IMG/VR virus record: IMGVR_UViG_3300032038_000026
Strand: one strand, 5' to 3'
Source of the DNA: an uncultured virus (IMG/VR IMGVR_UViG_3300032038_000026)
Lineage: Duplodnaviria > Heunggongvirae > Uroviricota > Caudoviricetes
DNA: 64,000 nt
Shown here: positions 1-64,000 of the stretch, in pieces
How positions within the stretch are numbered: the first letter of the stretch is position 1
Layout: each line of letters starts with the position of its first letter
Program-made: the position numbers and the translations under genes
Notes under the pieces: generated by a model
The model's input: the letters and a program-made list of their open reading frames with translations, nothing else
Databases searched by the model: none
Told to the model about the DNA's origin: nothing

Positions 1-2
1 TG

Positions 3-1031
3 ATTTTTACTGCTATATATGAAGAAGCAAATGATATTATTGGTAAAAGTCAATCTATGGAATTGTATCCACCTTCTTTAAAATATCATGAAGCTATTGT
101 CCATAATAAGCGTTATATTGTTTTTGATGATGGTTGTTTTTTAGGGCTTCAAGTATTAGGTGACAAAGTTGAACCTTGCTTTGAAGGAGCTTCATTTTAT
201 ACTTTATAGAGTACAATAGAATATACTATTAATTAGATAAAAAAATACGGAGGTACTAAAATGCCTAAAATTAATTTCAAACTCTCTGATGATGCTAAGT
301 TTAGCGCATTATGGGCTTTACTAAATCCAGAGTTTAATGAAGAAGGCAACTGGACCATTAGTTATGGTATCTCAGCCGTTTATGATGATTATGCTTTAGC
401 GGTTAATTATGAAACTGGTGAGATGAACCGTGTTTACTATTCTAAGAACGATGAGAATGATATGGTTGAACTTGGCGATATTGTTAAGTGCTATATCGTT
501 GATGTAACCGAAAGTGAGAAGTCTACTCTTGATACACTTCGTTCTTTAAATGGTAATACTTATGAGTTAGTTAGTGATGTATTAACTAATGCTCAAGAGA
601 ATTTTGAAAAAGTTTCAGAATTTTCTACCAAAATTGAAGAGTTGAATGAAACTGTTTCTACTTTAACTACAGAGAGAGATAATGCTAATGCATCAATTGG
701 TGAGTATACAACTCAGCTTGAGACTGCAAATGGCACAATCAATTCTTTAAATGAAGAATTAAATACTTTAAAAGAGTTTAAACTCAATATTGAGACTAAA
801 CAAAAAGAAGCCGTTATTGATGAGTATACTGAGAATCTATCTGAGGAAATCATTGAGTCTTATCGTGCCAAGATTTCTGAATATAGTGTTGAAGAACTTG
901 ATATGCGGCTGGCTTACGAGTTAAAGAAAACTAATTCTTCTATTTTCACTAAGAATAGTGATGAGGGAATTGTCCCCAAAGATACTCAAACTGATGGAAT
1001 AACCGCCATCTTATCAAAATATAAAAAGTAA
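3..1031 (+). CDS. Prohead protease C-terminal part (5' truncated by window) continuing in frame into coiled-coil scaffold protein; internal start at 261
   Basis: Frame from position 3 reads ...GKSQSMELYP...GLQVLGDKVEPCFEGASFY, typical of phage prohead proteases. It runs through two TAGs into the 261 ORF (acidic coiled coil). GGAGG precedes ATG 261. Lies directly upstream of the capsid genes. Confidence 0.7.
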
Positions 1032-1047
1032 TTAGGAGGCTATTTAA

Positions 1048-1608
1048 ATGGCTAGAATGGTTATTGATGGTTTCGGCCAAGTTGAACTTAATAACGTAGC
1101 ATTCCGTCGTGATGGCCGCATTGAGGCTCAGTGCGCTCTTGATACTGCTGCTTTTACTAGTAATGTTCCATGTGAAAATGGTATGATTCTTCGCGTTAAG
1201 AAAGCAGAGCACAAGATCACTTTCGCAGATGCTTCCGCCGCAAACCAACTTTATGCTTTAAATTATACTACTGAGCATATGTATGATGAGCGCAAACCTG
1301 GTCTGAAGAATTTCAGCCTGTCTGCTCAAAAGAATGAAAAGGGTCAGGATTTTTATCCTCGCGTAGGTTATCTTGCTGCTGGCGACCTTTGGACTACTAA
1401 CTGCATTGATCTTGGCACCTATGCCAATACTTCTGCTGTTCAATCTGCTCTTGCCTCTGGTACTGCTGTTTATGCTGCCGTTGGCACTAAGGGAGCTGTT
1501 GTTCTTGGTTCCGCTGCTCCTACTGTTGGACCTGTGATTCAAGTTATCAAAAAGACTACAATGCCTGATGGACAAGAAGCTTTCCAACTTCAAGTTCTTT
1601 CAGTTTAA
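1048..1608 (+). CDS. Capsid decoration/cement protein (putative)
   Basis: Between scaffold and major capsid gene; strong AGGAGG RBS; highly biased codon usage; no TAG. Confidence 0.6.
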   Translation: MARMVIDGFGQVELNNVAFRRDGRIEAQCALDTAAFTSNVPCENGMILRVKKAEHKITFADASAANQLYALNYTTEHMYDERKPGLKNFSLSAQKNEKGQDFYPRVGYLAAGDLWTTNCIDLGTYANTSAVQSALASGTAVYAAVGTKGAVVLGSAAPTVGPVIQVIKKTTMPDGQEAFQLQVLSV

Positions 1609-1627
1609 TTTAGGAGGGTAAATTATT

Positions 1628-2665
1628 ATGACACTCAATGAATTAAGAGAACTTGCCCTTCATGCCGTTAAGGGTACTGCTCCAGATACCTTTAGTGTTG
1701 AGAATGTTAATGACGCTTTCGCTGATGGTTTAAAGGAGTTTGCTGGTAGTTACAACCAGTTTATGAAGAATCGTTACGATCTGTATGATATTATCATTCA
1801 GTCCATCGACGAGATTCTTCCTCGTGATGTTATGGCCGCTATTGGCCAGTTTGCTGAAATTCAAACTGTTGCTCAAGGCCAAAAAGCTATGTTCCGTAAA
1901 AAGCTCGGCCGCGCCCGTGCTAAGAAATTCCTTACTCAGGTTGGTCTGAGTGGTGTTTATGAGACATTCCGTCTCGATAGTGAAACCTTTGAGCTTGGCG
2001 CTCATGCTATTGGCGGCGGAGCTACTATCGACTTCGAGCGTATGCTTGATGGTGCTGAGTCTCTGGCAGAAGTTGTTGGTATTGTGACCGAAGGTCTGAC
2101 CAATGCTGTATATGTTGAGGTTCAAAAGGCTCTTGTTGCTGCTTATGCAGATATGCCTGCTACCAACCGTTATGCTGGTGCTTGGAACGCTGAGGAAATG
2201 GTTAAGCTGATGAATATTATCCGTGCTTACGGTCAGCCTGTTATTTTTGCTTGCCCTGAATTCATCGCTGCTATGGGTCCTGACGCTATCGTTCCTGTGT
2301 CTACCGGTACTGGTCAAGGTGTTTATAGCCCCAAGGATATTGAAGCTATCCATGATACTGGCTTTATTAAAGTGTTCCGTGGCGCTACTGTTGTTGAAAT
2401 TCCTCAATCCTTTGTTGATGAAAACAACGTTGAGACTTACGTGAATCCTCGTTTCGCTTACGTCATGCCTGGCGGAGCAGAGAAGGTTGTTAAGGTTGTT
2501 CTTGAAGGCCAGACTCAGATTCGTGACCATGAGAACAAAGATAACTCCATGGAAGTTTATGCATGGAAAAAGATGGGATGCGCTATCCTGCATCACAATA
2601 ACTGGGCTATTTATGAGAACACTTCTCTCACTGATACCTCAGCTAAGGACATCTACGGTTTCTAA
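1628..2665 (+). CDS. Major capsid protein
   Basis: 345 aa; position after protease/scaffold/decoration; AGGAGG RBS; high-expression codon bias; followed by terminator. Confidence 0.8.
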   Translation: MTLNELRELALHAVKGTAPDTFSVENVNDAFADGLKEFAGSYNQFMKNRYDLYDIIIQSIDEILPRDVMAAIGQFAEIQTVAQGQKAMFRKKLGRARAKKFLTQVGLSGVYETFRLDSETFELGAHAIGGGATIDFERMLDGAESLAEVVGIVTEGLTNAVYVEVQKALVAAYADMPATNRYAGAWNAEEMVKLMNIIRAYGQPVIFACPEFIAAMGPDAIVPVSTGTGQGVYSPKDIEAIHDTGFIKVFRGATVVEIPQSFVDENNVETYVNPRFAYVMPGGAEKVVKVVLEGQTQIRDHENKDNSMEVYAWKKMGCAILHHNNWAIYENTSLTDTSAKDIYGF

Positions 2666-2680
2666 TATAAACTAATATAA

Positions 2681-2710
2681 GGGGAAGGGATAATTCCCTT
2701 CCCTGTTTTA
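2681..2710 (+). terminator. Intrinsic terminator after capsid gene
   Basis: GGGAAGGGA-taat-TCCCTTCCC stem followed by TGTTTT. Confidence 0.75.
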
Positions 2711-2748
2711 AAATACGCGCAAAGCGCAGGAGTAAAAGGAGAATAGTT

Positions 2749-3228
2749 ATGTCAGATAAAGTAAAAGTTATTAGTCAATATGATGGTCGTTGCGGTATTG
2801 ATAATTCAGACCTTCGTATTTCACGTCGTTGGCCCGCACGTGGTTCACATGTAATGTTTGATAAAGAAGTTCTTGAAGAACTTATGTATGACCAGGCTTT
2901 TAGGAATATGATTGAAGAAGGTTATCTTTATATTGAAGATATGGGTGTTAAGAAAGAGCTTGGTATTGAGAAAGAAGATGCAACTATACCTGCAATTATT
3001 TATTTAAGTGATAAAGAATTAGAGCGTTTTTGGAAGATTATGCCGTTAACGCAATTCAAAGTTGAAGTTAAAAAGTTAACTAAAGTTCAACTTGATAGTC
3101 TTGCAGATTATGCAATTAGACATGGTGATGATGGCTCTATTCAAAAAGCAAATTATCTAACTGAGATTAGCGGTCGTAATATTCTTAAGGGGATTGAATT
3201 TTAGAAACAAATTGCTAAGGAGGGATAA
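2749..3228 (+). CDS. Hypothetical head-module protein (TAG read-through at 3202)
   Basis: ORF extends through one TAG to TAA 3226-3228, 3 nt before the next ATG. Confidence 0.65.
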
Positions 3229-3231
3229 TAA

Positions 3232-3684
3232 ATGACTGACTTACAAGTAGTTTATGATGCTTTCTTAGGTAAAATGTTAGATGACGAATGGGGCGTGTGG
3301 GAAGAAGAAGACATGCAAGAAGATTGGAAGTCTATCTTACACGGCGCACTCCCATGGTTTAAATTCCCACGCGTTTCTCTTGAAATTATTACCGATGAAG
3401 AAACTGGCGAAGAAAAGTTCGAAGAAGATTTAAATAACGAAGAAATTTAGATTTTAGCTACTTATATGAAATGTGAGTGGTTGAATCGTACTATACTAAC
3501 TTGGGAGAATGTAAAACCTCTTTATGATGAAAGAGATTTTTCATAGGCAAATTTAATTGATAAGTTTAATTAGATGTTAGTATAGGAAAAGAAAAATGCA
3601 GCTAAATTAGAGGCTGTATATTATAGATCTATAAAGAGGAAGCCTTTTGATTATACTCAAATGGCGACTGCAATAGATGGCTGA
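3232..3684 (+). CDS. Putative head-tail adaptor/connector (4 TAG=Q)
   Basis: Read-through gives ...EEIQILATYMKCEW...DFSQANLIDK...; TGA stop overlaps start of next gene; neck-module position. Confidence 0.6.
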
Positions 3685-3931
3685 AGTATTAGAAGGATAT
3701 AATAATAATTTAAAAAATCGTTTATTTGGTTTACTTTGTGAATATGAAAAAGGCCGTGAATGGCAAAAGTTTTTAGATTCGATTTTAATTGAATTAATGT
3801 CATATCCAGAGGACTATAAAACGATAAATTATTATAGATTATATACAAAAGTTTCTTCACTTCGTTATTTAAGTTATGAATATTTTAGAAGTACGGTCTT
3901 TGACTGTATGAGCTTATTATCAAAATTATGA
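3677..3931 (+). CDS. Hypothetical protein (neck module)
   Basis: 84 aa, overlaps neighbours at both ends (ATGA with next gene). Confidence 0.6.
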   Translation: MAEVLEGYNNNLKNRLFGLLCEYEKGREWQKFLDSILIELMSYPEDYKTINYYRLYTKVSSLRYLSYEYFRSTVFDCMSLLSKL

Positions 3932-4650
3932 GTTATTTTGATATTTATAAAATGCGGCTTAACCGCTTCGGTAATGATTATTAGTCTCGCATTCAAGGGG
4001 AACGAGAACATCTGTTTGACCTTTATTTATTAAAATCTATTTATAGAGTAGATTTTATATATGAAGGGAAACATTATGCTGGTAGTTTAGAAAAAAATAA
4101 ACAAGATAATAGCGAAACAAGACAATATTTATTAACTGATATAAATTTAAATATTCCAAATGGAACTGTTCTAATGATTCCTAATAAAGATAATATTGAA
4201 GTTCCGTGGATGATTTATTATCTTGAAAATATAAAAGCTAGTGGGTATAATAGATATATTGTGTTGAAGATGACGCATTTACTGCGTTGGACCGCGCGCG
4301 ATGGGTCAGAGCAAGAATCGTATGCTTATATGTATGGGCAAGAAGATAATATGCTTAAGAATGAGATTCGTTCACGTTCGCGCATGGATACAATATATGA
4401 AGAAAACTTAAAACTTAGCTTCTTTGTTATGCCTACAAATGGTAATTTAAAAATTGATGATTATTTTATTATTGGTGAAAAACCACTTCAAGAATATTAT
4501 CGTGTAACTGGTTTTGATATATAGTCTACTCCAGGTGTCGAATTTGTAAGTGTTGACCCTATTTATGAATTTGATTTAACACCACCACCAGAAAAACAAT
4601 AGGAAGATGATTCAGAAGATTATTTCTGGTTTAATGGAGGTCAAGAGTAA
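3928..4650 (+). CDS. Putative head-closure/neck protein (TAG read-through)
   Basis: ATGA overlap at start, TAATG overlap at end; includes the 4174 fragment in frame. Confidence 0.6.
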
Positions 4651-5147
4651 TGGCTAATGGCACTAGAAATTTAAAAGATTTAGGACCTAATTTACAAAAG
4701 ATAGTTTCTCGTTTATAGAGTAATCAAAATTTATTAAAACTTCTTTATTACACTGATAAAGACCCATTAAATAAAGAAGATTTAACTTCTGAGCAAATTA
4801 AAAACAATGTTTATGAACAATTAATAAAAGTTATTCCAAGAATTGGTAATAAAGAAACCGCACAAAGTATGGTAACTATGCGTGTGGTGCGCGGTCGTAG
4901 TAATCCAGGTAATGAAGAATTTAGAGATTTTGAAATTGCTATTGAAGTTTTTGTACCATTAACACAATGGTTTATAAAGGATTCAAATTTGCGGCCATTT
5001 GCTATAATGGGAGAAATTCATAAGTCTTTAAATAATAAAACTATCAATGGTCTTGGTAAAATGTCTGGCGGAGATTTTTAGATTAATTTTTTAACTGATG
5101 AAATATGCAGTTATGAAATGGTATATTATATAACTTCTTATGATTGA
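4650..5147 (+). CDS. Putative tail terminator/neck protein (TAG read-through)
   Basis: GGAGG RBS, TAATG coupling; includes the 4869 fragment; ends TGA overlapping next ATG. Confidence 0.55.
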
Positions 5148-5883
5148 TAGTTATTCTTTTTTAAGTATTCCTTTTCAATTTTAGAATGTTTGTAAAATCT
5201 ATCCGCCGAAAATAAAAGAAATTTTATCTGAATCTAATTATCCAGTTTATAAAAAACTTTTCTTTAGTAGTCAAGAAGATATTGAAGATGAATTTACTGA
5301 ATAGAAAATACCAATAGAGTCTATTCCAACTCCTTTTGAATATTTATTTGAATTAGCTAAAGATTAGCGTATAAAAAAAATTATTCTTGATGGATTAGAG
5401 TTTTTTATTAAAGAACCAGTAGTTCTATTATTAGATCAAAAATTAATTATTATTGGTGATTTAAAAGAGACTCTTCCGAAGGTTAAATCTGTTGAAGATT
5501 TACGAATGATAAATAAAGATAATTATTTTGATTTTCAAAATGCTCTGCGGCGCGCGGTTGGTGAGAAAGAAGCTGAGCCATATAATCCAAATGAGAATCC
5601 AAAAGTAAAGTATTTTAAAGCAAAAGCTCGTTTACGCGATAGAGTAAAAGCAAAATCTAAAAATTCACTTACTTTAGGAGCCACTTTGGCATCAATTTGT
5701 TGTATGGGTATTGGAATAACTCCACTTAATGTCGGAGAGTTAAGCTAGGCCGCCATATCAGTTATTATGAGATACTATCAAGAGAAATAGAAATATGATA
5801 TTGATATATAGTCTTTAATTGCTGGTGCGGATAGCAAAAAAGTTAAACCGCAATTTTGGATTAGAAATATTGAAGATTTATAA
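5140..5883 (+). CDS. Tail-module hypothetical protein, possibly tail assembly chaperone (TAG read-through)
   Basis: Continuous frame with TAG=Q including the 5506 fragment; ends TAA 18 nt before tail tube gene. Confidence 0.55.
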
Positions 5884-5901
5884 TATAGGAGGTCATTTTA
5901 A

Positions 5902-6816
5902 ATGGCTAGTATTCTAGATCGTTACGGCATTAAAGAAGTTGCCGACGTAACATTCTATAAGATTAATTCTGATGGTACTCCTGGTGCTCCTGTACTATTT
6001 CTTGATACTCTTAAGGTATCTACAATCGAGCAAACTGCTGAGCAAGTTGACGCTCGTGGTGGTAAAGGTAACCCCAAACTGATTACTTGGGACTATGGTA
6101 AGGAGATCACTCTTACTCTTGAAGACGCTCTGTTTAGTCCTAAGTCTATGGCTATTATGCTTGGTGACGGTAATGTTGCCCAGGGTGCTGGTGGTTATAT
6201 TCGTAAAACTGCTGTGGCACGTCTTGGCGCCGCTGCTGAAGGCAAAATTAAATTAGTTAATGATTATATTACTGTTGACGTGTATGATGCTACTGAAGGT
6301 AGCAAGCGTGTAAAGCTATACTTAGGTGCTAATGCAACTGCTCCTGTTGGCGAAGTAAAAATTAATGGTCAGCTTGCCTTTTCTGTTACTGGTGAAGCCT
6401 CAAAGTTATATGATGAGGATGGTACTGTTCTTGATGAAGCTTTCACTGAATCTGATCTGAAAGATCTTTACACTACTGGTCTTACTGTTTCTACCGGTAA
6501 GAATCTTGATGGCCATAAAGTTATGTTTACCTACTGGGTAAAAGCTACTACAAAGACCATTACTGTTTCTGGCGACACCTTCCCAGGTACATATTATGTC
6601 CAAGGCGATACTTATTCTCGTTCTGACGTTGATGGTCGTGACCAGTTCTTCCAGTTCATCGTTCCTAAGGCTAAGTTAACTGCTGAGCAAACCATTACTC
6701 TTGAAGCCGAAGGCGATCCTTCAACCTTTAATATGAACCTGACTGTTCTTCGTCCAGAATCTGGCGAAATGATGAAGTTAGTGCAATATGACCTTGAGGA
6801 TCCTTCTGCAGGTTAA
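5902..6816 (+). CDS. Major tail tube protein
   Basis: 304 aa, ARGGKGN motif, strong RBS, high-expression codon bias, upstream of tape measure, no TAG. Confidence 0.75.
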   Translation: MASILDRYGIKEVADVTFYKINSDGTPGAPVLFLDTLKVSTIEQTAEQVDARGGKGNPKLITWDYGKEITLTLEDALFSPKSMAIMLGDGNVAQGAGGYIRKTAVARLGAAAEGKIKLVNDYITVDVYDATEGSKRVKLYLGANATAPVGEVKINGQLAFSVTGEASKLYDEDGTVLDEAFTESDLKDLYTTGLTVSTGKNLDGHKVMFTYWVKATTKTITVSGDTFPGTYYVQGDTYSRSDVDGRDQFFQFIVPKAKLTAEQTITLEAEGDPSTFNMNLTVLRPESGEMMKLVQYDLEDPSAG

Positions 6817-6832
6817 TTGAATTAATTATAAA

Positions 6833-6869
6833 TGGCGGAGGAAGGAAACTTCCTTCGCTATTTTATTTT
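6833..6869 (+). terminator. Intrinsic terminator
   Basis: TGGCGGAGGAAGG-aaa-CTTCCTTCGCTA stem followed by TTTTATTTT. Confidence 0.7.
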
Positions 6870-6881
6870 GGAGGTAAAGGT

Positions 6882-7661
6882 ATGGATATAGGTTCTTTTA
6901 AAGTTTTAGAGAATGTGCATTTAAAAGCTACTTATGATATAGAAGTAAATGGAATTAAATTTAATACTGGAGAAAGCATCGCTGTTTTTGATAAAATTTA
7001 GTTAAGTAATTTTAATGAAATTAAAGAATATGTTGCCGCGCGCGGCGGTTATGATAATAGAGGGCACGTTTTTTGGGAAACTACAAAATCAATGCGGTTT
7101 TCTTTTACTTAGGGAGTTTTTTCAAAAACTTAGTTTGGATTATTAAATAATGCAAAAGTTATATCTGTTTCAAACGAAGAGCCATTATTAATTACTTATG
7201 ATGATGAACTTGAAAGTGATGAAATTGGTATTTTACGGCCAACCAAAACTCCAGTTGATTAGATTTTTGTATATGATAAAGAAAGTGGAGAAAAAATAAA
7301 AGTTGAACCGTCTGGTATTCATTTTAAAATAAAAGAGCCATATAAAGATGTAATTATGCGTTATAGATATAATTACGAAGATGGCGCAACTATAGCAAAA
7401 ATTGGGTAGCAATTTTTATAGGGATTTTTAGAGTTAGAAGGGAGAACGAGATTAAAGGACGATACGTCTGGACTTATTACTACAGGAATTATTAAGATTC
7501 CAAGACTAAAATTAATGTCTGGCTTATCTATGAGATTGGGTGCATAGGCAAATCCGGTAGCTGGGAATTTTAATGCGGAAGGTGTGCCCACTGATTCAAG
7601 AAGAAATAGTTATGTAATGGAAATGTATTTCTTGAATAATGATATAGATAGTGATATGTAA
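6882..7661 (+). CDS. Second tail-tube-like protein (TAG read-through; absent from ORF track)
   Basis: GGAGG RBS; 259 aa with TAG=Q; VAARGGYDN...W...GVFSK aligns by eye with VDARGGKGN...W...ALFSP of 5902. Confidence 0.65.
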
Positions 7662-7666
7662 AATTG

Positions 7667-7702
7667 TCAGCATTAGTTTTAGCTAATGCTGATTTTATTT
7701 TA
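7667..7702 (+). terminator. Intrinsic terminator
   Basis: TCAGCATTAGT...GCTAATGCTGA inverted repeat followed by TTTTATTTT. Confidence 0.65.
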
Positions 7703-7715
7703 TGAGGTGTAAAGA

Positions 7716-10700
7716 ATGGCAGGATAGAAATTTACCTTAACATTTGATGCTAACTTAAATGTTAGCCAAATGAAAGGCGCACTAGGGCAAATTTAGAGTA
7801 CGCTTAATGGATTACATTTACCATAGAATGTAACAAAAGAATTACAAGGTACTTTTGATAAATTACAAAAAGAAATTTAGGCTTTTGAGGTTGCAGCTAG
7901 TAAAGATATAACTAGTAAAACCGATTTTAAAAAATTAGAAACTTAGGCTGCAAAAGTTACAGATGCTTTTGAAAAGTTAAAAATTTAGGTTCGAGATTTA
8001 GCAAAGCTTAATGCTAAAGATTTAGAAAAACTATTTCCTCAAAAAATTACTTAGAATATTTAGGATGCAACTAATGCTGTTAAATAGTATCAAGCCAATA
8101 TGGCTAGCACTACAAAAGAGATTAATAAAGCATAGACAGCAGTTAACAAATTAACAGCGGAAGCTGCTAAAATCTAGGGAAAATAGGTCCTAACAGGAGA
8201 TTAGTATAAATAGTTAACTGATAATTTAAAGACAGCAGAGCAAGAAGTTAATAATTTAGAAGATAAATTAAAGCAATTAAACTCTCAAGAAGAATAGATG
8301 AGAGGATCTTTAAGTTAGCCTAATAAAAGTAGCCGTTATAGACAATTAGTTTAGGATATAAAAGATGTTAATGATTAGTTAACTGTAGCAAGACAAAATG
8401 CAGAAAGACTAGCCAGTTAGAAAACTAATTCTACTACTTTTGAAAAACAAGCGAAAGATTTGGCTGATTTAAATGCCAAACTTGTTGAAGCTACTAATAA
8501 ATTAAATTAGTATAAATAGGATTTAGCTAATATACAAAGTACTAGTTAGGGCGGCGGTTTAAAATCTTTATTGGATGATATTGGCCGTTTAACCGGTATG
8601 GATATGTCTAAATTTTCTCAAGATACGAAAGGTGCGGCAGATGCAATTTAGGCATATTTAAATCAAGAACTACAAAAATTAAATAATAATTTACATACAG
8701 TAGAAAGTACTGTTAATGGAGCCGGTAAGCCATTTGAAGATTTAAGTCATAATGTTCGTGATTCTGGTGATGCTCTTGAATAGTTTAATACTTAGGCTAA
8801 AGAAATAGATTAGTTAAAATCTCGTATTCAATATTTCTTTGGCTTAAATAATGCTATAAATTTAGTAAAACGTACAATGCGCGAGGCTTATGATACTATC
8901 AAAGAACTTGATGCAGCTATGACTGAGACAGCAGTTGTAACTGATTTTTCAGTTGGTGATATGTGGGCTTAGCTTCCTGACTATACCAAACGCGCGAACG
9001 AACTTGGCGTCTCTACTAAAGCTGCGTATGAAGCCGCCACTCTTTATTATCAGCAAGGTTTAAAGACTAATGAAGTTATGGCAATGTCTAATGAGACATT
9101 AAAAATGGCTCGTATTGCTGGTCTTGATGCTGCTGTTGCAACTGACCGTATGACCAATGCTATTCGTGGTTTTAATATGGAAATTAATACTACGAATGCA
9201 TAGCGTATTGATGATGTATATTCAAGACTGGCCGCGATTTCTGCTTCTAATGTTGATGAGATTTCAACAGCTATGACTAAAGTTGCTTCTTTGGCTCATA
9301 GCGCAAATATGGAATTTGAAACAACCGCGGCTTTCTTAGCGCAGATTATTGAGACTACTCGTGAGTCTGCCGAAACTGCTGGTACTGCTTTAAAAACTGT
9401 TGTTGCAAGATTTTCAGAAGTCAAGAAATTAGTTAACGAAGGAGAATTAAGTGGTTCAGATGAAGAAGGAGAACTTATTGATGTTAATAAAGTTTCTTCT
9501 GCTCTTCGTGTTGCTGGAATTGATTTAAATAAATATTTCTTAGGCCAGGTTGGACTTGATGATATATTTATGGAATTAGCTTCTAAGTGGAATCAATTAA
9601 CTACTTTATAGCAGAGATATATTGCTACTTAGGCTGCTGGTTCTCGTTAGCAATCTCGTTTTATTGCATTAATGTCGGACTATGCTCGCACTTAGGAGCT
9701 AGTTGGTGAAGCATATAAAGCAAATGGAGCGGCCGCGAAATAGTTTGCTAAAACATAGGAGTCACTTGAATCTAAACTTGCTCGTTTAAAAAATGCTTGG
9801 AACGAGTTCGCTATGGGTATTCTTAATAGTGATCTTGTTAAAATTGGTGTTGACTTATTAACTAATATACTTAATGGTATTAATGCTCTTACTAGTGGTT
9901 TTGGACTACTTGATAAAGGCATTGGTGGAGTTATTAATAGCATTTCTAAACTCATACTTTTATTTGGTAGTTTAGGCGCGGGCAAAACATTACTTAGCGG
10001 TTTAACTGCTAGTATTTCCAATATCGGACTAACTGCGGCTGGTAAAGCTCCATTAGATATAGCAAAAGTGATGTCTACAGCTGCTGTTGGAACAAATGCT
10101 ACTGGTGCGTTAGCTGGACTTGCTGGACGTGGGAAAGGCGGCGCGTTACTTGCAGGATTTTTAAATCCATTTGCTGGTATAGGTAATATAGCAAAAGCTG
10201 GCTGGGGTGGTTTATAGCAACTTGGTGCAAAATCTGTAGCTGGATATGGCGGTATTTTTGGTAAGGCTGGTGCAAAATTATTTGGTAGTGGTTTATTAAC
10301 TGGTGTTGGTGAGACTGCAAGTTTTGGGTTAGCTGGTTTAACTAGTTTAATAACAACTCTTGGTGCTATCGCTGCTGCAGCCGGTACTGCATATATAGCA
10401 ATTAAAAAATTATATGATGCTTCTCCTGCTGGTCAAATTAAGATAGCTGAAAAATATGCCGCTTCACTATCAGAAGTAGCAGATGCGGCTCGTTCAAGTT
10501 AGAGAGAAATTGAATCTATTCAAGAAGAATATAATCGTCTTGAAGCAAATGTGCAATAGGCTACTACCGCGGAAGAAAAAACAGCAGCAATTAAATCTCG
10601 TACTGAATATATTTAGTCTTTACTTGAATAGAACTCTGCTTATGCTCAATATATAGATTAGTATCAAGTAAAGAATGGAGAGATTTTTCTTACTTTAGAT

Positions 10701-13700
10701 TCAGATAAACTAGCCGAAGCTTGTGAAAAAATAGCTGAAACAGCATTAAAAGTATAGAGTGGTGCTGATATAGCTAACGCTAATGTTGCATTTTAGAGGT
10801 ACCAAGAAGCTCGAAATGATATAGCAAAACTAGAAATGTAGAAAGTTTTAATAGAAGCAGAATAGCCTGCTAATTAGACTGAGGCAGAAGAAAAAGAATG
10901 GCGAGAATCTTCTGGACTCAATCAAATTGAAGCTTCTTTAATCTAGACTACAAATCGTATGCTTTAGTTTTAGCAAGAATATCAAAATTTTGCTACTTCT
11001 GGAACTATTAAAAATATTCAAAATAATGAAAATTTAAATGACGCAGCAAAGAGTGCTATAGCAAATGCTTTAGGTTATGCTTTTAACGGCGATGAAGTAT
11101 AGAAAATTCTTGTAGATAATACTACTGATTTATTTGGTCTTATTCCAGATACTGTTCTTCATACATTAGAAGGTGCAAGAAAACGTTGGATAACGGAATT
11201 TGGGACTACTGATATTCCAGATGATATTAAAGATAATGAAAAAGATTTAATAGATGCCGTTGCTCAAGAAAAGGTTAGGCAAAAATTAGAAAAATCTAGT
11301 GACAAATTAATTGATGCTTTTTCGGTTTTAAATGATGAATAGAAAGAGATTTTTACTGATTTAATAAACAGTAGCGGAGAAAATCTTAATCTTACTACGA
11401 CTCAAAGTATTTCTAATAATTTACCACGAATTTTAGGAGATTTTTGGAATTTACTTGATAAAGAATTATAGGAGAAATTAGTTGAAAGTAGTAGTGGTTT
11501 AAGTCCAATTCAAACTGCTTAGGATATAATATCGAAGACTTTTTTAGAAGGCTCATCAGAAAATTCAAATCTATTCTCTAAGATTTTTGATTTTATTTTT
11601 GATTTTGATTTAAGTGGGAAGCAAACAGAAACAATTTCAAAAGTATTTACTGATTTTGCAGAAGATAATTATGAATCTTTACAACCATTTACTGATTTTA
11701 TTAATAATTTAATTACAACAGTTACTAATACTAAAGATCCAGAAATTATTTCTAGCTTTTTTAATACTCTTGCTACATTAGATACCGATAGCGCTTCAAA
11801 TATAGATGTATTCTTTGATTTGCTTGATGGCCTTGGAATTGATTTTACTAAAGTTGAAGGAAGTGCTGAGGCTGCCGCGACGCGTCTTAAAGAGCTAGCT
11901 AATGTTAAAAATCCTTTTAATGCAGAAGAACTTAGTGCGAAAGTTGATGATGCTATTTCTGCTATATGGAATATTAGGGAACGTAAGCCTACTTAGTAGG
12001 GATATAGGACTTTTGGTGAAAATGAATATAAAGCTATACAAGATGCAATTGAAGCCACTGGTTCAAAAATAGATATAAGTACTATTTTTAAACGTACTGG
12101 TATTAAAAATAAAGAATGGAACTATGTTGGTGGAGATTTAGAAGAATTAGTTTAGTTTTTAATTCAAGATTTAAATAATGCTATTCAGTAGGCTGAGGAT
12201 TATATAAGTGAACCGGAGTGGCTTAAAGAATAGCCAGATTTTGCGACTAATGATGTAATTAAAGTAGAAGGTCAAAATTTTACTTTAGAAGAAGCTTTCC
12301 GAGAAATAATATCAAATCCTGATTTTATTGAAAAATTACAAAATACTGAACAACTTCAACCAATTATAGCTATTTTAGAAAAAATGGGTTATACTTGGTC
12401 AGAATCATTGTCTAGAGAAGGCTTAGTAGGAATAATATCAGAAGCTCTTATGAGTTATGATTAGTCTTTAGCCAATAAAGAAACTCAACCAGAAATTGAC
12501 AGAGCTGTTTAGTCGGTAGATTATTTAACATCTATAAACGAATTACATCAACGTCCAGAAATGGATTTTGACAGGTATCAAAGTGCAGTTGAAGGGAAAT
12601 TTGCCGTAGATGAACATGCAGAAGATAGATATGAAGATATTTTAAAATCTATTAAAGGACTTTCAGCAGCATATAAATAGTTGACATTAGATGAAGAAGA
12701 ATAGAAAGTAACTGCTAAAGCATTAGCAGTAAATTGGTCACAGCAAGCTGCAAAACTTACTGAATTAACTGAAGTCCTTGATAAAAATGATAAGATTCTT
12801 TATGAAGGTTCTAAAGATTCATATGAATATAGTAGTGCAATTCATGCCGTTGGCGAAGCAATGCGCGCGGCCTATGGTGAGTAGATAACAGATGAATTTG
12901 TATAGGCTCATATTCAATAGATTGTGATGGCTCGTGAATCTGAAGAAGCTTATCAAGAATTGCTAAATCTTTTACAATAGGATTTCTTTTCTAATGCTAT
13001 TGATGGTGGCAATAAATTTCAATAGTAGTTATATGATTTGCAACAAGAAATGTTTAATTGTGGTGCCGTTGCTAGTTAGCTCGACGGCATGGAATTAAAT
13101 GGTGTAGCAATTCTTGATGATACCCCATGGATGGAAGTTATAAAGAAATTATGGGGTAATCTTGAAGCCTTTGAAGCTTATTTAGCTACTTGCGGGTGGA
13201 CATTAGTTTTAAGCGAAGAAAAAGACCCAACAACTGGACTACCATTACATGCAAGTTTAGTTCGCAATCAGCCAACAGGTTATGGCGGTTATTAGCCCTA
13301 TACTGGCTCTAATTGGGGCCGTGGGTCTTCTGGTGGCAGTGGCGGTTCTGGTTCCGGCGCGAAAGAGCCAACTAAAGAAGAGTGGCGTAGTGATTTTGAC
13401 TGGTTATATAATCTTATGGAGGATTTAGCCGAACTCCAACGCGAACAAAATAAACTACAAGAAGAGCAAAATAAAATTCTTGAACTCGGGAACGATTCTG
13501 ATACTGGCAAAGACTTATATGAAAACTTAGTCAAACAAATGGCTAATTTGCTTACTCAAAAAACATATTAGTCTTCTGTATAGAGTAACCGTCGTAGAGA
13601 AATGCAAGAATTTATGGCGGCTAATGCAGCATATAGTAATTATCTTAGATTTAATAATAAAGACCAAACTCTTGAAATTAATTGGGATGCAATTAATAAT

Positions 13701-15161
13701 ATTGGTGATAAAGAAACATATGAAAAAGTTAAAGATTTAGTATCAGAAGCGGAAGCAATTCAAAAGAAAATGGATGAATCTGATGACGCTCTTAGAGATA
13801 TTGAAGCTTAGATTCGTCACTTAGAAGATATATGGCGTGAATCATATGTTGATTTTGAAAAGAGAGTTTTAGATGCTTTGGTAAAATCTTATCAACGTAC
13901 TATTGATAATTATTCTGATTTAAATAATACAGTAAATAAGGCTAATGAAGAAATATTAAGTGCTCTTTAGGAAGAAATTGCATTAGAAAGATAGATAAGA
14001 AATAATACTAAAACAGAAGAAACCATATCTGATACAGAAGCGCGCCTAGCTTTTCTTAGACGTGATACAACTGGTGGTAATCAAGTTGCAATACTTAAAA
14101 CACAAAAAGAATTAGAAGAAGCACGTCAATCATATGAAGATACATTAGTAGATTAGTCTATTTCTCGTTTGCAAGATGATAATGCAAAAGCCGCAGAACA
14201 ACGTGAAAAACAAATTGAACTTATGCAGGCACAATTAGATTATGCAGCATAGAATGGCGAATTTAATAATGATGTACAAGAATTAATAAGTGGCGCGCTT
14301 GGTGCTGATGGAGAATTACTTACTAACTCAGATTTATTTAATTTATTACAATAGGAAGAATCTTGGGCTGCTATGAGTGCTACTAATAAAGAGCTTTGGG
14401 AAGATGAATTAAATAATACCTTTAAAGAAGTTTCTGCTTATCTGTTAAAAGAATAGGGAGAAATTGACGGTAGTTATTTGTAGGCTGTAGCATCTTAGAT
14501 TAATGATGGTGTATGGGCTTCTGCAAGTATTGTCGGTAGTTCATTAGAAGTTGGCCTTGGTAGTATGGGTTAGAGTATTGGTTGGGCCATTGGTAGTATG
14601 AGTTAGGCTATTGACCATATTGTATATAGTTATGATAATGCTGTTAGTGCATTAAGTAATGCTAATTCTCAATTAGCTAGTGCTGCATCTAATAATTCTA
14701 GTCAAGGCGGAGATAATATACAATGGGGTGCCACACATTGGGGTGGTGGTTACACAGTTACTAAAAATGGTTAGCCCTATTAGACTCCTAATCAGGGAGC
14801 GTCTTATGAAGCAATTTTAAGAGACCTTGAATTAGTAAAATTACGTGGGTATGCAACTGGTGGTTTAAATACAAAAACAGGCCCAGCTTGGCTTGATGGT
14901 ACTCCTTCTGAGCCAGAATATGTATTAAATGCTCGCCAAACAGAAGCTTTCCTTAAATTAGCTGATGTCCTTCCCTCAATGTTTAACAATGCTCCTGCAA
15001 CAACTAATAATATTGGTGGAACTATGTATTTGAATTTTGATATAAATGTTGATAATATTAGTAACGATTATGATGTAGACCAATTAGTTGAACGCGTAAA
15101 AGATGATATTTATAGCGCGGCTAGTTATAGAAACGCAAATATTATAAGTCTTTCAAGATAA
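7716..15161 (+). CDS. Tape measure protein, ~2481 aa with dozens of in-frame TAG
   Basis: Fragments 9273, 9813, 13089, 13602 and 14979 share one frame. Has TMP core (ETTRESAETAGTALKT), Gly/Ala hydrophobic segment and C-terminal YATGG...PEYVLNA motif. TAG is codon 4. Frame checked by eye in parts, not exhaustively. Confidence 0.85.
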
Positions 15162-15181
15162 TATTACTTTATAATAGGAAT

Positions 15182-15206
15182 AGAGGGGTCTAAATAGACC
15201 CCTCTT
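15182..15206 (+). terminator. Hairpin between TMP and Dit (possible terminator)
   Basis: AGAGGGGTCTA-aa-TAGACCCCTCT; weak U-tract. Confidence 0.5.
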
Positions 15207-15222
15207 ATAAAGGAGGAATTTT

Positions 15223-16038
15223 ATGAGTGTTTATGATGGAGACTTCCTTGGTTTTTAGTTGGGAGATACTCATTCTTCCCAATTAAATATAACGAGAGTA
15301 AGTAGTGGAGATAGATATACTGAAAATCTTACGCCAAACTTTAAGGATATATCTGAATAGGTGCCTGGTGCCGATAGTACATATTATTGGGATACTTATT
15401 ATACTGATCGAACTTTCGTGATTGATTTCGCTTTTGATGACCTTCGTAATGAAGACATACGTCGTTTAAAATAGATATTGAATTTTAAAGGAGTATAGCC
15501 TTTAATTTTTGATGAATCAACATATAAAAAGTATTACGTAAAATGTAGCTCTCCTCCAGTTTTAAAATATATTGGTTTTGATAATAAAGGAACCATATTA
15601 TATAAAGGAGAAGGTAATATTAATCTTATAGCTTATTATCCATATGGAGTAAGTACAATAGATATTAAAATTGATGGTGGCACCAATCTTTAGCTTTCTA
15701 ATATTGGAGATATAGAAACTCCAATGAAAATTTATTATAGCTTAGATGAATTAGTAGATTATGATTTATCTTTATGGCTAAGCGAAGATAAAAAACTAGA
15801 TATAACAATTGAAGATAAAATAAAAAAGAATGAAGAAGCCGAAAGCAGGGATAGTTATATTTGTATTGATAATAAGACTCATTTAATTGAAGGATTAGAT
15901 GATAATTATAAAAAAACTGGTAATTTATATAATCGTTTTATTACTTCCGGCGATTTCTTTTCTTTACCAGTAGGACGGAGTATATTTAATACAAATAAAT
16001 CTTGTGACAAAATTGAGTATAATTATTTATATTATTAA
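15223..16038 (+). CDS. Distal tail protein (Dit)-like (TAG read-through)
   Basis: AGGAGG RBS; MSVYDGDFLGF*LG...; follows TMP; in frame with 15724 fragment. Confidence 0.7.
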
Positions 16039-16049
16039 GGGGTGAAGAA

Positions 16050-19000
16050 ATGGATAAATATGAAATAAGTTTGTGGGAAGATTATCCAGATCTTACCTCA
16101 AATAATATTTCTTTTTTAAATGAAAGAAAAATATGCGTAATTGGTTCTGATACTATGACAAGCGCGGCCCGCGCGATGGAACCAAAATTAGTATCAAATG
16201 TTAATGGTATCAATACTTTTTCTTTTAAAATTTATTATAGATATAAAGATGAAGTAACTGGAGAAGAAAATATTAACCCATACCTTCCATATATTATAAA
16301 TGAACGTAAAGTTAAAGTATTATGGAAAGGCAAATGGTATGATTTAGTAATTAAAAAAATAGAAGAAGATACATAGAAAAGATTTGTTTTATGTACATGT
16401 GAAGATTTATTTATTTCTGAATTAAGTAAGAATGGATATGAACTTGAATTTAATAGTGAATTATAGAATAATAGTGGTACAGCTGGGGAGCTTGTGGAAA
16501 AAGTTCTTGATGGTAGTGGATGGCAACCTTCAGAAAATTAGCAAACAATTTTTTAGTATCAAGAAGAATCAGTTTACGATGTAATAAGTAAAAAAAGTTT
16601 TGTAGCTACTCAACAACCTTCTGAACAACAAATATCAATACCAGCAAATTCACGTTGTCTAATATACTATTCATGTATTAATAAGGATTATACAGATATT
16701 TAGCTTTATTATGCTCCAAATACTCAAAATGGGTATGACAGAGAAAAAAATAGTATGTTAGTTACTGGAGGAAATTGTTATACTGTTCATTGTAGTATTG
16801 AAATTGATGATGATAAAGATAGTAATAATTTTGGTCAAGTTGTAATAAAACAAAATTATAATATTATTTTTAATTTTAATATTAATAATTCTACAAATAA
16901 TATAGAAAAACTTTCAAATGAATATAGGGCAAAACGTATAGTTAAATCATAGTTAACTGCTTTTGATAATTTACTTGGAAGGTATGTTAATGTATATACT
17001 TATAAAGATGAAAATAATAATGATAAAGAAGTATATGGCTATGAAACTACAGAATTTTCTGACCCAGCTTTAGTTGTAAATTTAATAGTAAATTCAAAAG
17101 ACTTTAAAGATACATAGGGATGGGTTGGCCAAAATTTAAAATGGGAAGTTTACCCTTCTTTTACTAGTGATAATGATTAGACGATAACGAATTATATTAA
17201 TGAAGCAAAAAGTTATTTAAAAATTTCTAACGGATATACATATAATACCGCTTTTATTTCTAATAAATAGTATTTAGTTCCAAATCAAACTGATATAAAA
17301 AATGGTAAACTCGGTGGTTTTCAAGTTGGAGAGAAATATATTTTCAGATACAAAGCTAAATCATCATTAACTTCAAGTAGTTATATAACAAAAGGTATCA
17401 ATTGTTGGATATATAATTTTAGTATTAATTCGCAGGGAATTTATCATCCACTTGGTAGTAGTTATTTTTCAAATTCAGCACCCATAACTAAGGATGGTTG
17501 GACTGAAATAACATTAACTTGCACCAAAGCTTGTACAGCCAATAATTTAAATTCGGTTGGATTATTTATATATTCTAGTTCAGTATGTTATATTGAAGAT
17601 ATTCAATTTTTTAAATTAACTGAGGGCATTGATCCAGAAACTGGAAAAACAAAAAGAATAAATCCAGGAGAATTTTTATTACCTACATCAAAAGTAATAT
17701 ATAAATATTATCTTGCCGATCATAGTTTTAAAGATGGAAATGGTGAAACTCATATTGCAGAAGATCCGAAAGATTTAGTTTTATTATATTTTGGTGAAAC
17801 AAAAACTAATGCTTATACTTCTAAATATAATAATTATGAAAAGGTCACTTCAATTGAAGTAAGCAAATCTAATAGATTTAATATTTTATAGACTATTGCT
17901 GAAAAATTTGAATGTTGGATAAGATTTATTATTAATCATAATGAAGAAACTGGATAGATTTTATATGATGAAAATGGTTTACCATAGAAATATGTATAGT
18001 TAGTTGAATAGATTGGCAATGACACTGGAATTTCATTTGAATATGGAATCGACTTAAAAGGTGTAAAAAGAACTATCGTATCAAATACAATAGCTACGAA
18101 GGCAATTATTGTACCAAATGAAAATGAATTTGGTAAAAATGGATTCTGTACGATCGCTCGTAGTCCATTAAATTATTGTCGAGAAAACTTTATTTTAAAT
18201 TTTGATTATTATGTTTAGCAAGGATTATTAAATAAAGATTTACTTGAAGCAGATTTATATAAAACTAACGAGCCAAATTTAGGTTATTACTTTTGGTTAA
18301 ATAAATATAATAAAGAATATGATGAATTAGTTGATACAGTAAATATGCTGCAAATTAGATTAACTAAATAGCAGGCAGAATATACTGTACAATTTGGTAA
18401 TTTGCGCGCAGCCACGGAAAAGTTAGAAGATAATAAATCTGATTTAATGATTTTGGCTGGAGTAGATAATTTTGAAGATGCGGAAAGTTATGCTTTGGCG
18501 CATAAAGATAATAGAAAGGTTTAGTCATTAATAGGTTCTATTGCTAAATTAAATAATACTGTAAAAACATTGACAGCTACTAAAAATTCTTTAGAGTCGT
18601 CTATTAATACATTAGAGTCTGATATTTAGACTCGAAGCGATAAAATGGCATCATTAATTTAGGATATAACTGACTTACACAGAAACTTCTTTAAGAAATA
18701 TTCAAGATTTATTCAAGAAGGGACATGGCAAGACTAGAATTATGTTGATGATGATAAATATTATTTAGATGCGCTTGAAGTGGCTTATAGGTCTTCACGG
18801 CCGCAAATTTAGTATGACATTTCTTTATTACGTTTAAGTAGTTTAGAGGATTTTAGTTCTAAGATTTTTGACCTTGGCGATATTTGTTATATACAAGATA
18901 AAGAATTTTTTGGATATGAAGAAGATGGTGTTACTCCTTATAAATAGAAAATTATTATTAGCCAGTTAACTTCATTTTTTGATACTCCAGAAAAAGACGT

Positions 19001-22000
19001 AATTAAAGTATAGAATTATGCAACTCAATTTGATGATTTGTTTTAGAGGATTACAACTGCGGCTTAGGCACTTCAATTTTCTCAAGGACGTTATGAGCGC
19101 GCGGCTGAAGTTGTAAAGCCAGATGGTACTTTAAGTTTTGGTTTATTACAAGATACTTTTGATTATAATAAAGATTTAGTAATAAATTCTGCAAATCAAG
19201 AAGTTACTTGGGATAACACAGGTATTACTGTTTCAGATACAGTTAATAGCGCATTAAAAGTTAAAATAATGGCTGGCGGCATTTTTGCTAGTAATGATGG
19301 TGGCATAACATGGAAAAATGCTTTGCGTGGCGATGGTATTAGCACTGATTTACTAACGGCTGGCCGCATAAATACGAGTGAGATTTATGTATATGATGGA
19401 AATAGTCCAAGTTTTAGATGGGATAGTTAGGGTATAAATGCTTATACAGTAAATTCAACAATTGACCCAAATACTGGATTAACAAGTCGAGAATTTGATT
19501 TTAGTAAGTTTGTAAGATTTGATAAATTTGGTTTATATGGGTATGACGGTGTAGAAGATTTTGAACCGTCTACAGAGGATGCTATTTGGAATAGTAATAA
19601 AACCAAATTTGGCTTAACATGGAGAGGTTTTTTCTTACGGAATGCTTCTGGAAATTCCTCTATAGAGATTTCTACTGATAATGATATATTAATAAAAACC
19701 GGTGATACCGAGCGTATTCAAATTGGTAAGTATAATACCGCTGATTATGGTATGTGTATTCGTGATGAAGATGGGAACGCAGTTTTTAGTGTCAGCACAA
19801 AAAATAATACAAATTCAATAGGTGGTTGGACTTTAACTAGTGATTCATTTGAGCATTCGGATAATGAAGGTCATACTATAGGTTTATATTCCGATGGAAA
19901 GTCGAAAACAGTTAATGGAATAAGTGATACTTATTATATATTAGCTGGTGATAATTTTGGTGTCACTATTGATGGTGGAGTTTATGCTTCCAAAGGTAAG
20001 ATTGGAGATTGTGAAATTGTTGATGGGAAATTAACTATTGGTAGCGGGAATGCTCGATAGGATCTCGTAGATGCTATTTCAACTTCTTATTCTGAGACTT
20101 AGTATTATTTAAGTAATAGTGAAAATGAATTAAGCGGAGGCGAATGGTCTTCTTCTCTCCCAGATTAGGCTGATAATAAATATGTTTGGACACGTACGGC
20201 AATTACAACTACTACAGCATCTGGTACAACAAATACGACTTATAAACCTGCAGGCGGAGCTTATAGTTAGGGACTTACTGAAATGTTATAGGGCGCTAAA
20301 GCCTCTATTGCTGTATATAGAACATAGACAATTTTCCGCTCAGTAAGAAGTAATGAATCTTTACCAACAAAAGGCCCTGCTACTTGGGTTAATGAAACTG
20401 CTGAAACTATAACAGATCCAAATAATTCTAATTCTACAATATAGAGCGGCCCTCAAGGGAAATGGACGCAAATACGACCGGTTTATAATTCAGAGTATCC
20501 TGCATTATATATTGCTACTTAGACACAAACTATAAAACAATATGAGGATAGAGCAACAGGTACAGAAGGAGAATGTAGTTGTACTCAACCGCATCTTGAA
20601 GTTACTACAACTGTAATTGATGGTGCTCATATTACTACTGGTAAAATTGATGCATAGAGAATTAATGTGTCTGATTTAAGTGCATTTAATGCGACTATTG
20701 GCGGATTTACTATTAGTGACACAGCAATTTATAGCACAAACGGGGAAATTGGTAAAGGAATAAATAATGTATATATTGGTACTAATGGAATTAGTCTTGG
20801 TACTAATTTTAAAGTAACTTCAGATGGTAATCTTTATGCAAATACTGGTACTTTTGCTGGAAATGTTTATGCCAATAATATTTTATCTGGTACAGGTCAA
20901 ACTCCAAATGGTGCAACTATTAACTATGGATATATTGGTGAGAACGTATTAGCTCAAGCAGTACAAAATTCTCTTGGATATGCTAATAATTATAACGATG
21001 CTACACAGGCAGCTCCAACATCTACACCTGCTTAGTTTACTGCTCATGCATTGTATGCAACGTCAACAACTGTAGATGGTAGTGAAACTGGTGGATTTAT
21101 TAACGCACAAAAATATATGACGATTACAAGTGGTTTGACTGGTTGGGGTTATAGTCCTGATATAAAAGGTTCAGTGGTTCCAACTGCCGCCCATTGGCAC
21201 ACCTTTACCGAAGGTACAGGTAATGACGCTGGTAAAATTTTCATAGGAGAAGCGATCCCAGCAACAAAAGATTATTCAGACAAACATTCTTTTAATATAG
21301 CCGATACCGCATATTTTAAGGCCTAGGTATCGGCGAAAGAGAAGGCCGTAGTAATAGAAAGCATTTACATTGACAAAAATACTTTAGGGTATACTTCTCA
21401 TGATTCAGTTGATAATCCCGATACTCATCTTAGTTATACAATACCAGCCTCAGATTATAGCACAAAAACAGCATATAGTACTACTGCTAAAACTTTATAT
21501 GGAGTTTTTGATTTAAAACTTTCAAATGGCAATAAATACTTTATGAAGATAGGTATACCAACTAATAAAGTTTTTGATACTGCTGTTGGAAAACCAACTG
21601 TTACAAGAGTTTATCCAGACCCAGATAAAGATTACAGGGCATCTGGTGGCCAATATTGGATTTGGGCTCGTGGTTCTGTTAAAATTAATGGTACTGCAAA
21701 AGATGGTGATAATGCAGAACTAGAGGTCACAGATATATATAATGCCGGCAAAAATTCTTATACTAGCGTTTCAAAAACTTTTTATACTAATGGTACATAT
21801 ACTCCAGAGGCTAATGAAAGATGGACTAGTGTAGTGGTGAGTACTCCCACTTATAATATAAAAAATACCACTAGTTTTACTCATAATGGTACTTTTAATG
21901 CAAGTGAAGATAACTGTGATGGATACGCACAAGTTGTAGTAAATGTTCCTCCGCGTTCTGCCACTTCTTTAAGTTATTATGTGAATGACAAAGGTGATAC

Positions 22001-22454
22001 AGATTATAGTAAAGTAAATGTTACATATAGTAGTGGAGATCCAACATATGGGTTAAGCATAACTAATGCATATTAGATTGGTAGAAATTCTTTTAGTACG
22101 TCTACAAAATCTATTTATACTAATGGTACATATACTCCAGAGGCTAATGAAAGGTGGACTAGTGTTGTAGTAAGTACTCCTACTTATACATTAAAAACTG
22201 CTTCTATCACTAAGAATGGTACTTTTAAAGCAAGTGACGATAATTGTGATGGCTGGAAGCAGGTTACAGTAAATGTAGCCGCTGCTACTCATTCAGCAAA
22301 ATTAACTTATTGGAAGACTGGCGTCACAGAGCCTGGTAGAACATATTATGGTGATGGTGAAACTTATACTGTACTCTGGAGGCAATATGAAGGTTACGCA
22401 TATTGTGGTGGTAGTAAATCTAATAATGTAAAATTCTGGATGCGAGAAGTTTAA
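16050..22454 (+). CDS. Large tail tip/Tal-fibre protein, ~2134 aa (TAG read-through)
   Basis: Six ORF fragments in one frame, with spot-checked gaps containing only TAG. N-terminal minor-structural region, coiled coil, IGGWT/IGGFTI beta repeats, C-terminal NGTYT repeats. Confidence 0.75.
21783..22275 (+). repeat. 333-bp-period in-frame duplication in the tail tip C-terminus
   Basis: TATACTAATGGTACATATACTCCAGAGGCTAATGAAAG.. at 21783 and 22116; similarity continues through NGTF.AS.DNCDG. Confidence 0.85.
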
Positions 22455-22495
22455 TTAATTTTAATATAAGATTTATTTAAAATAATTAATAAATT

Positions 22496-22526
22496 AAAAA
22501 CACAGCCATAAATGGCTGTGTTTTTA
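22496..22526. terminator. Bidirectional terminator between convergent late and early arms
   Basis: AAAAACACAGCCAT-aa-ATGGCTGTGTTTTT. Confidence 0.85.
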
Positions 22527-22536
22527 ACATATATAT

Positions 22537-22899
22537 TTAATTATCTAATATATCCATCAAACCTTCCATAATATTAAAATCAATTTCTACATCACCAAAT
22601 TCATCAATTCCAATAGGTTCAATTTCAATATTATTATTTATCTTCATTAATTCCTCGAATTCTTCTGTAAATTCTTTTAATTTTTCTGCGGGAACTCTAA
22701 TTTTATCTTCTTCTTGCTCACCATACTTCTGGTATAATTTCATTTGCTCTTGCTGAATTGTATCTACGAAAGATTGGATGATTTTTTTAATTCTTGTTAA
22801 TTTATAGCTTGCTTTAATATTTAAAACGGTTTTACTTTCTCGTAAATCATTTATACTTTGGTTTACAGAAAGAATTTGTTCATTTGTTAGTTCTATCAT
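22537..22899 (-). CDS. Hypothetical protein
   Basis: 120 aa acidic ORF with RBS, abutting upstream gene. Confidence 0.7.
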   Translation of the reverse strand: MIELTNEQILSVNQSINDLRESKTVLNIKASYKLTRIKKIIQSFVDTIQQEQMKLYQKYGEQEEDKIRVPAEKLKEFTEEFEELMKINNNIEIEPIGIDEFGDVEIDFNIMEGLMDILDN

Positions 22900-23631
22900 T
22901 TATTCTCCTTCTTCCTCCCAATTAACTATCTCCACTTTTGGAGACTATATATCACTAAAATATTTTCCAATGCCAATTGCATCGCATTCATCTTCTGTTG
23001 GCTTTAAATTAAACCATTCTTTAACCAATATCTGCATACTACGTTTTTTATCTGGTCTTGTACGACCTTTCACACCACAATGTAGACGCCATGTATTAGT
23101 AGGTACAATTTTATAATGCACTTTTTCTTCCACGCAAGTCGCAGCGAGTATACCTTGAAGGCGCGCGAGCGTTTCAAAAGTAGTAACACCAGCAGTTGAC
23201 TAATACTAGATGCCTTCTAACCCAACAAAATCTATTTCATACTAATCAATTAAAGAAATCATCCACTATTTAACATCCACACTTCTTTCAATATCATCAT
23301 CGCCAGATGCTACATAGCTTCCATAATCAATTAAATTTTTATTATTAAAAACTGCATAGCCGCTTGTGTGCGTTGCCTAATCGAGTGCAAGAATACGATA
23401 TTCACCTTTTTTCTTTTTAGTATTTCGGAACTCTTTTGTTTTCAGACGCTCGCGCATACAAATTGGGCATATGCGGTTTTCTCTAATTTTTTTCCAAGGG
23501 GCAATTACCGTATGCCCCTTATCACATTTAAACTCCAAATTAGAATCAAGATTCTAATATGTTTCGCTTATTAGTATCCATTTATCTGGTGTAATTTCAG
23601 CTTTTATATCTTCAATTGATATACGGGCCAC
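22900..23631 (-). CDS. ruvC: RuvC-like Holliday junction resolvase with N-terminal Zn-finger (TAG read-through)
   Basis: GTG start; CxxGH...CPIC; ILALD*ATHTSGYAVF; LEGI*Y*S; EDECDAIGIG. Ends TAA adjacent to next ATG. Confidence 0.8.
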
Positions 23632-23632
23632 A

Positions 23633-24529
23633 TTACTTCACCCCAGTTGAACCAAATCCTTTACCATGGTCTTCTGTGAAACCGCCAAAACTTTCGACTT
23701 GACGCCATCTCACACGTGGGATTTCAACTAGACGCATCTGTGCAAAGCGCTCGCCTTTACCGATAGTAATTGGACTACCATAAAGTTTTACTAAATCAGT
23801 ATGGTCACTAACTGGATCAATATCCACATCTTTTACTCGTTGGTCAATATTCTCTACAATAACTCCAATTTCTTCATGGTAGTCTTCATCAATAAGACCA
23901 GGAGTATTAGGGATACGAATCTTCATGCGCGCGCTCATACCTGAACGCGGCTGAATAAGTAAACCATAACCATGAGGAATTGCAACTTTGATACCGATGG
24001 GGATAATAACTGTTTCACCGCACTCAATTGTATATTCTTCTGGCGAATAAATATCCATCGCGCCAGCACCATCAGTTGCATAAGTAGGAAGCTTTGCATT
24101 TTCTCTACAAAGTACAACTGGAATTTCAACTGTATGTGCAGGGTTAATAGTTGAAGAAGAAATTGAATTGGCTGCACTTAGGAATAAGAACTTAATAAAG
24201 TCTTTCTTCGAATCACTTAAATCTATATCTCCATTATTAAATAATTCATTAATAACTTCATCACTATTATTAACAATGTCGTCAATAGAAATACCAGATT
24301 GAGCAAACATCTTTACCATCGCTATTTGATTCTGTGGATCTTCATAAGCTTTTGCCATTTCTTCTTGGAAAAGTGGACGAATGATTTCAAAATCTTCGTC
24401 AGGCATGGCAAGAAGAACAGCTAGAATGTCAAGACCATTTGCTTCCGGATTATCAAGTATGTCACCGACAGCTTCAATTGAATTGTCGCTCATTTTCATG
24501 ATTTCATCAATTTTCTTTTCTTCATTCAT
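23633..24529 (-). CDS. dut: Trimeric dUTPase with long acidic N-terminal extension
   Basis: AGAMD, QPRSG, NTPGLIDEDY, RFAQM, GFGSTG motifs. Start probably MNEEK at 24529. Confidence 0.9.
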   Translation of the reverse strand: MNEEKKIDEIMKMSDNSIEAVGDILDNPEANGLDILAVLLAMPDEDFEIIRPLFQEEMAKAYEDPQNQIAMVKMFAQSGISIDDIVNNSDEVINELFNNGDIDLSDSKKDFIKFLFLSAANSISSSTINPAHTVEIPVVLCRENAKLPTYATDGAGAMDIYSPEEYTIECGETVIIPIGIKVAIPHGYGLLIQPRSGMSARMKIRIPNTPGLIDEDYHEEIGVIVENIDQRVKDVDIDPVSDHTDLVKLYGSPITIGKGERFAQMRLVEIPRVRWRQVESFGGFTEDHGKGFGSTGVK

Positions 24530-24740
24530 CTTCCCATACCTCACCGTAAATCTTTGTTGCTGTTACAATCCAAGCCTCGGCTACAACTTCGCCTTTTGCT
24601 TTCTTTGTTTTATATTTATATCCATTAGCGCCGAGTGTATATCCTTCTTTATTTTGATTCGCGCGCAGGTCATTTAGAGCCTGAATTGCTTCTTCTTCTG
24701 TATAGGCTTTAAATTCTTCTGTAATTTTAAGTTTTCTCAT
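24522..24740 (-). CDS. Hypothetical protein
   Basis: 72 aa with GGAG RBS, coupled to neighbours. Confidence 0.7.
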   Translation of the reverse strand: MRKLKITEEFKAYTEEEAIQALNDLRANQNKEGYTLGANGYKYKTKKAKGEVVAEAWIVTATKIYGEVWEDE

Positions 24741-24741
24741 A

Positions 24742-25071
24742 TTAATCTCCTACACTATTAAATAGATTAGACATAATTTTAGAAATTGTATCGTTCTCTA
24801 TTGTTCCTGTTATTGGATTTTTATCGGTATTACATGTTACCTGAGTATAATCTGGATTATATTCTTTCCCAGTGTATTTAATATCTAATGGTTGAGTATT
24901 ATTTGAAGTATAAGTAATACCATTATTCCACCATGGGTAATATTTCTTACCTTCGGCATAACCACAAGCATATCCCTAATCATATGCTTTATTTATATAT
25001 TCTTCAAATTCTTTTCTACTAAGTTTAATTTCATCATCATGTTTGTCAAGATATATAACAATTGGTTTCAT
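24742..25071 (-). CDS. Hypothetical protein (one TAG; absent from ORF track)
   Basis: MKPIVIYLDK...KAYD*GYACGYAEG...; fills the gap exactly with ATGA overlap. Confidence 0.65.
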
Positions 25072-26291
25072 ACTTTCTTCTCCCTTAAAATGAGATTTAA
25101 AATAACTCCAGCTACTAGCGCGAGAGCAGTTCCACTTAAACTAAATACATCGCCGCCAAGCACTACACCACTAATTCCTAATGACAACACTACAGAGCAA
25201 ATAATTAAATTCTTTTGATTATTAAAATCTACATCTTTTAAAAGACGAATACCACTTGAACTAATAAATCCATACAACACACAAGCAGTACCGCCGCCAA
25301 TTACACAAGAAGGAATTGAAGCTATAAATGCTTGAACTGGTTCAAAAAAGCCAAGCGCCATCATCATAAGCGCGGCAGTAATAGTAACTTTTGTTGAAGC
25401 ACATTTACTAAATCCAACTGCGGCCACGCCTTCACCATAAGAACAGGCACCAAGTCCACCAAAGAAACTAGTTGCTAAATTCGCAGCGCCCTCACCAACA
25501 AAAATTCTCCCAAGGCCAGGCTCTTTATAAAGATCTACACCAATAATGCCACCAAGTGCGGCATGATCACTTAAACATTCACAAATAGCGCTAATTGTAA
25601 ATGCAATGTACATAATAATAATTGGAATAATTGAATTATCTATTTTGTGCATATTCATAAAAGCGAAAGTTGGAATATTAATTAAATGGATGTTATTAAA
25701 TACGGAAAAATCAATCAAGCCAAAAGGAATTGCAACTATATAACCAACTAGTGTTCCAATTAGGAATGGGAACATAGCTAGCGCGCCCTTAAAGTAATGG
25801 CTTGAAATTGCAATTGCTAATACTGTAATAAGCGCAATTACCAATCCAACATTTCCAGTGTCTCCAATATACCCAGGAATAAATCCCATTAGATTAATGC
25901 CAATTACAACTGTAACTGAGCCAATTAAAACTCTTGGCATTACTTTATACAGATTATCTACTGAGATATATTTAAAAATTAAACCAAAAATAACATATAC
26001 GATACAGCTTACTGCGCCGCCGATAATAACTGCAGCATATCCACCAGCCGCCAGAGCCGCGAGAACTGGAGTAACAAAAGCACCACTATTTGAAATAAAC
26101 ATTGGTGACTTACCTTGTGTTACAATCCAATATATGATTGTAGCCGCGCCAGCACCAAAGAAAGCGCCGGAAAGTGGGACACCACACACTTGTGCGATAA
26201 GAGCTGTTGCTGTAAAGCAACTAAGCATTACCTAAAGAGCAAATAAAAGTAGTTTACCAATAGGTGGGGTATCTTTTACATTATATATCAT
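25068..26291 (-). CDS. NCS2-family nucleobase (uracil/xanthine) permease
   Basis: Multi-TM; MFISNSGAF, SYGEGV, IPSCVIGG..VLYGFI, N.KNLII motifs. True start 26291 through one TAG at LFAL*VML, the UraA LGLQH position. Confidence 0.85.
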
Positions 26292-26812
26292 TAGTCTATC
26301 TCCTTTGAAAACTTCCAAGCTTTAATCATTCTAATTGCATCTTCAATATTTGAAACCAAATAACCATATTCTTTAATTAGTCCTGTTACATATAGATTTT
26401 GATAACTATATTGCTGTTCACCAAGACTTGCTGCGCCGCCAGCATCTTTTGCTTCGCTATGAGTCAGTGCGCATTGACGATTATCAGTACAGATACCAAC
26501 AATAAGTTTCGTATCACCGCGCGCAATTTTTTCATGAAATTTACCAATTTCAGCGCATGTCCCTGCCGGTAAAACATCTCCATCTATACAAGCAATTAGT
26601 ACATTTGTACTATCAAGTCGAGCGTTATCGGCTGCCGCGATTTCTTTGCTACCAGCAAATTTCTTTTTTCCTTCAACACCGTTAATATCGGTGTTTTCTA
26701 CTGGGCTATACAAATCAATATTAGGAAATGCTTCCCGAATTTTCTTAGCCCACTCTGTATTTCTTAGAAGGTCACCATACGTGAAAATTGGCCCTGCTAA
26801 ATATGCTTTCAT
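26291..26812 (-). CDS. Nucleoside 2-deoxyribosyltransferase / nucleotide hydrolase family
   Basis: YLAGPIF, YSP, D...GTCAEIG, NLYVTG motifs. Confidence 0.8.
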   Translation of the reverse strand: MKAYLAGPIFTYGDLLRNTEWAKKIREAFPNIDLYSPVENTDINGVEGKKKFAGSKEIAAADNARLDSTNVLIACIDGDVLPAGTCAEIGKFHEKIARGDTKLIVGICTDNRQCALTHSEAKDAGGAASLGEQQYSYQNLYVTGLIKEYGYLVSNIEDAIRMIKAWKFSKEID

Positions 26813-26830
26813 TTATTATCTCCTTTAATA

Positions 26831-27004
26831 TTAAACAATTATTTGACTTCTACATTCAGGACAATAAAGAATATCAATATAACATTCGTCATCTTTATCA
26901 TATTCTTCTTTTATGTCACCCTTAGTATAAGCAAATTCACATTCACATATAGGGCAAACTTTTTGTCCTATTTCATAACGATTGCCATGTTTTATAACTC
27001 TCAT
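26831..27004 (-). CDS. Small Zn-ribbon protein (57 aa)
   Basis: MRVIKHG...CPICEC...CPEC; AAGGTG RBS; first gene behind a sigmaA promoter. Confidence 0.65.
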   Translation of the reverse strand: MRVIKHGNRYEIGQKVCPICECEFAYTKGDIKEEYDKDDECYIDILYCPECRSQIIV

Positions 27005-27043
27005 AATTTCACCTTATAATAAATCTCTTCCATTTATATATAT

Positions 27044-27072
27044 ATTATATCATAAATGGAAGAGAAAGTCAA
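27044..27072 (-). promoter_or_regulatory. sigmaA-type promoter
   Basis: TTGACT-17-TATAAT with extended TG. Confidence 0.75.
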
Positions 27073-27074
27073 AT

Positions 27075-27584
27075 TTACGGTTCTAAATATGTAATTTTTT
27101 TACCAAGTTCTTCGGCCCATTCAATCTCACTTTTAGTTGACTCGCCGATATAACCATTTTGATTTATAACAAAAATTTCATCAGCGTCCGCAATTTTTGC
27201 TTTATGAATTTCATCCAGATGTTCTTTATCTTTTTCATTTATAGTATCGCCACGGTGAACAAATACTCCTGGCATAGTAACAATATACCCTTTTAAAGTA
27301 AACTCTTTTGCAATATCAAAAAACATTTCTTTGAAGCGAGTACTTCCACATAAACATACTTTGGGAGTTTTAAGAACTTTATAATATCTACCACAATGGC
27401 AAAAACCGAAGTGGTCTTGTTCTCTAAAATCTTTACAAATACATTTAGTATCATCACTTTTTTCAAGTGCGCAGCAACAATATCCATCATTTGCTTTTAT
27501 TGCTTCTTCGATTTCTTTACGATGGATAAAATCTGGATTTAATTTAATTTCATAATTATTAGAACGCATTTTTATTTTCTCCAA
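27075..27584 (-). CDS. Ferredoxin-thioredoxin reductase catalytic-like domain fused to a small Rossmann-like (Ndt-like) domain
   Basis: CCC..CIC..CHC spacing as in FTR CPC/CPC/CHC; C-terminal LCGSTRF...KIADAD...GYIGEST..EI. Confidence 0.7.
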   Translation of the reverse strand: MEKIKMRSNNYEIKLNPDFIHRKEIEEAIKANDGYCCCALEKSDDTKCICKDFREQDHFGFCHCGRYYKVLKTPKVCLCGSTRFKEMFFDIAKEFTLKGYIVTMPGVFVHRGDTINEKDKEHLDEIHKAKIADADEIFVINQNGYIGESTKSEIEWAEELGKKITYLEP

Positions 27585-27615
27585 TATCTATTGTTGAATA
27601 TTCAAAAATATCGCC

Positions 27616-28089
27616 TCAACATATATATTTTGCATACTGATTATTAGAAGCAAGTTCTACCCCTAAAACCGTATCAAATATATGTGGAGAATTTGGGATA
27701 AATCTTCCAAACTTTACGATAATATTATTTATCTGAGATAAGAAATTTATTTTATCTTGAACTTCTTCTTCTTTATATCCTGTATAAATTATAATTGGGT
27801 CTTTTGAAAAAGCACGGAAGACACAAATAAAGCTCCATAATTCTTCCCAGCTATCTAATGGTTCAAGACCACCACAGACAATAGCATGAGTTAAAGAATT
27901 ATTTAAATATCTTTGTACTACATCTATATTTTTAATTTCGATTTCTGGTTCATGCGCGAGCGCTGAATTTTGGCATATTGAGCGCCCACATTCTTTATCA
28001 CATTTAAAAGTACAATAAGGAAAAATCAGAAACATAGATGGTTTTTTATAATTGCATATATCATAATCAACCATACCTTTTAATTTCAT
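27616..28089 (-). CDS. nrdG: Anaerobic RNR activating enzyme (radical SAM)
   Basis: CTFKC...CQN, GGLEP, YTGY, LASNNQ; adjacent to nrdD. Confidence 0.85.
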   Translation of the reverse strand: MKLKGMVDYDICNYKKPSMFLIFPYCTFKCDKECGRSICQNSALAHEPEIEIKNIDVVQRYLNNSLTHAIVCGGLEPLDSWEELWSFICVFRAFSKDPIIIYTGYKEEEVQDKINFLSQINNIIVKFGRFIPNSPHIFDTVLGVELASNNQYAKYIC

Positions 28090-30011
28090 GCATTTGCTCC
28101 TTCTGTGTCAAGTGGCATCCACTCTCTCAGCTCATATTCTGCTTTACGAGTTTTAGAATAGGTTCTGGTTGGAGTATAAAAACCAACAATTCTTGTATAT
28201 TCAGTCTCAACTGGTTCGCCACAAACTGGGCATACTTTTCCATAGAAAGAATGGAAATTCTTACATTGTGCGACTTTACCATTAAAAGCAAAATATGTAA
28301 CGCCTTGTGCAGCTACCCAATTCAGCATCTCCCAAGCACTTTCAAAGCTGGAGAATGGTCTATCAATATTAATATGTTCGATTGAACCACCATTACAATA
28401 AGAGTCAAATGCAGCACAGATTTTTGTGCGTTCGAGAACAGTTGCTTTAATTCCGAGAGGAATCCATTGATTACCATAAAGAGGTAAGTCTTCAACTACT
28501 TTATCAGGATATAGATATTTATCTGCTGATTGCATTTTCGCGGCAGCTTGCTCGGCAGGAACTTGCTCAACATTGAATTTATAATCTTTATCAAGTGAGA
28601 AGTTGTCAATACAATTGCGAATCACCTGGAAGATACGGCGGCCAAGTGAATATGCTTCATCTGTATAAGAAGTATTGCCAAATTCATCAACTTTAATATA
28701 GCCAAATGTTTTAATAGCTTCATAAATACCATTTACACCAACAGTTGAATATAGATGTTCAAAATCAACCAAACCAGAAGAGAAACTTGGTAACAGTCCT
28801 TTTTCCACATTTCTTTTTATGATTTCACGTTGTGTATCAAGAATCTTTAAATCAAGTTCGGTAAGATTTTTCAAGCGCACTAAGAAATCTTGCTCAGATG
28901 CGGCTTGATATGCTAAGCGTGCGATATTAAGTGTAGCTACTTTTACGGAACCAACTTTAAGCGCAGTACCACCAATAGAATTGAAATAAAGGTCTGTTAC
29001 ATCGGATTTAAGTCTACAACAATTAGAAAGACTGTTGACTGTACTATCAGTAAAGAAATTAAATAGATTCCACTTGCGGCTAGCTTCACATGCCCAGCGC
29101 GCGAAGTCTTCATCAACAAATTTATTATCAACATAAAGAAGAGAAGCGGTTAGAACTGGGAATGTGAATACATTCTCTTCTCTAACTTCATTTACTAAAT
29201 CAATAAAATCTTTCTGAAATTGAATAATTTCTTCTTCTTCGTCAATCATTAATTCTCCATCAGGAAACACAGAACCGCCAAAGATAGCTTCGAAGTATGG
29301 ATGGTCAAATACGCTTACATTTGTAAATGCAGCTTGGTCAGTGCGCACCCAAGGTTGATTCAAACGATAAATAAGAGCTTGAAGTTGTTGATGTTTATAG
29401 GTTTCTGGGTCTTTCGTATAGTAGCCTGCGCGCACATCACGACTCCAGAAATAATATAGGTAAGGAATTAAATTGGGCAAACCTACTGCTCCACTTTGAC
29501 GGCGGCTGAGCCATGCGATTCCTTCCATGAGAATCTGAATAAAAGAATCTAAATGCTTTGCCGGCCGCGCATTATAATTTTCGATAAAGAATAACCCCTT
29601 CTCTACAATATCTTTAATATCATATGCAAAACAATAATGGTAGAAAGTAGAGGTGTTGAAATCATGCATATAAATAGCATAATTCCACATGGCTTCCATA
29701 GCTTCATTTGCAATCTTGAAACCATACTTCTTATTCATTTCATAATAAAGTTTATTAAAAGCTAGAAGTTTTTGATGTGGTTTTGACATTTCACTCATAA
29801 GAGTTACTATATCTTTTTGTGCGATATTTGCGTTTGCATCAACAGAAGCATTTGCTACATTATCACTATCAATAAAGTTATCAATAAAATCAGTAAGGCT
29901 TAATTTATCTTCATCTAAACCTTGAAGGGCTAAAAATTCTTCTCCATACTTTTCAGCCATTTTATTAAATTGAGTCTAAAAGTTTTTCTTTGTTCTAATA
30001 TTTATATTCAT
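28086..30011 (-). CDS. nrdD: Class III anaerobic ribonucleotide reductase (start extended through one TAG)
   Basis: HD, TFP, NCCRL, GS.KVATLN, EQVPAE, C-terminal CPVCG and RIVGF glycyl loop. ATG 30011 overlaps nrdH stop. Confidence 0.92.
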
Positions 30012-30208
30012 TGCGCGTTCACCCATTTAACTGCTTCTGAGAAACCATAATATTTATCATCAACTTGAAGAATCGGCGCAGCCGCGAAACCAAGCTTTTT
30101 CATTTCTTCGATATTGTCATTTGTAGTATATTCAAGAGATTTTTTATTAAGCTTCATCTCTAAAGCTTTACATTGTGGACAATGCGTAGTATATAGTTTA
30201 ATTGTCAT
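30008..30208 (-). CDS. nrdH: NrdH/glutaredoxin-like redoxin
   Basis: MTIKLYTTHCPQC...APIL; AAGGAG RBS before 30208. Confidence 0.8.
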   Translation of the reverse strand: MTIKLYTTHCPQCKALEMKLNKKSLEYTTNDNIEEMKKLGFAAAPILQVDDKYYGFSEAVKWVNAQ

Positions 30209-30398
30209 AAATCGCTCCTTCGAAACCGTCGCAATATTCACAAACACCATCAATAAAATTATGATGGCATTGCGCGCGAAGGCTATCATTTTCTTTCATT
30301 AATTCTTGGATTTCTTTATTTAAAACAAAAGTATCAAGTGCGGCTTGAATACGTTTATTGTTTTTATCAATTCTTTCACGAATCTCGGCTCCACTCAT
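30198..30398 (-). CDS. Small hypothetical protein with CxH..CxxC
   Basis: 66 aa, overlapping neighbours. Confidence 0.6.
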   Translation of the reverse strand: MSGAEIRERIDKNNKRIQAALDTFVLNKEIQELMKENDSLRAQCHHNFIDGVCEYCDGFEGAIYDN

Positions 30399-31509
30399 TT
30401 ACTAGTTTTCCTCCTTGTAAAATTACATTTGGCATACTATAAAACATATCAAATACTTCATAATTGTTTTTTCGTATATATTGAAAACTATCTCGTATTT
30501 CTTGAAGACTTACAGAAAAATGACTCCATGGCATTACTTCAAGATAGGCTCGTTTTTTTGCAGCGCACCATTTATATAATGTTTCTTTATGCGGTAAAAT
30601 ATGTTCACAATATGACCTACCATAAAAACAATTAAAAAGCTTCATAAGATTTAAAAGTTCTGGAGTTTTAAAAAACTCGTTACTAATGTTAAGTAAAATT
30701 TTTGTATTATGACTTCGTAAAAATAATAACTGCTTATAAAATTCTCCTAAGTAATGTTCCAAAAAATAGTTCTCGTCGGAGCATCCATAGGTGAAGTTAT
30801 AAACCATTTGCCGCAAGCCGAGGATTGGTTTTTCACATAAAGCTACTAATTCATCATTAGTAAACATTCCATTATATTGAAGATAGAATACTGTACCCAT
30901 TGGCGGCAATTTAAGCCACTTCATAAGTTCATCAAAGTTATATACATTTATTGGGTATTTATTTCCAATTCTATATGGTAGACCGCTCGGCCGTTGTCTA
31001 CTTACATCTTCTAATAATTCAAAAGCACCTGGGATAGATGATAAATCATAATCATGTAAAATAACTGATGGATGATATGGTTGAAGCCTTTCATATGGAA
31101 ATGGCTCCAAAGTTTTCCCATCTAAAGATAATCTTACATGTGTTGCATTAAGAATTGTTCTAATTTCTTCTCTGCGCGCTTTTACTGTACCATATTGCTC
31201 TTTATATTTTTTATAAATCTCAAAATCTGGAAGTATTTGTTCCATTTCTAAATCAAATGGTTTATATTGTTCTGAAAACGCACGGCCGCCATATTCAACA
31301 TTAGGAAGAAGAATTTTATCATCAAAAATTCCATCATCATATTCTTTTCTAAAGAAAACAAATGTATATTGTCCAGGCTCAAAATTAGGCCCAAATACAA
31401 CTATATCTTTTTTCTTTTTTCGCCAAGCCGCGTATTTCGCACATTCCAAATTTGGGATAACGCTGGGATAATGGAAGTAATCCCAGTCATAAACTAAAAT
31501 TACTGCCAT
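30376..31509 (-). CDS. Hypothetical protein resembling a degenerate phage radical-SAM-associated family
   Basis: PNLECAKYAAWRK..D.V, YGG.AF, PDF.IY recall the PNLxLMKxSxYHK..GD.V/GGTG/PDY family; no CxxxCxxC. Confidence 0.5.
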   Translation of the reverse strand: MAVILVYDWDYFHYPSVIPNLECAKYAAWRKKKKDIVVFGPNFEPGQYTFVFFRKEYDDGIFDDKILLPNVEYGGRAFSEQYKPFDLEMEQILPDFEIYKKYKEQYGTVKARREEIRTILNATHVRLSLDGKTLEPFPYERLQPYHPSVILHDYDLSSIPGAFELLEDVSRQRPSGLPYRIGNKYPINVYNFDELMKWLKLPPMGTVFYLQYNGMFTNDELVALCEKPILGLRQMVYNFTYGCSDENYFLEHYLGEFYKQLLFLRSHNTKILLNISNEFFKTPELLNLMKLFNCFYGRSYCEHILPHKETLYKWCAAKKRAYLEVMPWSHFSVSLQEIRDSFQYIRKNNYEVFDMFYSMPNVILQGGKLVNEWSRDS

Positions 31510-34500
31510 TATCCTTCATCCGCCCTTTCTGTTTTAATTATTAATCTTCCATTTTCAATACCTATGATTTGTTCAACTCTATGCCAAGGTGTAGCTTTAT
31601 ATACTTTCGCAATAAAACTTTCTTCTTGACGAATACCAGTAACAATAATTTTGTTACCACGCGTGAATGTTGATTTCTCAATTACGTGTTTTTTACCATC
31701 TGGCCCTTTTACAGAGATTTGCTTATCATATGCTTCAAACGCCCCATAAATCTTTACTGAAACGACACCAGTTGGAGTTAATAATTGTACTGTTTTTTTA
31801 GCTTTATCTCTATCTAAAACTGTACCAGCAATACGATGGAGCCTAAAGATTGGAACTTGTTTACCTTTAATTGGAATAACTCTTTCTACTTCTGCTTGTT
31901 CACTAAGATTAAAGAAATCTTCAATCATATAAATATCCAAATCAACATTTGCTAGTTCATGGTCATGAGAATAAAATGAAACAGAATCCATTTCCCATTT
32001 ACTAAGGTCGCCAAGACAATATTTATTCCAAACATCAGAAGTTAGTTTGTCATTTACAGCTTTAAGAAGCTCTTCATTATGTTCTTTTACAAACGGTCTG
32101 ATAATATCCATTTGCTTTTTATAAATACTATCCCATACTGTCTGTTTAATGCAAAAACCGCTTTCTGTGAATCTATTGGGTTCAGTTTTATCTATATCAA
32201 AATAAGTCTCCAAAAACTTAAAAGCCGGATTATCAAGACCATAATAACCTTGGTCCATTTTCATTTTTTTAATATACTTATTAAAATTATACACGCGGCG
32301 CTGCAAATCATATTTATCTGGAATCAGACCAAAATCAATTAACATTTTCATATTTTGAAGAGTAATACGTTTCTTAGTATCACTTATCATATCAACATAC
32401 TCATGCATAAGTTTTGTTCTATCTCCAAAACTATCAAATGCACCAGACTTAATAAGATTTATCATCTGAACTTTATTGACTTTTACTTTTGAAAGAAAAT
32501 CAGTTATTGAAGTATATGGACGATTCATGATAATTGCTTTTACGAGTTCTTCGCCTACGCGCGTAATACCACTAATACCATAACGAATGATATTGAGTTC
32601 TGCATCTGGAGAAAATGTATAAGTAGATTTATTGATATCTGGAGGTTCAACAACAATTCCACTCATTCTCATTTTACCAATAGCAGTTGCAATTTTACCA
32701 TAGTTTACAGACGATGTTTTTTTTCTTTTCTTTACCGTAGTTTCTTCAGTTTCTTCATCATCGTCATCATCATCTTCTTCGTCATTCGCACTAAAATCTT
32801 CTATATCATTATAAACTTCTTCGATCGGCGTAATTTCTTCTTCATCTTCTTGCTCTTTTTCATCGCCGCCTGCGTCTGTAATTAAACACGCGCAGTTCCA
32901 GAAGATAATTGGATAATGATATGCAAGATTCATTTCTTGAAGTGCAATCAAACTATATGCAAGAGTATGAGATTGGTTAAACCCATACCCACGGCTCATT
33001 GCAATCAGAACATTCCATACATAGTTTGTAAGTTTTTGGTCTATTCCTTTTTCTTTTGTGACTTCAAAAAATTCTTTGGTCAATGCATCATAATCTTTTG
33101 GATTCTTCTTTGCAATTGATTTACGAAGTTTATCTGCCCAAGTTAGACTAAAACCACCAAGTTCTGGAAGCTGAACCAGCTCCATAAATTGCTCTTGCGC
33201 AATACAAAGACCATACGACATACCAAGCACCGGTTCAAGAATTTTTCTTTCTTCTTCGCCAAGCCCATATCGCTCCATTTCTTTTTCCCATTCATCTGGA
33301 TTTGCCTTGAAGCGCGCGAGCTTGTCGGTCGGCATTTCTCCGCCTTTTTCTTGCGCCATAAGACGAATTGTAGAGTTAAGAATTGCAAGATCGTCAACAG
33401 AAGTTGGCTTTAGAGTTGCAATACCATTAATACCAGATTGCTTTTCCATTTGGAACAAAGATTGAATCTCATGATTCCAAACCATCTGCCACATCTCTGG
33501 ATTATCGCGCTCAAGATTATACACGCCGATAATATTTTCATAAGTTTCTTTTAATGTGCGCTCACGCTCAATTAAACCGGCATCACATAACAAATCAAGA
33601 CAATTATGAATCTTATCCATCGCTTCAACAGATAATGCATCATACTTAATAAGACTTACATCTTCTGCGTCATGAAGCTCAAATTGTGTACAAATTGTAC
33701 CATCGGGTGCGCGCATTAAAGCAGTTGATTCTGTAAAAGGCTCATCGACAAAGATAACGCCACCAGCATGAATACCAGAACCACAAATTAACCCCTCAAT
33801 TTTTTGTGCTACATTCCACAGTTCTGGATAGTTATTCATTTCAACAATAAACTGTTTAATTGGTGAAAAATCATTTTCAGTATCACCATTATAACACTGG
33901 CTCAATGTTCTTAACATACCGCGGTCTGCTGGAATCAAACTTGCAATATATTGAGCTATATCTACATCAATACCCAAGCCGCGCGCAGCTGTAAGAATTG
34001 CAGACTTAGATTTTTCTGTACGGAATGTCGCAACGTTTGCAACTCTATCTTCTCCATAATATTTACGGAATGCATTAAGAACTTGAGCACGCCGGCCGCC
34101 CTCAATATCGAAGTCAACATCAAGGACAGACACACGATCGGGATTCAAAAACCTCCAACGGAAACATTTAGTTGTTTCTCTGAGTGGATTAATTTGAGTA
34201 ATATCAAGGCAATACAGAAGTATAAAACCAACACCAGAACCGCGTCCAGGTCCAACAAGACTGCCAGCTTCCCAACAAATATCAATAATATTTTGAAGGT
34301 TTAAATAATATGCACTCCATCGTGCTTTATTAACTTCGGAAGAAACCCATGTATCTTCGAGACAGGCATTGATTTCATCATACGCTTCTTTATTTTGAAG
34401 GTCTGGATGTGTATCAATACCATGCACAACTGCTTTCACCAAATATCTATCAGATTCATATGGAGACTCTGCAAAAGTCCAAAGCATTGGAATTTTCATA

Positions 34501-35486
34501 CACATTTCTTCATATCCCCAAGCATCTGGTTCTTTTTCAATTGGTTTCCACTTTAAATTCGGAATCTTAAGCGGCCGCAGTAAACTAAAATCTTCAATAC
34601 TATCTCTAATCTTTAAAATATTTTTATATGCTTCTTGAAGAATATCGGAACTAAAGTATGGAAAGTAACTTTCCAATTCCTTTGTTCCCATCATGTAAGT
34701 TGTTGCATAAAAATCATCAACTTCGCGTTCGCCATTCTGTGCATTAAGATATGCTTTATGGACAACTCTATCTTCTTTACGAAGATAATGGCTATCAGTT
34801 GTAATAATATATGGAATATCAAAATAAATCGAATGTTTTAAAAGCGTCTTATTAACTAAGATTTGGTCTTTATTTTTTGACGGCTGCATCTCAAAATAAA
34901 AATTTCCATGCCCAAAAAGTTTGTCCATCTGTTGAATCCACATATCAATCTTTGGCAAAAGATCTGGATTACTTTGTGCACGAAGAATCTGAGTTGGAAG
35001 TGCGCCACCAAGACAAGCTGTTGAACCAATTACATGACCTGGATTCTTTCCAATAATCTCAAACAAATCATTATAATATGTCGGGACTCTCCGCATACCG
35101 CGCGCCATATAACTACGCATCCATGCACGAGTTGAGATTTCTCTAATTTGTTGTGCGCCAATCGCATCCTTTGCAAGAAGAATAAAGTGATAATATCTAT
35201 CAACTTCTTTATTATAATTCTGCGCATTTAACCCATTTCTACAAAGATAAATCTCATTACCAAGAATTACTTTCAGTTCTGGATATTTTTCTTTTAATTT
35301 TTTTGCAGCCTTTTCAGCCTTAACCCATCCACTAATACTTTCATGGTCAGTTAAGGCTACTACTTTATGTCCTAGCGCGCCCGCATAATTAAATAAATCA
35401 TCGAGTTTGTTTATGCAGTCACGCAAACGAATATTTGAATAATCTGAATGATTATGTAAGCTCCCTGGGTAATTCAGTTTCTCCAT
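31509..35486 (-). CDS. dnaE: DNA polymerase III alpha subunit (family C)
   Basis: PHP HNHSDYS/LTDH/TDSHY, GPGRGS, DVDFD, HAGG, YGFNQSH; 1325 aa without TAG. Confidence 0.95.
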   Translation of the reverse strand: MEKLNYPGSLHNHSDYSNIRLRDCINKLDDLFNYAGALGHKVVALTDHESISGWVKAEKAAKKLKEKYPELKVILGNEIYLCRNGLNAQNYNKEVDRYYHFILLAKDAIGAQQIREISTRAWMRSYMARGMRRVPTYYNDLFEIIGKNPGHVIGSTACLGGALPTQILRAQSNPDLLPKIDMWIQQMDKLFGHGNFYFEMQPSKNKDQILVNKTLLKHSIYFDIPYIITTDSHYLRKEDRVVHKAYLNAQNGEREVDDFYATTYMMGTKELESYFPYFSSDILQEAYKNILKIRDSIEDFSLLRPLKIPNLKWKPIEKEPDAWGYEEMCMKIPMLWTFAESPYESDRYLVKAVVHGIDTHPDLQNKEAYDEINACLEDTWVSSEVNKARWSAYYLNLQNIIDICWEAGSLVGPGRGSGVGFILLYCLDITQINPLRETTKCFRWRFLNPDRVSVLDVDFDIEGGRRAQVLNAFRKYYGEDRVANVATFRTEKSKSAILTAARGLGIDVDIAQYIASLIPADRGMLRTLSQCYNGDTENDFSPIKQFIVEMNNYPELWNVAQKIEGLICGSGIHAGGVIFVDEPFTESTALMRAPDGTICTQFELHDAEDVSLIKYDALSVEAMDKIHNCLDLLCDAGLIERERTLKETYENIIGVYNLERDNPEMWQMVWNHEIQSLFQMEKQSGINGIATLKPTSVDDLAILNSTIRLMAQEKGGEMPTDKLARFKANPDEWEKEMERYGLGEEERKILEPVLGMSYGLCIAQEQFMELVQLPELGGFSLTWADKLRKSIAKKNPKDYDALTKEFFEVTKEKGIDQKLTNYVWNVLIAMSRGYGFNQSHTLAYSLIALQEMNLAYHYPIIFWNCACLITDAGGDEKEQEDEEEITPIEEVYNDIEDFSANDEEDDDDDDEETEETTVKKRKKTSSVNYGKIATAIGKMRMSGIVVEPPDINKSTYTFSPDAELNIIRYGISGITRVGEELVKAIIMNRPYTSITDFLSKVKVNKVQMINLIKSGAFDSFGDRTKLMHEYVDMISDTKKRITLQNMKMLIDFGLIPDKYDLQRRVYNFNKYIKKMKMDQGYYGLDNPAFKFLETYFDIDKTEPNRFTESGFCIKQTVWDSIYKKQMDIIRPFVKEHNEELLKAVNDKLTSDVWNKYCLGDLSKWEMDSVSFYSHDHELANVDLDIYMIEDFFNLSEQAEVERVIPIKGKQVPIFRLHRIAGTVLDRDKAKKTVQLLTPTGVVSVKIYGAFEAYDKQISVKGPDGKKHVIEKSTFTRGNKIIVTGIRQEESFIAKVYKATPWHRVEQIIGIENGRLIIKTERADEG

Positions 35487-35518
35487 TCAACCACTCTCCA
35501 TTTCCATTTTCTATAATA

Positions 35519-35547
35519 ATTATATCATAAATTCTTTTAATTTTCAA
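35519..35547 (-). promoter_or_regulatory. sigmaA-type promoter for dnaE operon
   Basis: TTGAAA-17-TATAAT with TG. Confidence 0.7.
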
Positions 35548-36349
35548 GTTTATATCTTCCAAGGCGCTCTACTGCTTTAAAATTATTAGTTTTATCCATG
35601 GTGCGTCGTACTTCTTTCTCCCAAATAATTTCAAAGTCATCAGGAAAAGTTTGCTCGCTGCAAATAACAATATGATGCTTACTCATTTCACGAACCCAAT
35701 TCCAATATTTATCATAGTTAAAATCAGTTTCAAATTTATATCCATATGGTTTTGTACCCTAATATGGTGGATCACAATAAATTAAAGTTTTAATTTTTTC
35801 TGGCCATTTTAATTCGGTATAATCACACCATTCAAATTCAATATCTTTATATTTAGGGCTTTTAACTTGTTCTATAAAATTTTTATAAGCGTCATAATAA
35901 TAATCTTTTTTATCTGTATCTTTTGCATAACCACGGCTAAAACCACCACGATTAAAACTCCCAAAGAATTGAATTGCTCCAATACGCCATCCTTCCATTT
36001 CTTTTTCCATTGATGGTGCACCAAGGTGCCGACGATATATATCTTTTGCTTCATACCACCATTCTGGATTACCATGTGCTGGAATTAGTTCGGGTGCAAT
36101 TTGCCCTTGTTGGTGGAGTTTAATAAGTGAATAACATTTATCTAAACCTATTTTGCGTTTACAATCAATTTTATCTATTACATTTGCTCCACCAACAAAT
36201 GGTTCAAGATAACATTTTATACGCTCTTTATCAATTATACGCTGGAGAATTGGGACAATATCTCCAACGTACTTACTTTTACTTCCTTGATATACCATAA
36301 AACTCCTTAATGGATATTCATTATCCAATAAATATTTATTAAAATCCAA
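35537..36349 (-). CDS. DNA adenine methyltransferase, Dam/D12 class (one TAG after DPPY)
   Basis: YQGSK, EPFVGG, YCDPPY*GT...FNYDKYWNWVREMS..H.V.CSE; ends TAA 35537-35539. Confidence 0.85.
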
Positions 36350-36364
36350 ATTATAAAAATCACA

Positions 36365-38098
36365 TCAAAACTCCAAAAGATCGTCCACAACTTCGTAATC
36401 CTCTATAATTATTTGAGGCGTAGTAAAAGAATTCCACTCATTAATATTTGGTTTACCAACAACGCTAATTTTAATTTCATTACATTTCCCTAACTGCTCA
36501 ATCAAATCAGATGCATGGAACTTAATAAATATAACTCCATTCTTTTCAAATCGAACAGTATCTTTATTAGTACCAATAACTTTATAATCAGTATTATCTA
36601 AATAAATATTTGGAACAAAAATCAGCGGCTCAGGATTCCCCTGCCCGTAAATATTTGTATTAGAAGCTAAATCATAAATTAAATCTTCTAAATCAGAAGC
36701 ATTTGGTTCTCTAATAAAGTTTACATCATACATACCTTCATTAAAGTTAATATCTTTAAGTGCTTCATTCGCATATTCATGAAAAGCTCTTAAATTACTA
36801 TCAAGAATACTCGCACCTGCCGCATTGGCATGGCCTTGCACCCATTCAAAATATCCACTATCATTTAAGAACTTTTTGAGGTCTTGTAATTCACAATCAG
36901 CTACATTACGAATAGAACCACGGTCATACCCTTCATCATTCAAGCGAGCGAGTATAGTCGGGCGCTTGTACTTGGCCGCAAGTTTCATGGCTGTAAGACC
37001 AGTAACTTCTGAGGGATATTCATCGTCATCATTTAAACGAATAAATAAAATCTTATTTTCAAGTAAATCATACTTAAAAATTTTTTGCTCCAATTCACTA
37101 ACCATTTGATCTGTTAAACGATTTTGTTTTGCTTTTGCATTAGTGCATTCGCGCAATGATTCAATAGCCACTTCTTCCATTGTACCTTTAGCCCCGCGCT
37201 TATTACATGGAACTTGTCTATGTCCATCAATAAGGCCAAGAAAAAGGCGTTCTTTTTCTTCCATACTACCCATACGAATCATCGCATTCATCATAGGTAC
37301 AATATAAAAGGCAACACTGATAGGAGTTACTTCGTTATTCATTGAATATGCTTGTTTTTCAATTGCACATTTAAAGAAATAATTATTAACATTTTTAAAT
37401 CCATTTAACATAATATATCTGTTTTCTAAATCAAGAACAGATCCCATATCACCACATACACCAAGTGCAGCTAGATCAATTAAATTATTAGCAAAATTAT
37501 TTTGAGTAAGATAATCATAACCACGACAAAATTGCCAAGCTACTCCAGCACCAGTTAATTCTTTGTTTGGATATGCAGGCGAAAGCTGGTTATTAATTAT
37601 ACAAGCGTTATCACTAATAGGCTGGTCATCATCAATTTCATGATGGTCTAATACAAGGCACCGCATACCATGCTCTTTTAATGCCTCGTGATATTCATAA
37701 TCATTACTTGAACTATCTGGTAGAATAATTAAATCATAAAATTCATTACTATCAATAATAGTTTGAGTATGGTCTTGTAATCCATGTTCTTTATGTTCAT
37801 GTAACATATAAGAAATCTTTTGATTTGGAGATATAGCTTTTATATAATTATACATAATCGCACTTGAAGTAAAGCCATCAACATCACAGTCTACAATAAG
37901 TAAGATGTGAGAATTTTCTTTATTAAGAGTTTCTTCAAGCCAAATCGCGCCGGTTTTTATATTATCTAAATTTAATGGGTCATTTAAACAAGAAGCATCT
38001 GGATGTAAATACTTTTCAATATCTGTTACACCGCGCGCAGTTAATAGTTCTTTTAAATAATTAGATTGAAAATTTTCATTTACTAAATTTACTTTCAT
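36365..38098 (-). CDS. recJ: RecJ-like DHH ssDNA exonuclease
   Basis: DCDVDG, DHH, GHANAAG motifs. Confidence 0.9.
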   Translation of the reverse strand: MKVNLVNENFQSNYLKELLTARGVTDIEKYLHPDASCLNDPLNLDNIKTGAIWLEETLNKENSHILLIVDCDVDGFTSSAIMYNYIKAISPNQKISYMLHEHKEHGLQDHTQTIIDSNEFYDLIILPDSSSNDYEYHEALKEHGMRCLVLDHHEIDDDQPISDNACIINNQLSPAYPNKELTGAGVAWQFCRGYDYLTQNNFANNLIDLAALGVCGDMGSVLDLENRYIMLNGFKNVNNYFFKCAIEKQAYSMNNEVTPISVAFYIVPMMNAMIRMGSMEEKERLFLGLIDGHRQVPCNKRGAKGTMEEVAIESLRECTNAKAKQNRLTDQMVSELEQKIFKYDLLENKILFIRLNDDDEYPSEVTGLTAMKLAAKYKRPTILARLNDEGYDRGSIRNVADCELQDLKKFLNDSGYFEWVQGHANAAGASILDSNLRAFHEYANEALKDINFNEGMYDVNFIREPNASDLEDLIYDLASNTNIYGQGNPEPLIFVPNIYLDNTDYKVIGTNKDTVRFEKNGVIFIKFHASDLIEQLGKCNEIKISVVGKPNINEWNSFTTPQIIIEDYEVVDDLLEF

Positions 38099-38285
38099 AT
38101 TTATCTACCTTCTTATTCTTCAAAGTAATAGCAAAAGCTGCTTTTGGCTTCTCTGAATAAGAAAGTTCAAAAGGAAGCCTTTCAATAACGTCAATTGTAT
38201 AATCATTTTTAATGTCTTCTGCAATTTCAAGTATTGCTTCATCCATATCTATAAAATTTATTTCATATCTTTTCTGTAAAATCAT
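38076..38285 (-). CDS. Hypothetical protein
   Basis: 69 aa, operon-coupled. Confidence 0.55.
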   Translation of the reverse strand: MILQKRYEINFIDMDEAILEIAEDIKNDYTIDVIERLPFELSYSEKPKAAFAITLKNKKVDKYESKFSK

Positions 38286-38287
38286 AT

Positions 38288-39331
38288 TTAAATCCGTACC
38301 CTTTTCTGTAGTAGTTTAATAAAAATATCTTCACCTTTATCAGTTGGTGAATCTTTTAAATCCAATAAATTCTCTTTATCATATATAAAACTGAAATTCG
38401 TATATACTTGATATTTCTTACATAATTCATAAAGATGATTAAAATATTTATCTTCATGAGGGAGTTCTTCTTTGTCAAAACATATTACAATTTCTTGAGG
38501 ATAGCAAGTTCGCACTAATATATCAAGTGCATATTTATTTAATTTTGAGCCACACACGGCGGCCGCGCAATTAGGAATAGAGAATGACTCTATTTGAAGT
38601 ACACTTTTTTCAGCTTCAAATAAATACGCAATTCCAGTTGCTTTTATATTTTCTTTTGTTTTATTAAGCCCATAAAGATTAAGACTTAATGGATGACTAT
38701 ACCATTTTCCCTCTATTTGAACTGGCATATATTTTCCCCATGTATCTATATCTTCTTGATTGAGCGCGCGCCCTCTAATTCCAACAAGTCTTCCATTTAC
38801 ATCATAATGCGGAATAATAATTTTATTTTGAGAAGGAGAATATCGAATATTAAACTTATCCATAGCTTTATAACTGATTCCATCATTAAGCCACTCAATT
38901 GGATAATATTTAACAAAACATTCCATTATCTTATCAGAATAAGCCGGAAGTTCTTGTCTTTCTTTCTTTAATGTATAATCATTACGAATTGATTTATATG
39001 AAGTAGTGTTTTGATGCTCGTTAAAATATGAACAACCGCGTATAACTTCATATATATCAGTGAACCAATCATAATCTATATCTCTTATTTCATAGAAATG
39101 TTTTAAGAAAGAAAAGATAGACATCGCGCCATCTTCTGTATAACAATAAAATATATGCGTATTTTTGTAATAATAAAGTTTCATTGAAGCGTCATCAATA
39201 TTACTATGATGGCAAACGGTCGGCATAACTAAATAGCTTTCTCTATCCTCATATGGAATTTCTAATCTATCTAACATATTCTTAACTTTATTATCATCTA
39301 ATTCATCAATAATAGCTTGGTAATCTATCAT
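38288..39331 (-). CDS. DNA primase (TOPRIM)
   Basis: Zn-binding CHH region, IIIPH..G.LVG.RGR, LYGL, FEAEKS, CFD. Confidence 0.85.
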   Translation of the reverse strand: MIDYQAIIDELDDNKVKNMLDRLEIPYEDRESYLVMPTVCHHSNIDDASMKLYYYKNTHIFYCYTEDGAMSIFSFLKHFYEIRDIDYDWFTDIYEVIRGCSYFNEHQNTTSYKSIRNDYTLKKERQELPAYSDKIMECFVKYYPIEWLNDGISYKAMDKFNIRYSPSQNKIIIPHYDVNGRLVGIRGRALNQEDIDTWGKYMPVQIEGKWYSHPLSLNLYGLNKTKENIKATGIAYLFEAEKSVLQIESFSIPNCAAAVCGSKLNKYALDILVRTCYPQEIVICFDKEELPHEDKYFNHLYELCKKYQVYTNFSFIYDKENLLDLKDSPTDKGEDIFIKLLQKRVRI

Positions 39332-40869
39332 TTAATCTCATTCACTTTCTGTAAAATTTCATTATAATTAGAACCTTCCCAATCTATCTCATATATAAAA
39401 TGTCTTTCAAAGTCTTTAATAATTTCCATTCTTGCATCGGTCATATACAAATCTTGTTTTTGAAGAGTGCCTAAATCAATCGAACTCCAAATTCGGACTT
39501 GTGTCCATGCACCACTTCGTACTTTATATATATCTGTTACCAAATTTGGAATCGGTTGTCCCATACTGGCAAAGAAATCAATTTCTTCTTTCGTGGGTCG
39601 CGCGCATACCATACCAATATCTGCTTTGTTTATAACAGCGCGCGATCCAGCGATTGAACTTTCATTTCTAATAGTTGTATTAGAGTCAGCTTGCGCGTTA
39701 ACTTGTGTTGAAGTAAAAACACAAACATTTAATTCAACTGCCAATTCCTTTAGAGCTGTTGAGAACATAAGTAAGATTTCATCATTACGTAATGCTACAC
39801 CTTTAAACTCTCCAAGCAAACTTGGGCAAATAAAAATATAGTCAAAAAATACATACTCAATCTGATGAAGAATAACTTGCTCTCTAACTAAATTTTTAAC
39901 TAAATCAATTCTTGGCGCCGGCATTTGGACAATAAAAAAATTATCCTTATACTGCTCCATAACCCAAACTGCTTGGCGAATAATTCTATTTTCTTTTTCT
40001 GTAAAGTTACCATATCTAAATTTAGATTCATTAAATCCAGTAAGATATGCAAGAATCATTTTTTGAATCTCTGGAATTGTTTGCTCTGTTGCAATAAACA
40101 TTACAGGGCGGCCAGACCCATTTTTAACCCATTTATCTTGTGTAGAGTCATAACTAAATGGATATGCAATAAGGCATGCATCGCCTACTGCTTGGCGAGT
40201 TTTACCAGTACCACTCGCCGCACTTCTGATAACCAAAGTACCAAGCCGCGCGCCAGAAATAACTTCACTTAGGATTTCTCCTTGTACAGGTACACCAATA
40301 TCAGCTTTATTATTTGCATCTTCGATAATACTCCAAATATCAGACGCGGCACTTTCAGTTTGAGTTACTTCATTCTGAGTAAACTCATTTTCAAAACCGA
40401 GAACTTTTTGTTTTATCTTTGTAAGAATATCATCAATCTCAAGCTTTTCAAAGTTTTTATTTACATCTAATGCTTTCGGGTTTGTTAAATCTTCAATATA
40501 AAATTCACTAATATCAAAACCATCATCTTTAAGTTTTGTAAGCAAATTAATCTTTTTTAATCTTTTATAATAAAAATCAAAGTTCTGAATTTCAGATAAA
40601 TATTCTGCATCTTGAAGATATTCAATACCATTATTCTGTTTGAATATTACGGCGGCCGCTCCATTGGTTTGAAGATAGTTTTCAATATCAACTGGCTGAA
40701 TTTTATTCGCTCCGCCGCGATATAAGTTTTCAATAGCCGCGAAAATATATTTATCAAACTTATAATAAAAGTCATCAAGACTTAATTTATATCTATCTGT
40801 TTCACTTAAAAACTGCGGATGCTTCATTAAGGAGCCAAAGATTTGGATAATACTTGTTTTATCAACCAA
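39328..40869 (-). CDS. dnaB: Replicative DnaB-like helicase
   Basis: SAASGTGKT Walker A, FIATE, VFFDYI, STQVN, KAD motifs. Confidence 0.88.
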   Translation of the reverse strand: MVDKTSIIQIFGSLMKHPQFLSETDRYKLSLDDFYYKFDKYIFAAIENLYRGGANKIQPVDIENYLQTNGAAAVIFKQNNGIEYLQDAEYLSEIQNFDFYYKRLKKINLLTKLKDDGFDISEFYIEDLTNPKALDVNKNFEKLEIDDILTKIKQKVLGFENEFTQNEVTQTESAASDIWSIIEDANNKADIGVPVQGEILSEVISGARLGTLVIRSAASGTGKTRQAVGDACLIAYPFSYDSTQDKWVKNGSGRPVMFIATEQTIPEIQKMILAYLTGFNESKFRYGNFTEKENRIIRQAVWVMEQYKDNFFIVQMPAPRIDLVKNLVREQVILHQIEYVFFDYIFICPSLLGEFKGVALRNDEILLMFSTALKELAVELNVCVFTSTQVNAQADSNTTIRNESSIAGSRAVINKADIGMVCARPTKEEIDFFASMGQPIPNLVTDIYKVRSGAWTQVRIWSSIDLGTLQKQDLYMTDARMEIIKDFERHFIYEIDWEGSNYNEILQKVNEIK

Positions 40870-41379
40870 TTATTCTTCGCCCCCTATATCATCTAAATTA
40901 TATTTTTCTCTTGATTTCTCTTTACGAGTTAATCTTATAATTGAACGCGTTTTTGCCTGCTGCTCTAATTCTTTCACAAATCCTCGTTTCTTTCTTTCCT
41001 GTTCAATCCAATAAGCTTTCGCATCAGAAAAAACATATGGGACTATGCCAAGCCCACCATGCCCTTTCTCCCATGAGTTATGCTTTATTTCATAAAAATA
41101 TTTGAGTGTAAAATAAATTCCTTTTGGATTAATTTTATTTTCTTTCCAGAATTTCTTTATTTGTGCTTCACATAAAAAGTAATCATAAGAAACTTTCATA
41201 TCTCGCGCGAGAAAGTCATAAATCATTTTAACCCAATCATCATCTGATGTAGGTTGTGCTTTCCAAGTTTCATAACAGCTTTTATGAAAGTAATAATTTC
41301 GTGATGGCATTATCCAATCAACATTTTCTTTTTCTTTTGTTTTATCAATTTGGACATGACATAATCTACATTCCGGCAT
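40870..41379 (-). CDS. Hypothetical Zn-binding protein (possible helicase loader)
   Basis: MPECRLC...HKSC; start at 41379 because the promoter lies at 41411-41439. Confidence 0.6.
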   Translation of the reverse strand: MPECRLCHVQIDKTKEKENVDWIMPSRNYYFHKSCYETWKAQPTSDDDWVKMIYDFLARDMKVSYDYFLCEAQIKKFWKENKINPKGIYFTLKYFYEIKHNSWEKGHGGLGIVPYVFSDAKAYWIEQERKKRGFVKELEQQAKTRSIIRLTRKEKSREKYNLDDIGGEE

Positions 41380-41410
41380 CCCATCACCTTCCAATCTTAT
41401 TTCTATATAT

Positions 41411-41439
41411 ATTATATCACAGAATCCGGAATTTGTCAA
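41411..41439 (-). promoter_or_regulatory. Consensus sigmaA promoter
   Basis: TTGACA-17-TATAAT with TG. Confidence 0.85.
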
Positions 41440-41455
41440 ATTTAAAAGGCACAGG

Positions 41456-42439
41456 TTAAGCCTGTGCCTTCATCATATCTTCCATATCAACTACTACTAA
41501 TTGAAGCAAATCTACTTGGTCTTCTGTAAATTCACTTAATTTCATTCGACGGCCCATCGTCATTTCAATTTTCTTTAGAATTTCACTAGCGATTTCTGGT
41601 TTAGCGCTATCGCCCTCACCAACTAACTGCTTCCAAAGATTTTGAGCTTTTTCTCTGACTTCCTTAAAGTCGAGCTTCGTCTCACCCTTGGTCTTAATAG
41701 TATTTACTACTGTAGCGCCATCTTTCTGTTCTGCCATTTCAATAGCATCAGCAATAGCATTTACTAATTCATCATAACCAAACGGAATCTTATCGGGCAT
41801 ATACTTGAATCGACTACCAGCAAATAGAGTAGGAGTTTCTCTTGTATAGAGCCACCGCTTTCTCTCACCATTTACCCACTCATTTCCGATATAGCCAATA
41901 ATATCAACAATGCCATTACAAATTTCGCTCGCGCGCTTTGGTAGATCTGGAGAAATGATTTCTACATCACTACCATCCGCAGTTTTCTCTACGCGAGAAG
42001 CACTGTGTGCAATCAATACAACACCATACCCAAGACGGGTAATTTCTCTCAAAGAGTTCTCAAACTCTTTCTTACAAGCTGTATATCCTGCGCCCCAGGC
42101 AATATCACTAATTTTTTGTACACCATTTTGCTGGCATACAAATTTTTCACACATATCCCAACAAATAGATACAGTATCAATAATTACTGTTTTAAAACGG
42201 TCTTTTGAACGTTGGTCTGCCAAGTCTCGGAGTGCCATCTTATAGTCACTCCACTTGTTTATATCAAAAGGGTATGCTTCACCAATTGCATTATATCCTT
42301 TTTCAAAAGCTAAGAGAACTGCATCGGGGAATGAGCAAGCCGCGGTAGTTTTACCGCTTTTTGGCTTGCCGTACAAAAGCACATACTTCCCTTTGAGGTC
42401 TCTTGAAATTACATTTTTTTCAACTTCCCAAAGATGCAT
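41456..42439 (-). CDS. AAA_24/Sak4-like NTPase (recombination)
   Basis: GKPKSGKTT, VIIDT, LIAH, DIIGY. Confidence 0.8.
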   Translation of the reverse strand: MHLWEVEKNVISRDLKGKYVLLYGKPKSGKTTAACSFPDAVLLAFEKGYNAIGEAYPFDINKWSDYKMALRDLADQRSKDRFKTVIIDTVSICWDMCEKFVCQQNGVQKISDIAWGAGYTACKKEFENSLREITRLGYGVVLIAHSASRVEKTADGSDVEIISPDLPKRASEICNGIVDIIGYIGNEWVNGERKRWLYTRETPTLFAGSRFKYMPDKIPFGYDELVNAIADAIEMAEQKDGATVVNTIKTKGETKLDFKEVREKAQNLWKQLVGEGDSAKPEIASEILKKIEMTMGRRMKLSEFTEDQVDLLQLVVVDMEDMMKAQA

Positions 42440-42450
42440 ATGGCACCTCC

Positions 42451-43362
42451 TTAGAAGCCAAGGTCAAAATCCTGATTTGAACTTGTAGGCGCAGGGGTAG
42501 AATGAGGCTTAGTATTAGTCTTATCCTTTAGAGTCTCCAGATAAGCCTTATGCTCCTTAAGAGCGGCAGACAAATCTGCGGGCGCGAAAGCCATATCATC
42601 TTCCAGTGGGGACTGAGTACCACTGGTAACAATCAGCTCGCTAACACTCACAGTCTGGTGACGGACTTCAGGCTCACCAAAATCCATTTCCTCAATAATT
42701 TCCTTTGTAGTGCTGGTGAAGTTAAGTCGACCCTTTGCACTATAAGTCTTACCATTCTCCCAGTAAGAACTAATAGCATCAATTACACGAGGATTAGTCG
42801 CATAAAACTCCATAGTATCAACCTTGCCGCCGTACTGCGGGACGATTGCCTTAATACGAAGCTTCTTAGGTTCTACCTCAATACCATCATTATCAGTTAC
42901 AAAATCCATCGAAGAAACAGCAAACTCAAGATTCCAAGATGCTTCAGGTCTAAACTCTCCAGTTGCCTTAGAAATAAAAGATGCATTTACACGTGGGAAA
43001 GACACTAACTGCTTCTGAGGATTATAATACTCATTCATACGAATATTGCCGCTGGTAATACGAATCTTATCAGCACCAGCTTCACCCGCACCAGAAGCAA
43101 TAGATGTAAACTCAGTCATAACCTTTTCGATAGATTCATATGCGGGGTTGGGCTTACCATCATTTTTCAGCTTGGTTGCGAACATATAGACAGGAATCTC
43201 AAGGGAAACTTCCTCATTATTAATAACCTGATTTACGAGAACTTTAATATTGCCACCGATATTATCAACGGTCGCACCATTTTTAACAAAAGAACCATAT
43301 TTTAGATTAATTTCAGAAAGAATACCTTCAATACGTACTACATTTTTAGCTTGTCTCAACAT
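42451..43362 (-). CDS. Single-stranded DNA-binding protein (putative)
   Basis: Beta-rich with acidic/aromatic C-tail DFDLGF; next to the AAA recombinase; high codon bias. Confidence 0.6.
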   Translation of the reverse strand: MLRQAKNVVRIEGILSEINLKYGSFVKNGATVDNIGGNIKVLVNQVINNEEVSLEIPVYMFATKLKNDGKPNPAYESIEKVMTEFTSIASGAGEAGADKIRITSGNIRMNEYYNPQKQLVSFPRVNASFISKATGEFRPEASWNLEFAVSSMDFVTDNDGIEVEPKKLRIKAIVPQYGGKVDTMEFYATNPRVIDAISSYWENGKTYSAKGRLNFTSTTKEIIEEMDFGEPEVRHQTVSVSELIVTSGTQSPLEDDMAFAPADLSAALKEHKAYLETLKDKTNTKPHSTPAPTSSNQDFDLGF

Positions 43363-43425
43363 AATTTTATTTACCTCAATTTCATTTTTATAGTTTTATT
43401 TTATAGTTCTTTTTTTGGGCAAAAT

Positions 43426-43445
43426 GGGAGTCAATATGACTCCCT
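43426..43445 (-). terminator. Intrinsic terminator
   Basis: GGGAGTCA-atat-TGACTCCC stem with T-run on the minus strand. Confidence 0.6.
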
Positions 43446-43455
43446 TATATTTTTA

Positions 43456-43707
43456 TTACTCGTCTTCGCCCTGAACGAAGTTAATACCAGCATCAGTCAG
43501 CTGGACATAGGTCAGAGGCTTCTCTTCGCCTTCAACAGCAACCTTCTCACGATAAGCCAGCTCGTTCTTAACGAGGGAATTCACGCGACCAGTAATGGAA
43601 GCAATCTTCTCGCAATTTAGAGCGGTCTTCATCTCTTCTGTCGTTGCACGACCACCATGGGCCTGCAGGTACTCAAGTGCTTCAAAAGTCTTCTCAGTAA
43701 GTTTCAT
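43456..43707 (-). CDS. Small winged-helix DNA-binding protein (putative)
   Basis: SITGRVNSLVKNEL..R...LTDAG wHTH pattern; own promoter and terminator. Confidence 0.6.
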   Translation of the reverse strand: MKLTEKTFEALEYLQAHGGRATTEEMKTALNCEKIASITGRVNSLVKNELAYREKVAVEGEEKPLTYVQLTDAGINFVQGEDE

Positions 43708-43785
43708 AATTCATTTTCTCCTATAATTTAAAATATTTTTGTTTGTTTTCTTAAAAGGTTTATCTCTCTCAACCTTTCTGTATAT

Positions 43786-43814
43786 ATTATACTACGAATT
43801 TCTACAAATATCAA
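43786..43814 (-). promoter_or_regulatory. sigmaA-type promoter
   Basis: TTGATA-17-TATAAT. Confidence 0.7.
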
Positions 43815-43818
43815 ATTT

Positions 43819-46158
43819 TCACAGCGAAGAAATTCCGATAACATAATTATTAGTTAATTTAATAAGTTTTGTCCCTTGCGCGCCGCGCGATAGATTTGGA
43901 ATATCGTTATATTTAATTCTAATTTGAGTTGTATTAGAATTAATAAGTATATCAGACTGCGACACTACAGGAATAAAATCACACATTGTTTCTGCTTTTT
44001 GAATTTTTACGCCTTTAGTATTTGTACCAGTTACATTAAATTCATTAATAGAAGTGTTTTTACCATACCCATCAATCGAAATACTAAAGAGTTGAGTTGT
44101 ATTTATGGGAATCACACGGGCCGCCACAACTGTATCACCGGCCGCGAGCTTCATACCAATGATACCACGGGTCACACGACCAATAGCTTTAATAGGTGAG
44201 GTTGCCACCATGATAAACTGGCCATTTTTTGACATAATACCAATTCTTTCATCTTCAAGTATAAGAATTGAAACAATTTCATCATTTGAGTCTAACTTGA
44301 TTGCAATTGCACCTGTATTGCGTTTCATATTGTACTCACTAAGTTTACTCTTTTTGATAAGTCCATTCTTAGTTATAAAGATAATGTTTTTCGCGGCATT
44401 ATTAGGATTAACTCCTACTGCTGCTGTAAGAGTTTCATCATCTCCTACAGAAAAATAATTTGCCAAGTATTGTTTTTCTCCAACTGTAAATTCTCCCATC
44501 TTCATATGGTAGTAATTACCTTTATTGGTAAAGAACAAAATCGTTTCTGTGTTCTCACCAATTATATTATCTACCAAAATTTCATCTTTTTCAAGTTTTA
44601 GCTTTGTCCCAATTCCATTGCGGCGTTGAGAGTAAAGTGAAGAAGTCTCTGTTATGAATACTGCGCCTTTATTGGTGAAAGAAAGAGAAAGTTGCTTTTT
44701 TTCAGTCGGTTCATCAGATTCGTTTTCGATATTGAGAATCTGAGTACGACGCGCGTCTCCAAATTTTTGTGTAATTTCACGCCAACCATTTATAAGCTCT
44801 TGATTGAAAAGCTCTTCGCTTTCAAGAATTGCATGGATGCGCGCAGCTTCAATTTGGAGTTTCTCTTTTTCATCTTCAAGTTTCTTTACTTCGAGGCTCG
44901 CCAAACGAGAAAGCTTCATATCAAGAACAGCTTTTGCCTGCTCATCGTCCAAAAGAAAACGAGTTTGTAATTCTTTTGATGCGGCCGCGGTAGATGTAGA
45001 AGTCTTAATTACTTTTACTACTTCATCAATATTGGCAATACAAATTAAAAGTCCATCTAAAATATGGATACGTTTTTCTATCTTTGCAAGATCGAATTCA
45101 AATCCACGACGATAAACTATTTTCTCATGGTCAATATGTGCTTGAAGTGCAGCCTTCCAACCAAATACTTTTGGATAGCGGCCATCATCAAGCATTGTCA
45201 TATTAATACTGAAGTGACTTTGGAGTGAAGTATTTTTGTAAAGATATTTAAGAACTCTGTCTGGATTTGCCCTCTTTGTAAGATAAATCTTTATAAGAGG
45301 GTCAACGCCAGTGAGGTCATTAAAACGTTCAATACCAGGGTTGTTTAAATCATCATTTAGAATTGCTTCGAGTTCTTCGCAAATCGTGTTAGTATAGACG
45401 GAGTAAGGTATTTGAGATACGATGAAACATCTCTCGGTAGTATCCCATTCTACCACAGATCTAAGTTTACATGCTGACCCTTGACCAGTTTTTAATGCTT
45501 CTTTGACTTCTCTTTCATTGAGAAGTAGCGCGCCCGTCGCAAAATCAGGTGCACAGTAGATTTCATCAAATCCAACATCTGGATTAAGGAGTAAAACTTC
45601 TAATGCATGGTTTACCTCTTTAATATTAAATTGTGGGATAGAGCTGGCCGCACCTATACCAATACCCATAGTACCATTTACTATATTATAGAACCCTTTT
45701 GTGGGAAGTACAGATGGATATTGCTCTGTGTCATCATAGTTATCTCGCCATTCTTTAATAGTATTCTTATCAATATCATTAAAGAGACGAACAGAGAACT
45801 CACTAAGACGTGAAGCTGTATAACGGGGCGCCGCCCAGTTGCCGCTTGACATTAAGTTACCTTCATTACCTTCGACCTCAATAAGAGGATAACGCATAGC
45901 AAAAGGTTGGCCCGCACGCATAATAACACCTTCACATGAAGAGTCACCATGAATATACATGCGCGCGGCGCTACCGATTGCTTTTAATGTCTTTTTAAAA
46001 GGTTTTGAAGGTAAAAATTTATCTGTGTAAAGACAATAAAAAATTTGACGTGCAGATGGTTTTAAACAATCTCTTACATCAACGAGGGCGCGCGATTGGA
46101 GAACTGCACCACTATATTGAGTAAAAGATTCTTCGATTACTTGTTTTAAATTACTCAT
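43819..46158 (-). CDS. gyrA: Type IIA topoisomerase subunit A (GyrA/ParC-like) with C-terminal beta-pinwheel
   Basis: RAL.DVRD.LKP, HGDSS, AAPRYT catalytic Tyr, PDFATG, CTD repeats. Confidence 0.9.
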   Translation of the reverse strand: MSNLKQVIEESFTQYSGAVLQSRALVDVRDCLKPSARQIFYCLYTDKFLPSKPFKKTLKAIGSAARMYIHGDSSCEGVIMRAGQPFAMRYPLIEVEGNEGNLMSSGNWAAPRYTASRLSEFSVRLFNDIDKNTIKEWRDNYDDTEQYPSVLPTKGFYNIVNGTMGIGIGAASSIPQFNIKEVNHALEVLLLNPDVGFDEIYCAPDFATGALLLNEREVKEALKTGQGSACKLRSVVEWDTTERCFIVSQIPYSVYTNTICEELEAILNDDLNNPGIERFNDLTGVDPLIKIYLTKRANPDRVLKYLYKNTSLQSHFSINMTMLDDGRYPKVFGWKAALQAHIDHEKIVYRRGFEFDLAKIEKRIHILDGLLICIANIDEVVKVIKTSTSTAAASKELQTRFLLDDEQAKAVLDMKLSRLASLEVKKLEDEKEKLQIEAARIHAILESEELFNQELINGWREITQKFGDARRTQILNIENESDEPTEKKQLSLSFTNKGAVFITETSSLYSQRRNGIGTKLKLEKDEILVDNIIGENTETILFFTNKGNYYHMKMGEFTVGEKQYLANYFSVGDDETLTAAVGVNPNNAAKNIIFITKNGLIKKSKLSEYNMKRNTGAIAIKLDSNDEIVSILILEDERIGIMSKNGQFIMVATSPIKAIGRVTRGIIGMKLAAGDTVVAARVIPINTTQLFSISIDGYGKNTSINEFNVTGTNTKGVKIQKAETMCDFIPVVSQSDILINSNTTQIRIKYNDIPNLSRGAQGTKLIKLTNNYVIGISSL

Positions 46159-46189
46159 GTATTAATCTCCATTTTCATTTTATATAAAT

Positions 46190-46218
46190 ATTATATCATA
46201 AAATTAAAGAGAAGTCAA
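46190..46218 (-). promoter_or_regulatory. sigmaA-type promoter for gyrA
   Basis: TTGACT-17-TATAAT with TG; -35 embedded in a hairpin. Confidence 0.75.
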
Positions 46219-46219
46219 A

Positions 46220-46384
46220 TTAAGACTTCTCTCTATAAGGACAATTATAATGAAAAGGTTCCCAAGGTTCAATTTTTATATTTTCACATTCTGGCGTAAT
46301 TTCTATATTAATTGCAATTTTCTTTTCTACTACCGCTTTAATGGATTCATTAAAAATTTCACTTAAATAATTACTTATTTCCAT
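46220..46384 (-). CDS. Small hypothetical protein (54 aa)
   Basis: TAATG-coupled to the gyrB stop. Confidence 0.5.
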   Translation of the reverse strand: MEISNYLSEIFNESIKAVVEKKIAINIEITPECENIKIEPWEPFHYNCPYREKS

Positions 46385-48237
46385 TATTCTCTAATCTCCG
46401 AAAAATCAATTTTATTAAAGATAAATTCTTTTCTAGGTTCGACATCGCTTCCCATTAACTTTTCCAGCATATATAAACTATCTGAATCTGGTTCGAGTAC
46501 ATCCATGCGCTGAAATTCCGAAGTAAACATTGAACGTTTTGCTTGCTCTGGGCTTAGGGCGCCCAAGCCTTTTGCGCGCTGGACTTCACCTTTAATCTTG
46601 CTACGAACTTTATTAAATTCTTCATCTGTAAAGTAATAAGATTCATTTTTTCCATTCTTTACAATGTAAAGTGGAGAGCGAAGCCAACAAAGACGTTTTT
46701 CATTTAAGAACTCCGGCGCGAGGTATCGAAGTGCGGCCATTATAAGGAGTCCTATATGGTAGCCATCACTATCTGCATCTGTACAAATTCCAATTCGTCC
46801 ATATCTAAGTTTAGATGCATTATACTTCCCTGGTACAATATTCATCGCACTACAAAGTAACTTAATCTCTTCATTTTGAAAAATCTTTTCTTCTGGATGG
46901 GCTAAGCAATTCAAAATCTTTCCTCGAATAGCTAAGATTCCATAATTCTTATAATCGCGCGCTTTCGCAATGCCGCCGGCTGCAGAGTCACCCTCGACAA
47001 TAAGTAGAGTTGCATTTTGTCCAAGAAACTCAGCGTCTTTAAGTTTATCAGATGAAAATACTTTTTTCTTTTGATTCTTTTCGATGTCTTTTGTTGCTTC
47101 GAGAACTTGCTTGCGCGCGCGTTCAGCCGCAGCTTCTGCCTTAGCAATTTTCTTTAACAGTTCAACAATACTTTCAAATTCTTCATTATATTTCACTTTC
47201 ATTTGTTTTAGCGCATTACTAAAACAATTTGATGCAAGAGTACGAAGATTTGTATTATTAATTTTGGATTTGGTTTGATTTGCGAAGGATGGTTGTGAGA
47301 CTGAACAATTAATTACATAGAATAAACCGCCGCGGATTGCATCACCATCAAAATTCTGTTTTGAAAGCGAATTAAACGTGCGCGTGATTGAGGTTTTTGC
47401 GCCGGTGATGGGGCTGCCGCCCTCAGGACAAAGTAAGCCATTTACAAAAACGTATGACTGTTCTTTACCACTACCCCACTGGAAAGCAATTTCAAGCTTA
47501 TCACCGTTTGTATCAGTTACTGTATCATAGATGATATGTTTATGAAGTGGTTTGGAATTATTATCTTTTACAAAATCAATAATACCATTTTTGGCACAAT
47601 AAGATTTGACTTCTTTTGTATTTTGATTTGTAATAGTAAAAGTAATACCGCTATAAAGATAACTAATATTTTTTATATCTTCACAAATTTTTTTATATGA
47701 GTAACCGATTTCTCCAGTTTTAAATACTTCGGGGTCTGGACTAAATTCAACAATAGTGCCATTTTGAAAGGTGGTATCATATTCTTCATAAGATTCTAAT
47801 TCACCTTTTTTAAATGATGCATGCGCTGCTTTGCCATCGCGCGCAGAAAAAACATCAAACCATCGCGCACTTAGGCATACACATTTAGCTCCAATACCAT
47901 TAAGACCGCTGGCATTTTTGTATGCGCCTTCTTCAAATTTACCACCAGTATGAGATTTAGAATAAATAGATACAAGAACATTCTCTCCATCTTCTCTCAT
48001 TCCGAATGGCACGCCGCGGCCATAATCTCTTACTCTAATAGCATTAAGCTCTTCATCTACTGAAATTTCAATTTTATCACCATATCCAGCAATAGCTTCG
48101 TCAGTAGAATTATTTATGATTTCTTTAAAAGCTTGATACGTACCTTCAAGGTCATCAGAACCGAGGTACATCTGAATACGTGATCTTACTCCATCTTTAA
48201 AAGAAAGAGATTGAATATCATTTATTCCATAACTCAT
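46384..48237 (-). CDS. gyrB: Type IIA topoisomerase subunit B (GyrB/ParE-like)
   Basis: EIINNSTDE, DYGRG, HTGGKF, EGDSA, IRGKILN, DADSDG, KGLG. Confidence 0.92.
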   Translation of the reverse strand: MSYGINDIQSLSFKDGVRSRIQMYLGSDDLEGTYQAFKEIINNSTDEAIAGYGDKIEISVDEELNAIRVRDYGRGVPFGMREDGENVLVSIYSKSHTGGKFEEGAYKNASGLNGIGAKCVCLSARWFDVFSARDGKAAHASFKKGELESYEEYDTTFQNGTIVEFSPDPEVFKTGEIGYSYKKICEDIKNISYLYSGITFTITNQNTKEVKSYCAKNGIIDFVKDNNSKPLHKHIIYDTVTDTNGDKLEIAFQWGSGKEQSYVFVNGLLCPEGGSPITGAKTSITRTFNSLSKQNFDGDAIRGGLFYVINCSVSQPSFANQTKSKINNTNLRTLASNCFSNALKQMKVKYNEEFESIVELLKKIAKAEAAAERARKQVLEATKDIEKNQKKKVFSSDKLKDAEFLGQNATLLIVEGDSAAGGIAKARDYKNYGILAIRGKILNCLAHPEEKIFQNEEIKLLCSAMNIVPGKYNASKLRYGRIGICTDADSDGYHIGLLIMAALRYLAPEFLNEKRLCWLRSPLYIVKNGKNESYYFTDEEFNKVRSKIKGEVQRAKGLGALSPEQAKRSMFTSEFQRMDVLEPDSDSLYMLEKLMGSDVEPRKEFIFNKIDFSEIRE

Positions 48238-48273
48238 TTATTTATTTATCTCCTACTGTTTCATTATATAAAT

Positions 48274-48302
48274 ATTATAACATAAAAATATCGAGAAGTC
48301 AA
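48274..48302 (-). promoter_or_regulatory. sigmaA-type promoter for gyrB
   Basis: TTGACT-17-TATAAT with TG; -35 embedded in a hairpin. Confidence 0.75.
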
Positions 48303-48487
48303 ATTTACTTCTCGATACATTATTATATTTAAAGGCTCCGCCTATTTTTCTAATTTTAGTTTATCATAAAATTTAAATTAAATCAACTTTATAAATATAA
48401 AATTTTATTTAGAATTTTAATAATATTAATATTATTATAATATATTAATTTTATTTAACAACGAGAAAAATATTCTCGCTATTGACA

Positions 48488-48877
48488 TTATATCATCATC
48501 CATCCGTACACGCCCGGCTCCCAGACGTTATTGTCTACGGTGGAAATCCACACAGTGCCATTGTGACGCACTTTGTCTCCGCTCATATAGGCGTCTTGAG
48601 CGCCAGTCGGCTGTTTCCATTCTGGGATTTCGCCCGGTTTTGCAATCTCCGCGAACAGTGCGGGAACTTTGTCAGGCTCCCAACCGATCTGAGTTGTGTG
48701 GGCTTGTACTACTCGATATAACTTATCGTTGTAGCAGATGCGGTCATTGACTGCCAGCGCCATACCCTCGCGCCAATGCGGGAACATTTCAGGAGTGTCC
48801 AGCGCGTCCTCGTCAGGGAGGGAAAGCGCCGCCTGTTCGATTCGCTGGCGGTATTTAAGTGCCGTTTGTCGGTTCAT
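48488..48877 (-). CDS. Carbohydrate-binding (CBM5/12-like) small tail-associated protein
   Basis: W...Y..VQAHT...W.P, WKQPTGAQDAY..GDKV, NVWEPG.YGW. Confidence 0.7.
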   Translation of the reverse strand: MNRQTALKYRQRIEQAALSLPDEDALDTPEMFPHWREGMALAVNDRICYNDKLYRVVQAHTTQIGWEPDKVPALFAEIAKPGEIPEWKQPTGAQDAYMSGDKVRHNGTVWISTVDNNVWEPGVYGWMMI

Positions 48878-49085
48878 TGTCGTCCCTCCCCATGATGATG
48901 TTAAGTGCTTCGCTGTCGGTCAGTTCGTCTCCCTCAATGGGCGTGTCTGTTTCTGTATAGGTGAATTTCTCAGGAATGTCAACCGCATCTTCATACAGTG
49001 CGCCAGTCTCCATCTGTCGGATCATCATGCCGGCGTCGGAGTAATGCCGGATGCGCCCATCTGTCAAAGTCTCTGTTATGAGCAT
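48855..49085 (-). CDS. Hypothetical tail-associated protein
   Basis: YSDAG..IRQ.ETG..Y..AVD pattern seen beside phage fibre genes. Confidence 0.6.
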   Translation of the reverse strand: MLITETLTDGRIRHYSDAGMMIRQMETGALYEDAVDIPEKFTYTETDTPIEGDELTDSEALNIIMGRDDNEPTNGT

Positions 49086-49088
49086 TTC

Positions 49089-51179
49089 TTATTCCTCCAC
49101 GTATGTATATGTACTGCTGCTCGGATAATTCGTTGCGCTTGTATATGCCGCCAGCGATCCGGTTGGCACGTAAATGATGCAGTCCGTTTGAACATTATTA
49201 AAAGCACTACTGTTCGCCACGGTCGGAGGTGTGGCTGGCAAAAAGTGAAACTCGGCAAGTCCGTAGCAACTGCTGAACGCATTATTGCTGATGCTCGTTA
49301 CACTATTAGGGATCGTGATGGAGGGAAGAGAGTAGCAGTATTGGAATGCATTGTTGCCGATGCTCGTTACACCATCTGGAATTGTGATAGAGGAAAGAGA
49401 GTAGCAACCGTTGAATGCATTGCTGCTGATGCTCGTTACACTATTAGGGATCGTGATGGAGGGAAGAGAGTAGCAACCGTTGAATGTATTGCTGCCGATG
49501 CTCGTTACACCATCTGGAATTGTGATAGAGGAAAGAGAGTTGCAGTTGCTGAACATATTGTTACCGATGCTCGTTACGCCATCAGGGATCGTGATGGAAG
49601 TAAGAGAGACGCAGTAGTAAAATGCATTGCTGCCGATACTCGTTACACTATCAGGGATCGTGATGGAGGGAAGAGAGTAGCAACCGTTGAATACACTGGT
49701 GCCGATACTCGTTACACTATCTGGAATTGTGATAGAGGAAAGAGAGTAGCAATTGTTGAATGCATTGGTGCCGATGCTCGTTACACTATTAGGGATCGTG
49801 ATGGAGGGAAGAGAGTTGCAGTTGCTGAACATATTGTTACTGATGCTCGTTACGCCATCAGGGATCGTGATGGAAGTAAGAGAGACGCAGTAGTAAAATG
49901 CATAGGTGCCGATGCTCGTTACACTATTAGGAATTGTGATAGAGGAAAGAGAGACGCAGTAGTAAAATGCATAGGTGCCTACACTCACTGAAGCGCCAAG
50001 TTCCACCCGTTTAATGCAATTTGCATACACGCGGCTAATGTTTCCCGTGGTTGCCGTACTCTTTTTAAGGATGTGCGCCACAGTGCTTGTACCGAAGAAA
50101 GCAAAGCTTCCGCTTGATACAGTAAGGGTAATGGTGTAATCGCCTTCAGTTGCATATATATGTTGTACAGTCTTGGCTGTGGTAAGGCTTGTACCCGTCA
50201 GAGTGTCTGTGTTTGAGCCATCTCCCCAGTCAACAACGACCGTCCCATTTACGCCCAAGCCGAGATACGGTGCAAGCCTGCCTTGTTCAAAATGGCAGTA
50301 TATTCTTGTCTTCCCATCATCGGTGATGTACATCTGTCCGATTGTCAGCCCAGCATCCGGCATAGCTGCAAGCTGTGCCTTTGCGTCCGAAAGGCTCCAG
50401 TTCCAGCCCTGAGCGGTCAGTCCTGTGTGTGACGGGTTGGCTGGCATGGCAGTCAAGGCGGCAAACTCTTCGGCTGTGTAACTATGGACAATCGTACCGT
50501 CATAGTCAATGAAGTTGACATCCTTTGGCGATGCGGTTCCACCATCGCCGCCACCGCTGACATTTACGGTTACAGGGCTATACGCCGTGCCAGCTGGTGC
50601 TGTGTATGTGCCGTTGGAATTGACAGAGAGAGGAGATACCGTAACAAGAGAAGAGCCTGTGCCAGTCTGCTTGCCATCGGCGTTAAAGAATACTTTGCCG
50701 CTGGCTACATCAGCGGGTTGAGCGGTTGCTGGTAATGTAAGATAAAACGGTGGGCTACTCATTGGGCCATCTATTCCAGACTCATAGTAGTTATAACTAT
50801 CTCTGAAATAAGCGCCAATCGAAGGATCAATATGCGTGACGGCATACTCTAAAACTTCATTCTCATCCATCCAGGAACCAGATACGGTATCAGGAGATGT
50901 CGGTGCCGCCGCACATACTATGTTTTTCCCTGCCGCATACGCGCTCTGAATCTCTGCAAATGTACGGTCAGGGACATACATCTCTTGTGTTTCGTCCCAG
51001 TTAATGGTTACAATAAAATCGTTTCCGCCGCCAAATGCCGTACCTGTGATAAGTGCACCCGTCCTGTCATGCGCCGTATATCCTTGCAAAAGCTTATCGG
51101 CTGTAACAGTGTCCGATGTCAGGTCTATTAAGGTTGTGTTGCCAAATTGAACTTTATTTACATATGGATTGTTTGCCAT
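49089..51179 (-). CDS. BspA-type leucine-rich-repeat adhesin with PKD-like domain (putative receptor-binding protein)
   Basis: About 10 C.SL.SITIP.SVTSIG..AF repeats; DWGDG..H.Y...G.YT PKD motif; NGTYTAP repeat. Confidence 0.85.
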   Translation of the reverse strand: MANNPYVNKVQFGNTTLIDLTSDTVTADKLLQGYTAHDRTGALITGTAFGGGNDFIVTINWDETQEMYVPDRTFAEIQSAYAAGKNIVCAAAPTSPDTVSGSWMDENEVLEYAVTHIDPSIGAYFRDSYNYYESGIDGPMSSPPFYLTLPATAQPADVASGKVFFNADGKQTGTGSSLVTVSPLSVNSNGTYTAPAGTAYSPVTVNVSGGGDGGTASPKDVNFIDYDGTIVHSYTAEEFAALTAMPANPSHTGLTAQGWNWSLSDAKAQLAAMPDAGLTIGQMYITDDGKTRIYCHFEQGRLAPYLGLGVNGTVVVDWGDGSNTDTLTGTSLTTAKTVQHIYATEGDYTITLTVSSGSFAFFGTSTVAHILKKSTATTGNISRVYANCIKRVELGASVSVGTYAFYYCVSLSSITIPNSVTSIGTYAFYYCVSLTSITIPDGVTSISNNMFSNCNSLPSITIPNSVTSIGTNAFNNCYSLSSITIPDSVTSIGTSVFNGCYSLPSITIPDSVTSIGSNAFYYCVSLTSITIPDGVTSIGNNMFSNCNSLSSITIPDGVTSIGSNTFNGCYSLPSITIPNSVTSISSNAFNGCYSLSSITIPDGVTSIGNNAFQYCYSLPSITIPNSVTSISNNAFSSCYGLAEFHFLPATPPTVANSSAFNNVQTDCIIYVPTGSLAAYTSATNYPSSSTYTYVEE
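49270..49985 (-). repeat. 69-bp tandem LRR-coding repeats
   Basis: Recurrent GATGCTCGTTACAC / GGGATCGTGATGGA / GGAATTGTGATAGAGG units at 69-nt spacing. Confidence 0.9.
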
Positions 51180-51190
51180 ATGCTACCTCC

Positions 51191-51778
51191 TTATGAGGCT
51201 ATCGTGGCTGTCTTTCCTCCAGCCGCGTTGTCCGTCTCTGTGTACTGAATCGCATTGACAGTTACCTGAGATAAGCAGTTAAATTCTGTATCTGGCAGAA
51301 CTGTTTGTGATGTTGTGGTAGGTGTAACCGTCTTTGCTTGTGGCTTCATATTCTCCGATCCACTCATCGTACCTGTAATTCCGAGGATCGTAATGTTTTC
51401 GCGGATATTATTTGGCACAAGTGCACTAGCACTCGCGTCATCCAGCCCTACCGTTCCGCTGCCATCATGATAGCCCTGCTGAATAGTATACGGTGTCGTC
51501 TTAGATGAAATAGTACCAGATACTGCTCCACGGTTGGGCATTGTACCGGTTAAGACTGAGCCGCCTTTTGCAAATGTTTTTGTTGCAAGTACCTCTGCTA
51601 CTGCTGCAGTACAATCTGATGAGTCAACATCATAGGTACTTGTGCCAGTTGCCGACGCACCACTCGGCAAATGGAATTTTACTCCACTCTGAACATCTTC
51701 TGCTGTTATGGTATCTCCAGTGAGGTCGATGAGAATATTACCACCATAAATTACTTTGTTTACATATTGATTAGTCAT
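51191..51778 (-). CDS. Tail fibre-associated protein
   Basis: VNKVIYGG.ILIDLTGDT N-terminus shared with the 49089 gene; GTMPNRG..GYHDGSG. Confidence 0.65.
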   Translation of the reverse strand: MTNQYVNKVIYGGNILIDLTGDTITAEDVQSGVKFHLPSGASATGTSTYDVDSSDCTAAVAEVLATKTFAKGGSVLTGTMPNRGAVSGTISSKTTPYTIQQGYHDGSGTVGLDDASASALVPNNIRENITILGITGTMSGSENMKPQAKTVTPTTTSQTVLPDTEFNCLSQVTVNAIQYTETDNAAGGKTATIAS

Positions 51779-52349
51779 TTGTAACATCCTCCGCTATAAA
51801 TACTGTTTTTCCGCTAAAATTATTTGATGTTTCATAGTAAGGCACTTTCGTAACAGTAAGGTCATCCGTCATGAGAAGATCTTTAGTTGGTAAAATCTGT
51901 GCCTTGTCTGCTTTTGGTATGACTGTGTAATCGCCCGTGTAGCGAATTAAAGCTGGTTCTGCCTATGTTATAAAAGGCATATCCATTAGATATGTTTTTC
52001 CATCTCCTATTTTAATACCAGGAATAGTTTTTTCTACTCCATCAATAGTTATAGTCTAATAATCAGAATAAATATAGATTGTTCCTTCTGTAGAAATGAG
52101 ATCTTGCTACGAGTTCCATTCCTATGTTGTGCCATATAAAATAGAACGTAAACCTAACTACTATAAAGAAATATTACCCTATAATGTAGTTGAATTAATT
52201 TGCGGTTTATTTCTTAAGTTATTATAATCCTACCCTTGTGAAGGTGGGCCTGGATTAATACTTTCAGCAAAATCTAAATTATAATTATTACCTATATTTA
52301 ATTCAATAGTGCTGCCATCATCTAAAACAATTCCATGTTCTACTTTCAT
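51771..52349 (-). CDS. Fibre-module protein with KIGDG motif (multiple TAG; absent from ORF track)
   Basis: DYNNLRNKPQIN..L*GN.SL**LGL, GIKIGDG, YTGDYTVIPK; overlaps both neighbours. Confidence 0.7.
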
Positions 52350-52663
52350 TATGTAAGTACCTCTCTTATTAAGTTTTTAGAGAGATTAATAGTTTTTATT
52401 CTTGTAGCAGCACGGGCACCATTTTCATAAATCCAATTAAGCTAGATTTCAGCAGTTAAATTGTATTTAAAAGAAAAAGTTTCTTCTTGAGTAAATGTTA
52501 CAGAAATAGTATTTCTATCTATTATCGTAACATCTTCACCTGTTTTTGTATAAGAAATACTTCCTTGTTTAATAGTAAAATAAATTTTTTCAACCGATGT
52601 AAAATCTAAAGTTTCATCATCAGTGACTTTTAAAGTAAAAGTAGGTGTCGTCCCTATTATCAA
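52349..52663 (-). CDS. BppU-like small baseplate/fibre adaptor (one TAG)
   Basis: GGAGG + TTG start; IGTTPTF..., AEI*LNW; TAATG overlap. Confidence 0.6.
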
Positions 52664-52729
52664 AATAGTCACCTCCAATGTAATATCTATCAACAAAAAG
52701 TTGAAGAAGTCTGGTAGCACTCTGATAAT

Positions 52730-52758
52730 TTGATTATTAAATAATTTTGTTATATAAT
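52730..52758 (+). promoter_or_regulatory. sigmaA-type promoter
   Basis: TTGATT-17-TATAAT. Confidence 0.65.
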
Positions 52759-52777
52759 ATAAGTAGAAGGTGATAAA

Positions 52778-53287
52778 ATGTTTAAGGTAAAGAAAATTAA
52801 GACAGATGAAATAGTTCAAGTATTAAATGCAACTTGTGATGAGTATGGCAAGACTTGGTTCCTTATTTGGGAGAATGATGGATGGAGATGGCGGCCAGCC
52901 AATGATTTTTGCCCGCCGAATTATAAACCAAAGAAAAAACTTATTATCGCGGGCAGTCGTGATTTTAATGATTTTAAATTAGTGCGATTTGTTTTGGATG
53001 ATGAAGTAAATGAGATTGCAGAAGTAGTATGTGGCGAAGCTAAAGGTGCTGATACGCTAGGTAAAACTTGGGCGCAATTTCATAATATTCCTGTTAAAAG
53101 TTTTCCTGCCGATTGGCAAACTCATGGTTCGGCCGCTGGATACATAAGAAATCATGAGATGGGAGATTATGCAGATGAATTAATTGCTTTTTGGGATGGT
53201 AGTAGTCCTGGGACAAAAGAAATGATTGAATATATGAAGAAAATAAATAAACCAGTACGAATTGTAGAGTATCCTAAATTGCCATAA
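52778..53287 (+). CDS. SLOG-family (DUF2493/YspA-like) protein with short N-terminal domain
   Basis: IIAGSRDF, GEAKGAD, AG.IRN.EM, AFWDG.S.GT. Confidence 0.8.
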   Translation: MFKVKKIKTDEIVQVLNATCDEYGKTWFLIWENDGWRWRPANDFCPPNYKPKKKLIIAGSRDFNDFKLVRFVLDDEVNEIAEVVCGEAKGADTLGKTWAQFHNIPVKSFPADWQTHGSAAGYIRNHEMGDYADELIAFWDGSSPGTKEMIEYMKKINKPVRIVEYPKLP

Positions 53288-53291
53288 AAAT

Positions 53292-53320
53292 TTGATTTTC
53301 TAAAAATTTTATGTTATAAT
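53292..53320 (+). promoter_or_regulatory. sigmaA-type promoter
   Basis: TTGATT-17-TATAAT with TG. Confidence 0.7.
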
Positions 53321-53375
53321 AATTATAAACGTGGATAGGAACACGTTAATATAAATATAAAAGGAGATATTTATT

Positions 53376-53654
53376 ATGAAATATTATAGTGAAGTAACTA
53401 ATAAGGTATATGATACAGTAAACGCACTTAAAGAAGCAGAAATGGAAGTCACTAATAAAGCGAACGCGCGCAAGGCCGATGCGGAAAAGGTTGAAGCTGC
53501 GGAGAAGGCTTGTATAGAAGCACGAATTGCTTATGAGAAAACACTTAGCGATTTCTGTAAAAAGTATGGCTCATATCATAAAACTTTTAGTGTAAATGAA
53601 GCAGAAAAAGGATTAGATTCACTTTCAAAACTTGTTGATGCTTTATTTAATTAA
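53376..53654 (+). CDS. Hypothetical early protein
   Basis: MKYYSE..; FCKKYGSYH; AAGGAG RBS; own promoter and terminator. Confidence 0.75.
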   Translation: MKYYSEVTNKVYDTVNALKEAEMEVTNKANARKADAEKVEAAEKACIEARIAYEKTLSDFCKKYGSYHKTFSVNEAEKGLDSLSKLVDALFN

Positions 53655-53657
53655 ATT

Positions 53658-53690
53658 TAACTCCTCAATTTTGAGGAGTTATTTTTTTAT
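53658..53690 (+). terminator. Intrinsic terminator
   Basis: TAACTCCTCAA-tt-TTGAGGAGTTA followed by T7. Confidence 0.8.
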
Positions 53691-53771
53691 TTAATTAAAA
53701 AATGTAATTTTTATGCTTTACAAGTTACTTTTTTTTGAAAATAGTTTATATTAAAAGGTGGGGTTATAGTA

Positions 53772-54143
53772 ATGGGTTATTTTTAGAATGTATATCTTGA
53801 TATTAATCCTGAAAAATCATATACTGTAATTAATGCAAAACAATTTGATTCTGGCACAAGAGGTATTATTGCTCATATTACTAATAATGGAGAACCCTAT
53901 ACAATCACAGGAGACAATGTAGTTTTTAGAGTAAAAAGACCAGATGGGCATATAATAACTAATGATGCTATTATTAATTAGAATGGAACTGTTACTGCAT
54001 TATTTTTACCAGAATGTTTAACTGTATATGGGCGCGCGTATGCTGATATAGCTGAAATAATTTAGGTAGATGAAAATAATAAAAAAATTTTATCTACCGT
54101 AACATTTATTTTAAATATTAAACCTTCTCCTAATATAGAATAA
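53772..54143 (+). CDS. BppU N-terminal-domain protein, copy 1 (TAG read-through; absent from ORF track)
   Basis: AKQFD...R, KRPDG, LST..F.L motifs; paralog of 54256. Confidence 0.75.
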
Positions 54144-54255
54144 ATAAATATTTAATAAATTGTTTTTAAAAAAATCTAAAATTTTGTTAACTATTTATTT
54201 TTTATATTTTTATAACTATATAGTTAACTTTATAAATGAAAGAGAGGTGAAATAA

Positions 54256-54882
54256 ATGGAATACCTTCAACAAGTATATCTTGATATTAATCCAAATGAT
54301 TTATATACTGTAGTTACTGCAAAACAGTTTGACACCAATTCAAGAGGTATTATTGCTCGTATTATGGAAGATGGACGAGAGCATACAATTACAGGAGATA
54401 GATTTGAATTAAGAGTAAAAAAACCAGATGGGCATGTAGTAATATCAAGTGCAACTATTAATAATGATTAGAGTGTTACTGCAATATTTAATGAATAGTG
54501 TTTATTAGTAAATGGTAGAGCTTATGCAGATTTAGCAGAAATAAAAAATGGAGAAATTTTATCTACTGCTCCTTTTATAATTGATATAAAACCTTCTCCG
54601 AATCCAGATAAAGCTTAGGCAGAATCAACAGATGAATATTCTATTTTATATGATTTGATTAATGGAGCAGATAATGTTATTAATACCGCTCGAGATTTTG
54701 CAGAAGATGCGGAAGCATGGGCAAATGGGACTAGAAATAATATACAAATAACAAGTAATGATGAAGCTTATAATAAAAATTCAAAATATTGGGCTGGTAG
54801 AGCAAAAAATGTAATAGAAAGTATGGTTTTTTCAATAGTACCTGAAACTGGAAATCTAACTGTTACTTTTGAAAACCCATAA
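54256..54882 (+). CDS. BppU N-terminal-domain protein, copy 2 (TAG read-through)
   Basis: Joins fragments 54256 and 54655; AKQFD, KKPDG, AEAWA.GTR, NSKYWA. Confidence 0.75.
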
Positions 54883-54891
54883 GGAGGTAAT

Positions 54892-57800
54892 ATGAGTACA
54901 ACTACAAAAAATGTAGGAAGAGTAAGTATTGTACCAAAAGGAGACTGGAATATTAATAATACTTATATACGTCTTGATTTAGTTACATATAATGGTAATT
55001 CTTATATAGCTAAAAAAGATGTACCAAAAAATATACAATTGAGTAATAATAATTATTGGATGCTAATTGCTTCAAAAGGTGAACAAGGTGAGCGGGGTGA
55101 GCAAGGGGCACCATTTGCTATTGTGAAGTCATATGCTTCTATTGCAGCTATGAACGCAGATTTTTCAAATACCGATGTACAAAATGGGTAGTTTGTTGTA
55201 ATTGATACTGGAAATGTACAAGATTCTGATAATGCAAAACTTTATTATAAAGGAAGCAGTAATTATGTTTTTGTTACTGATATGTCAGGAACTGCTGGTA
55301 TTCAAGGGCCACGAGGTGCATCTGCTTATGAGCAGGCCGTTGCAGGCGGCTACGAGGGGACTGAGGCACAGTTCAACGAGGACCTGGCAGACTTCAAAGA
55401 ATTGAGCGAGTAGGCAGCATCGAGCGCGATTGCCGCTGACAATTCCGCGAAAGATGCAGAGGCATATGCGATCGGTAAGCGCGGCGATACTGACGTCGAA
55501 AGCACTGATCCAACGTATCACAATAATGCTAAGTATTACTCAGAACAGGCGGCACTTATTGTTGACGATGTTGAGTAGGTCATGACTTCTACTACAATCG
55601 GCCCGACAGCGTTTGCCACATTCGATGCCAGCGTAGCAAGTATGCCACTCAAGGGGTTGACGGCTGATATCGAGCCTGTGTAGAATTTCAATGGGTACAG
55701 TCGCCCATGGCTTGGGGGAGCTGGGAAGAATTAGTTATCTTTATCTATGTCCTTTCTTTATGAAAAGAATACATCAGGTACATGGACTAATAATTCGTAT
55801 GCTCTCAATGGTGTTACTTTTGAAGTCCAATTAAATAATGATAATGATGTAATTGGGATTAATGTTAATGGTACTGCGTCTACTAATACAAATTTTTTAT
55901 TCATAGAACGTGCACCAATATCAATATCGGGATACCCACTTATAGAAAATGGATGTCCAAGTGGTGGAAGTAATAACACATATAGCATTACTACACGAGT
56001 TTATCATTCGGATTTTGGTTTTACAGATTATTATGATTATGGTTCTGGATTAAAAATACCATCTGGTGAAATGTTTAAGTCTTTCAGCTCTTAGATAAGA
56101 ATTCATTCTGGTTATACTGCATCTAATCTTATATTCCGTCCAATGATTCGTTTTGAGTTTAGCGATGATGGTGAAACGTTTGAGCCGTACTCCAACATAT
56201 GTCCCATCACTGGTTAGACGGGATGTAATGTGACGAGGACGGGGAAGAATCTATTTAACGAATCTCTGGCCAAATGGAAAAATAATGTCCTTATCAACTC
56301 ATCAGGGGTCGAAGTAAGCAACGCGGGATATAAAACCACCGGATATTATTCGCAAATTGCCCCGGGCTCATATGCTTTTCAGTACAACAAGGGAGATACA
56401 GTTTCCGCTCCGGCTATAATAGCTTACTATGATAAAAATAAAACTTTTATATCTCGCACGTATGCGGTGGACGTAGTGAGCGGAAGCGGAATTAAAACAG
56501 GGCTGGTCACTGTCCCCGATAATACTTGTTTTTATCGTTTGTCACTCTTAAAAAACTACTCAACAAATGTGCAAGTCGAACTTGGTTCTACTGCCACAGC
56601 ATACGAGCCCTATCAGGGCAACACTTACGACATCACCTTCCCTTCCTCTGCTGGCACAGTCTACGGCGGGACGCTGGATGTGGTGAACAAGTAGCTGATA
56701 GTGACAAAAAAGTATGCACTATTAAATGACCCAGATAAATGGAGTAAAACCAAATTCAATATATTTCAATATTCAGACCAATTCTCTGATAGGAAAAGAT
56801 ATCGGACCTTTCTTGAAGGTTTTTTATGTTCTTGCGCAAATACAAGCTCTAGTCAAGTACTTTAGGCAAGGTGGGCTGGTGTTAACACAGATTATTTTTG
56901 TTTTTCGTAGTTTTCACCTGGTAATGATGATATTTTAGATAAAATTAAAACAGCGGCAGCGAACAATAAAATAGCTATTTTGTACGATCTCGCAGAGCCT
57001 CTTGTCTATGATATTACTACTGAACAAGTTACAACACTTCTTGGCGAAGACAATATTTGGGCTGACACGGGTGATGTAACAGTTACTTATGGCGCATATC
57101 TGGAAACAATCAAGACTTACGCCGATCAGGCGGTAGACAGCGCGGCGGCAGCCGAGACCGCACAGAGCGCAGCCGAAGATGCACAGGCAGCAGCCGAGGC
57201 TGTCCTCGCCAGCATCCCCGAAGATTACACCGCGCTGAGCGGAGACGTCGATAACTTAAAGAGCGCAACAATTGGCGGTGAGCTTAATAAAATCGTTGTC
57301 AAAAATGAATACGTCAACAATGCTGGCGCAATAAATCCATATAATGGTTGGGATAGAACGGATTACGTTTTAGTTGCTGGCTGGCGTAAATTAAAGGTAA
57401 CTGCTTCATCGGCTTCAAATTACAATGTGTTTTATGACATCAACAAAAACTTTATATATGCAACAGTAACTGACAGGACTATCAATATTGTATCCGGTGA
57501 AAACGAAGTGCTTGTACCGCCAAATGCGTATTATGCTATCTTTTCCGGTACTGCCGCTTATACTGAAGCGCTCAAAATAGAGGCAATCGAAAGATACGCT
57601 GATTACCGTGATAACAAGCTGTTGCAGTATGACCGCGATTTACTCAACGGCAAACAAGTGTTTGTTGTCGGCCCTAACGATCTGACAATCGGCTATAGTA
57701 TCGATACTGACGGCACTGTAATGGAAAGTGCAAGACGAGCGATGTTCAGCGAATATTACCGGATTTTAAGGCCGCAGAACAAATACCTCATAACTTGCCC

Positions 57801-58749
57801 CGGCTTTAGAGTGCTTATTTGCGAGTACACGGCTGAAAACGGCGAATATGTTTTCTTAAAACGCTCACAATTAGCAAATGGTAGTGCTTTTTGGGCCACA
57901 ACGAGAACAACGCATATCCGTTTTGCTCTTGAAACAGTTAATTCAAATACTATTGAGCCAATAGTCGTATCAGAGTTTTGCAACGTGTTTTCAATGCGCG
58001 AACTTAATGATATTAATACATATCTGCGTGTTTGCACATTCAATCAAGCGCAAGGTTATGAAAGATTTGCACATGCCAATTTAACAAATGCAACAAAAAG
58101 AAAAATCAATTTTCTTAATTTTATTGGGGAATACAACCCTGATATTTTGTGCGCACAAGAAGCGCTTGGGGATTATTTTTGCCCTGATGAAGAAAAACTG
58201 CCAGTAAATAACGTTTTCAACAGAAAATACCTATTCACCCGTCAATCAGGTTATCAGCGTAGAACGTGGAGTAAATACAACTACAAAGAGCCTGAAACTA
58301 TTACTTTTACCCATCAAGCAACAGGCGGCACAAGATTTTACGGAAAAGAAACTTACCTGATTGAAGGTAAAGAAATTGTTGTGCTTAACACTCACTGCGA
58401 GTATCAAGGAAATTCTGATTTTGACCTTGCGAGAAAAGGCCAATTTGAGGAACTGGTCGCTGAAATGCAACAGCACACATACTGTATCTGCTGTGGTGAT
58501 TTCAACGCATGGAGCGCAGACGAATTTAATGTGTTCACAAACGCAGGATTATCATGCTCTAACTGCGGCGATTACGGAGAGATAGACACTTGGTATGTCG
58601 GAATGGATTATCCAGACTGGCCTTTCAAAGCCGTTGACAATATCATTACTACGCCAAGCATCGTCATTCAAAACGTAGTGCGAGGCCCGTATGATTTTGA
58701 CTATTTCTCTGACCACGCACCGCTTATTGCAGATTTGCAGATTCGTTAA
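54892..58749 (+). CDS. ~1285-aa fibre-like protein: collagen repeats, GKNL domains, C-terminal EEP (endo/exonuclease/phosphatase) domain
   Basis: Fragments 54892, 55747, 56230 and 56980 share a frame; GEQGERGEQG; TFN, DILCAQE, NTH, GDFN, DNI, SDH.P catalytic motifs. Confidence 0.75.
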
Positions 58750-58853
58750 AGGACTATTTAAGTCATGGTGGACATCATGGACGATGATGGAAAAAGAATC
58801 CAATAGGCTTTAAAAGATAGTTAATATATATAATTTAGTAAGGAGGAAACAAA

Positions 58854-59108
58854 ATGAAATTAGCTATTATTAAATGTGTTAATGGAAATTTTTCTGTAGT
58901 TGCTGAAGGTATTACAGATGACCAGACGGCACGTGTCAATTTCCATAATCAATGTTCTATACTTTGGAATGCTCCCGATGTTATTACTGGTGAGGTTGCT
59001 ATTGTAGATGAATAGCTTAATTTTTATCGTGGGTATAAAGAGTTTATTAATCATGCGGTTCCATCTGAGCAAGAAGCAGAACCTGATTCTGATGAGTCAG
59101 AAACATAA
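58854..59108 (+). CDS. Hypothetical protein (one TAG)
   Basis: AAGGAGG RBS; MKLAIIKCVNGNF...VDE*LN... Confidence 0.7.
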
Positions 59109-59314
59109 ACAAATTATTTAACCCACAATAAAATTTTCAAAAAATTATAATTACATAAATAAAATTTTACTTATAATCAGAAGGGTTAAATAATCTTTCT
59201 GATTATAAGTATTTAAGGAGATAAAAGGGGTATGGCTGTATATAATGGAAATTTAAATAATCTTCAACGTCAAATTCAAGATTTGCAACAAAGGTATATG
59301 GAAAAATAAAAGAA

Positions 59315-59339
59315 ACCTCAGAAGTTAAACTTCTGAGGT
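59315..59339. terminator. Bidirectional terminator
   Basis: ACCTCAGAAGT-taa-ACTTCTGAGGT between convergent genes. Confidence 0.7.
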
Positions 59340-59344
59340 ATTTA

Positions 59345-59707
59345 TTACATTCTTTTTGTATAACTTAACATTATCCAGCAACCATTTTTAAGTTGCCCCC
59401 AACCTTCTACTTCATTTACTATTTCATAAACACCCTAATCGGTAATTAAATCATAAACTTCTGCTTGAGTATTGGGAGCGCGCCGCATACGTAAAGACGG
59501 ATGGGTTACTTTTACTTTATATAAAAAATCTTTTTCAGGTTTTGCTTCTTCTTTAATTTCAATTTCAGGAATTGTTTCGGGGATGTTTTCTGGAGCTATT
59601 TCAGTAGTAATTTCTTCTACTTTTTCTTCTACTGGTTGCTCCATGTTAAAAGTATCTAAAAAATCCATTGGTTTTTCCTCCGGTTTTTGTCTATTTTTTC
59701 TTGCCAT
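59345..59707 (-). CDS. SH3b-domain protein (one TAG)
   Basis: LRMRRAPNT...D*GVYEIV.E.EGWGQLKNG.WI.L.YT; acidic linker. Confidence 0.7.
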
Positions 59708-59760
59708 ATTTTTCACCTCTATTTTTAAAGTGAAGTAGATAATATCTATATTTCAAAAAC

Positions 59761-59789
59761 TTGATTTCTTTTTAATTTTATAGTATAAT
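59761..59789 (+). promoter_or_regulatory. sigmaA-type promoter
   Basis: TTGATT-17-TATAAT. Confidence 0.65.
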
Positions 59790-59823
59790 ATAATTAAAGA
59801 TAAAAATAAATAGAGGTGTAATT

Positions 59824-60189
59824 ATGCCCGATTATGATAAATATGACGCAATAAATACATTAGCTGCGCGCTGGCTAGTGTGGAATTCAAAAGAGAAGAA
59901 AAAACCGCTTGGAATTAAACAATTTAAATGTAAAAAACTTACACATATGTGGCTTTTAAATATTATGAACTCTTTTAGTATTGCAAGTGGTTATGAAGAT
60001 TTTTATTTAGATTGTTCTTTTTGGACATATTTATATATTAAATACATAAAAAAATTCAAACATGTTAAAAGATTTAAAAATGAAGATGTATTTTTAATTG
60101 AACCAGGACTGTTTGCAGTAGAAGTTTGCGAGCAATTTGGCGAACGACCAGATAAGGTTGAATATATTTATAAGGATTATTGGAGATAA
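59824..60189 (+). CDS. Hypothetical protein
   Basis: 121 aa with GAGG RBS. Confidence 0.65.
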   Translation: MPDYDKYDAINTLAARWLVWNSKEKKKPLGIKQFKCKKLTHMWLLNIMNSFSIASGYEDFYLDCSFWTYLYIKYIKKFKHVKRFKNEDVFLIEPGLFAVEVCEQFGERPDKVEYIYKDYWR

Positions 60190-60191
60190 AA

Positions 60192-61163
60192 ATGGTTGAA
60201 ATAGGAATACCAGTTTATAAGGCGCGCGAAACTTTACCAGCTACTTTAGATTCTTTAGTTGCTTAGACGTGCAAAGATTTTGTTATCTGTCTTTCTATAG
60301 ATGGAGATAATGAAGATTACGATGATATAATTGAAATTTATCGTGCGCGCGGGCTTGAAATTAAAGTGATAACTTCTGTAATGAATTGTGGGGCGGGCAT
60401 GGCACGGCAACATGTACTTAATTGTACTTTATGTGATTATATAATGTTTGTTGACGCGGATGATATTCTTATGCCGCGCGCTGTAGAAGTTCTTTATACC
60501 CAAGCTAAAAAAGAAAACTATGATATATTACAAGCAAGTTTTATCAGAGAATCAAAAGATGGCGATGATATAATGATGGCTTCTACAGATAATGTACTTA
60601 CTTGGTTTCATGGTAAAATTTATAAAGTGGAATATTTAAAAAAGAAAGGAATTTCTTTTCTTTCAAATTTACGAATTGATGAAGATTCTTATTTTAATGC
60701 TGTAGCTTGGAACTCGACAGATAATAAGGGGCTAACCGGAGAAGTATTATATCTTTGGAGAGATAATAAAAATTCTATCACTCGTAGCTTGCCGGATAAA
60801 GAATATTTTATTAAAAATCATAATAGTTATATTTATAGTCAGGTGCAAGCTTTAATAAAATTGCATGAAATAAATGAAACAGTAAGTCAAACTTTTATTA
60901 CTAATACTTTAATAAATATTTATTATTTCTATATGCGTGCGCGCTTTTATAAATGTAATGAAGAAGAAATGGATAATATTATTTCTGTTCTGAAAAAAGA
61001 AGAATGGATGCAATTATGGCTTGATGATGGTGAAAATTGGGTAGATATTATTCAAAATATAAAACCTGGGCAAGTATATGATGGTGAATATGTAATTTTT
61101 TATAAAGAAACATTTAATTTATGGGCCGCGCGCCTTTTACGTGCGGATGTGAAAGGAGAATAA
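60192..61163 (+). CDS. Glycosyltransferase family 2 (true start 60192, one TAG)
   Basis: IPVY...LDSLVA*T, N.GAG.AR, FVDADD, ED motifs. Confidence 0.88.
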
Positions 61164-61164
61164 A

Positions 61165-61704
61165 ATGTATAGTAGTGGGCTTAGAGTTGTAATTGTTAAT
61201 GGTAAACCTGGGGTTGGTAAAACAACTTTTGAAAAACTTGCAAGAGATATTCTTGGTGAAGCTTTTTGTGAATGTAGGTCAACAGTAGACAAAGTTAAAG
61301 AAATTGCTATGTATGCTGGTTGGGATGGAGAAAAAGACTTAAAGAGTAGAAAATTTTTAAGTGATTTAAAAGATATTTGTACAGAATATAATGATATGCC
61401 AGTAACTGATATTATAAAATGGTTAGATATGTGGGAAGCTGATTTAAGATATTATAATGTTAGTAGTCAGTCACATGTGCTTTTTATTGATGACCGTGAA
61501 CCAGAGCATATTCAAAGATTAAAAGAGAAGCTTAATGCTATTACTGTACTTATACGGCGGCCAGGGGATGAAGATATTGAAACTTCTAATCATGCAGATG
61601 AAGAAATATTTAACTATACTTATGATTGGACTATTTATAATGATGGAGACATTAAAGATTTTAAAAATAAAACTCAGGCTTTCTTGGATTGGATTTTTAG
61701 TTAA
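61165..61704 (+). CDS. Deoxynucleoside monophosphate kinase-like P-loop protein
   Basis: NGKPGVGKTT, R..L..L, D.RE, I.NDG. Confidence 0.7.
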   Translation: MYSSGLRVVIVNGKPGVGKTTFEKLARDILGEAFCECRSTVDKVKEIAMYAGWDGEKDLKSRKFLSDLKDICTEYNDMPVTDIIKWLDMWEADLRYYNVSSQSHVLFIDDREPEHIQRLKEKLNAITVLIRRPGDEDIETSNHADEEIFNYTYDWTIYNDGDIKDFKNKTQAFLDWIFS

Positions 61705-61749
61705 ATTTATGATATAATTTATATATAAAATAGTGAAGGAAGTATATAA

Positions 61750-62865
61750 ATGAAAGGTTACGTTGCAGGAATTGATTGGATTAATGCGGAAGCAATGAAA
61801 TACTGGAGTTTTACCGCAGCAACTCCAGCAGAAAAACGTCATCAAGAAGCTCATAATATGGTGTTTTCTGGTGACTATATAGGTGCTCTTAAAGTAGATG
61901 GATATTATGAGCGTCTTATCAAAGATGAAGATGGTAACTGCTTTATGGTCGCGCGCAGCAAGAATGTAAAAGGTGAAGCGACAGAAAAGTTGGCCTGGGT
62001 GCCGCAGATTCATGACTTTATGGAGAGTTTGCCGAATGGAACTGTTTTACTTTCCGAGTGTTATTTACCTGGTAATGAGGGAAGTCAGAAGATCACCGGA
62101 CTTCTTGGATGTTTGAAGGATAGATGTATAGAACGTCAAGAGAAAGGTCAGAAGCTTCATTTTTATATTTTTGATGTGATGGCTTGGGCCGGAAGCGATT
62201 TCACAAAGGTTCCTTTTGAGCAAAGAGTTAATTTTCTTAGCGATATTGAATATGGTTATTCTACAAGTGAATATATTGAATGGGCTACATATTATGAAGG
62301 TAAAGAACTTTGGAATCATCTTCAAGATTATCTTGCATCTGGCCGCGAAGGTATGGTAATCATGCGCAAAGATGCCCCAGTATATTTTAAACGTACGCCC
62401 GCGCGCGTAAGTCTTAAAATTAAGAAAGAACTTCGAGAGTCAATTGATTGTTTCTTTACTGGTAAGGCGGCCGCGCCTACAAAGTATTATACTGGTAAAG
62501 AAATCGAATCGTGGAAGTATTGGATTAATGAAACGACTGGAGAAACTCTTCAAGAAGGGAATCACTATTATGAGTCCTCTATTGAAGGAAAGCCATATTC
62601 TGCGGTGACGAAGCCTTTTTACTATCACTGGGCTGGTAGTTTGGAAATTGGTGTGATGGATGGCGATAAAGAAGTGGGTATTGGTTATCTTAGTGGACTT
62701 ACTGATGAAGTCAAAGCTAATTATAAAGATTATACCCATTATGTAATTGAAGTTGGAGCTATGCAGTTGACACCAGACGGCGCGCTGCGGCATGGGAAAA
62801 TGCTTGGGTGGCGGCCGGATAAACCTTGGCGCGAATGTAGTATTGAACAAATTAAGAATATGTAA
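61750..62865 (+). CDS. ATP-dependent DNA ligase
   Basis: KVDG, FDV, EGMV, KIK, LRH...RPDK. Confidence 0.88.
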   Translation: MKGYVAGIDWINAEAMKYWSFTAATPAEKRHQEAHNMVFSGDYIGALKVDGYYERLIKDEDGNCFMVARSKNVKGEATEKLAWVPQIHDFMESLPNGTVLLSECYLPGNEGSQKITGLLGCLKDRCIERQEKGQKLHFYIFDVMAWAGSDFTKVPFEQRVNFLSDIEYGYSTSEYIEWATYYEGKELWNHLQDYLASGREGMVIMRKDAPVYFKRTPARVSLKIKKELRESIDCFFTGKAAAPTKYYTGKEIESWKYWINETTGETLQEGNHYYESSIEGKPYSAVTKPFYYHWAGSLEIGVMDGDKEVGIGYLSGLTDEVKANYKDYTHYVIEVGAMQLTPDGALRHGKMLGWRPDKPWRECSIEQIKNM

Positions 62866-62884
62866 TTATTAGATTTTGTTTATT

Positions 62885-62910
62885 TTATCCTCACTTCATA
62901 GTGAGGATAA
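62885..62910 (+). terminator. Hairpin after ligase
   Basis: TTATCCTCACT-tcat-AGTGAGGATAA. Confidence 0.5.
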
Positions 62911-62933
62911 TTCTAATATAAAGGAGGATAAAG

Positions 62934-63338
62934 ATGCCTAAAAATATTTTAAAATCTATTTTTAACATTAATGCTAAAAATAATAATGATTCCTATTGTA
63001 GAGTAAAATTTACTCGTACAGATAATGGTTGGGAAACCGATAAGACTTATGAAGAAGTTATGAGGGCCTATTATGCGAATTCTTATATTGAGGCAGAAAT
63101 ACCAAATGAGGGTGTATTAGATGAAGTGCTTCTTATCCCTCTTCGTTTTGTAAATACACATGGCTGGCTTACAAGTATTACTTTTTATTGGGAACGTACT
63201 TTCGTACCACCTGGTGGTTATGGTGATGTTACAGTTTATTCTGTTGAAGCAATAATGCAACATGGGAATAGTATGGTGGATTTTAATGAAAAAAAATTCC
63301 CAGCTTGTACTTGCGGGCGAGACCCAGTTCCTGTATAA
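62934..63338 (+). CDS. Hypothetical protein
   Basis: AAGGAGG RBS; DKTYEEV..AY motif similar to DRTFAEIQSAY in the 49089 gene. Confidence 0.65.
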   Translation: MPKNILKSIFNINAKNNNDSYCRVKFTRTDNGWETDKTYEEVMRAYYANSYIEAEIPNEGVLDEVLLIPLRFVNTHGWLTSITFYWERTFVPPGGYGDVTVYSVEAIMQHGNSMVDFNEKKFPACTCGRDPVPV

Positions 63339-63425
63339 GTAAGATTTAAAAAGTAAAATACTTATGTAATTTTATTTGAATATTTCTTTTTATATAGTCT
63401 ACATCGTAAAATTCCACTTTTAAAT

Positions 63426-63821
63426 ATGAGTAAAGTAGAAGATAGATTTTCCCAAATTTTTGTATCTGCTAATATCCCATATATTCGAGAGAAAACCTTT
63501 CCTGAATTAAAAAATGGAATTTTACGATATGACTTTTATCTCCCAACTTTTAACATATTAGTTGAAATAGATTCGATGCTTCATTTTAAACCGATTCCTA
63601 AATTTCATAAGTCTAAAACTGATTTTACACATGCTTAGTAGAATGACCGTTTAAAAAATAGCTTCGCGCTTTCACATAATATAAAATTATATCGTATTCC
63701 AGAATGGGAATTTTAGAATATAAAAACATTTACAGATATATTACAACCAAAATTTTTAGTAAAAGATAAATGGCATAACGACCGTATATATCGTGAATAT
63801 TTAAAGGGCAATTAGCCCTAA
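63426..63821 (+). CDS. DUF559/Vsr-like PD-(D/E)xK endonuclease (TAG read-through)
   Basis: REKTF..L, RYDFYL, VEIDS..H, **ND.LKN, LYRIP.W. Confidence 0.75.
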
Positions 63822-63843
63822 TTTTTATGTGGAGGCCATAAAA

Positions 63844-64000
63844 ATGTTTGAAAATATAAATTTATAGGAGGTCTGCAATATAATAATTCTTGTAAGTGCA
63901 GTTATTATTGCAGTAAAAAACATTTATGGGTTTTTGAAAAAACCAGTAGATGACCTCCATGGTCGTGCTCAATCAGCAGAAGAAAAACATATAGAAGAAG
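63844..64000 (+). CDS. Holin-like single-TM protein, 3' truncated (TAG at codon 8)
   Basis: GGAGG RBS; hydrophobic IIILVSAVIIAV followed by KKP and a charged tail. Confidence 0.45.

Follow-up and report, generated by a model that had tools for sequence, protein, structure and literature searches.

Genes and G/C islets of the window

The window, that is, the whole analysed stretch of 64,000 nucleotides, had a measured G+C content of 34.6%, above the 30-33% estimated by an earlier sequence-only reading. The phage family is AT-rich, uncultured and from the gut. Reading the window in code 15 (TAG=Gln) raised the ORF cover from 0.64 to 0.96, and the phage reads TAG as glutamine. The features are listed below with their stability weights, which are explained in the next section (± denotes bootstrap values).

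4294..62785, no strand: G/C islets of about 5-14 bp, rich in CG and GC steps, scattered window-wide, with 49 GCGCGC loci as the most extreme
22900..23631, minus: RuvC-like resolvase, candidate with a putative role (phrog_159, E 1e-21)
28086..48237, minus: replication block with the full bias (weight 2.01±0.14)
30376..31509, minus: 377-aa core protein adjoining DnaE, predicted B12-binding/radical-SAM-like fold (pLDDT 88.4)
31509..35486, minus: DnaE-type polymerase with PHP domain, a core family gene (PF07733, PF02811, PF17657)
35537..36349, minus: D12-class adenine methyltransferase (PF02086, in 4 of 24 relatives)
36365..38098, minus: RecJ-like exonuclease, candidate with a putative role (phrog_2484, E 7e-151)
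41456..42439, minus: Sak4-like single-strand annealing protein (phrog_124, E 1e-50)
43819..48237, minus: genes of the type II topoisomerase subunits A and B, rich in islets (PF00521, PF03989, PF00204), with 12.0 and 12.4 islet 5-mers per kb
48488..51787, minus: BspA-LRR/CBM cassette, bias absent (weight 0.09±0.29; G+C 0.43-0.49; PF13306, PF02839)
59824..62865, plus: genes for a glycosyltransferase, a dNMP kinase and an ATP-dependent ligase, where islets are densest (weight 2.71±0.41; family matches)

The hexamer GCGCGC had 52 exact matches at 49 loci, about one per 1.2 kb, and all 49 coordinates listed by the sequence-only reading matched; GCGCGCGC is the sequence at three of them (23927, 38764, and 47113). 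The expected number was 1.7 under a zero-order and 13.8 under an order-2 Markov model, and 48.8 under the maximal-order model (z 0.5). The excess therefore stood against the two simpler backgrounds, vanished against the last, and is accounted for by the word's own 5-mers. As had been claimed, the sites are mostly coding, with 51 of the 52 matches within genes, spread over reading frames 0, 1, and 2 as 27, 11, and 13. A codon-preserving shuffle, named beforehand as a possible refutation, left the excess in place (51 against 7.1±2.7, with a maximum of 17 in 200 within-gene synonymous shuffles). The dipeptides Ala-Arg (1.26-fold) and Ala-Ala (1.36-fold) were enriched. Islet words were in excess between genes as well (34 vs 7.8), and codon or dicodon bias was ruled out as the cause by the shuffle, the three frames, this intergenic excess, and the codon-junction terms. 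Nine tandem repeat arrays were found, with the GCGCGC sites outside them, and there were no tRNA genes in the window, hence no tRNA link. GenBank phages gave no near DNA match to the window; one public contig, possibly the source of the window itself, matched it at 100% identity across 3460 bp and had the same five sites. Sequence-based and word searches of the literature found no earlier description of such a bias.

GCGCGC is the most extreme member of a set of short G/C islets and not, as had been proposed, a HIP1-like palindrome. Beside GCGCGC (7.1-fold), enrichment was found for CGCGCG (9.5-fold), CCGCGC (5.3-fold), and GCGGCC (5.0-fold), and CGCGC, GCCGC and G/C-only runs were also over-represented. 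Non-palindromic words exceeded expectation just as much (GCGGCC 43 vs 8.6, CGCGGC 44 vs 9.9), whereas other G/C palindromes did not (GGCGCC 4 vs 4.2, GCCGGC 5 vs 3.9), and GCGC flanked by A/T bases was not enriched. The window contained 206 G/C-only runs of at least 6 bases, and exact 9-base G/C runs in genes numbered 24 against 4.6 expected.

The 94 CGCGC/GCGCG islets of the window had a mean gap of 664 bp and a gap CV of 1.03, against 0.96±0.09 for random placement. Spacing was random in eight genomes (gap CV 0.85-1.27, null 0.97), as was helical phase, at genome lengths of 64-124 kb, too short for the longer of the 10-90 kb periods of HIP1. Both strands were used alike (GCGCG 3.6-fold, CGCGC 3.9-fold), and 15 word pairs showed like ratios in both orientations to the coding strand in five pooled genomes, a measure of polarity relative to transcription. 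No periodicity or phasing (eight genomes) and no polarity (five pooled genomes) was seen, and a packaging or Chi-like signal, one of the functions first suggested, is disfavoured because of the random spacing and lack of polarity. Chi sites, KOPS and DNA uptake sequences are over-represented genome-wide inside genes as defined, non-palindromic words, and Chi and KOPS are polarised. The islets resemble them as over-represented words inside genes, but lack both a fixed word and any orientation with respect to transcription.

Substitution bias following the stability of a short duplex

Statistically, the feature is a substitution bias that follows duplex stability over about 7 bp. A stability term, in which a single weight multiplies exp(0.5 x nearest-neighbour free energy) in windows of 7-8 bp, was fitted to synonymous choice. 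It gained 1174 pseudo-log-likelihood units; a GCGCGC term gained 262, the G+C count 968, and the best three out of 4159 motifs derived from the data 1078. In four control phages, taken together, its gain did not exceed 8 units. After it, GCGCGC still exceeded expectation by about 10%, and with it in the model the GCGC and CGCG terms of the window were -0.1 and 0.0. DNA:DNA energies (1171 units) fitted far better than RNA:RNA (540) or RNA:DNA (222) energies and were best at 7-8 bp. Messenger RNA structure or a transcription hybrid was rejected as the cause because the RNA tables fitted poorly and close islet pairs showed no excess (12 against 11.8). Freely fitted dinucleotide weights correlated with the DNA energies at 0.96; a free 16-weight fit without avoidance terms failed to recover these energies in G015 (r -0.12) and recovered them only in part in G008 (r 0.64). 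At fourfold sites, G/C coupling was 1.5 at 1-3 bp, faded by about 7 bp, and was two-sided (G 0.14 vs 0.12, C 0.15 vs 0.17), with 5' equal to 3' out to 6 bp. An apparent motif thus becomes a physical rule, in which a textbook energy table predicts the words that the family over-uses and those that take over where restriction sites are avoided.

The weight of the whole window was 1.93±0.08. The sequence-only reading had noted that GCGCGC was missing from 48.5-51.8 kb, from 55.3-58.7 kb, and from the capsid, tail-tube and SSB genes, and these blanks were found as described. Of these regions, the BspA-LRR/CBM cassette lacked the bias itself; the gene at 54.9-58.7 kb was only weaker (1.26±0.19), and a pool of the capsid gene with the gene upstream of it, the tail-tube gene and the SSB gene gave 0.83±0.43. 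The cassette was probably acquired recently and serves as an internal negative control, and the stability bias may be used as a composition marker of recently acquired genes in phages of the family.

Between close genomes, from unstable to stable contexts, A>G rose from 0.058 to 0.153 and T>G from 0.009 to 0.028, G>A fell from 0.30 to 0.16, and A>T stayed flat at 0.07; these context rates are uncorrected, assume stationarity, and come from overlapping genome pairs. Gains from A/T to G/C were thus about 3-fold up in stable contexts, T>G and A>C included, with losses down and A-T exchange unchanged, and transitions went in the same direction in the other two groups. Gains made up 0.73, 0.52, and 0.88 of the bias in the three groups. 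In two groups the free model beat a pure fixation model by 32 and 26 units, while for G008/G024 the fixation (selection-like) model fitted as well as any. Trio parsimony gave no clear fall in losses, with polarisation distorted by distant outgroups. In Ala codons before CG, A fell from 0.40 to 0.19 and T from 0.37 to 0.19 as G rose to 0.51, and in CGN before GC, A was halved.

GC-biased gene conversion, or biased heteroduplex repair, raises A/T to G/C gains, lowers losses and leaves A-T exchange untouched, and the phage pattern agrees with it in all three respects. It differs in depending steeply on how stable the adjacent 7 bp are and in separating G from C by context, and was observed as substitutions between genomes. 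In E. coli, Vsr/Dcm very-short-patch repair acts on T:G mismatches only, at one methylase site, and builds a graded set of C/G-containing words. The islets are likewise a graded set, but transversions are affected too (A and T are depleted equally at GCN before CG), no special site is involved, and neither Vsr nor a C5-MTase was found in the phage records scanned.

Occurrence among relatives, other phages and bacteria

The proposal that a lineage-specific process creates or keeps the sites, on the level of DNA and not of codons, was supported by the shuffle excess, the blank foreign cassette, and the unrelated phages lacking the excess. Sharing by unrelated phages had been named beforehand as counting against the proposal; in seven phages compared over 50 kb each, GCGCGC was not in excess (T4 1 vs 2.2, crAss001 0 vs 0.0, PBC2 0 vs 0.3, E3 0 vs 0.7, Staphylococcus SPbeta-like 0 vs 0.5, EF1 1 vs 0.4, and a Clostridioides phage 0 vs 0.0). 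Restriction-site and codon-junction terms were part of the stability fit in 16 of the 18 listed genomes. With them, six of the seven family genomes had weights of 1.9-2.6 and the seventh, G015, had 1.27; the weights of five unrelated phages ran from -0.9 to 0.25. Relatives that avoid GCGC, CGCG, GGCC or GCNGC keep the bias: G012 avoids the first three, yet its weight lies within 1.9-2.6, and a member without any GCGCGC has the same weight (2.08 vs 2.25).

In three genome pairs, in-frame GCGCGC was kept at 15/19, 12/21, and 7/20 orthologous sites, against 25/66, 14/66, and 9/67 for mixed control hexamers, 48/91, 46/92, and 30/84 for other all-G/C hexamers, and 4/8, 3/8, and 4/6 for a small class of low-stability hexamers. 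The comparison of orthologous sites, suggested earlier as a check, thus showed better conservation than that of mixed controls. The genetic code was rejected as a cause (run ratio 2.67 in code-15 loci vs 2.61 in code-11 loci). Distant DnaE relatives had run ratios of 1.3-1.7 from small counts, within the scatter of control phages, and were not counted as having the trait.

In a Monoglobus chromosome segment the bias had a shorter range, with weights of 3.3 at 4 bp and 1.1 at 7 bp, so that the phage bias may reflect that of an unsampled host. Four Clostridia segments gave GCGCGC ratios of observed to expected of 0/1.2, 0/1.2, 7/2.0, and 0/0.0, and 19 of 20 bacterial 20-kb segments (the other was too short), whose low G+C suggests few Clostridia among them, gave CGCGC ratios of 0-2.0. 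Capsid relatives occurred in three genome bins with unrelated labels, probably as binned phage contigs, and a host search by permease found matches in 12 of 401 genomes, at no more than 38-42%. The Agate clade (10.1101/2021.08.26.457843) offers a resemblance only: a mix of codes in close relatives, the recoding of structural genes and the cattle gut.

HIP1 (GCGATCGC) and the alternate HIPs of cyanobacteria share with the islets a many-fold excess of G/C-rich words in all frames and between genes, better conservation than controls and no coding function (PMC4390886; PMC5861425). The excess beyond codon usage in all frames and the conservation over mixed control hexamers were found here; a single standout palindrome was not. 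The phage islets also differ in having no single word or one-off halo, being graded by duplex stability, showing no periodic spacing at the tested scale, belonging to a phage family and not a host chromosome, and having no cognate methyltransferase found in the phages. For other reports of HIP1-like words, fitting the stability term first would be a direct test.

Possible causes of the bias

The equations for biased repair or conversion are identical to those for weak selection. The cause that we favour, tentatively and at somewhat below an even chance, is G/C-biased mismatch resolution in duplex phage DNA. As a statistical description, a base is likelier to turn into G or C, and to remain so, where this makes about 7 bp of duplex very stable, and against an A/T-ward background such gains gather G and C in short islets, with GCGCGC and CGCGCG, the most stable hexamers, as the extremes. 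Mismatches may be left by the phage DnaE replisome, a candidate source, or may arise in heteroduplex made by the Sak4-like protein, a candidate maker, with the RecJ, resolvase and ligase set. Resolution would use no strand information, and the A/T partner would be removed when its G/C partner has tightly stacked G/C bases around it; each gain would stabilise the adjacent bases, as a local ratchet. The enzyme may be the host's, and no repair enzyme with a G/C-favouring, stability-dependent property was found in the window or in 83 further proteins scanned from the relative G003. The set of words in each phage would be what the restriction systems of its hosts permit, as the avoidance terms suggest. 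The enrichment of Ala-Arg and Ala-Ala counts against a neutral ratchet, since the ratchet must overcome protein selection. Stated more broadly, and with slightly less confidence, an undescribed process of the family may sense the stability of about 7 bp and not a word, either through a strand-blind mismatch-resolving enzyme or through selection of annealing seeds; it would be strong enough to shift amino-acid pairs, and the GCGCGC excesses noted elsewhere in AT-rich genomes would share this signature. The family is a large natural system for asking whether biased repair or weak selection upholds G+C against A/T-ward mutation in prokaryotic replicons, and the outcome is a short list of core genes worth assaying.

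Annealing nucleation and homology sampling have a length of about 7-8 bp. Weak selection for short stable duplex seeds, as nucleation points in recombination and break repair or as clamps on melting bubbles in an AT-rich, topoisomerase-supercoiled genome, is a less likely second reading. The best fit of DNA:DNA energies at 7-8 bp, the directions of gains, losses and A-T exchange, the better conservation of in-frame GCGCGC, and the dipeptide shifts are consistent with it, and the equal fall of A and T at Ala codons before CG matches a fitness-by-product model. In the top stability class, however, gains rose about 8-fold and losses fell only to about 0.64, exceeding the gain of fixation theory; spacing was no more even than random, and many phages with annealing proteins or topoisomerases (T4 and E3 here) lack the bias.

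It is improbable that the islets are degenerate G/C-rich sites of a phage DNA-binding protein (wHTH, topoisomerase or another core gene) under weak selection for occupancy. Occupancy shares the exponential form, and several core genes of no known function are kept in the family. Position-specific matrices with 18-24 free weights beat the one-weight term on held-out genomes by up to 18% (window 477 vs 407, G001 734 vs 620), but the matrices disagree with one another and are nearly a plain G/C preference. Favoured words shift where relatives avoid G/C palindromes while the weight stays near 2, and periodicity, phasing and polarity are all absent. The median run ratio was 2.99 in 46 loci with the radical-SAM-like gene and 1.69 in 21 without, an association confounded by kinship and G+C (rho -0.61), with absence judged on 10-kb flanks. 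For the 377-aa protein itself, the best structural matches were AprD4 (Z 9.7, rmsd 4.6, 289 aligned), RimO (Z 9.5), MgmA (Z 9.5), and MiaB (Z 9.3); it has no CxxxCxxC motif, and an ESM Atlas search gave no usable match. A sliding clamp was rejected, as the model has the radical-SAM-like fold and no clamp was among the best 50 matches listed.

A little less probable again are context-dependent errors of DnaE, in which a mispaired G or C would be inserted and escape proofreading more often near stable primer ends and meet little mismatch repair afterwards. The phage carries its own DnaE, and gains dominate the bias. Adjacent bases strongly influence substitution rates in B. subtilis deficient in mismatch repair and proofreading, a case of the context-dependent error spectra of repair-deficient bacteria (PMC11890065), and a stacking-based model links and fits such error spectra (10.64898/2026.07.30.741821). 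Those bacterial spectra are adjacent-base and partly strand-asymmetric (PMC11890065), whereas the phage bias is directional, two-sided and reaches 6-7 bp. The equal 5' and 3' effect, the A-T exchange that is not raised and the lower losses in stable contexts argue against DnaE errors, because an effect arising at the primer end would be expected to act on one side only and to increase errors of every type.

Methylation-directed repair, suggested by the sequence-only reading and acting either through a host cytosine methyltransferase (Elhai's G-meC model, which predicts selection-free gain of GC-containing words such as GCsGC; PMC4390886) or as Vsr-type repair, would suit the density of GCGCGC but is very improbable, as C5-MTase (PF00145) was found in 0/35 relatives (17 at least 90% complete), Vsr in 0/24 phage records and PF01555 (N4/N6 MTase) in 2/24 relatives, all of them counts from phage genomes, and as no one recognition word stands out, depletion is as strong for transversion as for transition partners, and relatives avoiding GCGC, CGCG, GGCC or GCNGC retain the bias. 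The D12 methyltransferase was rejected as a cause, being missing from G004, G008, G015, and G020, all of which carry the bias.

Excess of GCGCGC and its underlying unit

The sequence-only reading of the window had proposed a HIP1-like excess of the palindrome GCGCGC in an AT-rich phage. Counting showed 52 matches, present at all 49 loci it had listed, against a zero-order expectation of 1.7 at 34.6% G+C. The excess held in a codon-preserving check (51 GCGCGC in genes vs. 7.1±2.7 in 200 synonymous shuffles) and occurred in all three frames, and it was not common to phages of similar G+C content, since seven controls (26-36% G+C, 50 kb each) contained 0 or 1. The palindrome itself did not stand as the unit, as its maximal-order Markov expectation was already 48.8.

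Other G/C words in the window genes departed from the shuffles in the same comparison: CGCGCG (42 vs. 4.4), CGCGC/GCGCG (185 vs. 44), GCCGC/GCGGC (138 vs. 57) and G/C runs of exactly 9 bases (24 vs. 4.6). There was no excess of GCGC flanked by A/T bases (37 vs. 35) or of the palindrome GGCGCC (4 vs. 4.2), and A/T-flanked CGCG (13 vs. 28) and CCCCC (2 vs. 17) were depleted. A greedy search of 4159 motifs as predictors of synonymous codon choice selected the degenerate GCGSS and GSNS first. Fourfold sites favoured G/C when another G or C stood nearby: the odds were 1.5 times higher for a neighbour 1-3 bp away, 1.2-1.3 times higher for one at 4-6 bp, and back at about 1 past 7 bp; the same coupling was 0.9-1.1 in six pooled control phages. 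The HIP1 framing gave way to a duplex-stability rule.

Duplex stability, strand symmetry and direction of change

The ranking of G/C-only 5-mers suggested duplex energy, which was therefore tried as a predictor (a weight on exp(0.5 x nearest-neighbour free energy) summed over 7-8 bp windows, with window length and exponent picked from a 7 x 3 grid). In the window and its closest complete relative, G003, one stability weight gained 1174 pseudo-log-likelihood units, compared with 262 for GCGCGC and 692 for CGCGC plus GCCGC; G+C count gained 968 units and a set of three motifs 1078. These differences are comparative and not P values, because they come from pseudo-likelihoods and G003 shares 90% identity with the window. 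The gain in four pooled controls was at most 8 units. DNA:DNA energy tables gained 837-1171 units, RNA:RNA 483-540 and RNA:DNA 222, and this order was repeated in the relatives G015 and G008. With the stability term fitted, the overlapping counts of the model were 338 vs. 307 for GCGCGC and 304 vs. 294 for CGCGCG. Free dinucleotide weights, nuisance terms included, correlated with DNA energies at 0.96. On held-out genomes, position matrices (18-24 weights) outperformed the stability term (window, 458-477 vs. 407; relative G001, 644-734 vs. 620), with no single motif agreed among them.

The bias works on double-stranded DNA. Word ratios were alike for the coding and template strands, the context effect was of the same size 5' and 3' of the site, and the excess extended between genes (CGCGC 34 vs. 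7.8 and GCGCGC 7 vs. 0.6; 31 kb, five genomes). Islets, the short G/C patches, were randomly spaced, with no close pairs and no helical phase. Regionally, the stability weight was at full strength in the replication block, weak in highly expressed structural genes and blank in the BspA cassette. This G+C-richer cassette holds a CBM5/12 gene and a BspA-type leucine-rich-repeat gene with about ten 69-bp repeats (window 49263-49979).

Sites turned over: GCGCGC was kept at 28/45 aligned sites in G003, 22/50 in the relative G004 and 17/49 in G001, and was better conserved than control hexamers. Where the context was most stable, the changes A>G, T>C, T>G and A>C were each about 3-fold more frequent, G>A and C>T dropped to 0.55-0.8-fold, and A>T was unchanged. 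A loss-only model was rejected in all three genome groups (gain share 0.73, 0.52 and 0.88). Ala-Arg and Ala-Ala dipeptides were 1.26 and 1.36 times expected (controls, 0.92 and 1.02).

Family spread, restriction avoidance and possible causes

The feature is real, strong and family-wide, and avoidance of restriction sites probably shapes the form that it takes in each phage. A search with the topoisomerase B subunit gave 78 loci, several of them duplicates, and 66 of at least 7 kb were scored; CGCGC was at least 2-fold enriched in 62, and GCCGC 2.3-3.0-fold in the remaining 4. The relative G012 had zero GCGCGC, avoided GCGC (9 vs. 29), CGCG (2 vs. 20) and GGCC (6 vs. 32), and over-used GGCGG and GCGGC. 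When 22 terms for avoidance and 32 for codon junctions were fitted beside the stability term, the weights of seven family genomes were 2.25 (window), 2.57, 2.02, 1.93, 2.08 (G012), 2.20 and 1.27. Phass-1 and EF1, related only distantly by their capsids, had weights of 1.0 and 1.4 with little fit, and T4, PBC2, crAss001, E3 and a Staphylococcus phage -0.86 to 0.25. Across 86 DnaE loci, the signal peaked in the window's own clade and faded in relatives at 33-55% identity.

TTAA was strongly avoided in the relatives G015, G016, G018 and G019 (G015, 201 vs. 680), with few Ala-Ala junctions, which together suggest restriction pressure reaching the protein level. A D12-class adenine methyltransferase gene (window 35537-36349, - strand) carries an in-frame TAG; GATC was scarce in the window (61 vs. 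161), yet G001, which has the same gene, showed no such depletion (248 vs. 262).

Counting against the reading as a family trait, a Monoglobus segment and one unverified record from the gut loaded on the stability term too, though with coupling that ends at 2 bp; short-range versions of the bias therefore exist in bacteria, and the phage may mirror its host. In the Monoglobus pectinilyticus record (NZ_OY725739.1; loci L222 and L224), which is filed as a plasmid yet contains rpoB, rpoC and cell-division genes, G/C coupling was short-range and both CGCCG and CCGCC exceeded expectation about 2.2-fold.

The stability rule is observed, as are its range and direction, its symmetry and its spread through the family; for its cause we infer a choice favouring G/C that would be made on the full duplex. 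Biased resolution of mismatches is tentatively preferred, because gains exceed prevented losses and islet spacing is random, but a selection model fits one of three genome groups equally well. Weak selection on stable seeds is less likely; annealing nucleates over about 7-8 bp. Weak selection on a degenerate protein site is less likely still. Methyl-directed repair is disfavoured for want of a phage enzyme, with a C5-methyltransferase in 0/35 relatives and other methyltransferases sporadic. Vsr-type repair, also disfavoured, would be restricted to transitions and one site, which is not the pattern found, and a Vsr gene was present in 0/24 phage records. A primer-end fidelity effect of the polymerase, expected to be one-sided and to raise all errors, is likewise disfavoured. 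The G/C-favouring choice on the full duplex is what remains after these last three readings.

Substitution that is directional, depends on context and builds up over-represented words is of a kind already known. Published sources cover HIP1 and alternate HIPs of cyanobacteria (PMC4390886, PMC5861425), context-dependent substitution rates in repair-deficient bacteria (PMC11890065) and a stacking-based model of such mutation spectra (10.64898/2026.07.30.741821). The literature searched contained no description of a G/C-word or duplex-stability pattern of this type in phage genomes, which is not proof of absence as most subscription journals fell outside its scope. That the bias is a new kind of process is possible, with our expectation leaning the other way.

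Genome organisation, genetic code and other genes

The window is a 64-kb part of a siphovirus-type phage genome. By gene annotation, the + strand encodes the head and tail; the - strand carries a replication block with genes for DnaE, primase, helicase, RecJ, Sak4, type II topoisomerase and NrdD, and accessory genes follow. TAG is read as Gln (ORF cover 0.96 with code 15 vs. 0.64 with code 11), and both codes occur among close relatives; alternatively coded phages of the Agate clade are treated in 10.1101/2021.08.26.457843. In-frame TAGs of the window lay mostly in tail genes and were absent from the capsid, tail tube, DnaE and topoisomerase genes; within 57-63821, the tape-measure gene had 84 and a large tail gene 38. 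A tRNA gene search of the 64-kb window found none.

Complete genomes of relatives measured 110-145 kb and ended in direct terminal repeats. Four gut runs (four studies; three labelled bovine) covered a 20-kb stretch in all of its 30 bins, with many strain differences, and the window may derive from one of them. The closest named phage was Phass-1 (capsid identity 35%), for which its authors predicted a Clostridia host (PMC10607447). A 93-kb contig (L117; G037, contig C4) in a bin labelled Faecalibacillus encoded the family capsid (61%) and DnaE, either a host hint or a binning error. G003 carried at least 8 HNH/GIY-YIG endonuclease genes (L079-L085), free-standing or intron-borne, and such genes interrupted its topoisomerase B and primase genes.

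Other genes of the window were as follows:
54892-58749, + strand: protein of 1285 aa, readable in code 15 only, that begins like a tail fibre and has an endonuclease/exonuclease/phosphatase domain at its C-terminus
30376-31509, - strand: core gene abutting dnaE, with a predicted B12-binding/radical-SAM-like fold without the CxxxCxxC motif
25068-26812, - strand: xanthine/uracil permease adjoining nucleoside 2-deoxyribosyltransferase, by annotation

The core gene had 343 relatives, and none of the 120 listed had a Pfam hit or a name. The permease occurred only in the closest relatives among the genomes compared, and with the 2-deoxyribosyltransferase it possibly forms a nucleobase-salvage pair.
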